A stretch of DNA of 56,504 nucleotides, the filler included, from Ionaspis alba (lineage: Eukaryota): assembly GCA_964255285.1 (NCBI GenBank). It is 3 parts of 3 records of this genome, joined end to end, with 100 filler letters (N's around TTAATTAATTAA, not from the genome) between each part and the next. Parts side by side here need not be neighbours in the genome. Positions count along the whole stretch, not along the records: positions 18,916 to 37,683 come from CAXUUL010000282.1; 2 more parts are not named here. One strand, written 5' to 3'. A program made the position numbers and the translations under genes. Position 1 is the stretch's first letter, and the number at the start of each line of letters is the position of its first letter. Below are positions 1 through 56,504 of this stretch, one piece after another. The notes under the pieces are model-generated. The model ran no database searches. It saw only the letters and a list, made by a program, of their open reading frames with translations, and had not been told where the DNA came from.

Positions 1-208
1 TTTTAGCTTGTCCAACCACGTAATCCAACCCCAACAGTCGTTACAACAACCCTCGAGAATTTCTTCATAATTGACGCATTATGCTTAAGATCGTACGAGG
101 CCTGGCAAGACACTTCTTGAGAAGTGCAGAAGAGATTCCGGCGCAGCAATCGAATCCTCAATCCTTATAATCGGACTGGAGGACGGGAGCCTCTGAGACA
201 AGGACATA

Positions 209-2656
209 ATGGATTTAATAGGAGTGGAAGAGCGAAATGCATGGCAGAATGAAGGGGACGCAATGGCCACAGAAAAGCCTCTGAAGAAGAAAAAGAGTCT
301 GCCACGGATATTCATCTTGTCGAGGAAGAAGAGCACGAAATCGAAATCACCTGCGGCTGATCGAGCCGCCGAAACAACCTTACATCCATTGCCTGCCAGC
401 AGGCTGCCCTCCGAGACCTCAATTGATACCGTACGCTCCACAAAGTCAAAGGATGGTGCGGAGACACCAAACACTGAAGAAAGGGTTTTGAGGGATATTG
501 ATGGCAATGTTCCAAGGAATGCTGAAGACTACTCTCCAAAGGACATGACAGACGTTGATCAGGACAAATCTATGATGGACGACGTCAATCTGGAGCACCA
601 GGATGAAAATCTCAATCTTTTATCCCATGTCGACCAGATCTACCACCTACAATCGAGCCCTTTAAAAACCCAAGTCACTTCAGATCAGATCATATTACCA
701 AAGCGGCCACGGAAAAACCTGCACATATCACCGTCTCTCAGACTGATGAATCGCTCTAAGCCGCCCCTGCCTCAGCAGCAGCAAGCGTCCTTCTTTCCTC
801 CTAGACCATATACCGCAATACAGGACAGATTTCCCGAAAATGCTCGCGATCCGTCCGAGCCCACACCTATACGAGTTGGTAGTGCTCGACAAGCCGATGA
901 AGACGACCCAGCACTTCGGAGATCTCCTATTTTAGAACAGTGGGTGCCATGGCAAGAGTCGTACATGAAGGAAGATGGGAGGAAAAGTACTCGATCTGGT
1001 TTGAGTACGGGTTCCAGTGCTATGGATAGCAGCGGAAGCACCGAACACAGCAGCATCTTCACGAAGATGAGTTCCGTCAGTGACATGACTATTGACCTCG
1101 ATGATATGCCATGTTCAAAACATGCGAGCATGACCGTGGACGATGCCATAGATCTCTACTCGGCAGGATTCGACGATGATTTCGATCTCAAAGAAGGTGA
1201 CCCAATGAAGTCACCGTGCTGTGGAGAGGAAATTCGAAGGAGATCGGTCAAGATAGCCGAGGCCATGAACGAAAAGATTGATTCTGTTCTCCTTGAGCCA
1301 CCACGCTCCATCTTCGCCGAAGAACCTCGAAGTTCAGCGGACATAATATCGGGAGCAGTCTTCCAGAGCATATTCCCTCGACCGCCATCGATTCAGACCC
1401 CAAACAGCACGCATGACCAGTACGGTTTCCTGAAAGCCTCCCGCGATGTCACAATAACACAGTACGACACCTGGCACAACGAATACGGCCCTATCCAAGA
1501 ACGGCGCACGAACAAATGGATCCACCTAATGCAAGACCAAGGTCTGTCCATCCAAAACCCCACCCGCTTCCCTTCCCGTTCGGCCAAAACCCAACGCTTC
1601 ATCCGTAAAGGCATTCCCCCCTCCTGGCGTGGCTCCGCCTGGTTCTTCTACGCCGGCGGCGACGCTCTCCTAAACACCCACCGCGACCTCTACCCCTCCC
1701 TCGTCCTCCTCTCCCAAACCCCCAAACTCAGCTCCAACGACAAAGAATCCATCGAACGCGATCTCAACCGCACCTTCCCAGACAACCTTCACTTCAAGCC
1801 CGACCCACCCCTGACACCTACAACCGAAACACCCCTGCTCTCCTCCCTCCGTCGCGTGCTCTGCGCCTTCGCCGTCTACCACCCCCGCATCGGCTACTGC
1901 CAGTCGCTGAACTTCCTCGCCGGGCTTCTACTACTCTTCCTCCCTGAAGAAAAAGCATTCTGGCTCCTTCATATCATCACAACACGCTACCTTCCCGGCA
2001 CGCACGACATCAGTCTCGAGGGCGCGAATGTCGATCTCTGGGTCCTGATGCTCGCGCTCAAAGACTCCCTCCCCTCTATCTGGGACAAAATCGGCGGCGA
2101 GGTGCAGACTTCCACGACACGACTCCCGCCTATTTCGTTGTGCACGACTTCATGGTTCATGTCGCTGTTTATCGGGACGCTGCCTATCGAGTCCGTGCTA
2201 CGTGTCTGGGATGTGCTCTTCTACGAGGGAAGTCGTACGCTCTTCCGTGTCGCGCTTGGTATTTTCAAGCTTGGGGAGAATGAAATCCGTGGTGTTAGTG
2301 ACCCAATGGAGATCTTTCAGGTCGTGCAGGGCTTGCCGAGGCGGATGGTGGGCATCGGTGCGTTGATGGCGGTGGCGTGTCGAAGGGGCGGTGTGGGGCA
2401 GGCGTGGGTGGAGAAGAAGAGGGCGGAGAGGAGGGAGTGGTATGCGAAGGAGAGGAAGGGAGAAAGGTTGAGGAAGGATTCGAGGGATTGGATGAGAGGA
2501 GAGGAAGGGAGGAAGGCGAGTAGGGACTTGGTTGTTGTGCTTGATGGGGTGGATGAGAGGCAACAAGGAGAGGAGGGAAAGAAGGAGGAGGAAGAAGGTA
2601 AGAGGGTGAGGGCTAATAGTGGGTGGAGGAGTCGCATCGGGTTTGGGAGAGGTTAA
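209..2656 (+). CDS. TBC-domain Rab GTPase-activating protein (Msb3/Gyp3-like)
   Basis: 815-aa ORF. C-terminal TBC motifs FIRKGIPPSWRGSAW, IERDLNRTFPDN (Arg finger), GYCQSLNF (Gln finger), LRVWD. Long disordered N-terminus; exact start uncertain. Confidence 0.9.
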   Translation: MDLIGVEERNAWQNEGDAMATEKPLKKKKSLPRIFILSRKKSTKSKSPAADRAAETTLHPLPASRLPSETSIDTVRSTKSKDGAETPNTEERVLRDIDGNVPRNAEDYSPKDMTDVDQDKSMMDDVNLEHQDENLNLLSHVDQIYHLQSSPLKTQVTSDQIILPKRPRKNLHISPSLRLMNRSKPPLPQQQQASFFPPRPYTAIQDRFPENARDPSEPTPIRVGSARQADEDDPALRRSPILEQWVPWQESYMKEDGRKSTRSGLSTGSSAMDSSGSTEHSSIFTKMSSVSDMTIDLDDMPCSKHASMTVDDAIDLYSAGFDDDFDLKEGDPMKSPCCGEEIRRRSVKIAEAMNEKIDSVLLEPPRSIFAEEPRSSADIISGAVFQSIFPRPPSIQTPNSTHDQYGFLKASRDVTITQYDTWHNEYGPIQERRTNKWIHLMQDQGLSIQNPTRFPSRSAKTQRFIRKGIPPSWRGSAWFFYAGGDALLNTHRDLYPSLVLLSQTPKLSSNDKESIERDLNRTFPDNLHFKPDPPLTPTTETPLLSSLRRVLCAFAVYHPRIGYCQSLNFLAGLLLLFLPEEKAFWLLHIITTRYLPGTHDISLEGANVDLWVLMLALKDSLPSIWDKIGGEVQTSTTRLPPISLCTTSWFMSLFIGTLPIESVLRVWDVLFYEGSRTLFRVALGIFKLGENEIRGVSDPMEIFQVVQGLPRRMVGIGALMAVACRRGGVGQAWVEKKRAERREWYAKERKGERLRKDSRDWMRGEEGRKASRDLVVVLDGVDERQQGEEGKKEEEEGKRVRANSGWRSRIGFGRG

Positions 2657-3219
2657 AGAGGGGGTGGATATGAGGGTTTTGGATTGGATGGTATACATCA
2701 AAGTACGTTGGTGGATTTATGGGAGACTTCCGAAGGGGGACGGACTTGGTGAGTTTGGAGGTGCCTGCCGCATACGAACGACCGTTACGACAATATATTA
2801 TTGATTCTGTGTACACGATCTTACGACATAGTATTGGACACATATTATCAGCTTAGATATCTATACATCGATCTTCTTCTACATAGCTCCGCCTCCTTCT
2901 TTCGTGAAGTAAGATTTACATGACCTTAGACTCAATAACGTACATGCAACCATGTCAGGGTGCTGTGTTGAAAATGATACCGAATAGTGTTCCATGCTAC
3001 GGAGCATAGAAAGTCATCGCTGCCACAAGTTCGCAAGGTCCTGACGAGACATCAAGCATATATCCCACTCATTTCTTGCACTACATACAGGCGTTATAGC
3101 CCTGGATATCCGTCATACGCCAAAGTCCAGCATAATAGTCCCAGAAGAAATTTCCCTCGACGCCATGGCTATGCTGTTCCCTGACACGCAAAGCAACTAT
3201 GTTATCGCCCAGTCAAACT

Positions 3220-4053
3220 TCACTCCAATTTGTCCAGATGCTCCAGTCTCGTAAGCACAACCTGCTTACTCGTCTCCTCGATCTCCCCAGCGAGGAACAC
3301 CTCATCGAGGATAGCATAGACCTAAACCTCCATCAGCCTCTCCTCTCCCTCCAATTCACACACCCGATCTCCTCTCCTTCCCTCTTAAAAATACCCCAGA
3401 CCACCTCCACCAGCCCAGCAATGCCAGTAGATAATATTGACGTACCTTATAAAAATTAAACACCAAATCCAACTCACAAACATTCCCAAAAAAGCTATCC
3501 AACACCTCCACAAAGAAATGAATCGCCTCCAAATACGCCAATTCGTTATCATTCGCATCCACACACACGCAGAAAAACAACCCCGCATATCGCCTATAAA
3601 CGATCTTCAGATCCCGGTTCGCGTTCGCGCCTGAGGCACCCCCTCCACTAGAGCTGTGGTTGGTGTTGGCGGAGGTGGCAGTGGCGGAATTGTAAGAGGA
3701 GGAGGCGGAGCGGAACTCGACAAAGTTGGATTGGTGCTTTTGGTCTCGAGGGGCGATGAGCCGGTGGACTTCGCCTTTGAGGCGGATTTTTTCTTCGTCC
3801 TGCAGGTCCGGAAGTTTTAGTGGGGGGAGGGGGAAGAGACGGGGCGTGGAGACAGGGTAGACGTACGCTGTAGGGGGAGTACCACTTTGCAAGGCGGGTC
3901 TTGCCTCTGCGAGAACGGGTATATTAGTCGATCGTGCTCTTGCTTGTCTGGAGCTGTGTCGGGGATAGAGCTGGGGAGCTGAGGGACGTTGAGTGTTCGG
4001 AGAGTGGAGGTAACGTACTGTCTATTCTGAATCAAAATGAATGAGAGCACCAT
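3220..4053 (-). CDS. APS2: AP-2 adaptor complex sigma subunit
   Basis: Exons 4053-4019, 3906-3867, 3799-3446, 3321-3220 with GT-AG introns. Product [21 protein letters not shown]...[13 protein letters not shown]...[43 protein letters not shown]. Confidence 0.95.
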
Positions 4054-4981
4054 GATCGCGATCACCGACGACAAAAGCCGCCTTGATCTGTTGAATATCG
4101 TGAAGGTCTAATCTAGGGTTCGGATTGGATATCAAGCCGGGCCTACAATTGGCCTCGAAGCTCGGCTCCAGACCCGAAGTAGAATAGAGTTTAGCCCTAT
4201 TTTCAGGAGCAGAAATATGGGGAACCCTGGACGCGTCGCATTAATGATTCGGCGTAATCTCATGCAGCACAGACTATTGATGGCTGGAAGGAACGTGATT
4301 TGTGTGATGAGTGTTGCAGCTAAATTAGGGGAATTGGGGAACGAGGGTGGTATCCTTCCCGGGAAAGTGCATGCAGAACTCGTTTGGGTCAGGATCTGAA
4401 AGTTGTAGGTACCTCCGTAGAGCTTGCTTTGAGATATGCTAGCTGAGTACCTTATCCAGAATCCACTCAACCACTGCTCGTCACCTCGTCTGTTCGTCCT
4501 CGCTCGCAGGAAGGGATATAAATACAGAAGACGTCAATCAAGCAATAAACGACAAACAAACAGAAATGACAAAGCGACGATATCCACGGCCATCTCTCTC
4601 TCTCTCCCAATATCCTGATACATACACCATCAAAGCTCCCTGTTCCCAAGAGACACTCAATCCCACATCTTCAAACCAAACCTATCCCCGCACTTTTCTC
4701 TTCAACCCTTCACCCATCAATCCACAGAGAATCAAACATTATCCACAAACCAGCTGCCAGCCACTCGTGCCGCAGAATCATCGAAGCCAAAATAAACAAG
4801 TGAATGAAAAAAAAAAACATGAAAAAAAAACATGGGGTATATCCAATCGAGAACACTCTCCTGAGCCCGCCCATTAAGAATTAAAAATATATGTAATTAT
4901 GTACCAAATATGCATCCAGCTTCGTCCCATCCGGAGAAACTAACAAACCACGTGGCGAGTATATCGCGACGAGTGAGTGCA

Positions 4982-6591
4982 TCATAGAGCAATAGCGACA
5001 ATCGCCGTCAGAGCCATCAAGCTCAACCCAGCTGCAGTGATGTGTAAGTTACATCCAGCATTAACAGGTTTGGCACTAGCAATCGGCGATGTAGCTGCAG
5101 GACCACTAGAGCCACCATTCGTGCCTGATGGCGTTGTTGTCTGCGCGACAAAAGAGGCACTGGAGCCCGTCGCAGTCTCGGTGTTATTCTGCACGAGGAC
5201 GTGCGGCGAGTAGGAGTAAGTGGGATAGGCGCTGCTCGACGAAGCAGAAGACACTTCAGCTGTGGTCGAGGCTTCTGCCGACGAGCTGCCAGAAGAGGAC
5301 GACGAAGGCGCCGAAGACGAGCTTGGTGCAGCCGAGCTCGAAGGCGCGGAGCTAGACGCAGGAGCAATTGAGGGCGTAGGCGAAGTACTAGGCGTAGGCG
5401 ACGGACTGCTGCTAGGCGGTGGACTCTGCGACGACGAAGGCGAAGGCTTCTGGCCGCCAGACCCGTTATCACCACCCGCACCCTTCAACTCGCCCTCAAA
5501 AACTACAAAATTAGCCTTCACCCCCTTCGGAACCGTAACGACGCAAAAAGCCGCTCCACCCGCGCCGTCCGTGCCCGCCCCAACCATCTGATTGACGTTC
5601 GACCTGCCCGGATCGACGGCACAGGGGAGACCATTGCAGCCATCCCCATCGCAGACGATCTCGACGCCCCATTTGGGGACTTCGTCCCGGAAGGGCGTGC
5701 CCGGTTCGAGCCAGATGGGGTTGATGCCCAGCTTTACGAAGGTGTTGCCGTTGTGGTCGGTGTTGGCGCCTGCGACGTAGGGACTCCAGTTTCCCCAGGG
5801 GTTTTCGTTCGTGCCCCAGACGCAGACTTCTTCGTAGCCTTTGCCGGGGGGGTTGATGTAGAAGCTGGGTGGAGGTTAGGCTTGGCTCTGGGAGGGGAGG
5901 AGGTGTGGGAGGGACTTACTGCGCGGCTGTTCCACACCAGTAGTCTGGGCCTGGGACGGTGATTTGGGCCCAGTCTTCGATTGAGGTGGGTATTAACATG
6001 GCTTCGTTGCCTGGGAGTACGGTCTGGCACCATGCCATTCCTTTGCCCGTCTTGTCTTTGACACCGATGTTGCCGGTTCCGTCCATGCAGTAGGGTTTCT
6101 CGGGGAAAGGCTTGTGGACGTTGCCATCCTTGTCGCAGTACAACCCACCATCCTATATGACGTTAGACGATAGCTCTGTGCGACTTGCGCAGTGGACGTA
6201 CCATAGATAGCGGATAGGAGTACGACGTCGCCTCCGGATTCCACTGCGCCATCATCTGTCCCGAGGGACAAGCGTAAGGGCAATAGTTGCCTGGTTTGCA
6301 AGGCTGGTCGGGACTCATTGCCCATCCTCCATTCTGAGATCCGGGTGTTACAGCGACGAGTCCGGCATCCGTCGGGAACTTGCATTTGCCATCGCGTCGT
6401 TCAACCTCCACTGATGACCTCAAGTCCAAGGCTGGTCCAACCTCCGCTTTTGACACGTGTGGTTCCCGGTTGTGATGACGATGTCTGCGCTCAACGGTAT
6501 CGAATAGAGCATGACTGTGTTTGGCATATGCGACTGATGCTTGTAGGGCAAGGATTGCGCCGATTGCTGAAGTGATTTCCACGAACTTCAT
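4982..6591 (-). CDS. Secreted SUN-domain (GH132-like beta-glucosidase family, Adg3-type) protein with Ser/Thr-rich tail and probable GPI signal
   Basis: Exons 6591-6202, 6152-5920, 5864-4982. Signal peptide; Cys pattern CKPGNYCPYACPSG, GGLYCD, CQTVLPGNEAM, CVWG, GNWSPYVAGAN; S/P/T-rich stalk; hydrophobic C-terminus. Confidence 0.9.
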
Positions 6592-7783
6592 CTGACGAAT
6601 TGCTCTCTATTGACGGCCAGAGCTAGCCGGTATAGGTATATAATTATATAGTATGGTATAGATAGGACGGTTTGTCCTCTTTGCTGAAGGGTCCTGTAGT
6701 CCGTCGAGTATCCAATGCCTCCAACCGCGACTCGCAGGCTAATAATGAGGGTATAGTGGTATCGATATATAGCAATCAGAGAGTGTAAATAATTGATATC
6801 AGGCGCAAACACACTGCAAAAGAGCGACTGTGGTAGGACTAAAGAACGTAAAGCTGCAAGAACAGCGACAGCGACAGTGAGCTTGAACGACGACGACGGC
6901 GACAGCGAGGGAGAAGAAAGGAAATGAGCAGCATAAGGGAGGAAAAGCGAATGTAACGACACCAGACGGGACATATTGGCGCGCATGGCCCCCCATGGCA
7001 AATGGCCATCCATCTCCATAAAGGAGATGAGCAGTGCGGGTTAGCCAATCAATGCCTTTGTTGATCCCCTGCAAGCCTGTATCGAGCAGGGGAAGGCTGC
7101 TGTGTTCCTGGGGCCAAGCTTCTTGATCTGGAACGTTCCGACTATACCGTAAGAGGACTAGAATGTGAAATGCAATTTCTGGAATTGTGGTGATTTGTGA
7201 ACTATGAGACCAATCATGCAGTGGCTTGGTGTGATAAATCATCTCAACGGAAATTAAAGATTGGTCAATGCTCAAATTGCGGGCTGGAATGTACCGAGGG
7301 ATTTCGCTAAAAGCATGCCCTAAGTTTTTATTTACCATTTGCTAAAGATCGGAATGTCCTGCATTCTTTCATCACTGTCTCTATCTTGCTGATGTTACCC
7401 GCTACCTCCGTCTGCATATTGGCGTGATGGGCTGGAGCATGAACTCTGCAATGAAGCATGAAGGAAAACCCTAAAAAGAAACAGAACCAAAAAATGAACC
7501 AAAAAGCAGCCTGCAAACCAACTGCTTCTCGAAAATGCTTCTCTAAACTGGTCAGCTTGAGTTGAGCGAGAACATTGCTACCGAACCATCAAATACAGAT
7601 ACAAATATCAGATCAATACAGGAGTTCTACCAGAACGAAAAGACCTATTAACATCACTTCAGCACCCAGGACCATCGAGACACGGTGGGGAGCAGTTGTG
7701 ATCAACGTGATTACCGATGTCTTATATTTCCGTGATCTACCAGTACAACAAAATCCACCGCCGAGCGTCTGCACCATCAACAC

Positions 7784-8965
7784 CTACTGCGACACCCTCC
7801 CCTTCCACCTCTCCCAAACCTTCCCATTGCCTCCATTCCCACCGCCCTCGCCATTCCTCCAACCCCAAACAACACAATAATGTTTCGCCAACAAATTCAA
7901 CTCCTCAACCTCATCCAGCATCTCCACCTTGCTCACCCTCGCCTTCTCCTCCTCCGCAATCCACTCCTCATGCAAGAAATCCACATCCACAGCCCCCGTC
8001 CCATCCACAAACCCATACGTCCTCAATCGCTCTTTTTGGATCTCCAGCGAGCTGTATTTTTGCAGCGTTTGTAAGACGATGCCTCGTGCGGCGAGATTTG
8101 AAACCATGACTTTACCGAAGGCGTCGAAGGGGTTGGTCGGTTCGTAGAGGACCAGTCCGAGCGGTGTGCTGGCGTGGAAGACTTGCGTGGTGAAGTAGTT
8201 GACTACTGCGTCGGCTTTTTCGGGCGTCAGGTAGATGAGACAGCACTCGGAGATCAGTAGAGTGGGTAATGCCGGGTCGATATGGTGCAGTTTTCCAGGG
8301 CCAGCCTGGGATGCGTGGAAGGGATTCAGATCTCGGAGATCGATGGCGTGAATGTGGTAGTTGGGACTGTGGAGTTCGGCATCGGTGGTCAGGATCGAGG
8401 ATTCGGGACCGATGTGTCGGGAGAGGCGGGGACAGAGGTGGATTTTGGAGATCTTTTGCTGGGTGTTGGTTGGGAAGTCGAGCTCGTGGTAGAGGACTTT
8501 TGGTGGGTTGGGTCTGCTCATCAGGCGGAAATAGCGAGTGTCGGAGCCTGCTCCTAAAGAGATGATTTGTTTGAGGGAGGTCGAAAGCGAGGCGGAGAGG
8601 AAGTCGTCGACTAGTTTGTCGATGGCTGTTGTTCGGAGATATGTACCTGGAGGCCCGTGTCATGCAAGAAGCAAAATATGTTTCGAATAGGATATACCTC
8701 TATTGATGATAGGAAACCTTCTTTGCGCTCCAGGTACAGCAAACAATTCAGCAAAGGGATCTTCAAGATACCCCGCCTCCACAGCACTCATTCTCGAAAT
8801 ACTAGCATCCTGATCCGTCTGCTGAACGATTCCATCTTTCTTAGCATTCAGGGCCTCAGCATCTTCATCAATTCCCAAATCTGGTCCGCCTCGACCTCTT
8901 CCATGGCCGCGCCCCGCCTGTCGCGCATTTCTTGAAGTTAGCAGATTAGGGATCCCGGAAGCCAT
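7784..8965 (-). CDS. PPM1: Leucine carboxyl methyltransferase 1 (PP2A methyltransferase)
   Basis: Exons 8965-8698, 8646-7784. Motifs VQQTDQDAS, PIINRGTYLRT, QIISLGAGSDTRYF, LLISECCLIYL, MLDEVEELNLLAKHYC. Confidence 0.93.
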
Positions 8966-9229
8966 GTGGGAAATCAATGGCGTGCATGAGGGGCCGAGGC
9001 TTACTTTATAAGTCGTAGTCACAACGCAGACCCACCCTCGATTTCTCACACTATTACCCATTAGCAGCGATCTGTACCCCATAAAATCGCTTCCGATTAT
9101 CCATATTGTTACCCGTTCTCCTGGCGGCAGCCTCGCTTCGCCTCATGCAGGTCTAACATCGTACCGGCCGTATTCTCTCGACTCGCTCTGTCAACTCTTC
9201 TGCAGCCACACCCGACTGTTGACGGCAGA

Positions 9230-9880
9230 ATGTCGGGCCCCTCGAAGAAACCTAATGCCTACGGCACTACGACTTCAGATACTTCCTTTCGCAAGACGTG
9301 GGATCGCGCAGAGTATGCTGCTAAAGCCGAAGCTCGGGAGGCGAAAGTGAAGGAGGAGGGCAAGGCTCGCTATGAAGCCAAGCTCGAGGGCAAAAAATAC
9401 ATTCCTCGTGCCTCCACACCGCCTGATGCCAAAGAGACCGAGTCACGGACCTCAAGGCTGGATGTCGCTAGCAACGTAGGAAAGACCTCACTTGTGCCTG
9501 CGGGCGCGAGCACAGGAAAGCGTGGAAAAGGCGCTGGCTTCTACTGTGGAGACTGTGATTTGACCTTCAAGGACAACCTGCAATTTGTGGATCATCTGAA
9601 TAGTCGACAGCATTTAGTTGCTGTTGGACAGAGTGGAGAGGTCAAGAAGGCGGGATTGGAGGAGGTGAGGGATAGGTTGGCATGGTTGAAGAGGAAGATG
9701 GAAGAGGAGAAGGCTACGGATATTGTGGATTTGAGGGCCAGATTGGAGCAGAGGGGTGAGGATGAGGAGAGGGAGAGGGAAGAGAAGAGGAGGAGGAGGA
9801 GGGAGAAGAGGAGGAAGACGCCGGGTGGGGTTGGGGTCAAGAGGGAGGAGTCTGTGGAGGGTGATGGAATTATTTGTTGA
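9230..9880 (+). CDS. SNU23: U4/U6.U5 snRNP-associated matrin-type zinc-finger protein (Snu23/ZMAT2)
   Basis: FRKTWDRAEY motif; zinc finger GFYCGDCDLTFKDNLQFVDHLNSRQH; charged coiled-coil C-terminus. Confidence 0.85.
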   Translation: MSGPSKKPNAYGTTTSDTSFRKTWDRAEYAAKAEAREAKVKEEGKARYEAKLEGKKYIPRASTPPDAKETESRTSRLDVASNVGKTSLVPAGASTGKRGKGAGFYCGDCDLTFKDNLQFVDHLNSRQHLVAVGQSGEVKKAGLEEVRDRLAWLKRKMEEEKATDIVDLRARLEQRGEDEEREREEKRRRRREKRRKTPGGVGVKREESVEGDGIIC

Positions 9881-10177
9881 TCAGGCACTCAATGCTTTTC
9901 GGAACACTGGCCTAGGTGCACTTGCACTGGTACTGCATACTTGATACCCATTAGATCAAAGAATCTTTGAGACAGCCTATGCCTCCAATACCTGATAAGA
10001 TCTATCCTTTCACTCGAAGGACAGTATGTCCTAGTCGGTAGACCTTCATGTCCAGTGGTAGTCTATCCGATCTCCAAGTATTCATATCTCTTGACCCATA
10101 CCATACTCATCACAGCACCAACGCCAATTTTGAGGGTATCATGTTACACTGAACGGCAAGAACTCCGAAATGGACAT

Positions 10178-11744
10178 TTAGATCTGTCACTCTTAGTAGA
10201 TGTCTTCTCGAGTTTTATCTCGCAAAGCCAAATACGTACCAGCTGAATCTTAGTCCTCTGCAAAGCTCGAGGTGGACCCATCCACACCTTAGGTTTATTC
10301 GCCTTGGCTTGCAACCGACGATATGCCTCTCGAATATGCTCCGGACCTACTGGTGCATTCCCTTCCTCCGGGGGATCAAAGAGACCCTGCTCCCTCTTCC
10401 TTTTCTTGCTCTGACTGGCTTCGCCTCCGGTCCTGCTCTTATGCCGATCGTCCTCCGCTTTCACCTTCAGAGCTTCCTCAGTCAAAGTCTGAACCATCTC
10501 GAAAGTCAAGAATCCAAGGATATCAATGATATCGTCACTCGGCTTGCTATCCGTGACAATCCCAAAGCCAGCCCATTCCCGAAAGCGCTTTCCCTTGCGG
10601 AAGGTGAAGGAAGCTTGGCGACATTCGCTCCAATGGACATACTCATCTTTGGTCATGTCTTTGGTGCGCTCGTCTGCAGCTCTTAGACGCTGAAGAGTTG
10701 CCAAATTCGACTCGCCTTCGTCTTCGTCTTCTTCGCCATCACGCTCAGGCACTTGTTCCGAGAAGAAGCTCTCGATATCCCAGGGCAGCGTGATCTTGGC
10801 TCGCTTGTTCTTCTTTGCAGCGTCCAAGACCACAGGGCCTGCTCCAGGGACGTCACCTCCTGCGATTGGATCATCCCCAGCACCGAGATCGTCGCCGCCT
10901 TTCTCGTCTGTATCTTTGGCTGTTTTGCGGACATCTTTCCAGGATAAGAACATTTTCAGGCGGGCGGTTTTGGCAATGTCTTTGCGGATTAGGAAGAATA
11001 AGTCGATAACACTGATGGTGCGATAACCACGGCGGATTGCAAACTCGTTGCATTGGGAAAGCTGAGAAATCGAATTGGTTAGCAATATCCATGCAAAGTG
11101 AATAAATCATTACATTTCACTCACAATTTCCACAACCTGTTGGCGAACTATCTCCTCGATCATACTCGTAGTCTCTACACTAGGATCTCCTGTCTCGCCA
11201 GCAACGAACATCATCTGTCCGATCCAATATGTTAGCCTGACCTTGAACTCATCCATGGTCTCATCTTCAACAGCATCAAGATTGCTAGTAGAACGTGACA
11301 GGCTAGCAAGGAGATTCGCAACGTAGGCGGACTCCTGTACTGCTTTCCTCACAGCGTTGGCCATGACTGTAGTGGATAGGCAGAACAAGAAAGGTCTCCT
11401 CCAAATATGATATGTGGTTCAAGATGGGCATAAATTCAGCGTGGTCAATGTCATTGTCTGCAGCGCACGAGGATTGATCCATGACTGGAGAAACCGTCCA
11501 AGTCATATTACAATGCCCTAGAAGACACCACATTTGACAGTCGATTCTGATATCCACAGCAACAAAGCGGAGGGCAGGGAGTCACAACGATCACGCCTCT
11601 ATTGTTCTTGAATGTTCATATCTCTACTTGACATTTCTTACGCGCTGGCACCGCGACGTTCTATAATCAATGAAAGAAGTCTCTCACCTGCTGGATCTCC
11701 AGCCTATACTTGGCCGTTTTCTCTGTCTTCTCTGTGGCCGCCAT
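10178..11744 (-). CDS. SPT3: SAGA complex subunit Spt3
   Basis: Exons 11744-11688, 11214-11125, 11061-10240, 10183-10178. Motifs [70 protein letters not shown]. Confidence 0.93.
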
Positions 11745-12068
11745 GATGACTCTCTCCGATGTCCTCGACTTCCTTCTTTTGATAAAAATACAAGTTACCA
11801 GCCAGAATACATTGAATGAGCTCAGAGCATGTCATAGACTTCATAAGTCTACAAATGGATATATGATTCCCTGTCAGCAATGCACAAAGTCCAGGTCGGA
11901 GTGCCAAGCTAGGTGAACCATGGGTCTGAGATGTGGCTTAAACTATACCGGATCGGCAGGCAGCATCGCCGGTTGCGTTTTAAAAATAGTGTTTGTATTG
12001 AATAATAAACATTACGCAATAGTCCTTCAGAACATATCGCGAGTTAGTTGCCTCGGACCAAAACTATT

Positions 12069-13044
12069 ATGCTGTTTCTTGTAGGTCTCGGTCTGGCAGA
12101 TGAGACCGATATTACAGTAAAAGGACTCAGGATTGTGAAGAAAGCGTCTCGAGTCTACCTCGAGGCTTATACGAGTATTCTACTTGTTGACAAGGAACGA
12201 CTTGTACGTTGCTGATGTGTCTGCTATTGCTTTTTTCTTTGTCTAACTTTGTGATCATAGTAGGAAGCTTACTATGGCCGCTCTGTCATTCTGGCGGATC
12301 GAGAGATGGTGGAATCTTCAAGTGATGATATTCTAGCTGGAGCTGATGAAGCTGATGTCGCTTTTCTTGTCGTCGGTGACCCGTTTGGGTATGTGTCGAC
12401 TTGATTGTCTTCAATTGTCGAACATACGATTGACTCAATGCAGAGCAACCACACATACAGATTTGGTTCTGCGGGCCAGGGAACTGAATATACCTGTGAG
12501 GAACATTCCCAATGCCTCCATCATGTCCGCCATTGGTAGCACAGGACTCCAGCTCTACAACTTTGGTCAGACAGTGAGCATGGTTTTCTTCACAGAAACC
12601 TGGAAGCCGTCATCATTCTATGATCGAATCAAAGAGAACCGTGACATTGGGCTCCACACTCTCCTACTCCTAGATATCAAAGTCAAAGAACAATCAATCG
12701 AGAATCTCGCTAGGGGAAGAAGGATCTTTGAACCGCCAAGATACATGACCGTCGCTCAATGCGCCAGTCAAATGCTCGAGACAGAAGCGGAGAGGTGCGA
12801 AGGTGTGTATGGAGCGGAAAGCCTGGCCGTTGGCGTTGCACGAATTGGTGCGGACAATCAAAGGATGGCTACCGGCACATTGCAGCAGCTCAGGGAAGTG
12901 GATATGGGGCCGCCGCTGCATAGTCTTGTTTTGCTGGGAAAGCGAACTCACGATTTGGAGCGGGATTTCATCAGAGAATTTGCTGTAGATCCTGGTGTTT
13001 TCGATGCGGTATGGAAAAGGGATTACGAAGGCAAACAGCATTAG
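12069..13044 (+). CDS. DPH5: Diphthine methyl ester synthase
   Basis: Exons 12069-12203, 12264-12388, 12444-13044. [63 protein letters not shown]. Confidence 0.96.
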
Positions 13045-13782
13045 GTTTCGAGGGTAGTTGGGCTCTTAAAAACAATCAAAGATGTTCAGTTCGCTCCATC
13101 ATGGACCTTGGGAATGAGTCGTGTTGCCATGACATGTCGAATGGATGGATGCAAGGAGGTTTTACCATTGACCGCCGTACATATACGACGGATAATCGAA
13201 TGAATGATAGCAGTGACAGCAGCCGGGCTACGGCTGGCCGCGGGCCAATAGCTGGAGCAGAAAAACCTGGGCCAGAAGTGTCTACCTTACATGATGCATT
13301 ATCGACTGCAGCTACCACGAGGCTGCAAACGGTTTAAAGAGCCACTAGGATCCGTTGATTCGATACCCACTTGCATAATTCCTTCCCAAGCGACCGTTGT
13401 AACTGCACCGATTTTTACCAGACTATCGATTATTGGCACGCCCACTTTGCCCTTGAACATGGGCAAGCGTCAGGATTATTCTTGCCCCCCCTGGAAGGCG
13501 AATCCACAAACCTTTTGCCAGGAAGTCGCGACGACGTGTAGTATTGCACAACTGGGGCCCGAGTGCACGACAAGCTGCTTGCTGGTCGAACTTAATTGAA
13601 AGGCCGATGCTGCTATTCTTCCTCCCCACGTTACAATCTCCCAAGTACAGTGCCGAGCACTGCATCTGCTATTGAAAAGGCTCTGCTTGCTACAATGCTC
13701 AGAATGATTCCTTGTTCCCCTTCATCCTACCATTGACCAACTCTCGAAGCTTTGCAGCTCTGTCCGAGGAAAAGCGTCCACC

Positions 13783-14345
13783 ATGCCCGTCTACGTCTTA
13801 CACGGCTTTCGCTGGCCTCGTCCAGCAATTCGCATCCACATCATCCTCAACAACCTCGACGATGCCGCTCCAGAGTACATCGTATCGCCGGAAACCTCGG
13901 CATCATTAGCACAAAACCTCCGCGACCTCTATCCAGACATTATGTCCGCCTTGCCGGACCTTCGTTTTGTGGAACAGTACGATCCCGAAGATACTAGCAA
14001 TGGCGCTCTTCAGCCTTTCGCTTATGTTGCAGACAAGGTCGAGCTCTGCCGACTCAGTGTTGATATTGGAGAAGTCATGGGAACAGGTGTGGATGCTGAG
14101 GGATGGGGGGCTCTGATAGAGCTACGAGACCAATTGGCTCCAGGGGAGAAGGTTGGCTGGTGGGTTGTCTATAATGGAGACGAGTTGAGATCGGATGGCA
14201 GTCAGAACACGAGTGAAGATACCAATAGAGACGTTTGTCCATGAGCAAGGACGCTAAGATCAAGGACTAAGATACTGATTTTGTTTAGGACCATGGATCG
14301 AAGAAGTCCCGAGGTAAGTTGAGGAAATTGCTCAGCAAAGGGTAG
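13783..14345 (+). CDS. FlbE-family (developmental regulator-like) protein
   Basis: N-terminus MPVYVLHGFRWPR...IRIHIILNNLDDA and LRFVEQYDPED...QPFAYVADKV, GWWVVYNGDE recall Aspergillus FlbE-type proteins. Probable intron 14233-14288 and a short basic last exon DHGSKKSRGKLRKLLSKG*. Confidence 0.7.
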
Positions 14346-17294
14346 TGAATTCAAGGGAAATGGTAAGAGCAACAATCTCCATCCAGCGTTCAAAAGCTCA
14401 ATGCCTCACAGGACTACATGATAGTCGGACGGATGGAATGCACATCCCTCCGCTCAAGGATTGTGTTGTTACAGGCGGTTCAGTATCTCTAACGTTACGA
14501 CATGGCATTATTGGGAGGGATTTGAAAAAATTTGGAAGCATATAGGGCTTCGATAATGACTTAATGTCTCGCAAGATGATACCGGTATCTGTACATATGG
14601 TATGCAAGCTCAACGGTCATGACGCTTAAGTTCTGTTCCAGCCTTTCTCTGTTCAAACTACCTCGCCCGATCTTCTTGCTATCATCCACTAATGGAGCGC
14701 TTCTTTCCTTCGACCGTTGAACCACGTTTTGACTTGGTCGGCTGTCCGTATTTCGGGTCTGGGTCAACCGCAGCCTACAGGACCGGGCCGCATGCGGTAT
14801 ACTTTCTATGGTTGTCGCGCTTATGCTTCCTCCAGCCACGCTAAAGCATTCCTCTCATGTTGCATTGCTCTAACTTTCGGCATTCAATCCATCCACTGCG
14901 GCTAAGAGAATCTTTTATTCGTTGGGTCAGGAGCGCGATGCAGCGACGTTTGTTCGTTCGTCTGTGCCCTAATTGAGTTTTATGCAACCTGCGCGGTGGT
15001 GGCGTGACCAGGTTTGCTTGACTCATGTCGGTACTGAGTTTGACGTCTCCGAGAGCTATCCAATCGATACATCAGCCATCTTTCTTTGATTTTGCGGAAT
15101 AAGACTGGCCCGACACGTGGCTCTCAGTGCTCTTGATTACATTATGATCGGAATGCCATTCCGTCGATAACGGTGAAATGCGGGTCCCGCAAAAGGAGCA
15201 CAGTCTTTAGGGCCTACGGCTGAGGTACCGACGAAGCAACGGTCTTGCTTCAGGTGTTTTCGACGCAATGACATCCAAGTACTTGATCAACCTAGATTTC
15301 GCTACTTTGGGCAAAAGCCGTTCGTGATTCGATCCTCTCTAGGAGCACGCATTGTGATCCAATAAATCCTGCTTCCGCAACCACGTTCAAAGAAATTCTC
15401 GAGACTTTGGGCTCCCACCGTCTACGCATAACCGAGCGTTATTAGGTATCGCGGATTCGGCAGTCAACACTTTGGAAGTCCGACCTCGGATACCTCTGTA
15501 ATCAAAGCGCTGGCAGGTTTGTGTAATCTACCCTCAAAGCTTTAACGAATGCGGTGAACCTTGTAAAATTCAAAATCCTGGCCGAAAATAATAATGCAAT
15601 TCATCCCACGTTTCGTTCTGAGTCGAACTTCTTGTCATGGTCCCTGCAGCATAATACGCCACGGATGTCTTGATTCTACACGAGAAACATTGCTTAGTGG
15701 TTGTCGTAGACAGCGATGGACCCGGATACATTGTCTACCGGAAACCTCGCAGTGTCTATCATTTCCATGCAACAACCTCGGACATCCTCCAGCCAGAGCA
15801 ATAAACAAGTCCCTTATTTATATTGTTCCCGCCACCTAGGGTTTTTCCTTTCACGTGCGGTGTCCTCCATACGCCACGGAGAACTAGGAGCTCAAGCAAC
15901 CGTTCCACCACACACATGCAGAGCATCCCCTGTACTGTGCCAAACATTACTACAACGGTTTGTTGTGTTACGTAAATGAAACCAATAATTGTTTGGTTCA
16001 CCCAGAAGGATCCCAAGGATCTTGGCTATTACGAGGAACACTCAGCAACAACGCGTCGTGGTCCTTGAGGCTCCCTTTCAGCTCTCACAGAACCATGTCA
16101 CGACCCAGGTATGCTGTGCACAACGCTCAATTTGAGACCTGCTTGGTCTGCAGGCTACAATAATTGGGACCATTGATGGCGCCTTGCCAAGTGAACCGGT
16201 CGATCGCCTTCGGAGGTTCCTTGGAGTCTTACTTGTACTAGAATCTGGAATCGGGGGAGATAAAGCAATAGCGGAGATTGCCACTCGAGGCGAATGATCT
16301 GCTTTGGGCCAGATTACCCCAGATTGCGGCTGGGAACTCCTCAAGCCACGAAAGGAAGTAATTATCCAACGAGAATTATCGCGATCAATGCGCAAGATCA
16401 GCAATAAGCCTTAGTCAGACGTTTTCAATTTCGCGTGTTCCTTCAGAACATGAATAGAAACACTTTCGAATATTCTGTCGGAGCAAAAAAAAAATGGATA
16501 GTGAAAAAGGTCGTCGCCGCATAAAAAGGGGCAGTGCGGGATCTGCAGTCGCACCAATCGATGAGTTGCTTGTGGAAGGGCGGCGGTTGAAAGGGGTTGC
16601 GTATCACTGGGGGCTCACCGGGCAAATCAGGTACCAGCGAGACAAGATTGGCTAGCCGAGGTTCACCAATCCCGCCCTGAAACCCTGCTAAATCACATCC
16701 GCTTACGGGTGCTCGCAGCAACAGTAATGCACTCACAAGACTGGAGGGGAGAGCAGGTTGGAGAAGGCATTGCTTTATCGTGATTCAAGTAAGAATAGAT
16801 GAAGAACGTGCTCATCAATACGAATACAAGAAGGCGAAGTCGATTTGTTTTTGCTTTACTCTGTACAATTTTCAATGCTCTAAAGAAACGGGGCTGACAG
16901 GCTGAAAATCACGAAACTGTTCTTGGTGGCGTTTATCCACACACTTCTCGACAACAGCACTAAGCCAATCGAGCATCCCAGCCGACAGCACTCATAGGGC
17001 ACAGACACGACGTTCCGGCCTCCACATCCAATTTTAGCCCCCAGCAACCTTTTCACCCCCCCAACCGGCCAATGCCCCTGTAGCTAGCAGCACCTTCTTA
17101 TAATATGGAGCCCCAACTTTCCGCTTCTCTTTCTCTCCCCAGCTTACCACATAAACCCGTTGCTCCCTACCATCTGTACATTTCCATCCCATTTCCCTCG
17201 CTTTTCATCGCATCTCTTACCAAAAACCCATTTCAGTCGCTACTTGCAAAAACCTTCACTCGTTAAAAGGTTCAGAAAAAAACTACAATTCAAG

Positions 17295-18004
17295 ATGCAA
17301 TACTCCAAGCTCGCCTTCCTCGCAGCCATGGCGGCTCCTCTAGCCATCGCTCAGGATCTCAGCGCTCTCCCATCCTGCGCTGTAAGTCATTCTGCATCCT
17401 CAATCCCACTCCTCCCGCATCCTCCTCCCTCCATCCCACGAACCACCCCACTAAAACCCCCGAACAGCAAGGACCCGCCATCGCCGCCCTCGGCTCGACC
17501 GGCTGCGCCCTCACAGACATCACCTGCGTGTGCAAAAACACCGGTTTCATCACCGGTCTCACCCCCGCCATCCAAAAAGCCTGTTCCCCGGCCGACTTCG
17601 CCAAAGCGACCCAATTCGCCATCACGCTCTGCGCCTCCGTCGGCGTCACCCTCACTCCCCCCGGTGGAGCCACCTCCACCCCCGCGGCTGCTGTGACCAG
17701 CACCAGCACGGTGGCTGTCACGACCACGACGGCTGTTGTGGAAACTACCACTGCGGTTGTGCAGACGACGACGCCGTCCGCGACGGAGACGAGCACGGCC
17801 GCTGCGGTGACGGTTATTTCGGATGGCCAGCCTCAGGCTCCGGTTAGCACTGCGAGCGCGGCGCCTGTGCCGTCGACTAATGCTACTGTTACGTCGGCTC
17901 CGGCCACGCCTAGCCCGTTCAAGGGTGCGGCGGCTTCTTTCGGTGCCCAGATGGTTAGTGTGGTGGTGGCTGTCGGTGCTGTTGGGTTTGCCTTTGCTTT
18001 GTAA
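17295..18004 (+). CDS. GPI-anchored CFEM-domain cell-wall protein
   Basis: Exons 17295-17381, 17468-18004. Signal peptide MQYSKLAFLAAMAAPLAIA; CFEM-like LPSCA...GCALTDITCVCKN...KAC...TLCASVG; Thr-rich stalk; Pir-like ISDGQPQA; GPI-type hydrophobic end. Confidence 0.9.
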
Positions 18005-18441
18005 GGAAGCCAAGGGGTTGGTGGGAGTGGAGATGTCGGGGGGAAAGTGTGGGTTTGTACAGTAGCTTTTGTTGCTGTCTACTGGAGAGTTCGTGGTGTC
18101 GGTATGGAGACTGTTAATGGATGAGGGGAGTGGTGGGGAATAGCTTTAGTATGAAAATATTTCAAGCTTATCCGGATTGTCTCGTTATTTGATGCTGCTG
18201 ATCTTGTTAAATGTGATTGTGATGATAGATGATGGAGGATGTCTCTGTCATTATATGCTTTGGCTTCGCACAGTCGCCAGTTTCTTGAGTAGCTTTTCCA
18301 CAAGAATGGTATTCGAGCTCATCGAGTATTTCACTACACTCAACGATAGCAGTGCGAACATTTTGCATCACCATCATTCATCTCCCTCATCTCACGTCCA
18401 TGAGCTCCATACTGAAGATTCATTTGGCTGACAAACTGGAT

Positions 18442-18815
18442 TTACTCGTCCAACATAATCTTCAACGCGTCCACCACTGTGCGTGTCGGAGGTGCCAGTT
18501 CCCTTATTTGGGGACCAGTCGGCATTCCAACGAGTGAACATTTGCCCTTCATAGTGGTTCGCACCTTGCTAGTATTGCCGACAAGATTTTTCCCGGATAT
18601 ACACCTGCCTTAACCACATCGTCGAGCCAGCTCATGATCTGGAACTCCGCCTTCTTGGACTTTGATACCGGTATATTGCTCGAGCATCGTGACAACACCG
18701 TTCCTCGTAATATCTTTGGGACCGCTGAGGACGTACCTGGCGTGATTGTGCGCTGTTGCATCTCCGAGAGCCAAGAGATGGAGGTAAAAGATGGAACTGA
18801 AAGTATGCATGCTTT
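18442..18815 (-). pseudogene. 3' remnant of an NmrA-like NAD(P)-binding protein gene, frameshifted
   Basis: Three frames in series give HNHARYVLSGPKDITRNGVVTMLEQYTGIKVQE / IMSWLDDVVKAGVYPGKILSAILARCEPL / KGKCSLVGMPTGPQIRELAPPTRTVVDALKIMLDE*. This resembles the C-terminus of fungal NmrA-like proteins; the 5' part is cut by the contig end. Confidence 0.55.
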
Positions 18816-18915
18816 NNNNNNNNNNNNNNNNNNNNNNNNNNNNNNNNNNNNNNNNNNNNTTAATTAATTAANNNNNNNNNNNNNNNNNNNNNNNNNNNNN
18901 NNNNNNNNNNNNNNN
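18816..18915. other. Artificial contig linker (N44-TTAATTAATTAA-N44)
   Basis: TTAATTAATTAA at 18860-18871 gives stops in all six frames and sits centred in a 100-nt N block. Confidence 0.95.
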
Positions 18916-19734
18916 GGGGACCTTCTTATCACAGTGGAACATGAGATGTGAACAACGATTATACTAGATAGGGATATCTGCATGTAATAGTGCTAAGCAA
19001 TCTCTAGGCTTCTACGGCCTTCGTGTCTTCATATCTCGTCGTTCAACAGTCCAGCAGGAGGTGAGTTTGACTACGTACAAATTAAAGACGAGTTTATGTG
19101 ACGGTTGGTGTAGCATTATTATATGGCGGGTTGGTTTCGAGTGGACCAAGCTAGGGTTGTAGTGCTACGATCCACCAAGGCCGAGGATAGATTATCATAT
19201 CACCGGCCAGAGCTTGGCGCCGCGCGAGGAGGGAATAGGATAGTCTTACGCGGGATACGGGGTGCTCTAATTAATCCTAATTCTCAATTTCTCCCATGCC
19301 TCAGTGGTCAACATTATTACATTTCGAGCTCCTTGCCCAAGGCTTCCTTGGACTCAGTACTTGGTACCCGTTATTCTCTTGCTCATTTGCGGGCGACGAT
19401 CTTCGCAGCTTTTGCATATCGCCGACGCTATAGGGCTATCGCTGTCTCACTCTACCTCACACTTTCTATGAGCCTAGTTCTTTCCTTCGCTGGTAGAGAC
19501 CTCATCGTCCCCTCAGAGCTCATGTAACCTAGCAAGCTGGCGTCGCACTCAGCCACTTTGCAGAACACCCAAGACACGCAGCGCAGACGTCGCTCTTCAA
19601 GCGTCAAGTCGTCGCCGAGTTCAATTTTACAAACGTCTGCCACAACCAATAGCATTGGGGCCGCGTCCGGGCTTACGGCGCGCGTTCTTGCGCAGTCATT
19701 GCCTACAATACCCGGAACACCTGCCAACGACGAC

Positions 19735-21265
19735 ATGTCTCTGTCTCGATCCCCATCACCCAGGGCCGGTGGAGGATGGGCTAGTCCAGGCTTGACGAGT
19801 CCGTTCGATACCATCAGTGGCCGCTCCTCTCCGCGCAAGGGATACTCTGACGTATACACGAATGGAGGACCAGGATCGAACGGGGTTACATGGTCCTCTG
19901 CGAAGGCCAGAAGTGAAGAGATCAAGGGATATCCATCGTTTTCAACCAGAAACAATGGCTTCTTCTCGAGACATGCGCGACAGATCTCCCATAGCCTACC
20001 TAAGTTCAACATCAGTAGAGGGAAAGATTACGCAGAGAAAGAGAAGCTTGGCAGAGGCCGGTGGTACCCGCAGGGTGGAAATAGCCTCGGACGATTGAGG
20101 ACATTCCTCGGGTCTGCTTCAAGACGGATGATGTTACCAATATTGCTGATTTTGGGGTTTCTACTAACGATAATCCTCTTCTACGCTACACGTAGGTCCC
20201 CTGCATGCTTTACATCCTCAAAATCATCGTGCTGACTCTGATTAGCTATTCACCGTCTTTATCGAAGAACCTCTTTCCTTGGTGGTGGAAGCAAGTTTGT
20301 CGTTGTCCTCGCAGCGAATCAGGGCGGTGGAGTTATGGAGTGGAAGGGCCCACGAGAGTGGGCTATCGAGAGAGATAGCGTGAAGAATAAGAAACGATAC
20401 GTGAAGAAATGGGGTTATGATCTGGAGATCGTCGACATGAGCACGAAGAAACGATACGCGCACGAGTGGAGGGAGAGCTGGGAGAAGGTGGACACTATGA
20501 GGAATTGCATGCGGAAATACCCCAAAGCTGAATGGTGCTGTGCCTGTGTCCAGTTGTCGATATTACGTCTGACTGACGTCCAAATCTAGGTTTTGGTGGC
20601 TTGATCTGAACACCTTTATAATGGAGCCTTCCTACTCCCTCCAATCGCATATCTTCAATCACCTTGCGAAAAACACCTACCGCGACATCAACATCTACAA
20701 TCCCCTTAACATTACCCACCCCCTCAAAGACCAACACCTAGATTCCGTCTGCCGTTCACGAGAAGGCGACGGTGATCCGAGGTCAATTGACCTCATCGTC
20801 CCTCAGGACTGCAGTGGATTCAATCTTGGCTCTTTCTTCTTGAGACGATCCGAATGGACAGATCGTTTGTTGGACATTTGGTGGGATCCGGTCGCCTATG
20901 AACAGAAACACATGGAGTGGGAACACAAAGAACAAGATGCTTTGGAGCATCTCTACACCAACCAACCATGGGTAAGACCCCACACCGCATTCATTCCCCA
21001 AAGGAAGATCAACAGCTTTCCTACCGGTGCTTGCAGCGAAAATGGCGAGGATCCTCGCATCCACTATAAAGAGCTCGATCGAGATTTCGTTGTAAACATG
21101 GCTGGCTGTGAATGGGGTCGAGACTGCTGGGGTGAGATGTATAATTTCCGCGAGTTGAGCAACAAGCTCAATAGAACGCCATGGGAGAAGTTCAAGGATG
21201 GGCTGAGCGCTCAGGTGAAAAGGCTGACCGAGAAAAAGAAGGCGGAGGAGGAGAAGAAGTCGTAA
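19735..21265 (+). CDS. MNN10: Golgi alpha-1,6-mannosyltransferase subunit (GT34)
   Basis: Exons 19735-20191, 20246-20534, 20590-21265. Type II TM segment; LAANQGGGVMEWKG, RYAHEWRESWEKVD, WFWWLD, QDCSGFNLGSF, WEHKEQDALE, NMAGCEWGRDCW. Confidence 0.92.
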
Positions 21266-22078
21266 CAGTAATACCAGGCTCGTCTGTCTCTCTCACCGGG
21301 CCATCTTCTTATACCCCAAGCTCCGAGGATATCGTCATCGCCGCTTCGTATTAGTCTTGCATTTGAATTGGAGTGAGGGCATCAGAAGTGATCCTCAGGT
21401 CACTCGGGCATCATGCAAGGCGTTTTACGGTGTGGACTACCTAGACCGGACAGGCGTTGTCCCAACGGGATACAGCAGCATTGGTTGACATTTCATTACA
21501 GCTTGAAGAGGATTACGGATGTGTAAAATATTATAAAGGCAATGATATCTCGACCGGTCTAGGTCGACTTGGGCCAGTGTTAGTGGCCTCCCTGCCTGGT
21601 GCTCTTTAATTAGTCTCGGACCAGATGAATTGTTTCCAATATTTTGACATCGAGGGACATCACGTCGATTGCCCATATCATGATCTCCCGGCCTGGAAAG
21701 CAGCTCGATGGCCGAGCTCTGTCGATGTTAGATATATTCGAGTATATAAAAAAGACCTCCCGGTATTGTCCAGCTCATGATTTATGGATGAGGAGGGCTT
21801 GATTGACTTGAATCCTTCAATCCTCGCCCTCGAATAAAGTGAAGAAAGGGGACTCTGATATGCAAACATGCTCATTGCTCAAGTGCGCCAAGAACGCCAA
21901 AACACCCAGTACACCTCCGCCTTGGGGTCGAGAACCTTAGATTCATTGAAGTTAACCAATCCGCCTCGATCATAAAGTCCCTTAGGATAGTCGTAGCGGC
22001 AGCCACCAGAACCAAGAATGCCGAAAGTAATAGTCGTAATGTGACGAACGATCATCATCCACAACATCATCGCCTCCA

Positions 22079-23537
22079 TTAGGCTCTGACCACACTGCCA
22101 TTGCCCCACCGCAGCCGCTTCAGTCCAGCATTTCCACCAACGTAGCCCTTCCCAACCTCCTTTGCGCAGGTAATCCCACTGCCAGATGAACCTCCCACAG
22201 CTTCCATACGACCCACCTCTTTTCCGTATGCAAAGCCGGCCGAGAAGCTGATGGCGCTGAAAAGTACCACCACTCCGGCGCTGACAAGCCAGGTCATGAG
22301 TGTAGGACTAATAAGAATCTCCTCGACAGCGTTACCATTACTACTTCGCCGCTTTTTCTTTGTGTCTCGGCGGTCTCGAGATACGGACTTCCGCTTCCCT
22401 TTGCCTTGCCCGGAGCTTGGGGAGATGGAGGAAGTGAAAGAGGCACGGCGTGGCATGGGAGATGCATTCCGGGAGGATTCTGTGGCTCGGAGAGTTGACT
22501 CCGACACCATTCGAATGGAAGAAGGCTCGATGCGATTCGGATTCGACGGGCCTGCAGTGTGTACACGACCCGACGCTTCGCGCTTGGGTAGACCACGGGC
22601 TGCAGCGGCACAAGAAAGGAGTGTTGAGAGAGATGCACGAAGAGCAGCATCATGATCCGCAGTATAGGAGGGCGAGATCATGTTGTACGGAGTGTGGCTT
22701 CTACGGGGTTGGTGATGTGTAGGGTACGAATGACGCTGCCGTTGGGTGCTCGAGGCCGAGGCGGTAGAACGATTCGGGAACAGATCTGTTGCAGATGACT
22801 GTCTTTGCGTAGGGAAGTAAGACTCTGGCCGAGAGGTGGTATTTCCAGCTCTTGATGCCGGAGGGTGCGAAAAAGCATTTGGCTGTGGTGTAAAGACAGG
22901 CTCAACGGTGTTGATGCCTAGGGCTGTAGAATTTTCATCATCGTCAGACGTAGATTGTGCATCTGATGAGGTAGCTGGAGGGCTTTCTTCCTGTGCAAAC
23001 TGAGGATGGACGTCCTCATTCGAGCTGCTAAGTAGGCGGTCTGACTCGCTTTCGCTTTCTTCATACTCTTCTTGGCTGCTGCCCGCAGCACTTAAAGGCC
23101 GTGTCTGATTTTCTCCATTAGGTTGCACATTGCCTGACCGATGAAGTCTTCGTCTCCGTCTGTTGTTGAGCGTGTTTTGCAGCCTCAACCCAGGCTGAAC
23201 GATTTCTTCGGCGTTGATAGAAGATAGAGAGGACGAAGAGGGTTGCGAACAGACCTCAATCCAAGACTCTGTATAGTAATCAAATGAGTATATATTTTCC
23301 ATGATGACGAGCAGGGTTTTGATGCGCCTCTGATGCAACTTTGAAGTCGAAAGTGGGGAAAAGGCAGGATCGGCGAGATCGAAGTCGAAGTACAGGACTT
23401 GACATACCTTCTGACCTTGACCGTCTGACACCAGAGACTGACCGAATGATTCCTGGAGGGTGTTGCGGTTGCTGTAAGGTGCGATGAGTATTATTCTCTC
23501 GACCGTGTGGGTAATGATCCCGACTTGTAGGCTGCAT
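22079..23537 (-). CDS. Uncharacterised Ser-rich, C-terminally membrane-anchored protein (~439 aa)
   Basis: Exons 23537-23408 and 23268-22079 (GTATGT donor, TATACAG acceptor, in frame). Mostly low complexity; one hydrophobic segment LMTWLVSAGVVVLFSAISFSAGFAYG near the C-terminus. Confidence 0.8.
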
Positions 23538-24710
23538 CGTCGGTGGCGGATCCTTCAGGAGGCAGATATTTTGGAAAGTATCAATACCGCGATGCCTGCT
23601 TCCTGATTCTGATATTGAACGTGTTGGTCTCTGGGTGTTCGGTGTCTGCCAATCCAGGCGGGATCGAGATCACACCTTCTATATCTGCTATGGGTGGAGC
23701 GTACTAAGAGGATCCAGCAGTCGCTTCTCAGGCTTCTTAGAGTCTGGTGGTCAATGATAGATCTTATGGAAGCATAGTTGTACAGCAGTCAGCTGCCAGC
23801 CTTATGTCAGGGTTAGATAGTGAGTAGGAGGACCAAGTAAGATGGGAGCGCAACGGCCAGACTGCTTTGGGCGATGAGGTTGGCACAAGATTCACGATAA
23901 GCTAGAGTAGCTTAAAGAGCCGGCTCTGCTATCGATCGCGCAACAGGAAACTTCGAGGGTATGAAACGCAAGACGATAATTGGAGCCTTAATCAGAGTCA
24001 GTCCGACGTGAAGCTGTAACGAGAGTAAGGCTGGCGGTCGAGAATATCGGTAATGGTGGATTGCCAACTTGGTAGGACGCTGTGGGTGACAGACAGTCTC
24101 CCTCCCGTGCGTACGTGTAGTCTTGCAGGGAAGTCGACCACATGCGCCGGGCGCGGGAGAATCCTCGTCACCTGCCACCAGTCACAACCCCTGTGATCGA
24201 TCCCTCAAGGGAAAGTAGAACTAGAGTATATCTTCGAAGAAACTAGCAAGAGTAGCGAGACTCTCAAGGGTTAGTACCTACAATTCGTAAGTCGTGCTGG
24301 CTGGGACTTGGTGGTTCGTTATGGAGATTTCTCTCGTGTTCAGCGCCGAAGGCTGCGACGTGTTGAATCGATTTGATCAAGTACGCGGTTTGTATAGTTG
24401 CTACGTGCAGCGATGGGAAATAGGAATTGATCCAAAAGATCCATTGATTGCAACAGCCTATCCTTAAAGCCAGACCTGTCTCTATGAGAACACTAAACCG
24501 AAGCGCAATCTATTTGCAAACAGTTCGTAAATAAAGGCGAGGGGAAGCAAAAACTTTTGAGGTCCTCCACTTGCAGTCAACTAAAGCGAAGAGTAAACAC
24601 CAGGATCCCGGTTGGAGGAAGGATGACAAGGTGCTTCAGGGCGGACAGCCCTTCAGGATTACTGACAACTTACCTCCGCTGGATCGCCCTAAAACTTTGT
24701 GGCCGGTAGC

Positions 24711-26422
24711 TTAGAATGTCATCTTCTTGCCTTGAAAATCACCAAATCCGCCGCGGTTGGTAGACCCTCCTCGACCACCACGAGATCCACCTCGACCGCC
24801 ACGATCGCCAAAACCACCACGGCCACGGCCCCCTCCACGTCCACCACGGTCGCTACCACGCCCACGTCCACCTCCGAACCCACCACCGCGTCCACCGCGA
24901 GGCGAGCCTCCGGTGGAAGCGCGAGCGTGTCCGTAATCGAGGCGAATAGGACGACCACAGATGGCAGCGCCCTTCATAGCTTCGAAGGCGGCTTTGGAGT
25001 CTTCGATCGACGCGAATTCGACGTAGCCAAAGCCCTTAGGATTGCCAGTTTCCTGATCGGTAGGGAGACGCACGCCGACGACTGTGCCATGATTGCCAAA
25101 TTCCTCCCCAATAATATCTTCCGTGGCATCGAAAGAGATGTTTCCGACAAAAAGTGTGCTACTTGGCTCACTTGGCTGGTCGCCGAAAGATTTGGCACGA
25201 TCGTTGGCCTTGTTCTGGTAGTTGCCACCGGCATTGTCCCGAGGAACAGCGAAATCAACATTAATCTCGCGGCCATCGATCATTTTCCCCTTCATGGCAC
25301 CGTGGGCCTTTGTGGCATCAGCCGCATTGACGTATTCAACATATCCGAATCTATAGAGCTGTTGTTAACTCAACAAGTTCACTGATTTGCAGATGGGTAG
25401 GGTGAGCTTACCCCTTTGACCGCCCAGTTGCCTTGTCAGAGATAACGCGCACGCCGGAAAGCTCCCCAAAACCGCCAAACTCCCTGGTGAGCATTTCCTC
25501 ATCCACATTCCAGGAAAGAGAGCCGACGAAGAGATTCTTCACTTCTTCGCTTCCGCCCTCGATAGCTTCCTTCTTCGCTTTCTTCGCAACTGGAGCTGCT
25601 TCGATTTCGGCTTTGCGCTTCTTGGGTGGTGCTTCATCCTCACTCTCATCTGAATCAGAGTCAGAAGAGGATTCAGATTCAGCAGATTCACCCTCGACGC
25701 CGGAGTTCTCATCATTACCAGAGTCATCGCTATCATCGGTGCCAGAGTCGTCCTCGGATAACTGTTGAATAGATCAGTATCATTCGTTACCATAAAGAAA
25801 CTTGAAGACAACAAACCTCTTTGCCAGCAATATTTTTTATTGCACCGTTCAAAGCCTTGGCATCCACGGGCCCTTTCGGCTTTGTCTCCTCGTCGCTAAC
25901 ACTCTCATCGCTCTCTTCAGAGTCTTCTTCTTCGTCCTCGTCGTCCTCGTCCTCGTCTTCGGCATCCGATTCTTCTTTGGCAGCTTGAACAGGAACGGCT
26001 GTTGCAGGGACAGCTTCCTCATCAGACGAGTCGGAAGAGTCGGACGACGCGGAATCTTCCTTGGCTAGAGACTTGTCGACGCCATTCGCTTTGCCATTTA
26101 ATTTCCCGTCGACATCAGCTGTGACTGGAATTGCGACATCCGCCTCCGAATCACTACTCTCGGAGCTAGAGCTAGACACGACGTCTTCTTCGCTCTCTCC
26201 ACTACTCGGCTCCGGAGTAGGCTCTTTAATGACCTTCTTTGCTTTATTCTCCTTCTTCATGGCCTTGTCCGCTTTGCCGGCAACCTGCTTAGCGATCTCC
26301 TGGCTCTTGGCCTTGGGAGTCTGGGATGGTTTAGTTACAGCGCCTTGCTTGACAGAGGAAATCGTTTTGACCTCTTCGGCCTTAATAGGCTTTGCGACCT
26401 TGATCGATTTTGATTTGGCCAT
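24711..26422 (-). CDS. NSR1: Nucleolin-like nucleolar protein (Nsr1/Gar2)
   Basis: Exons 26422-25817, 25761-25412, 25350-24711. Acidic/Ser-rich N-terminus, two RRMs (LFVGSLSWNVD...SKGFGYVEY; LFVGNISF...PKGFGYVEF), RGG tail ending FQGKKMTF. Confidence 0.93.
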
Positions 26423-26639
26423 TTTTTTCTTTTGATATCCTGTGCGACTAAGGTGGACTCGATGTATCAGCAAATGAGACTGGAAGACATTGAGAGTCCA
26501 GGGGAGAAATTGTTTGTGGAAAATGAAGGGAAGAGGAGGCTATACTTCCAATATGTCTCTAGTTTGCGGTCAAGATTCTCTCCTGGAATCTTATTGTGCG
26601 GCAAGCCCTCTGAATGTGTGTTGGTAAAACCTTAAGTCA

Positions 26640-26860
26640 AAAGCCCACAAGCCCACAGATCAACCCTCAAGACGGATGTGTGTGTACACACAGAAGTCTC
26701 CCAAGTATCTCAAAGTAGTATGCAGTCAAGCTCAAGAACCCGCAGAAGTAACCCACTGAGGAAAGCCCACAATTGTCAAAGCCCAAAGCCCACTGGTCTA
26801 GTGAAGATGCAATGCCCACTAATGTAATGGAAACAGCCCGCACCGATGATAGCCCACAGA
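26640..26860. repeat. Cluster of co-oriented (A)AGCCCAC motifs in the divergent NSR1-ALG6 intergenic region
   Basis: AGCCCA(C) near 26642, 26650, 26764, 26780, 26787 and 26851, plus variants ACCCAC (~26751), TGCCCAC (~26813) and AGCCCGC (~26836). Confidence 0.7.
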
Positions 26861-27116
26861 GATCTGTTTAAGAGCTTACTTGGTTGACTTTGTAAAGTTC
26901 AAGTAATTTCTGACACAGATATTGGAAGGAAAGGAAGGAAATTCTCGTCGTGGGAGAGCTTCAGAAAAACTGCACCGACCGATAGCTTAGCGTGAAGATT
27001 AGCGTCAGCGCTAACACGTAGTCGACAGCTCGCAGAATCGCGCGGGATACAAGTCAACGCGCGTAAAGTCACTCGGTCAGTGGTTGGATCATATTCAAGG
27101 CATTGATTTGATCACC

Positions 27117-29061
27117 ATGTCTTCGCCTCACAAAGCAAGGAGGAAAAAGAAGGCTCCCACTGCCTCACCCACACCATCACTACCGTCCTCGTCGAAGATC
27201 TTGTCAGCGAAGAACGCGAGTGCTCTTTCGGCCGCCCATACTCCTCCTTTTCCCTTGGTCTCCTTCCTGTGGCCGGCGAAGAAGTCAACATCACAATGGG
27301 TCTCCTTGCCTCTGATCCTCATGGCTGTTGGCCTGTTTAGATGGACGGTAGGATTCTGGGGCTATTCAGGTACCATAGATTCTGATTGGTCCTGGTTTCG
27401 ACCTTACACTAAGAGATGCAGGTTTCCAGACTCCTCCCATGCATGGAGACTTTGAGGCTCAAAGACACTGGATGGAAATCACCACCCAGCTTCCAATTTC
27501 TCACTGGTACTTTTATGATTTACAGTACTGGGGCTTGGACTACCCTCCTTTGACAGCATACCATAGTTGGCTCTTGGGAAAAATGTACGAAGCCTTTTGG
27601 TTCTGCTCTTCACAACGTGAGAAGCTGATCATGCTGACTTTTATTTCCAGTGGCTCTTTTATCAGGCCCGAATGGTTTGCATTTGCCACATCGCGAGGGA
27701 TCGAAGACCAGCTTCTCAAGGTCTACATGCGGGCTACCGTCATCGTGTCGGAGTACCTTGTCTACATACCTGCTACTGTCTTCATCACGCGACGCTTGAC
27801 TTCGCTTCAAGGAGTCAATCCATGGGAAGGCTCTATAGCACTTGTTGCCATTTTGATGCAGCCAGCGACCATGCTGGTTGATCATGCCCACTTCCAGTAC
27901 AACACAGTCATGCTCGGCCTTGTTACTGCAAGCACGTCAAGCATACTTGCTGGTAGACTGCTCTGGGGCTGCGTGTTCTTCGTTGCAGCTCTGTGCTTCA
28001 AGCAAATGGCTCTATACTTTGCTCCTGCAATATTTGCTTATCTCATGGGTGTGTGTCTGCTCCCAAAGCCGAATATCCTTCGCTTCGTCGCCATTGCCAC
28101 AGTCACACTCTTATCTTTTGCTATCACGTTTGCTCCGTTGCTTCTGGGCTCGCTGTACGAGTATCTCCAGAACCCGACGATCACAGCTGATCTGAAGCCA
28201 CCACATTTCCTCTCCATGCTTCCGTTCAATCTCGATCGAACCTCTTGGGCCTATCAGGTTACCCTCCAACTGTCTCAGTCGATCCATCGAATCTTTCCTT
28301 TTGCTCGTGGAATCTTCGAAGATAAGGTGGCTAATTTTTGGGGCTGTCTTCACACCGCCCACAAACTCAACTCTTATCCGATACCTTTACTCCAACGCTT
28401 TTCATTATCGTTAACCCTTCTGTCAATTCTACCTGCCTGTATGACCATCTCCCTGTTTCCCCGTAAAGAGCTTTTGCCTTGGGCGATGGCGAGTTCTGCG
28501 TGGGGCTTCTTTTTGTTCTCTTTTCAAGTTCACGAAAAAAGTGTTCTACTCCCGTTGTTACCGATGACGGTACTACTAGCCGGTGCTACTGGTCTCGGCC
28601 CTGAGACAAGGGGCTGGGTTGGTTGGGCGAATATTCTGGGCACATGGACATTATTTCCATTGCTCAAAAGGGATGAGCTTAGGGTGCCCTACGCAGTTCT
28701 AACAATCTTGTGGACTTATTTGCTGGGACTTCCGCCAACTTCAATGTCTCTGTACCAACCAAAACAGGCTTACCTCTCATCCGGAACAAAGCTTCTTCAC
28801 CTCTCGTTCTACGCAGCCATGCTGATTTGGCATGGGTTGGAAGCATTCGTCGCTCCTCCTGCGGGTAAACCGGACCTTTGGGTTGTCATCAACGTTCTTA
28901 TCGGAGCAGCTGGGTTTGCAATCTGCTACCTATGGTCTACGTGGCAGCTGATCTTGAGAGGTGGAGTTCTGGAGGACTACTTTGGCGTGAGAATTCGACT
29001 ACAGAAACTCAGTGATAGAAAGCCACAGGGTAGACCGAGAACGAGCAAACCGCAGCGATGA
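27117..29061 (+). CDS. ALG6: Dol-P-Glc:Man9GlcNAc2-PP-Dol alpha-1,3-glucosyltransferase
   Basis: Exons 27117-27369, 27422-27584, 27651-29061. PPMHGDFEAQRHWMEIT, YWGLDYPPLTAYHSW, DHAHFQYN, RIFPFARGIFEDKVANFW, FSFQVHEKSVLLP; multiple TM segments. Confidence 0.96.
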
Positions 29062-29808
29062 AGCACCTAATTTCTCGGAAGCAAGTTTGCGATTGGCTCT
29101 GGGGCTTGACTAAATATAGGTAGATAGCACAGCGAATTGCAAAATCTTGTACTCTTTGGAGAAGCTACCCACTGATGTTTGTAAATTGTACAATCAACCT
29201 CCAAAAAGCCACAAATCATATGTAATCATAATCTTAGGTGAAGAATTCTCGTCCTGGGAGGTGTCTTCACTTAAAACACGCTATAATCCTTCACGCAGTC
29301 ACTTGTCAATTTCTAGTCATCCTAGCTTTGAGCCGATCCACCGAATAGTTGCCAACATCACATCCTAAAGTTATCTTTTTCGCACTATCGTTTGCTAACT
29401 CCAACGTAGAGGATCGAAGGAATGATCGAGCAATCCTTTCGTCTTCCTTGAAGAATCCTCGCTTCTATTCTATTATTCAAGATTGTAGCTGTGGAGAAAG
29501 GGATAAGGAGTCGTGAATTAGCAACAGAATAACACAACTCAAGTGGTGTTTTGTACATCGCGATCCTCTGCAGTTTAGTGCATAGCCGAGCATTGCTGTA
29601 TTCTTTCATTCTGCTAACTCCGGACTTGTTGGAATTTACTCCCCACGACGATATATTGTTCGGCCAATCCGGTTCTTCTCGCATACTTGTATTTGTGAAT
29701 ACATCAAGATTCCTGTATCAAAGCTTTTCCCAATCATCACATAACCAATTTTACAAGTATTTGAGACAAATTCTCAGCTTGCTGTCAGATTCTGACCGAT
29801 CCATCACA

Positions 29809-30252
29809 ATGAACCTCTTCCCCCTAATTCTTTTCTCCATCGGCATTTTCTCTTTCACGGCTTTCTCGAACCCAGTCCCAGAGGCACAGTGGGGTGCAAT
29901 CGTCGGAGCCGGAGCAAGAGCTGGGGCACGTGCAGGCAAACCAGCTGGCAAAGCTGGAGCTAAAGTGGGCAAGGAAGTGGGAAAAAATGGCATTCACAAC
30001 GGGAGGCCTCCCAGTGAGTTGGGCAAGACCAACGACCCAGATGTCATCAAGCTGGAAAACTCAAAAAAATGCAAAGACATGATGGCTCAAAAGAAGAAAA
30101 CGGCCAATTCCCCGATGCAAATGTCTCGTGGTGGATCACTGCTCAGCATGAATGTCGATGCACAAACGGCGATAGCTTGTGGACATGATGGTGCACATGG
30201 GTATGGTGATCAGTTTGGCAAGAGAGGTTTCTGGGTTCTTGACCGCTACTGA
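29809..30252 (+). CDS. Small secreted Gly/Ala/Lys-rich protein (147 aa)
   Basis: Good ATG context (ACAATG); signal peptide MNLFPLILFSIGIFSFTAFS followed by NPVPEA; two Cys; KR site near the C-terminus. Confidence 0.7.
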   Translation: MNLFPLILFSIGIFSFTAFSNPVPEAQWGAIVGAGARAGARAGKPAGKAGAKVGKEVGKNGIHNGRPPSELGKTNDPDVIKLENSKKCKDMMAQKKKTANSPMQMSRGGSLLSMNVDAQTAIACGHDGAHGYGDQFGKRGFWVLDRY

Positions 30253-31093
30253 GAGAGGTGAAGCTTTAGAGGTTCCAAGAATAGAGGTCTACGCCGAAGC
30301 AAGCTGGCTTGCTCATAAATCCATTTCGCATGCACAACTTTCGTCACTTTTTACACGCTGTACCTATAACAAAATCTGATGTAGCTGGCGACCAGCTCTC
30401 TGGGATTCACGTAGGAATAATGGTTGACCATCGTTGAGTCTTGTGGAAGTGAACCCTGCAATGGAATTTGTCCGTAGACTCATCTGCGAGTGCAGACATG
30501 TCTTTGCCCTTACGAATCATTTACGCAGCACGATCGGACCTTTTGCGTGAATAGGTGTTGGGATATATTAGCTGGGAACATAGGTACTCCTGAACGCAAT
30601 GACTTCTCGCTAACATAGGCAATTTTAAGCTGCAGATTTGGAAGGTTGCTGGTGTTTGGAGCACCTTTTTGGTTGCTATCCAGACTTCGAAGGTTTAGAT
30701 GTTTCAGCGGGCAAGGCTCACGATCAGTTTTGTTGCCACGTCACATTTAGCGTATCAATATAATCACTAACCAACGTTGAAGCCTTGAGAGGCTTCCCAC
30801 CTCTCTACGTCACCCCACAATTTTGAATTGGTGCCGGGGTTATTTCGCTAAGGATTGTCCTAATTGTGTAGCGGCAACGGAACCTGTCACCGAGCCACCG
30901 GNNNNNNNNNNNNNNNNNNNNNNNNNNNNNNNNNNNNNNNNNNNNNNNNNNNNNNNNNNNNNNNNNNNNNNNNNNNNNNNNNNNNNNNNNNNNNNNNNNN
31001 NCGGATGTTGCAACTTTGATCAGCGGCCGTGAAGTCGCATAAAATCTTCGGTAGTGATACTCCCTTTTAGTCACTACGCATGATATCAAAGTT

Positions 31094-33412
31094 ATGGGGA
31101 AAAGCGAAAAGAAGCGCTCTCATGCGCAATACGCACAGGATCTTGGAGCAGCCTCTGCTCCAACGGGAATATCGTCGACGCTTGCTCTTCCCCCAGATTC
31201 AGAGCTCCAAGGCAAGGGAGGAAATCACCAGGAAAATAATGCATTGCCTGGCGAACTTGAGCATGAAGATGGCACCTCTGTCCAATGGGAGGTTGTAGAC
31301 CGCAGGTCTCGTCAACGAATATATGGGAAAGAAATGAAAAGTGTCAAGGCATCCGAAAAACGAAACGAAAGGAAGAAAGACAATCGTCCTGCGCTGACTT
31401 ACACGGAACTGCACAAAATGCAGTCAAGTCTCAAGATAGCAGATATACAAAGTCTTGTACTTTATTGCTTAGCAGACGGAACCAGTCCACAGTGGGTATC
31501 TGTCAAGCACCACAACCAGGTTCGAAAAGCTGTTGTCTTACTAGTACCAGGCCTGGAGAGACACATGTTTGATAGCCATATAAAGCTCACCGGTACTGCT
31601 CTGCCCGAAAGCCTCGACGATAATGACCAAGTTGCTGCAAAGGCCAAGGATTTGAATGACAGACTCAAGAGTGTGGACGAAGATGAACAGGTTGTGTTTC
31701 ATTCCAATTACAATCGATCCCCAGATGACTATCTTCCTATACGCCTTCAAGGCGACTCTCTACATCCTGCTATACAACCGCTTGCCGATGTTTTTAGTCA
31801 TGTTTGGCCAGTAAGGGCACCAGGGGACGACAGATACTGCAAATTGCATTCTCCACTACATGCGATGCTGAATGCGCCCGTTCCAAAATCCCAGGAGGAA
31901 AAGAGCGTGGAGAATGGTTCCAAGGGGCTAAAGCCCGTCCGAGAAGGCAGGGCCTGGAAAGATGAACGAACTACCATTATCACTTTTCTAGCCTCGGCAG
32001 AAGAGCTGCAAGAGAATGGATACACTCTTCATCCTACCTATTTCAAAGCCGAGGACGAAGTAACTGCAGAACTGACACGAAGGGAGCGCCACAAACAGAC
32101 AGAGACTTACGGGTGGAGGGATACCAACGTCTCCGAATTGAGGAAAAGCCAAATAGCGAACGGCGACATCACGGAGCCAGCTGTAGAGAACAGAGGTCTC
32201 CCTCTTGGCTGGACTGCGTTGGCAATTGACTGTGAAATGTGTAGAGTTGAAGGTGACGAGATGGCACTTACACGTATCAGTATTGTTGGCTGGGATGGAG
32301 AACTGGTAATAGATGAACTAGTGAAGCCTGATAAGCCGGTTATCGACTACCTCACGCCGTAAAGTCTTCTCAGCCATTGTCTCTTCTGTTACTAACTGCA
32401 ATCTCGCAGCTATTCAGGCATCACCGCGGCCAAGTTGGAAGCGGTCACTACAAATCTCTCGGACATTCAATCACGTCTTCTAACCCTTTTGACTCCCAAC
32501 ACAATCCTTCTAGGTCACTCTCTGAACGCTGACCTCGACGCGCTCAAATTAACACACCCGTTCATCATCGATACATCTCTACTTTATCCTCACCCTCGCG
32601 GTCCGCCACTCAAATCCTCCCTCAAGTTTCTCGCTCAGAAATATTTGTCTCGTGAAATTCAGAAGGGGCACGGTAGCATGGGCCACGATAGTATTGAAGA
32701 TGCACGCGCTTGTCTCGACCTCGTCAAGCAGAAATGCGAGAAAGGTCCCAGATGGGGTACGGGCGAAGGGACCAGCGAGTCCATCTTCAAACGCCTTGCA
32801 CGAACCGCCAGACTTGGGCCGGGTAGCTGGACCAATGGTGTTCGGGACAGTAAGCGAGGCGCGATTGTCGATCATGGTGCGCCCGAACGGAGCTTTGGCT
32901 TAATGGCCGGAATCGGCATCGGATGCAAGAACGATCAAGAAGTTGTCAATGGTGTGAAAAGAGCCCTCTGGGGCGACTCCGATGGTCTTGTTGTACCTGG
33001 AGGAGGTGTTGAGTTTACTTGGGGACGACTTCGGGAGCTAGAAGTATTACGTGGATGGTCGAATGATAACCGTCATTTGCAGAACAACTCAGATGACAAC
33101 ATCGCAGACAGGGAAGATCAATACAAAGATCCTACACCAGCCCTTCTCGCAGCTGTTGTAACCCAAACCGTCAAGCATATTGTGGCAATCCATGCCATGC
33201 TTCCACCTTGTACGTTACTCGTGGTTTATACTGGGACAGGTGATCCACGAGAACTTGCTAGGCTACAGGGATTGCAGAGGGTTTTCAAACGTGAGTACTC
33301 TATTAAGAAATGGGATGAATTAAGTGTCAAGTGGACAGATCGGGAAGAACAGGCTCTCAGGAAGTCCTGCAAGCAGGCGAGAGATGGCCTTGGTTTGATC
33401 ACCATTACCTGA
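31094..33412 (+). CDS. DEDDh RNA exonuclease (Rex1/Rnh70/REXO5-like)
   Basis: Exons 31094-32358, 32410-33412. ExoI AIDCEMC, LTRISIV, DYLTPYSGIT, ExoII GHSLNADL, IIDTSLLY, ExoIII GHDSIEDA. Confidence 0.9.
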
Positions 33413-33835
33413 ACTTAGCAAGTAGAAGGACATGTGTTTGGAGAGGCTCAACGGCCTCTACACTTTGTGACAATAGTCAAAGGTTCAAGAACCCAATTTC
33501 TTGCTATCACTCTCCTGGATCAATAAGACTTACTGCCCAGCTTGAGGCTCGCTTAGTCGCATGGTAAACAAGTATAGTATCACTCTCTTTTCAAGTAGAC
33601 TACCAGAGCCAGCGGGAATTTATAGAATAACGTGATTTGTTTCTTGATGATAATCATCTGAATATAGCTGTAGTGCTCTCAAGGTCTAAAAGGAATTGGA
33701 TTATGTAATCCGAATCTTGCACTAGTGCCAAACATCTCAAAAAAATTGTCCAGCATCATCTCCGCGACGAATCATCAAAGCCGTAACGCATTTACACTCT
33801 TTCCAATTCACGCTGCCACAGGATCTCTGCTCAAT

Positions 33836-34997
33836 ATGTATGCGTTCATGATACAAAGTTGGATGCTCTGGTTTACTGACAATATTTAGGTTCTCCCTTC
33901 GGCGTACAGCATTCAGGCTACTCTCGACCCCGTACTTTTCCGTCTCGACGAAACCCAGATCTTTCAGCACGATATCTCCATCAATTCTTCGACACAACAA
34001 CACCTGTCTCAACTCGAAATTTCAAAGAAGGTTTGCAAGTGATGCAACAACACAAGCAGAGCCAGAGGCAGACGGAGCGACCGAAGCCCAACATGGCGAC
34101 AATTCTATAGCTGCTTCAACTGGCGAATCAGCATTGGAGCCTCCATCATCATCCACCGCCGCACCTCCAGAACCTACTGAAGACGGTAAAATCGCCGAAC
34201 CTGCCGATCAGCAAGAACAATCCACCGTTGCTTCCGCGTTATCCTCTGCCGCCAATACTGCCTCGACCAAAACACGAGAAGCTGCGAGTGATGCAGCTGC
34301 AGCTGTGACGGACGCCGGGGAAACTGTAGCAGATACAGCTCGGGATCTTAGCTCATCGGCCCTCGACAATGCAGTAGGCCGATCGTCCACGCCTGTGCCA
34401 ACAGTCTACATTGGAAATCTGTTCTTCGATGTCACCGAAGAAACATTGAGAAGGGAGATGGGGCGCTTCGGTGATATCAATATGATCAGATTGATTGTAG
34501 ATTCGAGAGGGCTAAGCAAAGGGTATGTTGTTACCGAAAATCACATGGATAGGCTATGCACTAAAAGATGTGACTACAGGTTCGCATACGTGGAATTCAA
34601 AGACCAAATATCTGCGGACAGGTGCATTGAGGAAATGAATCAACAGATCTTCGAAGGCCGTCGTATATCCGTCCAGTATACTATCAAGAAAGAGAATCGG
34701 CCCCCACGCTTGACCGAAAAGCATGCTCCAACCAGGACCTTGTTCATTGGCAACATGTCTTTTGAGATGTCCGACCAAGATTTGAACGACTTGTTCCGCG
34801 AAATTCGGAATGTCATTGACGTTCGTGTTGCCATCGACAGAAGGACAGGACAGCCCAGAGGTTTCGCTCACGCCGATTTTGTTGACGTTGCAAGTGCGGA
34901 GGAGGCTATGAAGCAGCTGGATGGCAAGGAAATCTATGGCAGGCGTCTGAGACTAGATTTCAGCGAAAATCCCTCTCGGGCAAGGACATCCACATAA
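33836..34997 (+). CDS. Two-RRM RNA-binding protein with a predicted mitochondrial presequence
   Basis: Exons 33836-33837 (AT), 33890-34522, 34580-34997. MFSLRRTAFRLLS...FQRRFAS presequence, acidic linker, RRM1 VYIGNLFF/SKGFAYVEF, RRM2 LFIGNMSF/PRGFAHADF. Confidence 0.85.
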
Positions 34998-35502
34998 GAT
35001 GCTTCGTTTGATCTTATCTTGGCTGGGGCGATATTGTGGCCGGGGGCAGCGTCAAAGATGAAGAGCCTCGGAGACTCTAGATATTCGTCGATTTGGTCTT
35101 TGTTTGCTTCTTGTAACTATCCGTGTGGCGAATGGAAAGAGGGGACTGTACAATATTTTGTGCTGGTCAAAAGAAGTAATATAGAATGTCGAATCTCTTC
35201 TCCACGGTGCATTGACTAAGTAGAAATCGAGAAGTGGAGGTTTTTTTGGTTGTAGCCATTATCTTTGTGCTATATGTCCACAAAGATCTTGCGTGCATAA
35301 CGTAGTAATGCACAAGCACGCCGGAGAATTTAGACGAAATCCGAGACTCAGCATTGCCGAGGCACAAACTACGTCAAATCCAAGCACTTCTCTTCCAATC
35401 AATCAACACGATCTCATCTTCTCCCACTTCCTGAACCAGGATTTCACCCTACAAGCCCTCTAGACCTTGCTTGCCCTCTCTTCTCCTCGACCCTTCACAA
35501 AT

Positions 35503-37516
35503 ATGTCTTTCCTTGGTGGGCCGGAATGCAGCACGGCTGGCAACCCGTTGACACAGTTTACAAAACATGTTCAAGATGACAAGTCACTACAGCGAGATCG
35601 AATGGTTGGACGTGGACCGGGAGGTCAATATGAGAGTATCAGGAGTCAGCGACCCATGGGACAGCAGGACAAGGTGGGCAAATCCAGACGTTCTGGCGCT
35701 GCGACATATCCAACCATAAAGACAGGCAAACTAATTAATATCACAGATGATGGATGAATTCCTCCTTCAAAATGTTGGTCTACCTCAAAATGCAGCGCAT
35801 CCATTCGCTATGGAGCAGATGCGACGAGAGATCGAGGTCCATTCTGCTACTGTATCACGAACAGGGTCACCAGCATGGGCTGCCGAGTACAATCCGGTAG
35901 AACAAGCACGTATGGAAGCGGCCTTTCAATCTCCAAAGACAAATGGATTCGTGCCTCCCGGTTTTAGCCCGGCCGACTTCCAGCGTTTCCAGCAAATGGA
36001 AAGAAACTCTGCCTCACGGATAAATTCTCTCTCGCAGAACTCCTCGACAATGAATAGATATCAGAGATCGATGGGAATGGGGTATGGAATGGGTATAACG
36101 AGCTCCATGGATAGACCAATGAACTCTTTCAGCTCGATGAATACCACAACGCATGGTAAAGGAAAAGGTCGGATGGTTGAGCTTGATGACAAGGATTGGG
36201 AACAAGAATTTGCACAGATCGATGCTGGTGCTCAAGGAGAACTTGATGCTGAGGCAAACGCTGCTATGGAGACTGAGCTGGACGATTTAGACAGGTCAGT
36301 GATCTGCGAAAACGACGATGGAGCTTTTGAAAGCATTTGGAGGGGAATACAGGCTGAGACGGCTTCAAATAGGCACATGGTGGACGACCTACGGTTTGAT
36401 GACTTCAAGTTCGATATGACCGATGGTTTGCAGCCAGACTTTGACCCTTGGAACGGGTTCGATGCTATGAATACTCACGGTGGTTTCCGAGATCCTCAAT
36501 TGGGAGATTACCTATTCGAAGACGACAACGTCTTTCGAGCTGTTGGTGATCCTTTTGGAGAAGGCATCAAGATTATGCAGGAAGCTGGCAATCTTTCACT
36601 TGCAGCACTTGCTTTCGAAGCGGCTGTTCAGAAAGATCCTCAGCATGTTGAGGCCTGGAACATGCTTGGAAGTGCACAGGCTCAGAATGAGAAGGAATCT
36701 CCTGCTATCCGGGCTCTCGAGCAGGCTGTCAAGCTTGATCCTTCAAATCTTGAAGCTCTGATGGGTCTTGCCGTTTCCTACACCAACGAAGGTTACGATG
36801 CTACAGCTTATCGAACCTTGGAGCGTTGGCTTTCCGTCAAATACCCCCAAATCATATCTCCCAACGATCTTTCGCCGGTTTCCGAAGTTGGATTCACAGA
36901 TCGGCATCAGTTGCATGAGAAAGTAACCAATCTCTTCATACGAGCTGCACAACTCTCTCCTCATGGAGAGCATGTGGATCCGGATGTGCAAGTTGGACTT
37001 GGTGTTTTGTTTTATGGAGATGAAGAGTATGAGAAGGCTGTGGACTGCTTTGAAGCTGCACTTGCTTCGACAGAATCGGGAACGACGAATCAACGACAAC
37101 AAGTTCATCTACTATGGAACAGACTTGGTGCTACACTTGCCAACAGTCGACGGAGTGAGGAGGCTATCGCGGCATATGAGAAGGCCTTGACCCTTAATCC
37201 AAATTTTGTTCGGGCGCGTTACAATCTCGGAGTTTCGTGTATCAACATTGGATGTTATGAGGAGGCCGCGCAGCATCTTCTTGGAGCTTTGAGCATGCAT
37301 CGTGTGGTGGAGCGGGAAGGGAGAGAACGGGTACAGGAGGTAGTGGGGGATGGTGTGAATGAGGGTCAACTCGAACGGATGATGAGCATGAACCAGAGTA
37401 CCAATCTTTATGAGACTCTGCGGAGAGTGTTTAGCCAGATGGATCGAAGGGATCTGAGTAAGATGGTGGTACCGGGGATGGATGTGGATGTATTTAGAGG
37501 GGAGTTTGACTTTTAG
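35503..37516 (+). CDS. PEX5: Peroxisomal PTS1 receptor
   Basis: Exons 35503-35673, 35747-37516. N-terminal conserved Cys (MSFLGGPECSTAGNPL); WxxxF/Y motifs WAAEY and WEQEF; TPRs LAFEAAVQKDP, LWNRLGATLANS, RARYNLGVSCINIG. Confidence 0.96.
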
Positions 37517-37683
37517 ATGGGTTTGCGAAATGGATTGTCCTACTATTCGTTTTAGGAATCTATCTTCTAACTTTTCTTTTAACAGTTTATTGTAAGACTT
37601 CAGCAGTAGTAGATTTGCAGGACAGGCAAATCTGTCACAAACTAATCTGATTTGCAAACCTATTAAATTTTCGCAAAATAAAT

Positions 37684-37783
37684 NNNNNNNNNNNNNNNNN
37701 NNNNNNNNNNNNNNNNNNNNNNNNNNNTTAATTAATTAANNNNNNNNNNNNNNNNNNNNNNNNNNNNNNNNNNNNNNNNNNNN
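37684..37783. other. Artificial contig linker (N44-TTAATTAATTAA-N44)
   Basis: Same six-frame-stop spacer at 37728-37739. Confidence 0.95.
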
Positions 37784-38895
37784 TAGATGACCTCCGTCGG
37801 TTCCCTCTACTTATACAGTACTTGGTCATAACATCACGAAGGAATATACGGTGCAACTCTGATCCCATCTTTTGGATATCATAGCTTAGAAGAGATAGAC
37901 GAGACTGAAAGCCTTGCCAACTCGAGTAAGAATGCGGCGAAATGATGATGCGAAACAACAGAGTTGGAGTAAGATCTAGCCTCCGGCTGATGGATGGATG
38001 AATGAAACAATCATGCAGATGTTGGCACGATAGCCTCAAGGGAGCCTGCGCCTCTTTCCCAACGCCACGAAACAGATTGCAAGAGATACTTGGTAGGCAA
38101 TGTTGTTCTTTTCTTCTTTTTTTGGCGATGAAACAAGGTGAGGTGATAAGCAGCATTGGATACAGAATGTGGAAACCGGCCTCACTCAGCGATAGCAATT
38201 CGACAGTATCATTGTATAAATCGCAGTCGTTCGTGATGTTGTGGGATCCAGCAGATGGGGCAGAAGCGACTTAGTTTGGTGTTGGACCTCGTTGGCCTCG
38301 CCACAGCTAAGACTTCCAAGCGAGTTCGAGGATCTCGTCTGATCGGGTAAACGTCAGCCATAGAAGTGAGCGAAACTCAACAAGGTATTCTATCAACTCG
38401 ACCATGAGTTATTCCTGTCCATTGGTGGGGAGGATGTTCGGCATGTGTCTAGGTGTTCTCAGCTCCTTTATAAACTATGGCTGATGTTAGTGAACGCTTT
38501 TCTGAATGAATACACCATTCTGCGTTGATTCTGATTCCTCTCATCGTCTGCTTGTTACTCTCACGTACTCAGCCCTCTTTTTGATCGCCAGGCCCCTCCG
38601 GGCGTTCCCAGAGCTTGCTGTGTTGTGTTGTAATGCAATTCCAGGTCTTGATACGTCCGACCAAATTTCGTCAACGAGGCAATGCTATCCTTGGGCTTTG
38701 GATATACTGGCCTGGATCATGTTGAGAGCCGAACCTGATGAAATCATTGAGTTTGGATGTTATTTGAGGTAGGGAATGAATTTGAAGAATCGTCATCATT
38801 ATTAAGACAAGATTTCTTCTACATACTCCGCCTCGGAAACCCAATTCAGCCAAGTTCCACCCCAATCTACGCCCTGAACCCGCAACAATCAGTAT

Positions 38896-39501
38896 CTAGC
38901 ATCCTTTTCCCTTGGGATTCTTTTTACAGTATTGCTTGCTCAAATAGCCTTGGACCTCTTTGTTCGAACAAGGAGCCATTTGTTTAGCTCGTGCCTGGCT
39001 GCATCCCGCTGCAGCGAACATGCCGATCATGTCGTTGCAGTCGCCCGACGGGTTTGATGCTCTTTGACAATCATTCCATGCTGTTCTAAGTCAGCGATGC
39101 GTGTTGGCGTTGATGATGGTTGGTGAATGAATCATACCCTTTGTGCCACCTGCGCTTAAGCCTGGGGGCGCTGGCTCAATTCCGCCGCCGTTCGTCCCCG
39201 GAACATCTTGGTCGTGGCCTTTCTTGTCCTTGCCTTTCTTTCCGCCTTTACCCCCGCCTGACTTAGCGCCACCTCCACCTCCCTTGCCTCCTCCACCGCC
39301 TCCGCCGCCTTTGGCGAGTGCAATACGCTTGGCAAGATGGTCAATGTGAGGTGGTTCAAACTTGCTGATCAAAGCTTGACGAGAATAAGGCATGAGATCA
39401 CGGAACTCGAAAGCAAAGACTTGCGAATCATGCTGTACGGAATTAGCGGCAGAAAGAGTCAATGCTCCGAGTGATAGAAGTGCGAGGAATGAGAAGTGCA
39501 T
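38896..39501 (-). CDS. Small secreted protein: pro-region, KR site, Gly/Lys-rich linker, 6-Cys C-terminal domain (~182 aa)
   Basis: Exons 39501-39138 and 39080-38896; intron GTATGA...GCTGAC...AACAG. Exon 2 is not in the ORF track and reads AWNDCQRASNPSGDCNDMIGMFAAAGCSQARAKQMAPCSNKEVQGYLSKQYCKKNPKGKGC*. Confidence 0.78.
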
Positions 39502-40545
39502 GATGAAGAATCAAAGATCCGGGAAGAGATTGAAACGAATTTATGAAATGCCCAAAGTATATCAAGCCTGTTGATAGTGGAGCGTCGGGAGGAAGGAGTA
39601 TTTGCTAAAGAAGAGCTCCAAAAATGCCCGGTCTAGTCTTATAATATACAGAAGCACCTCGTTTGAAGGCATCCTCGTACATCAAACAGATACGTCTGCT
39701 TGGACATACAACGCAACATTAACCTAGTCAATATGCAGGCTGGTTTTCGCCACGAACATAGCTGCCAGGCTCGCTCGGTATCATGGACGAATACATCCGT
39801 GGGCTCGAAACGACTAAGTTGGAGAGGACGAAACAATCGGCTGATGGAGCGGCCGCACCCGAAGCCCTACAGTCCCTAAAGATATGGTAGTTTGTATGGT
39901 AGAATATCTCTCGCATGCAACTTGACTGTTGTATCGTGTTGCATCACATCCAGAAGGAGTGCAGGAAACACCGTGTAGGTAACAGATGATGGAATAATTA
40001 AGACGAGCAACAAAGTGTTCCATGAAGAGGGGGAGAGCGCCAAGCCCTGTTGGCGCCTGTTGGCTGGTCTGTTGTCGTCGAGGGGAATAGTCGCATGGAC
40101 GATTACCAAAGAATCTTCATTCTTCGATGGGGAAGGTCGAATCATCTGGCCCGGAACACCTTATTGAGAATATCGAAGCACTGGAGGAGGCCCTTGTGAG
40201 CTCGGTAGAAGGTCCGTTCGCTTTGACGGTTAGCATGAAGGATCACTAACGAGTCCATTTGAGCGCAATTGTCACTCATTCCGTGCCGTTTCTGCAGATT
40301 ATCCGCACTCAATTAAACGCACCTTGGTTATCATGGTAGAGAACCCGCCTCAGCAGGCAGCAGTCGGAAGGGAATTGTAACAGTCTCCGAGTCCCGCAGT
40401 ATCTCGCTCTTTGTGCTGGAAAGAAGTGTATAAAGCTCGATTCTATGTACCTCGAGTTCTCCATGTGGATTCCTTAGTGTCTCTGCTTCCATCTTCATCC
40501 GGAATAAATTACTCCTGACTCTGTTGATATATTCGAGCAAACTCA

Positions 40546-41262
40546 ATGGCTCCTCAAACACCCTTTCCAAGCACTCCAATTGGAGGCATTATTCTGCCAG
40601 CCACTTCCCTCACCAAAGCTGCTCTCAGCTACGTTCAGGAACACACATCTAGCATGACAACCAACCACGTGACTCGTAGCGCCTTCTTCGCTCTCATCCT
40701 CCGCAAGAAGAATCCAGCATTCTCCGATGTCGACGAAGAAACCCTCGTCTTGTCAACCTTGCTTCATGATATGGCATGGGCAACCACGCCCGAGTTCATC
40801 TCAAAGGACAAGCGCTTCGAAGTCGACAGCGCCAATCTCGCAAGGGACTTTCTCAAAGCCAAGTCTGAGGCTCACAGATGGACCGACGCTCAACTCCAAC
40901 TCGTTTGGGATGCCATCGCCCTGCACACGACACCCTCAATTGCAATGTACAAGGAGCCGACAGTTGCTGCTACGGCCGGCGGCATCATGGCGGACTTCTT
41001 CGGACCGCATTTCCCGGGTGGAGCAATCACGGTCGAAGAGTACAAAAAGATTCTAAAGACATATCCCAGATATGATATGTTCAAGGAGGTGAATGAGATC
41101 TTTTGTGGAATCTGCAGGGATAAGCCGGAAACGACTTATGATAACTTTGTGGCCGACTTTGGCATTCGAGGTGTGGAGGGATATAAGCAGAAGTGGGAGG
41201 AACATCGTAGGATTGACGTGCTGGAGAGCAGTTTGAAGGCTTGTGAAGAGTTCGAAGAATAA
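40546..41262 (+). CDS. HD-domain metal-dependent hydrolase (cyanamide hydratase/Ddi2-Ddi3-related superfamily)
   Basis: Intronless 238 aa. TNHVTRS, LLHDMAW (HD), KRFEVDSA, VWDAIALHT, ADF, CRDKPETTYDNFV; TATAAA about 115 nt upstream. Confidence 0.85.
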   Translation: MAPQTPFPSTPIGGIILPATSLTKAALSYVQEHTSSMTTNHVTRSAFFALILRKKNPAFSDVDEETLVLSTLLHDMAWATTPEFISKDKRFEVDSANLARDFLKAKSEAHRWTDAQLQLVWDAIALHTTPSIAMYKEPTVAATAGGIMADFFGPHFPGGAITVEEYKKILKTYPRYDMFKEVNEIFCGICRDKPETTYDNFVADFGIRGVEGYKQKWEEHRRIDVLESSLKACEEFEE

Positions 41263-41796
41263 AGGGAGGAAGGCACAAGGTAAGAGGGTCTTCGTTGGTA
41301 GTAAGAAGGGTGAGGAGGAGAATGGGATGCCCAAGAGGGCGGTGACGTTGATGCGGAGTGTTGCTGCATACAATATCTGGGTGAAATCAAATCTACAAGA
41401 TTGGGGACTCCAAGAAGAATGCAATATAGGACGAAGCCATATCTTTGAGCTCCGCATACGTTCAGTCCAAGATCTCACATATTTGACCTCCATACAATTC
41501 TGCGAAGCAGTTGGCGTCCTAATATTCTGGATGTAGAGTAGCAGTGCATGCAATTTCTCTGTCGAAACAATGGAACGTCACACAAGATCTAGAACACTTA
41601 CGCACGGAACAACCAGACGGAGAGCAAACGTTGCACCAGTCCGAGGATCCAGCAATTAAGCTATACAGATTCTCCGGCACAATACGAGTCGGAGATGACC
41701 AACCCGTACCGGATATTAGCGTGGCAGGATTAGTTAATCCCCGTGTTGTGAGCGACCCGTGGGTCTTTTTAGCGGTCATCCTTCGGGGTTTCGCAC

Positions 41797-41919
41797 CAAA
41801 TATTGTTTACAGACGGCTCCGCTACCGTTAAGTTATTACAGTAGTCTGCAAAAGCAGACTGAACGCTGCTAACAAATATTGTTTAGAGACGGCTCTGCTA
41901 CCGTCAACTCATTACTGTA
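41797..41919. repeat. Diverged 47-bp direct repeat (period 76) with a perfect small hairpin between the copies
   Basis: caaatattgtttacagacggctccgctaccgttaagttattacagta versus caaatattgtttagagacggctctgctaccgtcaactcattactgta; AGTCTGC-AAAA-GCAGACT at 41843-41860. Confidence 0.75.
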
Positions 41920-42320
41920 AGCAGATCTGAGCCTCATCCGGGCTTACCTTTGCTAAGAGCCACGAGCCTCCTCCTTGAAGAGAGGAAAAATGTTGTTAGG
42001 GTCCCAAGTCCTAACGTTTCGCCATATCCAACTCGATTATCAATTCATGGCGTGGTCTACCGCCTCAATCAACTGCTTTCACTTCGGATTTTCTGAAGTC
42101 TCCAAAATGGCAAAGCCTTCTTTTGAATCTACTGACGACTGCAGAAGCAACTATAAGAGCAGCTCGCAGTCCTCGAGAATTCAATCCTCATTAGCATCTT
42201 ATTCCATGGTCCACAATAAAGAATCAAACCCTATTCAGATCCGTCACAGTCCTTTATCAACCACAAATTCACCATCAATAACATTCCTCCACCAACCACT
42301 ATCCTGTTTCTTTCTTCACA

Positions 42321-42585
42321 ATGCAGCTCACCAAGCTCTTCCTCATCTCCGCCCTCACAATAGCCGTCAGCGCCTACGGCAGTGGCAACGAAGCCCAAGG
42401 CCTGTACGCACGCGAAGCCTCCTTCGACAACGACGACCATTACCTCCATGAGCGCGAAGCCTTTGACAACGACGACCATTACCTCCATGAGCGCGAAGCC
42501 TTTGACAACGACGACCATTATCTCCATGCTCGCGAAGCCTCCTTCGACAACGACGACCATTACCTCCATGCGCGCGACGCCGTCC
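42321..42585 (+). CDS. Secreted tandem-repeat peptide precursor (KEP-like), 3' end lost in the gap
   Basis: Signal peptide MQLTKLFLISALTIAVSA followed by four REA(S)FDNDDHYLH(E/A) units; runs into Ns. Confidence 0.85.
42411..42572 (+). repeat. Coding tandem repeat with 42/39/39/42-bp units
   Basis: Units start at 42411, 42453, 42492 and 42531, each beginning cgcgaagcc. Confidence 0.95.
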
Positions 42586-43743
42586 NNNNNNNNNNNNNNN
42601 NNNNNNNNNNNNNNNNNNNNNNNNNNNNNNNNNNNNNNNNNNNNNNNNNNNNNNNNNNNNNNNNNNNNNNNNNNNNNNNNNNNNNAAAAGCGGAAATGCC
42701 GTTGTACAATTGCTGCATCACATGTCGATACAGTCATAGACTTGCTCTGGCAAATTTGGTGGATCAGGGGGATAGAGCTCGGGTAGAATTTGGAGAGTAG
42801 GAATACATCTGGGCAATTGTCGTATAGTGTATCAATACAATCATGTTGTTCTGACATCGTAAAACGCGTTGAGGAGGATGACGCTGAAGCATCATGTGCC
42901 ATGTTTTGATCAGTGACCTCATTCTGGAGTGCACTGAAAGAATTCGAGATAGATGGTGAGGTGTAATTACTGAGGAAAGTATTAAAACCTTCCGGACTAA
43001 GCCTAATCCGGGTATAACTCATCCGAATGCTACTCCCGTTTTCCACCCTTCGACAGCACCCGTTTATAGACGAATCAAACGTGCTAGTTTTGGCGCTGTA
43101 TAGATAATGAACGCCAAGCTCTTCACCTGAGAGGTTCATACAGTCATCAATCCTTTGACAGCAACGCTGCGCTACTGGCCAAGCAAAAGAACAAGAACAT
43201 TCCGAGGTTATCCACGTAGACCGACTCAATGTTCAGTATACGAGCTGCATCTCAAGTCGGCCACTAAAAGTCGGTGACGGCAAATGTAACACCCTGTGGT
43301 CTGGGGCGCTCTCTGGTACGGGACCAAAACGGTACATACCTACCGTTGTCAATACGAAAGATGCAGCCACCGCTAGGACAGACCTAGCCAGTGTCGACTT
43401 CGGTCCTCCTCCAGAGAAGCAGGATAGTAATACTTCGGTCAACTACAACATGGCTCTCTTGGCTCTTGAGCCCAGTGATCCTGAGCCGTCTTTGGCTTCG
43501 ATCTGAACAGTCGGATACGAGTCTGACCTCGAGTTGCGCAATTAATAGTTCTCTGTCTCTCCAGCTGAGCAGCCATGCCAGCACCCAGTGGTGGGGAATC
43601 GGCTTATAAATAGGCAAAAGAAGTCCTTGAATCAGATCTCATTCTCATCTACATCCATTGAAACATCAAACCCTTTGCGGTCAAAGACCTTTCACATCCT
43701 ACTCGTTCAATCCAACGCCCACTACAAATTCTCACAGAAGAAG

Positions 43744-44334
43744 ATGCATTCCCTCTCCCTAGGAGCAGCTTTCCTGGCCAGCGCCCTCCTGACCTCCGCC
43801 CTTCCAACTGGCACGGACTCCCTAGTCCCGCGCGCCTGCGCTACGGAATACCCGTCCCTTCACAACCACATCATGGACGTCTACCCCGACCGCTCTGACA
43901 CCGAAAACTTCTTCGACGTCAACTACGGCTACGTCGTCGAAGGCAAAAAATACCGCTCCGACCAGCTCGTCCGCTTCGACAACATCCCGGGCGGCAGCTA
44001 CGGCTGCCAACTCGAGCTCGTATTCCCAGCTGGGCAGGAGATCTTCTTGACGGGCAAGACGAAGGTCAATGTGTTTACGGTTGATCGGGATGCGACTGCC
44101 ACGGACACCTGGGGAAATTCGCCGCAGAAAGTCAGTTTGTTTGGGACTGTGGATTTCAATCTGGTTCCGAATCAGCCGTTCAAGAGAGTGATCAATTCGG
44201 CGGTTTGTAAACCGTCAATGTCGTTCCGGTTTTCGTTGGAGAGTACTACGGACTTGGGGGAAGTGCTGTATTATCCTAGGCAGGATGGGCCGGGGAAGCC
44301 GGGCGTTGGGCTGAGGATTACGCACAATTGTTGA
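43744..44334 (+). CDS. Secreted But2 C-terminal-domain-like protein (196 aa)
   Basis: Signal peptide plus LVPR pro-site. FDNIPGGSYGCQLELVFP, LFGTV, VINSAVC and terminal ITHNC are typical of this fungal family. Confidence 0.72.
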   Translation: MHSLSLGAAFLASALLTSALPTGTDSLVPRACATEYPSLHNHIMDVYPDRSDTENFFDVNYGYVVEGKKYRSDQLVRFDNIPGGSYGCQLELVFPAGQEIFLTGKTKVNVFTVDRDATATDTWGNSPQKVSLFGTVDFNLVPNQPFKRVINSAVCKPSMSFRFSLESTTDLGEVLYYPRQDGPGKPGVGLRITHNC

Positions 44335-46173
44335 TTGAGTGATCTAAGGACGAAATGTTCGTGGTCTGAACGATATGGTGGAGTTGCAGCGAGGTGTAGA
44401 TGGGATACTCTCTTTTATTAGGTGGTGACTTTACAATGTACGAGACCTGCAAGCAGATGTTTAATTTAAACATTAGTAAACATTCGATATGCTCAGATTC
44501 TATGACGCTAATATAGCACGTGAACCTTCTGCCAGTGTTCACGTGGGCTCCGGAGATACGTCCGAGCTCAGATGGTATTTCATGAGAACTGTCGTTCTTC
44601 ACTTTACCATATCACAACATCCTGGGTCGCTAAGCACCATAATAGACTGTTTATCCCAGACAGCTTGAAATCAAATACATTTTACATCCTTGAGCCTCAT
44701 GGATATCCGCCATCATATCGCATTTCACATTTTGTTTCGATCTTCAGAGAACTCTTAGTGACATATAAAAGAAAGCCTAGCGATGATGGTTCGGTTCCAG
44801 GTCGACCGCATGGCTCGGGCCGCCGAATGGCAGCAAAAACAGTTCGTTTCCCAGAACCCGCTCCGCCTCTTGAGATTCGTGCATGACTTGAGTACGACGC
44901 CGACTCTGGGCACCAGATATGTTGTCGAAAACCAATTCTGGCAAGCCATACGCGTCATCGGTACCTGGGCCTATTTCGGCCGGGGATCTTAGTGGGGAGC
45001 AAGTAGCGCTGCAAGAAAAACATGGATAGGAGAAAGTGTGGCTTTTACGCTCAGCGGCAGAACCCGCAAAGGCTGCGGCTCTGTCGCTGGCAGTGGCGTA
45101 TAGGGTTTGACTGATGCGCTCATGAGGGTTTCGTTCATGTTCAAAAGGAAGAAACACTCTTGATCTCTGGGACAATTGCACGATATACCATGATGCTCCT
45201 CGTGATATATCAGACTCATACACAAAGGAACAGGAGACATGGTACCATTCATGCAGCCGTAATGCACCAACAAGATGTACATGCACTCCCATTGAATGGG
45301 ACCAATCGAAGAATTTGTGGTAAAACAACGCCGTCCGAAAACCACGAGTCGTCCTGCATCTACAGAAATCAAAGAGGCTCCTCCGGCAATCGATGTGTAA
45401 TAGAATCACTCGAACGGGGCGTCGCAACAAATGTCTGGCCAGGACGATTTGAGGCGCAACCATCTCGGCAGTACAATTACCGCAGCTAAGCAGACTGTAC
45501 CCACACGACGACGCACGTTCTACTCAGACTTGCCAAAATACCGTCGTCCTCATTCGTCATCCATGATTTGGATTCTTCTTTCCTATTCGATGTGCTGTTG
45601 TTCTACCCATGTACCTTACGGGACCCACTACCGTCGACCTAATGCACTTTTCAATATGCGCTCAGTCGCTCCAAACCATTCTTGCTCAACTACCCATGCC
45701 TATATCATAGATTCGACGCCTTTTTGGGAATTCCATATTCTAGATCGAGTAAAGATCATATCCTTCACCCTGGTCAAGATCTGAGATCTTGCTCCGACGA
45801 CGTAGGTTCGCCATCCTACCGCAAAGCCGATGGAGGTCTCCGTCCTTCCTTATACAACCAATGCCAAAAATCAACCCTATTCTGCCAATCTATCGGTCTC
45901 AGCTGGCCATAATGGATGGCTCCTACCGGAGTTCTGTTATACACGCTTCTATAGCGTCGCTGCAACGAGGGTTTCTCTCATTGCTGGTTGCCAAGTACCC
46001 ATATTGTTGCCCTGAAAACAGAGTTTTCCGGCTTTCTCTTAGTCTGTGTCCTCCGTTTACTGCCATGGCCTTCAAATCATGACGTCTCCCACGCTGGAGG
46101 TTCTATATCTCTTCTTTTGTGACATGTTTTCTGTCCTCGAGTGTTTTCATCGTTGCCCGTTGTCCTCTAAGTC

Positions 46174-49100
46174 ATGGACGTTCAGAATGTGGCCATACCA
46201 GCGGGGCTGTTACAAGCTCGCGGGAGCGTTGTTGCTGAAGAGGATGTATCAGCACCGCAGCAAACAGCAACACCGACTGAAACTTACGATGCGGTCCACG
46301 CTGCTGTTACCAGAGCAAGTGCTCTCTCCGTCACACTCGGTGGGAGGGGGCGAAATCGGGCGACTAGCTACCAGACCATTGCCAATAGACTCCCCATCAT
46401 CGGCGCAAATCAAACCTTCCATCCTATATCCGAAGAGGTAGATCCTCTTGAGGGTGGTGGAGGAACAACACTACTCCAACGAGCAACAACCGTTAACCTC
46501 GGAGGTCTAGCACGAAGTAGAGCCTTAGGACGTCCCGATCGATCGAATGCCAACCTTCAGAACCGGACACCACTCGATACCAGGTCTCGGAACCCCACGC
46601 ACAGAAACTCGACGGCGGGCATGACGATGGACAACTCCCTCCTCTTCCAAAGCCTGAACAACTTCAACTTCTCTAATCAAGCTGGCATCAAGAGACCTCC
46701 ACCTCTTTTCATTGCCCGAACAACCTCTTTGAAGACAGTAGACTCGGAGCCTCGATCCCCAGGTCCTGCTTCCCTATCCAGCAGCACCAGACCAGTACCT
46801 AATCGCGAAATATCCGGCAGATCGGGGCTGTCCCGTCATTCAGCCATCTCAATGCAGACGATCCTGCGCCGTGCCAGCGTGCTCGTCGGTGATGCGGTGC
46901 AAGGTGTAGCTGACGCGGTGACAGATACCGTCCAGACGGTTGGGAATGCTGTGAGGAGGACTTCCCTCTATGAGACGTACAATGGATATTATAAAAAGGC
47001 GCAGATTAGACAGGAGAAGCTTAAGCGCAGCAAGGTCACTATGGTTGCGTTTCGGTATACGTTTTATTTATTCTTGCTGGCTTTGCTGTATTTTCTGATG
47101 ATTGGATTCCCTCTCTGGACGGGATTGGTGCTGGAGATTTATTATTTGCTAAGTAGGAGTTTGGTTATTCCTGGGGGTTTTGCAATTTTTATTGGGGTCG
47201 CTTTTTTGTGAGTCCTCTTGGCGGCGCAGTCAGGTCTCAGGATTAGAAGAGTATGCTAATGGCAAATCCAGGTACGCTTTCCTGCCTCTGCTCGTGAACT
47301 TCGAGAAATCCGCACCAGAGATTGTACTCGATAATCCGGAGGCTGGTCCCAGACGGACGGACACGGCGTTGTTGATTCCGTGCTATAAGTCGGAGAATCT
47401 TATTGGTGCGACACTGGAAGCTGCGCTGAAGATTTTTCCGGCGGAGAGCATTTTTGTGAGTGCTTCCATGTTTTTCATTTCACAACATTAGGGAAGCGAT
47501 GGTTGCGGGTGATCTCAGAAGAAGACTAGTGGCAAGCAAAGCCTAACGACGATTGTATGCTGTGGGAGTCCGATGAGTGATGCTTCCATGCAAGCAATTG
47601 TGGTTCTCGTATCCCGATGAACTTCTACCGGAACATGACTGATTCAGTTCACATGTGATAGGTTATCGCAAATGGCAATTCTCAAACACCACTTGATAAC
47701 ACCGCTGCGGTCTGCGAGAAATACAATGTCTCCCATACTTGGTCTCCTATGGGCTCGAAAATCATCGCGCAGTTCGTTGGTTGCTTCGTTGCAAAGGACT
47801 ACCCGAACGTTTTGCTCATCGATGACGATTGCCTCTTACCACCAAACTTCCCTATCGTGACCGACAGGATCAGAGGAAGGGTCAAAGTGGTGGGATACAC
47901 AATCAAAAGCACAGGTCCGAATAGCAGCAAAGGTACCTTGTGTCAGCAGGTATGCGCCGATTCACCCCAAATCCTCGAGCGAAAGTTGACGAATTGCTTT
48001 AGGCTCAAGACATCGAATACAAGCTCTCGGGCCTCCAACGAATCTTCTCCGGCATTATCGGCAGCGCCACCTTCCCTCACGGCGCAATCTCTGTCTGGGA
48101 TCGTGAATTCCTCGTTCAGACCTTCCAGCAACACCCCGGCTTCTCGGTCAGTGAAGACTGGTTCTTTGGCCACGTTGCGCGGCAGCTAGGCTCTCGCATT
48201 GTTATGTGTTCCTCCGTCTTCGTCGAGACCGAAACTCCAAGCGCAGTCTTCTCCTCTTCTGGAGGCGCCAGAGGAGGCTTTGGGGAAATGACGGTCTGGA
48301 AGCAGAGGTTCTTCCGGTGGAACTTTTTCTTCGTGAACGGTATCTATTATGATATGTATTATATTCTTTTCAATTGGAGGTTGGGATTTTGGGAACTTGG
48401 AGCCAAGATCTTTGTTTTCCAGGAGGTTTATGAAACGGTTTTGTATCTGCTTGCGCCGTTGGTGCTACCGATTTCTTTTGTGGTGAGGCCAACGTTTTGC
48501 GCGTATTTGTTTGTGGGCACTTTTGTTATGTATTTCGTTAATGCTATTATCTTCAACTTCGTAAGCATACCTCTTTCCCAGATGGATTTACTGAGAGCTA
48601 ATCATAAACTTTTTCAGGTTCATCTTCGATCTCGAAAGGAAAATGTTAGCCTAATCGCACTCCTGTACTACATGCCTTACAAGGTAGTTCTTACCTTCGT
48701 CAACATTCTCTCCTGCTATCACAGCATCATCGAGTATGCGAAATACTTCTCCAAACGCCACCCCAAAGTCATCGAAGACGATAAAGCCGTCGAGATCATC
48801 CTCCGACTTGAGGAAGAAAAAGTACCGCCAACCACAATCATGCCCACCACTTCGGACCCAAGATCTTCCTACAGCTCCGTACAGCCGGCGAGAAGATTCA
48901 CAATCACAGCGGTAGGCACGCGCCTAGCCGCCATCCATCAAGACACGCCCCTCGAGATCGACGAAAAGGATTTCGCCGATATTCCACTCACAAGCGTTCT
49001 ACCGACCCAGCAACCCATCCACCGTACCTCTGGCGCCACCGCTGCCGGTGCTCTCGTCGGCGTCCAAGACTTCGCTCTCGCCCGTACCCAGTCTCCATCT

Positions 49101-49991
49101 TCCATCGTCTCGGAGCATTTCCACACCACGCGTCCACGTTCCCCTATCTCCGTCACCTCCGAGCACTCTATTCCAGCGCCTTACACCCAAGATCTCGAGC
49201 CCATCCTCGAAGATGACACGTCCCTCCCTGGCCTCATCAGCTGGGCTCCGCTGCGTCCCGCGCCCTCAACCCGCAGCTCGCGCGCCAGCTCCCATGCTAC
49301 AAATTGGGCATCAGCACTGCATCAAGACCTTAGCGTTCTACATGGCAGTACCGCTCTTCGCAGCCCGGATTCCACCAGTCCATATCCGCATGGAAGTCCT
49401 ATCAGCCAACCACAACCCGCACCAGGTCGCCGCTCCTCCTTGCGCCGCCCTCGCTTGCGTTCACCGATTCAGTCCAGCGACTCGGCTATAAGCCCTACCA
49501 CAACCGCTGCTCCCGCCCACCGTCTCCCATCTATCCGCCGTTCCTTTTCGCCTACCATACCTGCCTCTTCCCGCAATCCCATAAACTCTGTTACCCCTCC
49601 AACCGCAGTCACCACCACCACCACCATCGCCAACCCTAATATAGTATCCGGAACGATTGACCCCCACTCCACCCTTCCTCTCGCCCAAGCAATCGAATCC
49701 GGCCTCATCACCCTCAGCGAGAATCTGCTCGCGCTCACGCAGCGATCTCCACCCACCCGCACCACGGCGTCCACGCCGCCCCCTGCAAGCGCAAATCCGA
49801 GGCCGAGGAAGAGGACGAGGAGGTCGTGGGGGAGGACGAAGACGCTGATTATTCTGCCAGATAGTGAGAGTGAAGGGGAGGGAGGGAAGGTTGTGGGAGG
49901 GGCAGAGACAAGGAGCGAGGGTGGAAGGAGAGAGAGCGAGAGCAGGGCTGATGAAGCTCTCATTGGGGGAAGGGTCAGACATTCGGCTTGA
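46174..49991 (+). CDS. Membrane-embedded processive glycosyltransferase family 2
   Basis: Exons 46174-47207, 47272-47455, 47662-47949, 48003-48560, 48618-49991. N-terminal TMs, LLIPCYKS, VIANG, LLIDDD, AQDIEYKL, SVSEDW, VETETP, KQRFFRW, then C-terminal TMs and a disordered tail. Confidence 0.85.
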
Positions 49992-50694
49992 TGGGAAGAG
50001 TGGTGCGTTGTGCTCATCGGAGATAGAAGTGGTGTGCGTTGCCAGAGGTGGATTTCGTTGTTGAACTTTCTCGAAGCCTGNNNNNNNNNNNNNNNNNNNN
50101 NNNNNNNNNNNNNNNNNNNNNNNNNNNNNNNNNNNNNNNNNNNNNNNNNNNNNNNNNNNNNNNNNNNNNNNNNNNNNNNNGAAGTGGTGTGCGTTGCCAG
50201 AGGTGGATTTCGTTGTTGAACTTTCTCGAAGCCTGAAGGGAAGAAGATTAATGAAGCGATTTAGCGCATGATGTTTGCAAAATCAGCATTGGAAGTGGGA
50301 TGCATTGGCGAGGCGAAAGTGGCGAAAAGGAGACTGGCGTTCAAAAGATGAAACGATGTTGGATATTTAGCTATATATGGAAATCATTTGATGAATCACG
50401 ATATCTAATGGCTGCTCAGATAAGCAGGCTGGCGTTTCCGACGACGTTATAGTCAATTGACAGTTCGACGACCACATTCATATCAGGGCATTCAAAGACA
50501 GACCTTCGAAAATTATATGTGTATTAGCCGTCACTCAAATCAACCGCGACCAAGTACACCACAAACGCTCGAAAAATGCAAACAATTCACAAACAAACAT
50601 TCACTCATTCCAGCTCACCTCTACCGGCACCCACGCCCGCAAGAACGCCGTTTTCCCCACCACAACCGCTCTCATATCCCAACCCCCACTCCGC

Positions 50695-51923
50695 CTAAAC
50701 CGTCCCCGCAATACTCAAATCCCTAATCTCCCCCAGAATCTGATCGACCCTAACATCCAATCTGCCCTCTGCATAATTCTCCCTCGTATCCGCATCCAAA
50801 TACTGCTGCACCTGCGCCATGCGCGAATACGCCTCCGAGCAGAACCTGAGTTGGATTTTCACCAACGCCTCGAAGCTGGGATCCAGGTACGGGACGCGTA
50901 GGTCAATGAGTTGAGGGAGTTCAGTGAAGAGTTGCTCGTTCAGGTTCTCGTAGGCGGTTTTCGCGAGCTCGGATTCTCGTTCTGCTCGGGGAAGTTTGGT
51001 GGCGTCTTTGTCGGGTTTTTCGACGAGCTTTTTGACGCGTGCGCGGGTGGCGTCGTAGTCGAGGAGTTTGTGGTTGCGCTTTTTGATGCCTGAATTGGGA
51101 TTTGGATTAGTTGGGTGAGGGAGATGGACAGAAGGGGGGAGTGGAAGGTGTGGGATACGGGACGCACACTCATTGATGTCGGGAAAATAGCTGCAGAAGC
51201 GGCCAATGGGTTCGAGGACTGTGGTTCTATATTACTCTTGATAAGCCACGAACTCTTGATGGGGGGAAGAGCAGCGATCGATCCTACCTGTATGGACCGT
51301 CGAGCGCTTTGATGGTTTCGGCATCTAGGTCTTCCACGGCCTGCTTGTAGCTCCTGCTCACTCCATCCTTTGCCCCGGCGTCGCCGTAGAAGGCGTCGAT
51401 AGTCTCAGCGATGCGCATTTGGGAGGCAGTCATGGCTACGACTGATAGTTAACCATTGTATTTCGCATCCCAGGTATTGCTAGCTCACCTCGAAGAGCAT
51501 CAAGGTAGCCCTTCGCTTCCTTCTGAAGTCGATTCGCTGCACTTTCCAGGGTTCGGTAGCGCCTAATGCAGCTCTCAGTAAGGAATCCTTTTCCTTCGTC
51601 TGCTGAAGCTCTTTATGCCACGAAGGGCATGGCAAACGATGGTGGAGTTGGAGGACGATCCATACCGCTCTTCGACTTCGTAGTCTCGATCGTTGGTCTT
51701 CTCCACATGACCTAAAGCACGCAAGTATGAGCTTAGTGCGTCCCAATAGCGAGAACATGCAGTTTCCGTGGATATGACCAAAGCTCGCGGGAGGGGCGGG
51801 GCATACCAGTCTTCATCATCACCTGGGTCGTCGCTCGATTGACATTCTTCTTGAAGCCTGCATCATCTGTTAGGAGCAGGTTAGACATAGCACTGGAAAG
51901 GAATACAGACCTGCCCAAGACAT
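50695..51923 (-). CDS. RVS161: Amphiphysin-like N-BAR protein
   Basis: Seven exons spelling MSWAGFKKNVNRATTQVMMKTGHVEKTNDRDYEVEERRYRTLE...AMTASQMRIAETIDAFYGD...IKKRNHKLLDYD...QLIDLRVPYLDPSFEALVKIQLRFC...LSIAGTV*. Confidence 0.95.
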
Positions 51924-53677
51924 GGTTAGGTTAGGAGAAAGGTCGGTCTCAAAGATGCAAGATTGACGCAGATCGTGGTGGTTCGACGGCCGTGAAAAGA
52001 CTACACACTTGGAACAAAGGCAGCGATACGCAAAGACAAGATCTCGGGATGACGAGTCTCGGCTATTTTGATCGTGGCTGTTAGACTAGCGAGATAGGCG
52101 CTGTGGTTGTTGAGCACTATATCCGACTGTCCTAGGCCTGCGTGCTTCATTCCCTCCAAATACAACCATCAATTACAACGTTTACCATTGTTAAGCAGAT
52201 CGTCCCCCAATTTAAGTCTCTCGATAGAAGCTTTCGATGCGATATCTTATACGTGACTCCTTTGATACCGGCGAAGCTAAGCTACATGCGATTGGATGGC
52301 CCAGACGATAAAGATCTGCTGGCAATCTTCAGTGTGAGCCATTCATCTAATACCAAGGTCAAAACCTCATCTATGGCGTATTTCACAGCGAAGAGACAGC
52401 AAATCTGTATAGTTGGCAAGCTACCCGCTACTTGCCGTGGTCTTCAGCCCAAATTCGGTTCGAGGAATGAGGATCACTATTGAAGTATAAGCAGGACCTA
52501 CCGGCGCAGGAGTAGAAGTCTGACGGGACGAAGATCGAAAGACACATATTCTCCTATCGTGCAAACAGTCCTCATAGCTATACAAGTCAAGGAGTCTCAG
52601 GGGATATTTAGAGCGAAGAACGATGTTCTCTAATTGTCCTATTCTTCCACGTCGATTTCGATCATGACTTTTCATCTCTGTGCTATGCTCTTCACGTGAG
52701 AGCAGTCCTCATCTATCAAACAAGCTGTTACGATTAGCCTATCGTAGCCATGAAACATCTCAGTGCTCTTTGGAAGATTGCAAGAGTTTAGGGGGTAGCA
52801 GAGCGCGGCCTTGCCATCCTGAGAGACAGCTGAACGACAAGAGTGACCTTGAACTGGCGCAATTGAATAATGGACAATACCGAAGCGATTATCTGTCCGA
52901 TCATAGCAAGCATGGCTGGATGGGAGAACGGTCCATGTACGATAGAAGGGAATGACATGGGTTCAGCACCACTGAGAAAAGTAACAACTTGTTTAGCACA
53001 TATAGTGATGACTAATGTCACCTCGATGGTATCCCACATGCACTATTTCGTGTAGGGTCTTCAACCCCCAGACATTTAGATGGCATCAGGATGGGATATG
53101 GGGGACGGGACGCCGCGAAGTCCCAATTACATCACACAGACATCACGTAGAGCACCACTAGCCAAGCATCGGAAAGTATGATGACATAAAACAAGAGCCA
53201 GAAGCAATGAGCCTCCAGTTCTTCATTCAATTGAAAGTGCTANNNNNNNNNNNNNNNNNNNNNNNNNNNNNNNNNNNNNNNNNNNNNNNNNNNNNNNNNN
53301 NNNNNNNNNNNNNNNNNNNNNNNNNNNNNNNNNNNNNNNNNNAAAACAAGAGCCAGAAGCAATGAGCCTCCAGTTCTTCATTCAATTGAAAGTGCTAAGC
53401 AAGCGAGGTCGTTGCCCAAGAGTGTACCGTCCTTGCCTCTCTAACAACAAACCCCCTCTCTATCTCCTTAACGCCGTGCCTGAAGAACGAACAAACGACA
53501 ATAAGTCAGAAGTGTGATGCGAAGGCCGTGAGTAAATGATTGCGCAAGCGATGCCGATGCGCTGGGAAGGCTATGCCGGTGACTCGTCACAGATCGTGAA
53601 AGGCATGTAGGTAAGGTCAAAGCGAGGCGGAGAACAAGCGTGGCGAAGTTTTAGATAGGAGGAAGGAGAAGAGGTCG

Positions 53678-55320
53678 TCAGAAGCCCTCTTCACCAGCTT
53701 TGCAAAGCTTGATCTCGCGCCCCCACTCCGACTTCAAAACTTGGGAAGCGGTGATCCGGCGCGTGGGATTGGGGTCGAGGATGGAGTAGATGACATTCCG
53801 ACACCTCGCCTGTCCAAACCAGTCAGCCCTTATTCAAAGCCCAAAAAGGAAAAAGCAAGGGAAGGAGGGAAAAAACATACCCGATGCAACGTCTCAATAG
53901 GCTGATACCCATCCTCATCCCTCCTCCCCTCAAGATACCTTTCAAAAAACTCATCCTCATCCCTCTTCGCCACCCTCCACAAATGCCTCCCCGTCCTCAT
54001 GGCCATATAAATCACCCCCGTCGCCCAAACATCCACCGCCCGGGGATCAAACTCCTTATCCACATACTCCTCCGGAGCAATATACGGCGCACTTCCACAA
54101 AGCCCCGCCGTCATATGCGCCTCCTTCTCCCACGCCATGCGAAAACACTCTCCATTTCCAAAATCCGTAATCTTCAACGATCCATGCGTCGTCAGGAGCA
54201 AATTCTCCGGTTTCAAATCCCGATGCGCAACCCCCATCTCATGCATATACTCGACGCCCCTCATCATCTGCTTGAAATAACAATCCGCCTCCACGACATC
54301 CAATTTCCCCGCCGCCAAGACCAACGTGTACAGATCACCCCCGGCACAGAATTCCATCACCTCGCAATAATCCCCCTTGGCGTCCTGCAGCAAATCAAGC
54401 GTATGGATCACATTCGGATGCCGCAAACTCGAACTGATGCAAAACTCCGACGTCAGTCTCTTCTGATACTTCTTCGGCGACTCCTGCGGCCGCCGCCGAA
54501 ACTCCTTGACCGCGTACAGCTGCTCGGATTTCGAGTCGTTGGGGTCTGTTTTGTGGGAGATGCGTACGATGCCGAAGGCGCCGCGGCCGACGATTTCTTG
54601 GCATTTGCCGTATTTTTCGACGAGGGTGTGCGTTGCGTTGGGGCCGCCTTTTTTGTCGGTTGCGAGCCGCTCGCGCTCGTTTTTGAGCTGGTCGACCCAC
54701 GTTGACATGAGTGAGAGTTGTTGGTGCTCGGGGTCGTGGTCGCCGGCGCCTTCGCCTTTTTTCTTATTGCCCCCGAGCATGTCCCGCAGCATGTCCGAGA
54801 GCTTTTCTTGCCGTTTGGCGCTTTTCAGTTGGTGCTCGTGGGTGCCGTCGGGGTGGAGGATGAAGCGTTGGTGGGGATGGTCGGGGTCTTTGGTGTCTTT
54901 GGGGTCTTTCTTTATGTTTGTCGTGCTCTGTTTTCGGTCGCTGGAGGCGGCGGATTCGGGTCGCTTGTCGCTGTGGGAGGGTTGGCGGGAGGGAGGTTTT
55001 CGTACTGAGGCTCGAGAGGTCGTACCGTTCGTCTCTGGTTCCGAGACGCTGTTTTCTCCAGGTTGTCCATTGGGATTTTCGGATGGGGTGGCGTTTTTCG
55101 GGCCATGAGAGAACATTCGACTCAGTCGACCGGTAATCGTGGGCTTTTTTGGTGTCGGTTGCAATGAAGCATTGTGAGCCGCTCCAGTGGACTCCTCGGG
55201 TATAGTCGGAGTGGTGTCGGTCTGTTTGGCATCCTGTGAATAGAGGGAGGTCGAGGATACGGACGGAGAAGGTGTTGAGGATGGCTGGTTATTAACGAGT
55301 AGAGTTGATTGGGCACTCAT
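53678..55320 (-). CDS. NPR/HAL-family Ser/Thr kinase (Hal4/Sat4-like)
   Basis: Exons 55320-53881, 53809-53678. VGRGAFGIV, YAVKEF, RLTSEFCISSSLRHPNVI, HRDLKPENLL, ITDFG, CGSAPYIAPEE; last exon ARCRNVIYSILDPNP...AGEEGF*. Confidence 0.93.
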
Positions 55321-56504
55321 CGTGATTCGATTTTCTTCCTTCAATCTCAATGTATAGGTTTTCGAGGTTGTCTTGGCCCTCGTCTGATGGGGCACAGGGC
55401 CCAAGAAGCGATATTTGGGGTCAGAAAGGTGTCGCACAGTCGATGATGAGGTTATTAGGAGTCGTAGGTGTAATGAGGAGAAAGAGAAGAGTCTGGTGCG
55501 CGTAGAAATAGAATTGTGGGGTTCGTCTTCGACGCAGATTTGGGCCAGTGGCTTTTTCGCGGTACCAGCAGGTTCGAAGGCGTTGCTGCTTACCAAAGCG
55601 CTGACGATGAGAGAACCGCACGCGCCCGGTGGCACTGCTGAACACCACGTGCCTTTGGGAGAGGGGTGAAAATTCTCCGGAGAATTCTTCCCGTCACTCA
55701 GGTCATGACAAGCAGTGTCGAGGAATAATTAATTGCTCGATTAGAGAGGATTTGTGGTTGTGGGGAGAAAAGTGGAGGGAGATTTGCATGGTCATTCCAA
55801 ATTCTAGCTTTGGACCAGCGCTATGAGGTTCGGTGAAACACCGAGGTCATCATCTTGAGCTTCGGTCGACATGATTGCGGAGTGGACTACAAGAGACTCT
55901 GCTGTGCAAGGCTCCCGAGACAACGGAGTTAGAAAGGGGGTTGGGGCAAGACTGAGTGAACGGGTCTTTTGCAACTGTGGAAGTGGGGAGTGGGTGTTGT
56001 GGCAGGGAGGAATTGGTGTTGTTCGAAGTTTTCTTCTTTGATAATTGCTTGTGTGAGATGCCTGCTTCCTTTTAAAAGCAAGTGAGTCCCTTGTTCGCCC
56101 CCCTTTGCTCAATTGCCAATCACCAATGCAACCAGGTGTGATGAGGGTACTGCTGCTCTGCACATTGCTCATCACACACATGTTGATGATAACGATGATG
56201 CACGCGATCTACGTCTGACACAAATCCGCATCGCATGTGCATCTACAATTCGTTGCCAAATAGATTGAGGAGTTTCGCTCCACGTGTTGGGAGGGATAGA
56301 GTTGGCCACAGGATTGCGGGCGGCGGAGGAGAGTCAGTCCACTGCAGCAACTTCCCAGGAAACATCACGGCCCAGTTGGTCAACTCGAAACGCGAGGGAA
56401 GGGCAATCCGGTCTTCCCTTGAATAACACAGCGGTGCATGGCAGCATGGCCGCCTACTGCGCGCTTACCGTGCATCAACTTTCTGGCTCTTCCGCAACCT
56501 GTCT

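Follow-up and report, generated by a model that had tools for sequence, protein, structure and literature searches.

Strand-skew flips inside genes of a lichen-type Lecanoromycete, a probable internal boundary of gene-polar compositional asymmetry

A gene-polar GC skew is already described in fungi. In the part of their paper considered here, McLean and Tirosh (2011, BMC Genomics 12:638, PMC3315797) report that the sense strand is C-biased at 5' ends and in gene bodies and G-biased at 3' ends, that the skew reaches the UTRs, is seen at fourfold sites and affects which amino acids are used, and that AT skew is largely uniform along genes. The same part of the paper takes in many filamentous ascomycetes and offers an adaptive hypothesis, in which avoidance of C towards 3' ends tunes the flow of polymerase. 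Earlier, a C bias at fungal transcription start sites was described (Fujimori et al. 2005, PMC555766, likewise considered in part). Our data show that the strand-skew flips in the 56,504-nt stretch of DNA analysed here (the window) match this described fungal skew and form a strong case of it in a lichen-type Lecanoromycete; the part of the McLean and Tirosh species list considered does not name this group. The likeness extends to the C-biased 5' part and body, the G-biased 3' end reaching into the 3' UTR, the presence at silent sites, the shift in amino acids and the variation between genes and species. While that account, so far as considered, gives genome-wide averages, single genes in the window reach +/-0.5-0.8 per 300-nt window, often with step-like boundaries (7/12), and the pattern is seen directly in introns. 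The AT skew, uniform in their account, here reverses its sign at the flip at third positions; this mismatch is one of degree or detail and does not concern the defining GC pattern.

The skew blocks are genuine and far beyond chance. In 300-nt windows over the whole window, the standard deviation of GC skew is 0.224 and its range -0.72 to +0.83, as compared with standard deviations of 0.077-0.091 and a maximal |skew| of at most 0.295 in five mononucleotide shuffles; |skew| exceeds 0.3 in 16.5% of real 300-nt windows and in none from the five shuffles. An independent assembly of a public run matches positions 1-10000 with 0-3 differences per contig, so the skew is not an assembly artefact. A detector comparing 400 nt on the left with 400 nt on the right (jump of at least 0.6) called 13 C-to-G flips (Table 1). 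It recovered, within ~60 nt, eight of the nine switch points at which a sequence-only reading of this DNA had placed recurrent changes from C-rich to G-rich blocks; at the ninth, 5690, the swing is present (-0.21 to +0.29) but stays under the jump threshold. Blocks are 0.3-1.2 kb long, the skew changes sign again at gene boundaries, and flips occur about once per 4.3 kb, a frequency comparable to gene density (30 mechanical ORFs of at least 150 aa in 56.5 kb). The description of the flips as sharp is true for part of them: a step of at most 50 nt is the best fit in 7 of 12, and ramps of 300-600 nt in five. Similarly, the A/T part of the supposed C(A)-rich and G(T)-rich blocks is borne out at third positions, with A>T where the sense strand is C-rich and T>A where it is G-rich, but is weak when all positions are pooled (A 0.244 and T 0.199 in C blocks, A 0.235 and T 0.248 in G blocks). 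In sense G blocks the fraction of G is 0.363 and that of C 0.154.

Table 1. Genes with skew flips in the window (positions on the + strand; blocks named in gene sense)
Gene	CDS, ORF or stop codon	Feature	Strand	Detector call	Flip	Blocks	Third-position skew
TBC/RabGAP	CDS 209-2656	1450..2764	+	2203	2144-2203	C/A ~1450-2150; G/T to ~2764, ~110 nt beyond stop	-0.73, -0.59, then +0.10, +0.85 (GC)
APS2-like clathrin adaptor sigma	stop 3220-3222 (read by eye)	3220..3900	-	3649	3650, step-like	G/T ~3230-3649 with intron ~3325-3443; C 3650-3900	
SUN family	stop 4982-4984	4450..6150	-		weaker, more complex swing around 5690		
PPM1/LCM methyltransferase	stop 7784-7786	7650..8700	-	8117	8048-8117	G ~7650-8117; C to ~8700	-0.67, -0.61, +0.68
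zf-C2H2_jaz	stop 9878-9880	9230..9919	+	9476	~9467-9476	G to 9919	+0.91 in last 300 nt
Unnamed ORF	13708-14244	13708..14450	+	13964	13964-14025		
CFEM	ORF to 18004	16950..18318	+	17755	17755-17816	C from ~16950; G to ~18318	-0.76 then +0.44
Unnamed ORF	22079-23554	21950..23000	-	22412	step-like		signal chiefly at codon positions 1+2
HD-domain gene	40528-41262	40400..41500	+	40951	40951-41042		
Unnamed ORF		42231..43232	-	42586	place uncertain, call abuts masked N run 42586-42685		
Unnamed ORF (But2-like gene of the sequence-only reading)	43549-44334	43549..44500	+	44029	step-like		-0.64 then +0.55
GT2 glycosyltransferase	stop 49989-49991	48650..50394	+	49807	49798-49807, step-like	C 48650-49800; G through 3' UTR to ~50394	
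RVS161 (BAR), 7 exons	50695-51923	50420..51290	-	50872	step-like	G 50420-50872; C to ~51290 including intron 51090-51167	
Protein kinase	stop 53830-53832	53908..56000	-	54521	54521-54582	G 53908-54521; C across rest of ORF	-0.52, -0.17, then +0.58, +0.80 (GC)

The flips occupy one place in genes. All 13 fall within mechanical ORFs of at least 150 aa, which cover 53.9% of the window, and each precedes the stop of such an ORF by 177-691 nt, a condition that holds for 31.9% of positions (binomial P = 3.6e-7). Of the eight opposite, G-to-C flips, seven lie outside ORFs. In gene sense the polarity is uniform in all flips, a C/A-rich body being followed by a G/T-rich last 0.2-0.7 kb and 3' UTR. The flips had been taken to be independent of gene orientation. 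However, reverse-complementing a C-to-G flip gives a C-to-G flip again, so that it looks the same on the + strand whichever direction the gene has, and the apparent independence is a geometric consequence and not a finding: in gene sense there is one polarity and one class of position. In window ORFs, third-position GC skew lies between -0.14 and -0.48 in the interval from -1300 to -600 nt relative to the stop and between +0.42 and +0.46 over the final 200 nt. Upstream of the ATG the skew is -0.09 to -0.20. Over the last 300 nt, third positions are positively skewed in 15 of 22 ORF segments, negatively in six and not at all in one. The G blocks end ~40-410 nt past stop codons, where AT-rich sequence starts. 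We consider it probable that the flips are where a gene-polar compositional asymmetry of fungal transcription units has its internal boundary; the sense strand of such a unit would be C-rich (A-rich at silent sites) in the gene body and G/T-rich over the last ~0.2-0.7 kb of coding sequence and the 3' UTR.

Jumps of skew are otherwise associated with replication, at bacterial origins and in human N-domains, and the flips share their sign. The sequence-only reading had accordingly proposed fixed bidirectional origins inside genes, with the skew as a footprint of leading and lagging strands. Polarity alone fits this proposal, a change from negative to positive being the expected sign, but scale, spacing, intragenic location and dependence on position in the gene all differ. 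Thirteen flips in 56.5 kb, spaced like genes and all inside ORFs at a stereotyped distance from the stop, short blocks that reverse at gene boundaries and a pattern that stays with the gene in orthologues from distant fungi (see below) make replication origins scarcely credible here. The amplitudes of 0.5-0.8 are, moreover, far above any replication skew in eukaryotes known to us.

Third codon positions are more skewed (down to -0.76, up to +0.91) than positions 1+2, introns track the surrounding block, and 10 of 11 genes have a G-skewed 3' UTR (150 nt past the stop), six of them at +0.36 or more, all in line with the earlier claim that these three classes of sites are affected. For example, the RVS161 intron within the sense C block (Table 1) has C 0.51 and G 0.03, and an intron stretch of the APS2-like gene has G 0.45 and C 0.07. 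GC skew of RVS161 intron 6 is -0.89 versus -0.26 to +0.11 in the five upstream introns, in a gene whose joined exons give an open frame of 262 aa. A candidate intron of the SUN-family gene (5865-5919: C 0.61, G 0.07) comes solely from an uncurated automated search that also gave spurious candidates. In the CFEM gene the 3' UTR reaches a GC skew of +0.69 and third positions of the last 300 nt an AT skew of -0.94; third-position AT skew in the kinase gene passes from +0.66 and +0.65 to -0.65 and -0.80.

That the skew extends to third positions, introns and UTRs supports, in kind, a strand-asymmetric process acting on neutral sites, as had been suggested; the process is tied to the transcription unit rather than to the supposed free-standing focal sites, a link to transcription drawn from position only. 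The skew thus persists at synonymous and intron sites, and distance to the transcript 3' end comes close to explaining it.

Protein composition follows the skew, as the sequence-only reading had it. Position 1+2 skew, ~0 upstream, amounts to +0.33 to +0.37 over the final 200 nt, and at the end of TBC (last 300 nt) it reaches +0.72; the flip is exactly where the GT2 tail turns from P/T/S/A-rich to R/E/G/K-rich. One could suppose that codon preference and the make-up of the protein themselves produce the skew, through optimal codons ending in C in gene bodies and through tails rich in glycine and charged residues. C-ending third positions do prevail in bodies, where GC3 is raised, and the TBC tail is R/E/K/G-rich in 15 of 15 aligned orthologues; this explanation is nevertheless very unlikely, being contradicted by the same skew in introns and 3' UTRs and by the switch from C-ending to G/T-ending codons inside the conserved TBC and BAR domains.

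Amplitude varies widely among neighbouring genes, without evident functional class. Over 158 ORFs pooled over species, GC3 was no predictor of amplitude (Spearman 0.09, P = 0.25), a point against the reading preferred here. Neighbours said to be flat, such as ALG6 and SPT3, turn out to be weaker rather than different: third-position skew is -0.38, +0.02 and +0.51 along SPT3 and rises up to +0.35 in ALG6, and a TPR gene has a final value of +0.56. The C bias spans the entire upstream ORF in the kinase, GT2 and PPM1 genes; TBC and RVS161 have a C-rich block of only ~400-700 nt beside the flip and a flat 5' part, which counts against a simple body-wide regime.

The TBC flip is found at the same place in orthologues from many other fungi, including distant ones. 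Among 81 rows (80 loci and the window), all of which could be anchored, skew averages -0.25 at 450 nt before the flip codon of the window and +0.33 at 150 nt after it, and a net G excess of at least 60 follows the flip in 32 of 40 non-redundant loci with enough flank. Unrelated ORFs of other fungi show a weaker version of the pattern. Outside TBC, third-position skew is higher in the last 300 nt than between -900 and -300 for 12 of 14 ORFs on JAABU-named contigs, which hold the nearest TBC relatives, and for 38 of 59 on other contigs; the same is true for seven of the eight window ORFs of at least 900 nt, TBC included. At -1300 to -600 nt from the stop, third-position skew is -0.10 to -0.28 on JAABU-named contigs and ~-0.1 to -0.3 on the others.

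It is possible to read the flips differently, as focal sites fixed ~0.2-0.7 kb upstream of stops and conserved long-term, at which a two-sided process would leave a symmetric keto/amino dipole of +/-0.5 kb and raised GC3. Such a process might be error-prone fill-in synthesis at a hotspot of recombination or break repair, or divergent transcription from a cryptic internal promoter. The step-like fit of seven flips and the bounded C blocks of TBC and RVS161 agree with this, as does GC3, locally up to 0.65-0.79 in blocks versus 0.42-0.56 in flat genes (0.68-0.74 versus 0.48-0.54 in the 5' half for TBC), which GC-biased gene conversion would yield. Misinsertion of G or T on resynthesised strands would produce the observed polarity, but deamination of resected 3' tails would yield the opposite one. 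Also, the flips sit in conserved coding exons and not in nucleosome-free intergenic DNA, their distance to the stop is stereotyped, the C bias of three genes runs through the whole upstream ORF, and the metaprofile of ORFs shows a body-wide C bias rather than a bounded dipole. Taken together, we find focal sites improbable.

Terminal GC skew at the 3' ends of human genes was reportedly linked by Ginno and colleagues, in 2013, to RNA:DNA hybrid (R-loop) formation and termination. There, as here, the non-template strand has a positive GC skew near the 3' end. The human skew, however, is said to lie mostly downstream of the poly(A) site and to be tied to hybrid formation, while the block described here covers the last 60-230 codons, is known from sequence and is not enriched in G clusters. 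Sense G blocks contain 145 runs of three or more G versus 178.3 +/- 8.5 in shuffles, and two G4 motifs versus 6.4 +/- 4.5, neither being above composition, so that selected hybrid-initiating G clusters are without support.

As the cause of the gene-polar asymmetry we prefer a transcription-coupled, strand-asymmetric substitution bias that follows a different regime in the 3'-terminal zone; selection on codons or protein would not be the cause. In the termination zone, pausing of RNA polymerase II and RNA:DNA hybrids might expose the non-template strand, which would escape transcription-coupled repair. Lesion bypass inserting C opposite, as yeast Rev1/Pol zeta does, would then make the non-template strand drift towards G, and the resulting G-richness may promote more hybrids, which could account for the extreme gene-specific amplitudes. 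For yeast, the part of Owiti et al. (2018, PMC6063437) considered here describes transcription-dependent T>G/A>C mutations via abasic sites with Rev1/Pol zeta inserting C. It further reports that transcription-coupled repair clears lesions from the transcribed strand and that loss of RNase H specifically raises T>G on the non-transcribed strand. Such a strand-specific gain of G suits our pattern, but in that part of the paper the system is known from reporter genes and not as a driver of genome composition, and the substitution asymmetry it predicts was not found among close relatives, whose filtered alignments gave nothing robust (T>G 2 versus A>C 0, A>G 5 versus T>C 5). An apparent T>G asymmetry was an alignment artefact, gone on filtered sites. 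It should be noted that the termination-zone lesion step leaves the body-wide C bias unexplained.

On clean sites of the G-rich strand, close relatives show 23 G losses versus 9 gains, which does not look like continuing enrichment and would be expected under a fixation bias opposing mutation. This would suit selection at the level of RNA or transcription in place of mutation, either through the C-avoidance already proposed in the part of PMC3315797 considered, or through G/U-rich 3' regions serving RNA-binding proteins or termination. The G blocks, stopping shortly past stop codons, appear confined to the transcript, and the position of the flip is kept over large distances, both of which speak for selection. 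Against it stand the very different amplitudes of adjacent genes with no evident functional class, the G runs and motifs not above composition, and the high cost, for a weak benefit, of overriding codon choice in conserved domains and rewriting protein tails. We regard selection of this kind as rather unlikely, and the gene-polar substitution bias as our preferred reading.

A minor feature of the APS2-like gene concerns the flip itself, where a low-complexity stretch of 99 nt (3611-3709) is skipped by a contig of another organism and is thus lineage-specific.

The skew blocks are a real property of this DNA. GC skew per 300-nt segment ranges from -0.72 to +0.83 over the whole window (sd 0.224), well above five mononucleotide shuffles in which the sd was 0.077-0.091 and absolute skew never exceeded 0.295. 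A detector comparing 400 nt on the left with 400 nt on the right, with a required jump of at least 0.6, found 13 flips from C/A-rich to G/T-rich sequence on the + strand (C-to-G) and 8 opposite ones (G-to-C) across the window. Eight of nine switch points placed by the sequence-only reading were matched to within ∼60 nt, while the remaining one, 5690, proved to be a weaker swing. Boundaries are step-like in 7 of 12 cases and fit ramps of 300-600 nt in 5, and the placement of the flip at 42586 is blurred because it adjoins a masked run. N runs are situated in AT-rich intergenic or UTR stretches. Positions 1-10000 were reproduced almost letter for letter by independent assembly of a public run. 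In the assembly of X1, a public sequencing run, one short segment splits into two 116-nt variants (depth 53.9 versus 40.5, 3 differences), which look as though the sample contained two alleles or strains.

The placement of flips follows genes. All 13 C-to-G flips lie inside mechanical ORFs of at least 150 aa, which make up 53.9% of the window, and all 13 are found 177-691 nt upstream of an ORF stop, a range that covers 31.9% of positions (binomial P = 3.6e-7); for the APS2-like gene, whose frame's stop falls in an intron, the true stop was taken from the sequence. G-to-C flips are outside ORFs in 7 of 8 cases. Given this location upstream of stops, every affected gene read in its own sense is C/A-rich upstream and G/T-rich over its last few hundred bases. 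Sense-G blocks, i.e. G(T)-rich stretches in gene sense, extend roughly 440-610 nt from flip to next opposite flip in the genes measured, and stop 40-410 nt past the stop codon, at the onset of AT-rich sequence. The flips had been considered independent of gene orientation as they occur in both + and - genes; this argument does not hold, since a boundary with C on the left and G on the right is unchanged by reverse complementation and is thus uninformative on gene independence. Among the neighbours regarded as flat, SPT3, the TPR gene and ALG6 do have lower amplitude, but they show the same sign. The sense-C block is bounded in TBC and RVS161; in several other genes the C bias is body-wide. A focal two-sided process spreading from each flip is unlikely, as the flips sit in coding sequence, keep a fixed distance from stops and accompany C bias along whole gene bodies.

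For codon-position skew, ORFs were divided into 300-nt bins counted from their ends. At third positions it spans -0.76 to +0.91, more than at positions 1+2, in agreement with the earlier claim that silent sites are affected. GC3 is 0.65-0.79 in blocks versus 0.42-0.56 in flat genes, and CpG observed/expected is 0.95-1.08 versus 0.78, a small effect. Third-position AT skew is opposite in the two kinds of block (A>T in sense-C, T>A in sense-G), so the silent-site contrast is between amino (A, C) and keto (G, T) bases. Intron composition follows the block as well. RVS161 introns were curated by hand, with 7 exons joining into an open 262-aa frame: the last intron, in the sense-C block, has C 0.51 and G 0.03, and in the five introns upstream of it GC skew lies between -0.26 and +0.11. 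For APS2, an interval slightly off the splice sites, within a sense-G block, gave G 0.45 and C 0.07 for the intron stretch, and a SUN intron in a sense-C block, located by automated search without hand check, has C 0.61 and G 0.07; the automated finder mixed plausible and spurious introns and was kept out of the counts. In 10 of 11 genes the 150 nt beyond the stop show G skew, so the reported spread of skew into introns and UTRs stands. With introns and post-stop sequence skewed, codon selection and protein composition cannot be the cause, and we leave selection on codons or protein only a very slim chance. Selection at the level of RNA is a conceivable, though doubtful, source of the skew.

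Bias at the non-coding level overrides codon choice within conserved domains, and the composition of protein C-termini is dictated by it, as had been suspected for TBC and GT2. Positions 1+2 of TBC reach a skew of +0.72 over its final 300 nt, and the GT2 tail switches from P/T/S/A-rich to R/E/G/K-rich exactly at the flip. In such fungi, protein tails of low complexity may be mutational by-products. The APS2-like gene, otherwise a conserved clathrin adaptor sigma subunit, has exactly at its flip a 99-nt low-complexity stretch, C-rich in sense and rich in Ser/Ala/Thr/Asn/Gly. A contig of another organism in public run X2 joins 3610 to 3710, skipping this stretch, which therefore looks like a lineage-specific insertion. 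Besides APS2 from other organisms, X2 contains this organism's own sequence at low depth, and a third public run, X3, contains almost none.

Genes were mapped by Pfam on every stop-to-stop ORF of at least 95 aa; a second set consisted of 30 non-overlapping mechanical ORFs of at least 150 aa and may include spurious antisense frames. Long spurious antisense ORFs run across skewed blocks; some frames of strongly skewed sequence contain few stop codons, and gene callers could be misled by this. The best named relatives of the TBC/RabGAP protein are from Xylographa, Ptychographa and Lambiella (59-61% identity), lichen-forming Lecanoromycetes, and unnamed relatives reach 67%. The window comes from the nuclear genome of a filamentous ascomycete.

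Coordinates of genes, gene parts, spurious ORFs and assembly features in the window
Feature	Position	Strand	Detail
TBC/RabGAP gene	209-2656	+	
Segment with two variants in X1	847-962		
Spurious antisense ORF	2198-2701	-	one of four, 167-303 aa
True stop of APS2-like gene	3220-3222	-	
Low-complexity stretch of APS2-like gene	3611-3709	-	
Spurious antisense ORF	17387-18145	-	one of four, 167-303 aa
N run	18816-18915		44+44 bases
N run	30902-31001		100 bases
N run	37684-37783		44+44 bases
N run	42586-42685		100 bases
Spurious antisense ORF	49461-50282	-	one of four, 167-303 aa
Composition switch in GT2 tail	49798	+	
N run	50081-50180		100 bases
Last intron of RVS161	51090-51167	-	
N run	53243-53342		100 bases
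Spurious antisense ORF	53794-54705	+	one of four, 167-303 aa

The flip is conserved in orthologues, recurring around the place of the window's flip codon in TBC relatives of other fungi. In 80 metagenome loci encoding such relatives (40-61% identity), all anchored on that codon, mean sense skew, -0.25 at -450 nt, has risen to +0.33 by +150 nt, and both strong and weak lineages occur. Removal of near-duplicates left 57 sequences, window included, and 32 of the 40 non-redundant loci with enough flank have a net G excess of at least 60 after the flip. Scatter of the flip in TBC was similar relative to the stop codon and to the orthologous codon (sd 173 versus 171 nt; Spearman 0.34, P = 0.06). The loci L001, L006, L002-L004, L007, L009, L014 and L015 are one orthologous locus despite differing match ranges; the L001/L006 locus comprises five lineages, 97-99% identical, with strong skew. 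Outside TBC (only the window set includes it), third-position skew of ORFs is negative along the body and positive in the last 200-300 nt. It is higher in the last 300 nt than at -900 to -300 in 7 of 8 window ORFs, 12 of 14 non-TBC ORFs on the JAABU-named contigs (the source of the closest TBC relatives), and 38 of 59 non-TBC ORFs on other contigs. APS2, the neighbour of TBC, had no match in any of the 80 loci, and in a set of 158 mixed-species ORFs GC3 did not correlate with skew amplitude. Fixed intragenic replication origins, the inference originally drawn from the flips, are contradicted by flip spacing, scale, location and gene-linked conservation, and we give them next to no credence. 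An origin signal would have mattered; what stays is a known fungal phenomenon, seen very clearly in single genes. GC-skew flips should not be taken for origins when they appear in fungal contigs; in fungal metagenome contigs that lack annotation, they can help to find gene orientation and 3' ends.

The skew in the window is the already-known gene-polar skew of fungi, here in strong form. In the part of McLean and Tirosh 2011 (PMC3315797) that we draw on, the fungal coding strand is C-biased at 5' ends and along the greater part of the gene, with a short G-biased 3' region often reaching into the UTR; fourfold sites and amino-acid use are affected, and species differ within a data set containing many filamentous ascomycetes. 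The same part proposes either position-dependent transcription-coupled mutation or adaptive C-avoidance. In contrast to that pattern, the window presents single genes at very high amplitude, a mixture of steps and ramps (7 and 5 of 12 boundaries), direct intron evidence, third-position AT skew that changes sign, and bounded C blocks in TBC and RVS161. Among the literature matches listed, neither fungus-specific work on the pattern after 2011 nor 'lichen-forming' together with GC skew was found.

Taken together, the data show a bias that differs between strands, acts at the non-coding level and is tied to where the gene's 3' end lies. We infer that the non-template strand may be exposed and unrepaired in the termination zone, and lesion bypass would insert C opposite, adding G to the non-template strand; G-richness might then promote more hybrid formation. 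The C-insertion route of lesion bypass is documented in yeast reporters, according to the portion of PMC6063437 used here. Sense-G blocks show no enrichment of G runs and G4 motifs over composition. Pairing of the C arm with the G arm as a hairpin was rejected, as 5 dipoles gave only short 72-92% matches of low complexity and true inverted repeats linking the arms were absent.

Substitutions were assessed as singletons among the five lineages, at ∼2% divergence. Unfiltered, they gave on the G-rich strand 17 T>G versus 1 A>C (P = 6e-5; 9 versus 0 in sense-G blocks), but this fell to 2 versus 0 once columns close to a gap or to another variable column were dropped, and on inspection the excess was an artefact: indel-rich tracts of low complexity had been misaligned, and one contig ended in poly-C. 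Nine independent pairs gave 30 G/T versus 19 A/C differences, about what composition predicts. At its end L003 carries a poly-C run that is probably an artefact of the contig end. It should be noted that in the relatives L015, L003, L001, L006 and L007 the non-coding skewed tracts are indel-prone, microsatellite-like arrays of short G/T-rich and C/A-rich repeats (columns ∼12850-13300 and 22100-22150), whose copy number varies between lineages at ∼2% divergence; indel-prone skewed tracts of this kind create false strand-asymmetric 'substitutions' in alignments.

Follow-up and report, generated by a model that had tools for sequence, protein, structure and literature searches.

Does the gene on the minus strand at positions 22,079 to 23,537 of the window analysed here (the whole stretch of 56,504 nucleotides from the lichen-forming ascomycete Ionaspis alba) encode an undescribed receptor for selective autophagy, and if so, for which organelle? 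Autophagy in filamentous fungi consumes entire nuclei as well as mitochondria and peroxisomes, and the organelle receptors of these fungi are largely unknown because the yeast receptors lack recognisable homologues there (PMC12005406 and PMC11335778, both in part). Aspergillus oryzae degrades whole nuclei, for which the authors infer an unidentified receptor from unpublished atg11 data (PMC11335778, in part). An earlier, sequence-only reading described the product as a tail-anchored protein with the motif layout of Atg32, Atg39 or BNIP3, and proposed a role in mitophagy, ER-phagy or nucleophagy. As an observation this is confirmed as a whole: the gene is real and all the motifs quoted from it were located, namely RSEESWIEVCSQPSSSSLSS (W46), EEYEESESESDRLLSSSNED (from residue 110), the basic patch (from residue 335) and SAGFAYGKEVGR (from residue 386). 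As an interpretation it is partly supported, in that the conservation test was passed and the compartment has shifted to the nuclear envelope or endoplasmic reticulum (ER). The reading that we tentatively favour is that the product may be a single-pass type II protein of the nuclear envelope or ER, acting as a selective-autophagy receptor for cargo from those membranes.

Gene structure and distribution of the family

Two exons join into a frame of 439 residues with zero internal stops, and the gene, on contig C282, is the single match in the incomplete 18.3-Mb I. alba genome. Its parts are as follows.

23408..23537, minus strand: exon 1, residues 1-43 and the first base of codon 44, ending in the conserved R-x-R-[SN]-[DE]
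23269..23407, minus strand: intron of 139 nt, GT..AG, with conserved position and phase
23300..23302, minus strand: in-frame intronic ATG, likely a second start codon for a 407-residue form (P0003) whose N-terminus would be short and rich in Tyr
22079..23268, minus strand: exon 2, residues 44-439 and the stop codon

The intron is real and is supported by relatives. Eighty metagenome loci were fetched for the splice comparison, and 49 distinct loci contain the Trp motif discussed below; a YAG acceptor is found at the identical base and phase in 42 of these 49, and an exon 1 ending in R-x-R-[SN]-[DE] before a GT donor recurs in many related loci. Five loci run exon 1 directly into the motif without an intron, among them record L075, which is without the 70-nt intron of genomic locus L069 at 97.5% identity. 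The likely branch site in these lineages is TACTCA, not the usual consensus (loci L004-L083). The motif had been thought to be created by splicing, but the splice adds only the upstream RSE, because ESWIEV is already readable in the unspliced frame. In 35 of 42 loci the last 60 nt of the intron hold an ATG in the motif frame from which reading stays open as far as the acceptor; each of the other two frames has one in 8 loci. The loci are not independent, many of them being from related lichen fungi. A purine stands at -3 of the motif-frame ATG in 29 of the 35. A second, short N-terminus beginning at the intronic ATG is likely.

Directly upstream on the same strand lies a nucleolin/Nsr1-like RRM gene (24711-26539, minus strand), in an order kept in 27 of 32 long related loci, and a multi-exon GT34 (MNN10/GMA12-type) glycosyltransferase gene (19528-21265, plus strand) converges on the locus, with linkage in 3 of 80 loci. 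Genes across the runs of N (18816-18915, 30902-31001, 37684-37783, 42586-42685, 50081-50180 and 53243-53342) are not real neighbours because contigs are joined there.

A word-indexed search with the 439-residue protein gave 1813 matches among 8000 scored candidates, and a library of 50% clusters gave 258 matches at E<=0.001 and 226 at 1e-10. The best 150 of these 258 were listed, and all but one, a fusion of 1101 residues, make up the alignment of 149 rows. Among the matches listed, named members occur in Lecanoromycetes, Eurotiomycetes, Sordariomycetes, Leotiomycetes and Dothideomycetes and are labelled hypothetical or uncharacterised, bar a few labelled "REJ domain" or "glucan 1,4-alpha-glucosidase" at source, names that were set aside since the proteins contain neither domain. 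The nearest named relatives are lichen-forming Lecanoromycetes (Lambiella, Xylographa), at 62-66% identity. Pfam gave no family for the query, and scattered weak matches only for 110 family members, with BNIP3 and ATG43 absent from the 25 of 27 families listed. No match at E<=10 was found among PDB sequences, and the ESM Atlas gave no named cluster, only unnamed Ascomycota clusters. By the tests run, the protein belongs to none of the Atg32, Atg39, Atg43 and BNIP3 sequence families, with the qualification that Pfam may be without models for Atg32 and Atg39. Literature searches on filamentous-fungus receptors, on KASH proteins and on six orthologue locus tags found nothing on the family, most subscription papers and all supplements lying outside their scope; within the literature searched, again exclusive of supplements, neither another documented function nor an experiment on any family member was found.

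Conserved motifs of the disordered region

The part of the protein that precedes the membrane helix carries the motifs on which a receptor function would depend, together with several others.

23252..23269, minus strand: ESWIEV, canonical AIM/LIR-type motif, residues 44-49 (W46), Ser at -1; its first base comes from exon 1 when spliced
23219..23248, minus strand: poly-Ser tract directly after the AIM, residues 51-60, conserved (class conservation 0.83)
23147..23161, minus strand: Arg run, residues 80-84, conserved
23015..23080, minus strand: acidic Ser tract SSQEEYEESESESD and LLSSSNE, residues 107-128, a possible Atg11-binding region with several S-x-x-D/E
22859..22894, minus strand: linear motif FTPQPNAFSHPP, residues 169-180, class conservation 0.90
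22583..22657, minus strand: conserved helix, residues 248-272, class conservation 0.91, the sole soluble helix in the AlphaFold2 model
22496..22525, minus strand: motif with consensus PxxLRLVPES, residues 292-301, conserved

By its sequence ESWIEV is a canonical Atg8-interacting motif (AIM), with predicted docking to Atg8. It is the sole xLIR-type match in exon 2, and its occurrence in one sequence is weak evidence because 480 of 5000 shuffles of the region before the membrane helix also give one such match; its evidential weight comes from its conservation. Among the matches listed, the W of [DE]SW[IV][ED][IVL] is kept in 116 of the 126 divergent rows that span the position, and W-x-x-[LIV] follows in 115 of the 116 rows with an aligned W. 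The ungapped rows among the matches listed number 117, and 115 of them read W[VI]x[VIL], while 114 have Ser at -1. Positions +1 and +3 vary among I, V and L only, as expected of a two-pocket motif, the +3 residue being I in 64, V in 43 and L in 8 of these 117 rows; the variants WIEV, WIEI, WVEI, WIDI and, once, WIDV are found among the same matches. By eye, the remaining 33 of 149 rows are mostly gene models beginning downstream; P0167 and P0232 extend over this stretch but lack the motif. The motif also agrees with the FIR consensus (FIP200/Atg11-type claw) in 114 of 117 rows among the matches listed. Both this consensus and phosphorylation of Ser at -1, a known switch, have been described, and ESWIEV resembles the validated motifs BNIP3 SWVEL and OPTN DSFVEI (PMC7615515, in part). 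Val at +3 had been regarded as tolerated but non-canonical, a view to be dropped, because the AIM consensus is W/F/Y-x-x-L/I/V (PMC5792711, in part) and Npr1 of Schizosaccharomyces pombe binds Atg8 via WIDV (PMC13201548, in part).

The AIM lies near the N-terminus, in a disordered region of the AlphaFold2 model. That model, built with 110 sequences (pTM 0.21), shows disorder throughout except for two helices, which span ~243-267 and ~365-401 when numbered on the spliced protein. Prediction of a complex between a Pezizomycotina Atg8 (P0332, 1-116) and residues 44-133, run without alignment and without controls, gave a score of 0.14 (mark 0.34) and is no evidence either way. The I. alba genome contains Atg8 and Atg11, and the Atg11 claw was located. 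Near its end, I. alba Atg8 (L001:1357-1880) reads YDEHQDLDG, as against YEEHKDEDG in the relatives listed; the fungal sequence is otherwise invariant.

Class conservation was computed per position, and against a median of 0.52 over all positions it reaches 0.92 in the AIM, 0.85 in the Ser-rich second site and 0.87 in the transmembrane helix (TM). Outside the blocks it is 0.33, a figure that is biased low because the blocks were drawn after the alignment was seen. The AIM ranks 28th and LLSSSN 55th of 391 six-residue windows by conservation. A test had been proposed of whether SWIEV, LLSSS and the TM are the conserved islands of the protein; all three are conserved, but the protein has about 16 such blocks in all, and two that the earlier reading does not mention, FTPQPNAFSHPP (0.90) and the helix at residues 248-272 (0.91), are conserved equally well. 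The helix ends L-x-x-A-A-x-x-R, which may be like a Cdc48-binding VIM without the first Arg, and it may also resemble Sin3-binding helices; the 439-residue protein may likewise bear a resemblance to FFAT. What speaks against a receptor is the rank of the AIM, only 28th, and that this helix, the FTPQPNAF block and PxxLRLVPES are conserved alike and are not accounted for by the receptor model.

The second site had been placed about 80 residues beyond the AIM, which holds approximately: the acidic tract begins 64 residues past W46 and LLS lies 76 residues past it. Across the family LLSSSNE (0.85) comes after the acidic tract (0.92), at a median of 74 residues from the W. The S-x-x-D/E sites of residues 107-128 are presumably CK2-type. 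It is plausible that the LLSSSNE region is an Atg11 site. The (I/V)LS signature for Atg11 binding is common to yeast receptors (PMC5792711, in part), and a site of this type had been proposed here. Its Ser-rich character is conserved, but among the matches listed the strict (I/V)LS is found in 21 of 124, as against 95 of 124 for [IVL][LM][ST] and 109 of 124 for SSxE, and the I. alba protein, with LLS, falls outside the strict set.

Membrane topology and rival explanations

Three features at the C-terminal end bear on where the protein sits.

22346..22396, minus strand: bipartite-NLS-like basic pair KRK...KKKR, residues 335-351, ~12 residues before the TM
22223..22309, minus strand: single TM helix, residues 364-392, ending in a small-residue/Gly zipper; pLDDT 86-92
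22082..22222, minus strand: C-tail of 47 residues, probably lumenal, with conserved Cys411, LKRLRW (residues 426-431) and an NGS sequon (residues 433-435)

Counts for the TM, tail and basic pair use the 123 of the 150 listed representatives that fitted the TM pattern, and are thus among the matches listed. Exactly one hydrophobic segment is present in 123 of 123. The tail has a median length of 47 residues (10-90% range 39-59) and a net charge of 0 to +5; its Cys, 19-39 residues from the end, and its basic-Trp motif, mostly 9-13 from the end, are both conserved. Tail-anchored proteins have a single TM within about 30 residues of the C-terminus, and the description of this protein as tail-anchored, apt as regards its single C-terminal TM, is borderline because 47 residues follow. 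In the basic patch two clusters are conserved and the spacer between them varies, as in a classical bipartite nuclear localisation signal (NLS); a classical NLS ahead of a TM is characteristic of proteins of the inner nuclear membrane. In the 70 residues upstream of the TM, 97 of 123 relatives have the pattern [KR][KR]-x(8-18)-K[KR]x[KR], where shuffled sequences predict 5.0.

N-x-S/T sequons are present in the tails of 48 of 123 relatives, against 15.1 expected, and control patterns (reversed, shifted) in 17, 15 and 29 of 123; 52 of 106 tail Asn residues lie within a sequon, compared with 277 of 1503 before the TM. The excess is found both within the Sordario/Leotiomycete clade (25 of 29, 7.0 expected) and outside it (23 of 94, 8.5 expected), all of these among the matches listed. 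In a Sordariomycete set the sequon is present in 107 of 108 tails (24.8 expected), 14-33 residues past the TM in an otherwise variable linker, whereas the closest relatives, a Lecanoromycete set, show no sequon excess (15 of 116 against 8.9 expected; fraction of Asn in sequons 0.18 against 0.19). On the tree the tail sequon is clustered, with 23 parsimony changes against 38.5 with shuffled labels, and a single site passed on by descent may account for much of the signal. The enrichment nevertheless suggests a lumenal tail, hence an ER or nuclear-envelope location and not mitochondria: the C-tail probably faces the lumen, and the NLS-like pair and tail sequons together point to the nuclear envelope or ER. 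The analogy to BNIP3 and Atg32 at mitochondria is thereby disfavoured, and of the three processes once proposed, mitophagy recedes and nucleophagy or ER-phagy fits best.

A receptor in the outer mitochondrial or peroxisomal membrane, of BNIP3/Atg32 type, appears improbable to us. It would leave the NLS-like pair unaccounted for, sequon enrichment has no reason in a compartment without N-glycosylation, and neither BNIP3 nor ATG43 appears among the 25 of 27 Pfam families listed for the 110 members. In its favour are the nearness of S-W-[IV]-E-[IVL] to BNIP3/NIX SWVEL, the Gly zipper at the end of the TM and the net basic tail (0 to +5). A receptor is moreover missing for these processes, since the AIM region of Atg43 is not conserved beyond Schizosaccharomyces (PMC7609059, in part), and AoAtg11 is needed for both mitophagy and pexophagy (PMC9980689, in part).

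It is just as possible that the NLS takes the protein to the inner nuclear membrane, a site at which an AIM would not be expected to function. In S. pombe an outer-nuclear-membrane anchor with a cytosol-facing AIM is sufficient for nucleophagy, while none was supported by an AIM attached to Man1 on its nucleoplasmic face (PMC13201548, in part). Because a nucleoplasmic AIM fails there, in tension with the NLS-like pair, the first rival kept is an inner-nuclear-membrane scaffold or tethered nuclear regulator, routed by the NLS, with the disordered part in the nucleoplasm, the acidic-Trp motif and helix binding nuclear partners and not Atg8, and perhaps released by proteolysis. We consider this rather unlikely, although the bipartite pattern and the conserved Arg run suit it, lumenal-type sequons fit it equally, many of the conserved blocks are superfluous for a simple receptor, and acidic-aromatic motifs are also generally known to bind domains other than Atg8. 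Three observations stand against it: the motif agrees with the AIM/FIR consensus at each position, Ser at -1 being present in 114 of 117; like known receptors, the protein has its motif close to the N-terminal end of a disordered stretch; and neither Pfam nor the AlphaFold2 model shows a DNA-binding or other domain.

Less likely again is an Atg8 binder that is not a cargo receptor, such as an adaptor or contact-site protein of the ER or nuclear envelope that uses its AIM for its own turnover or for phagophore-ER tethering. It shares the evidence on AIM and topology, and the weak (I/V)LS match and extra conserved blocks leave room for other main functions; preservation of the motif over five fungal classes with phosphorylatable flanks looks more like a regulated core function. 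That an outer-nuclear-membrane protein of KASH type, whose short lumenal tail binds a SUN protein, has the AIM as an added feature seems very improbable. KASH proteins have a short lumenal peptide ending in prolines, which the TM and short tail with Cys and basic-Trp motif resemble loosely, but the tail is 47 residues long, variable in length and without terminal prolines, and the TM-tail piece is without a KASH match in Pfam. Searches for KASH and ATG43 in the incomplete I. alba genome were blank, and the controls were silent too. For the Atg8 binder there is a precedent in Atg43, a membrane protein with a second, autophagy-independent role (PMC7609059, in part).

Under the nuclear-envelope or ER receptor that we tentatively favour, the N-terminal part would face the cytosol and the tail the lumen, where many lineages would glycosylate it. 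Binding of the AIM to Atg8 on the phagophore would be switched on once Ser at -1 and the Ser tracts beside it are phosphorylated, and Atg11 would be recruited by the second Ser-rich site or, in a FIR-type role, by the AIM. Through its basic pair the protein would become concentrated at the nuclear envelope, and it may be retained at the inner membrane until it is required. The tail Cys and basic-Trp motif would touch either the inner membrane or a partner in the lumen, in the manner of the Atg39 lumenal domain. A more specific version, which we judge unlikely, is that the family is the missing receptor for whole-nucleus autophagy in multinucleate filamentous fungi, with importin-dependent storage at the inner membrane hiding the AIM, and with relocation to the outer membrane, phosphorylation and the two N-termini (Arg-rich exon 1 or Tyr-rich intronic start) marking single nuclei. 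A receptor for nuclei would explain how one nucleus is selected in a shared cytoplasm. Against the receptor reading, nuclear degeneration in Magnaporthe oryzae reportedly needs non-selective autophagy.

Comparison with known receptors

Comparison across the family establishes, at the level of sequence, a conserved gene structure, a disordered N-terminal part, one TM and a short tail, with the AIM, Ser/acidic tracts, basic pair and tail motifs all conserved. This makes the family a concrete and widely shared receptor candidate, in which specified residues can be mutated in the usual laboratory moulds. Two reviews and an A. oryzae study, all of 2026, name no such receptor (PMC13208281, PMC13757524 and PMC13696596, all in part), and 32 two-hybrid candidates for MoAtg8 have been tabulated (PMC10938464, in part). 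AIM-dependent Atg8 binders of selective autophagy described in filamentous fungi include AeiA of A. oryzae, which lacks a TM and carries a peroxisomal signal at its end (PMC12005406), and MoAti1 of M. oryzae, which is a SUN-family protein (PMC10938464, in part); by sequence, neither matches the layout of the candidate family.

With Atg32 the candidate shares an AIM followed by a Ser-rich, CK2-type site (PMC9980689 and PMC5792711, both in part), but the strict (I/V)LS is found in 21 of 124, no homology was seen and the targeting features differ. The likeness to BNIP3/NIX lies in the S-W-V-E-L-type LIR with Ser at -1 (PMC7615515, in part), the disordered region and the one C-terminal TM; the candidate differs in its longer tail, its sequons and its NLS-like pair, and in having no Pfam match to them among the 25 of 27 families listed.

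The closest parallels in layout are the nucleophagy receptors. Atg39 is a type II single-pass protein with an N-terminal cytosolic AIM, then an Atg11-binding region and a lumenal C-terminal part, and it acts from the outer membrane (PMC8575018, in part). The candidate family shares the type II single-pass layout with an N-terminal AIM, but there is no detectable homology, and Atg39 is confined to budding yeasts (PMC13201548, in part). The lumenal domain of Atg39 has ~230 residues, as against a tail of 47 in the candidate, whose part before the TM has ~360, and the candidate adds the NLS-like pair and several extra conserved blocks. Npr1 has an N-terminal AIM of nearly the same sequence, WIDV, but is multi-pass and S. 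pombe-specific (PMC13201548, in part), whereas the candidate is single-pass and found in several classes. The best reading of these likenesses is that the candidate would work like Atg39 and Npr1 without detectable homology to either, and if this is true, it would stand beside them as an independently evolved receptor.
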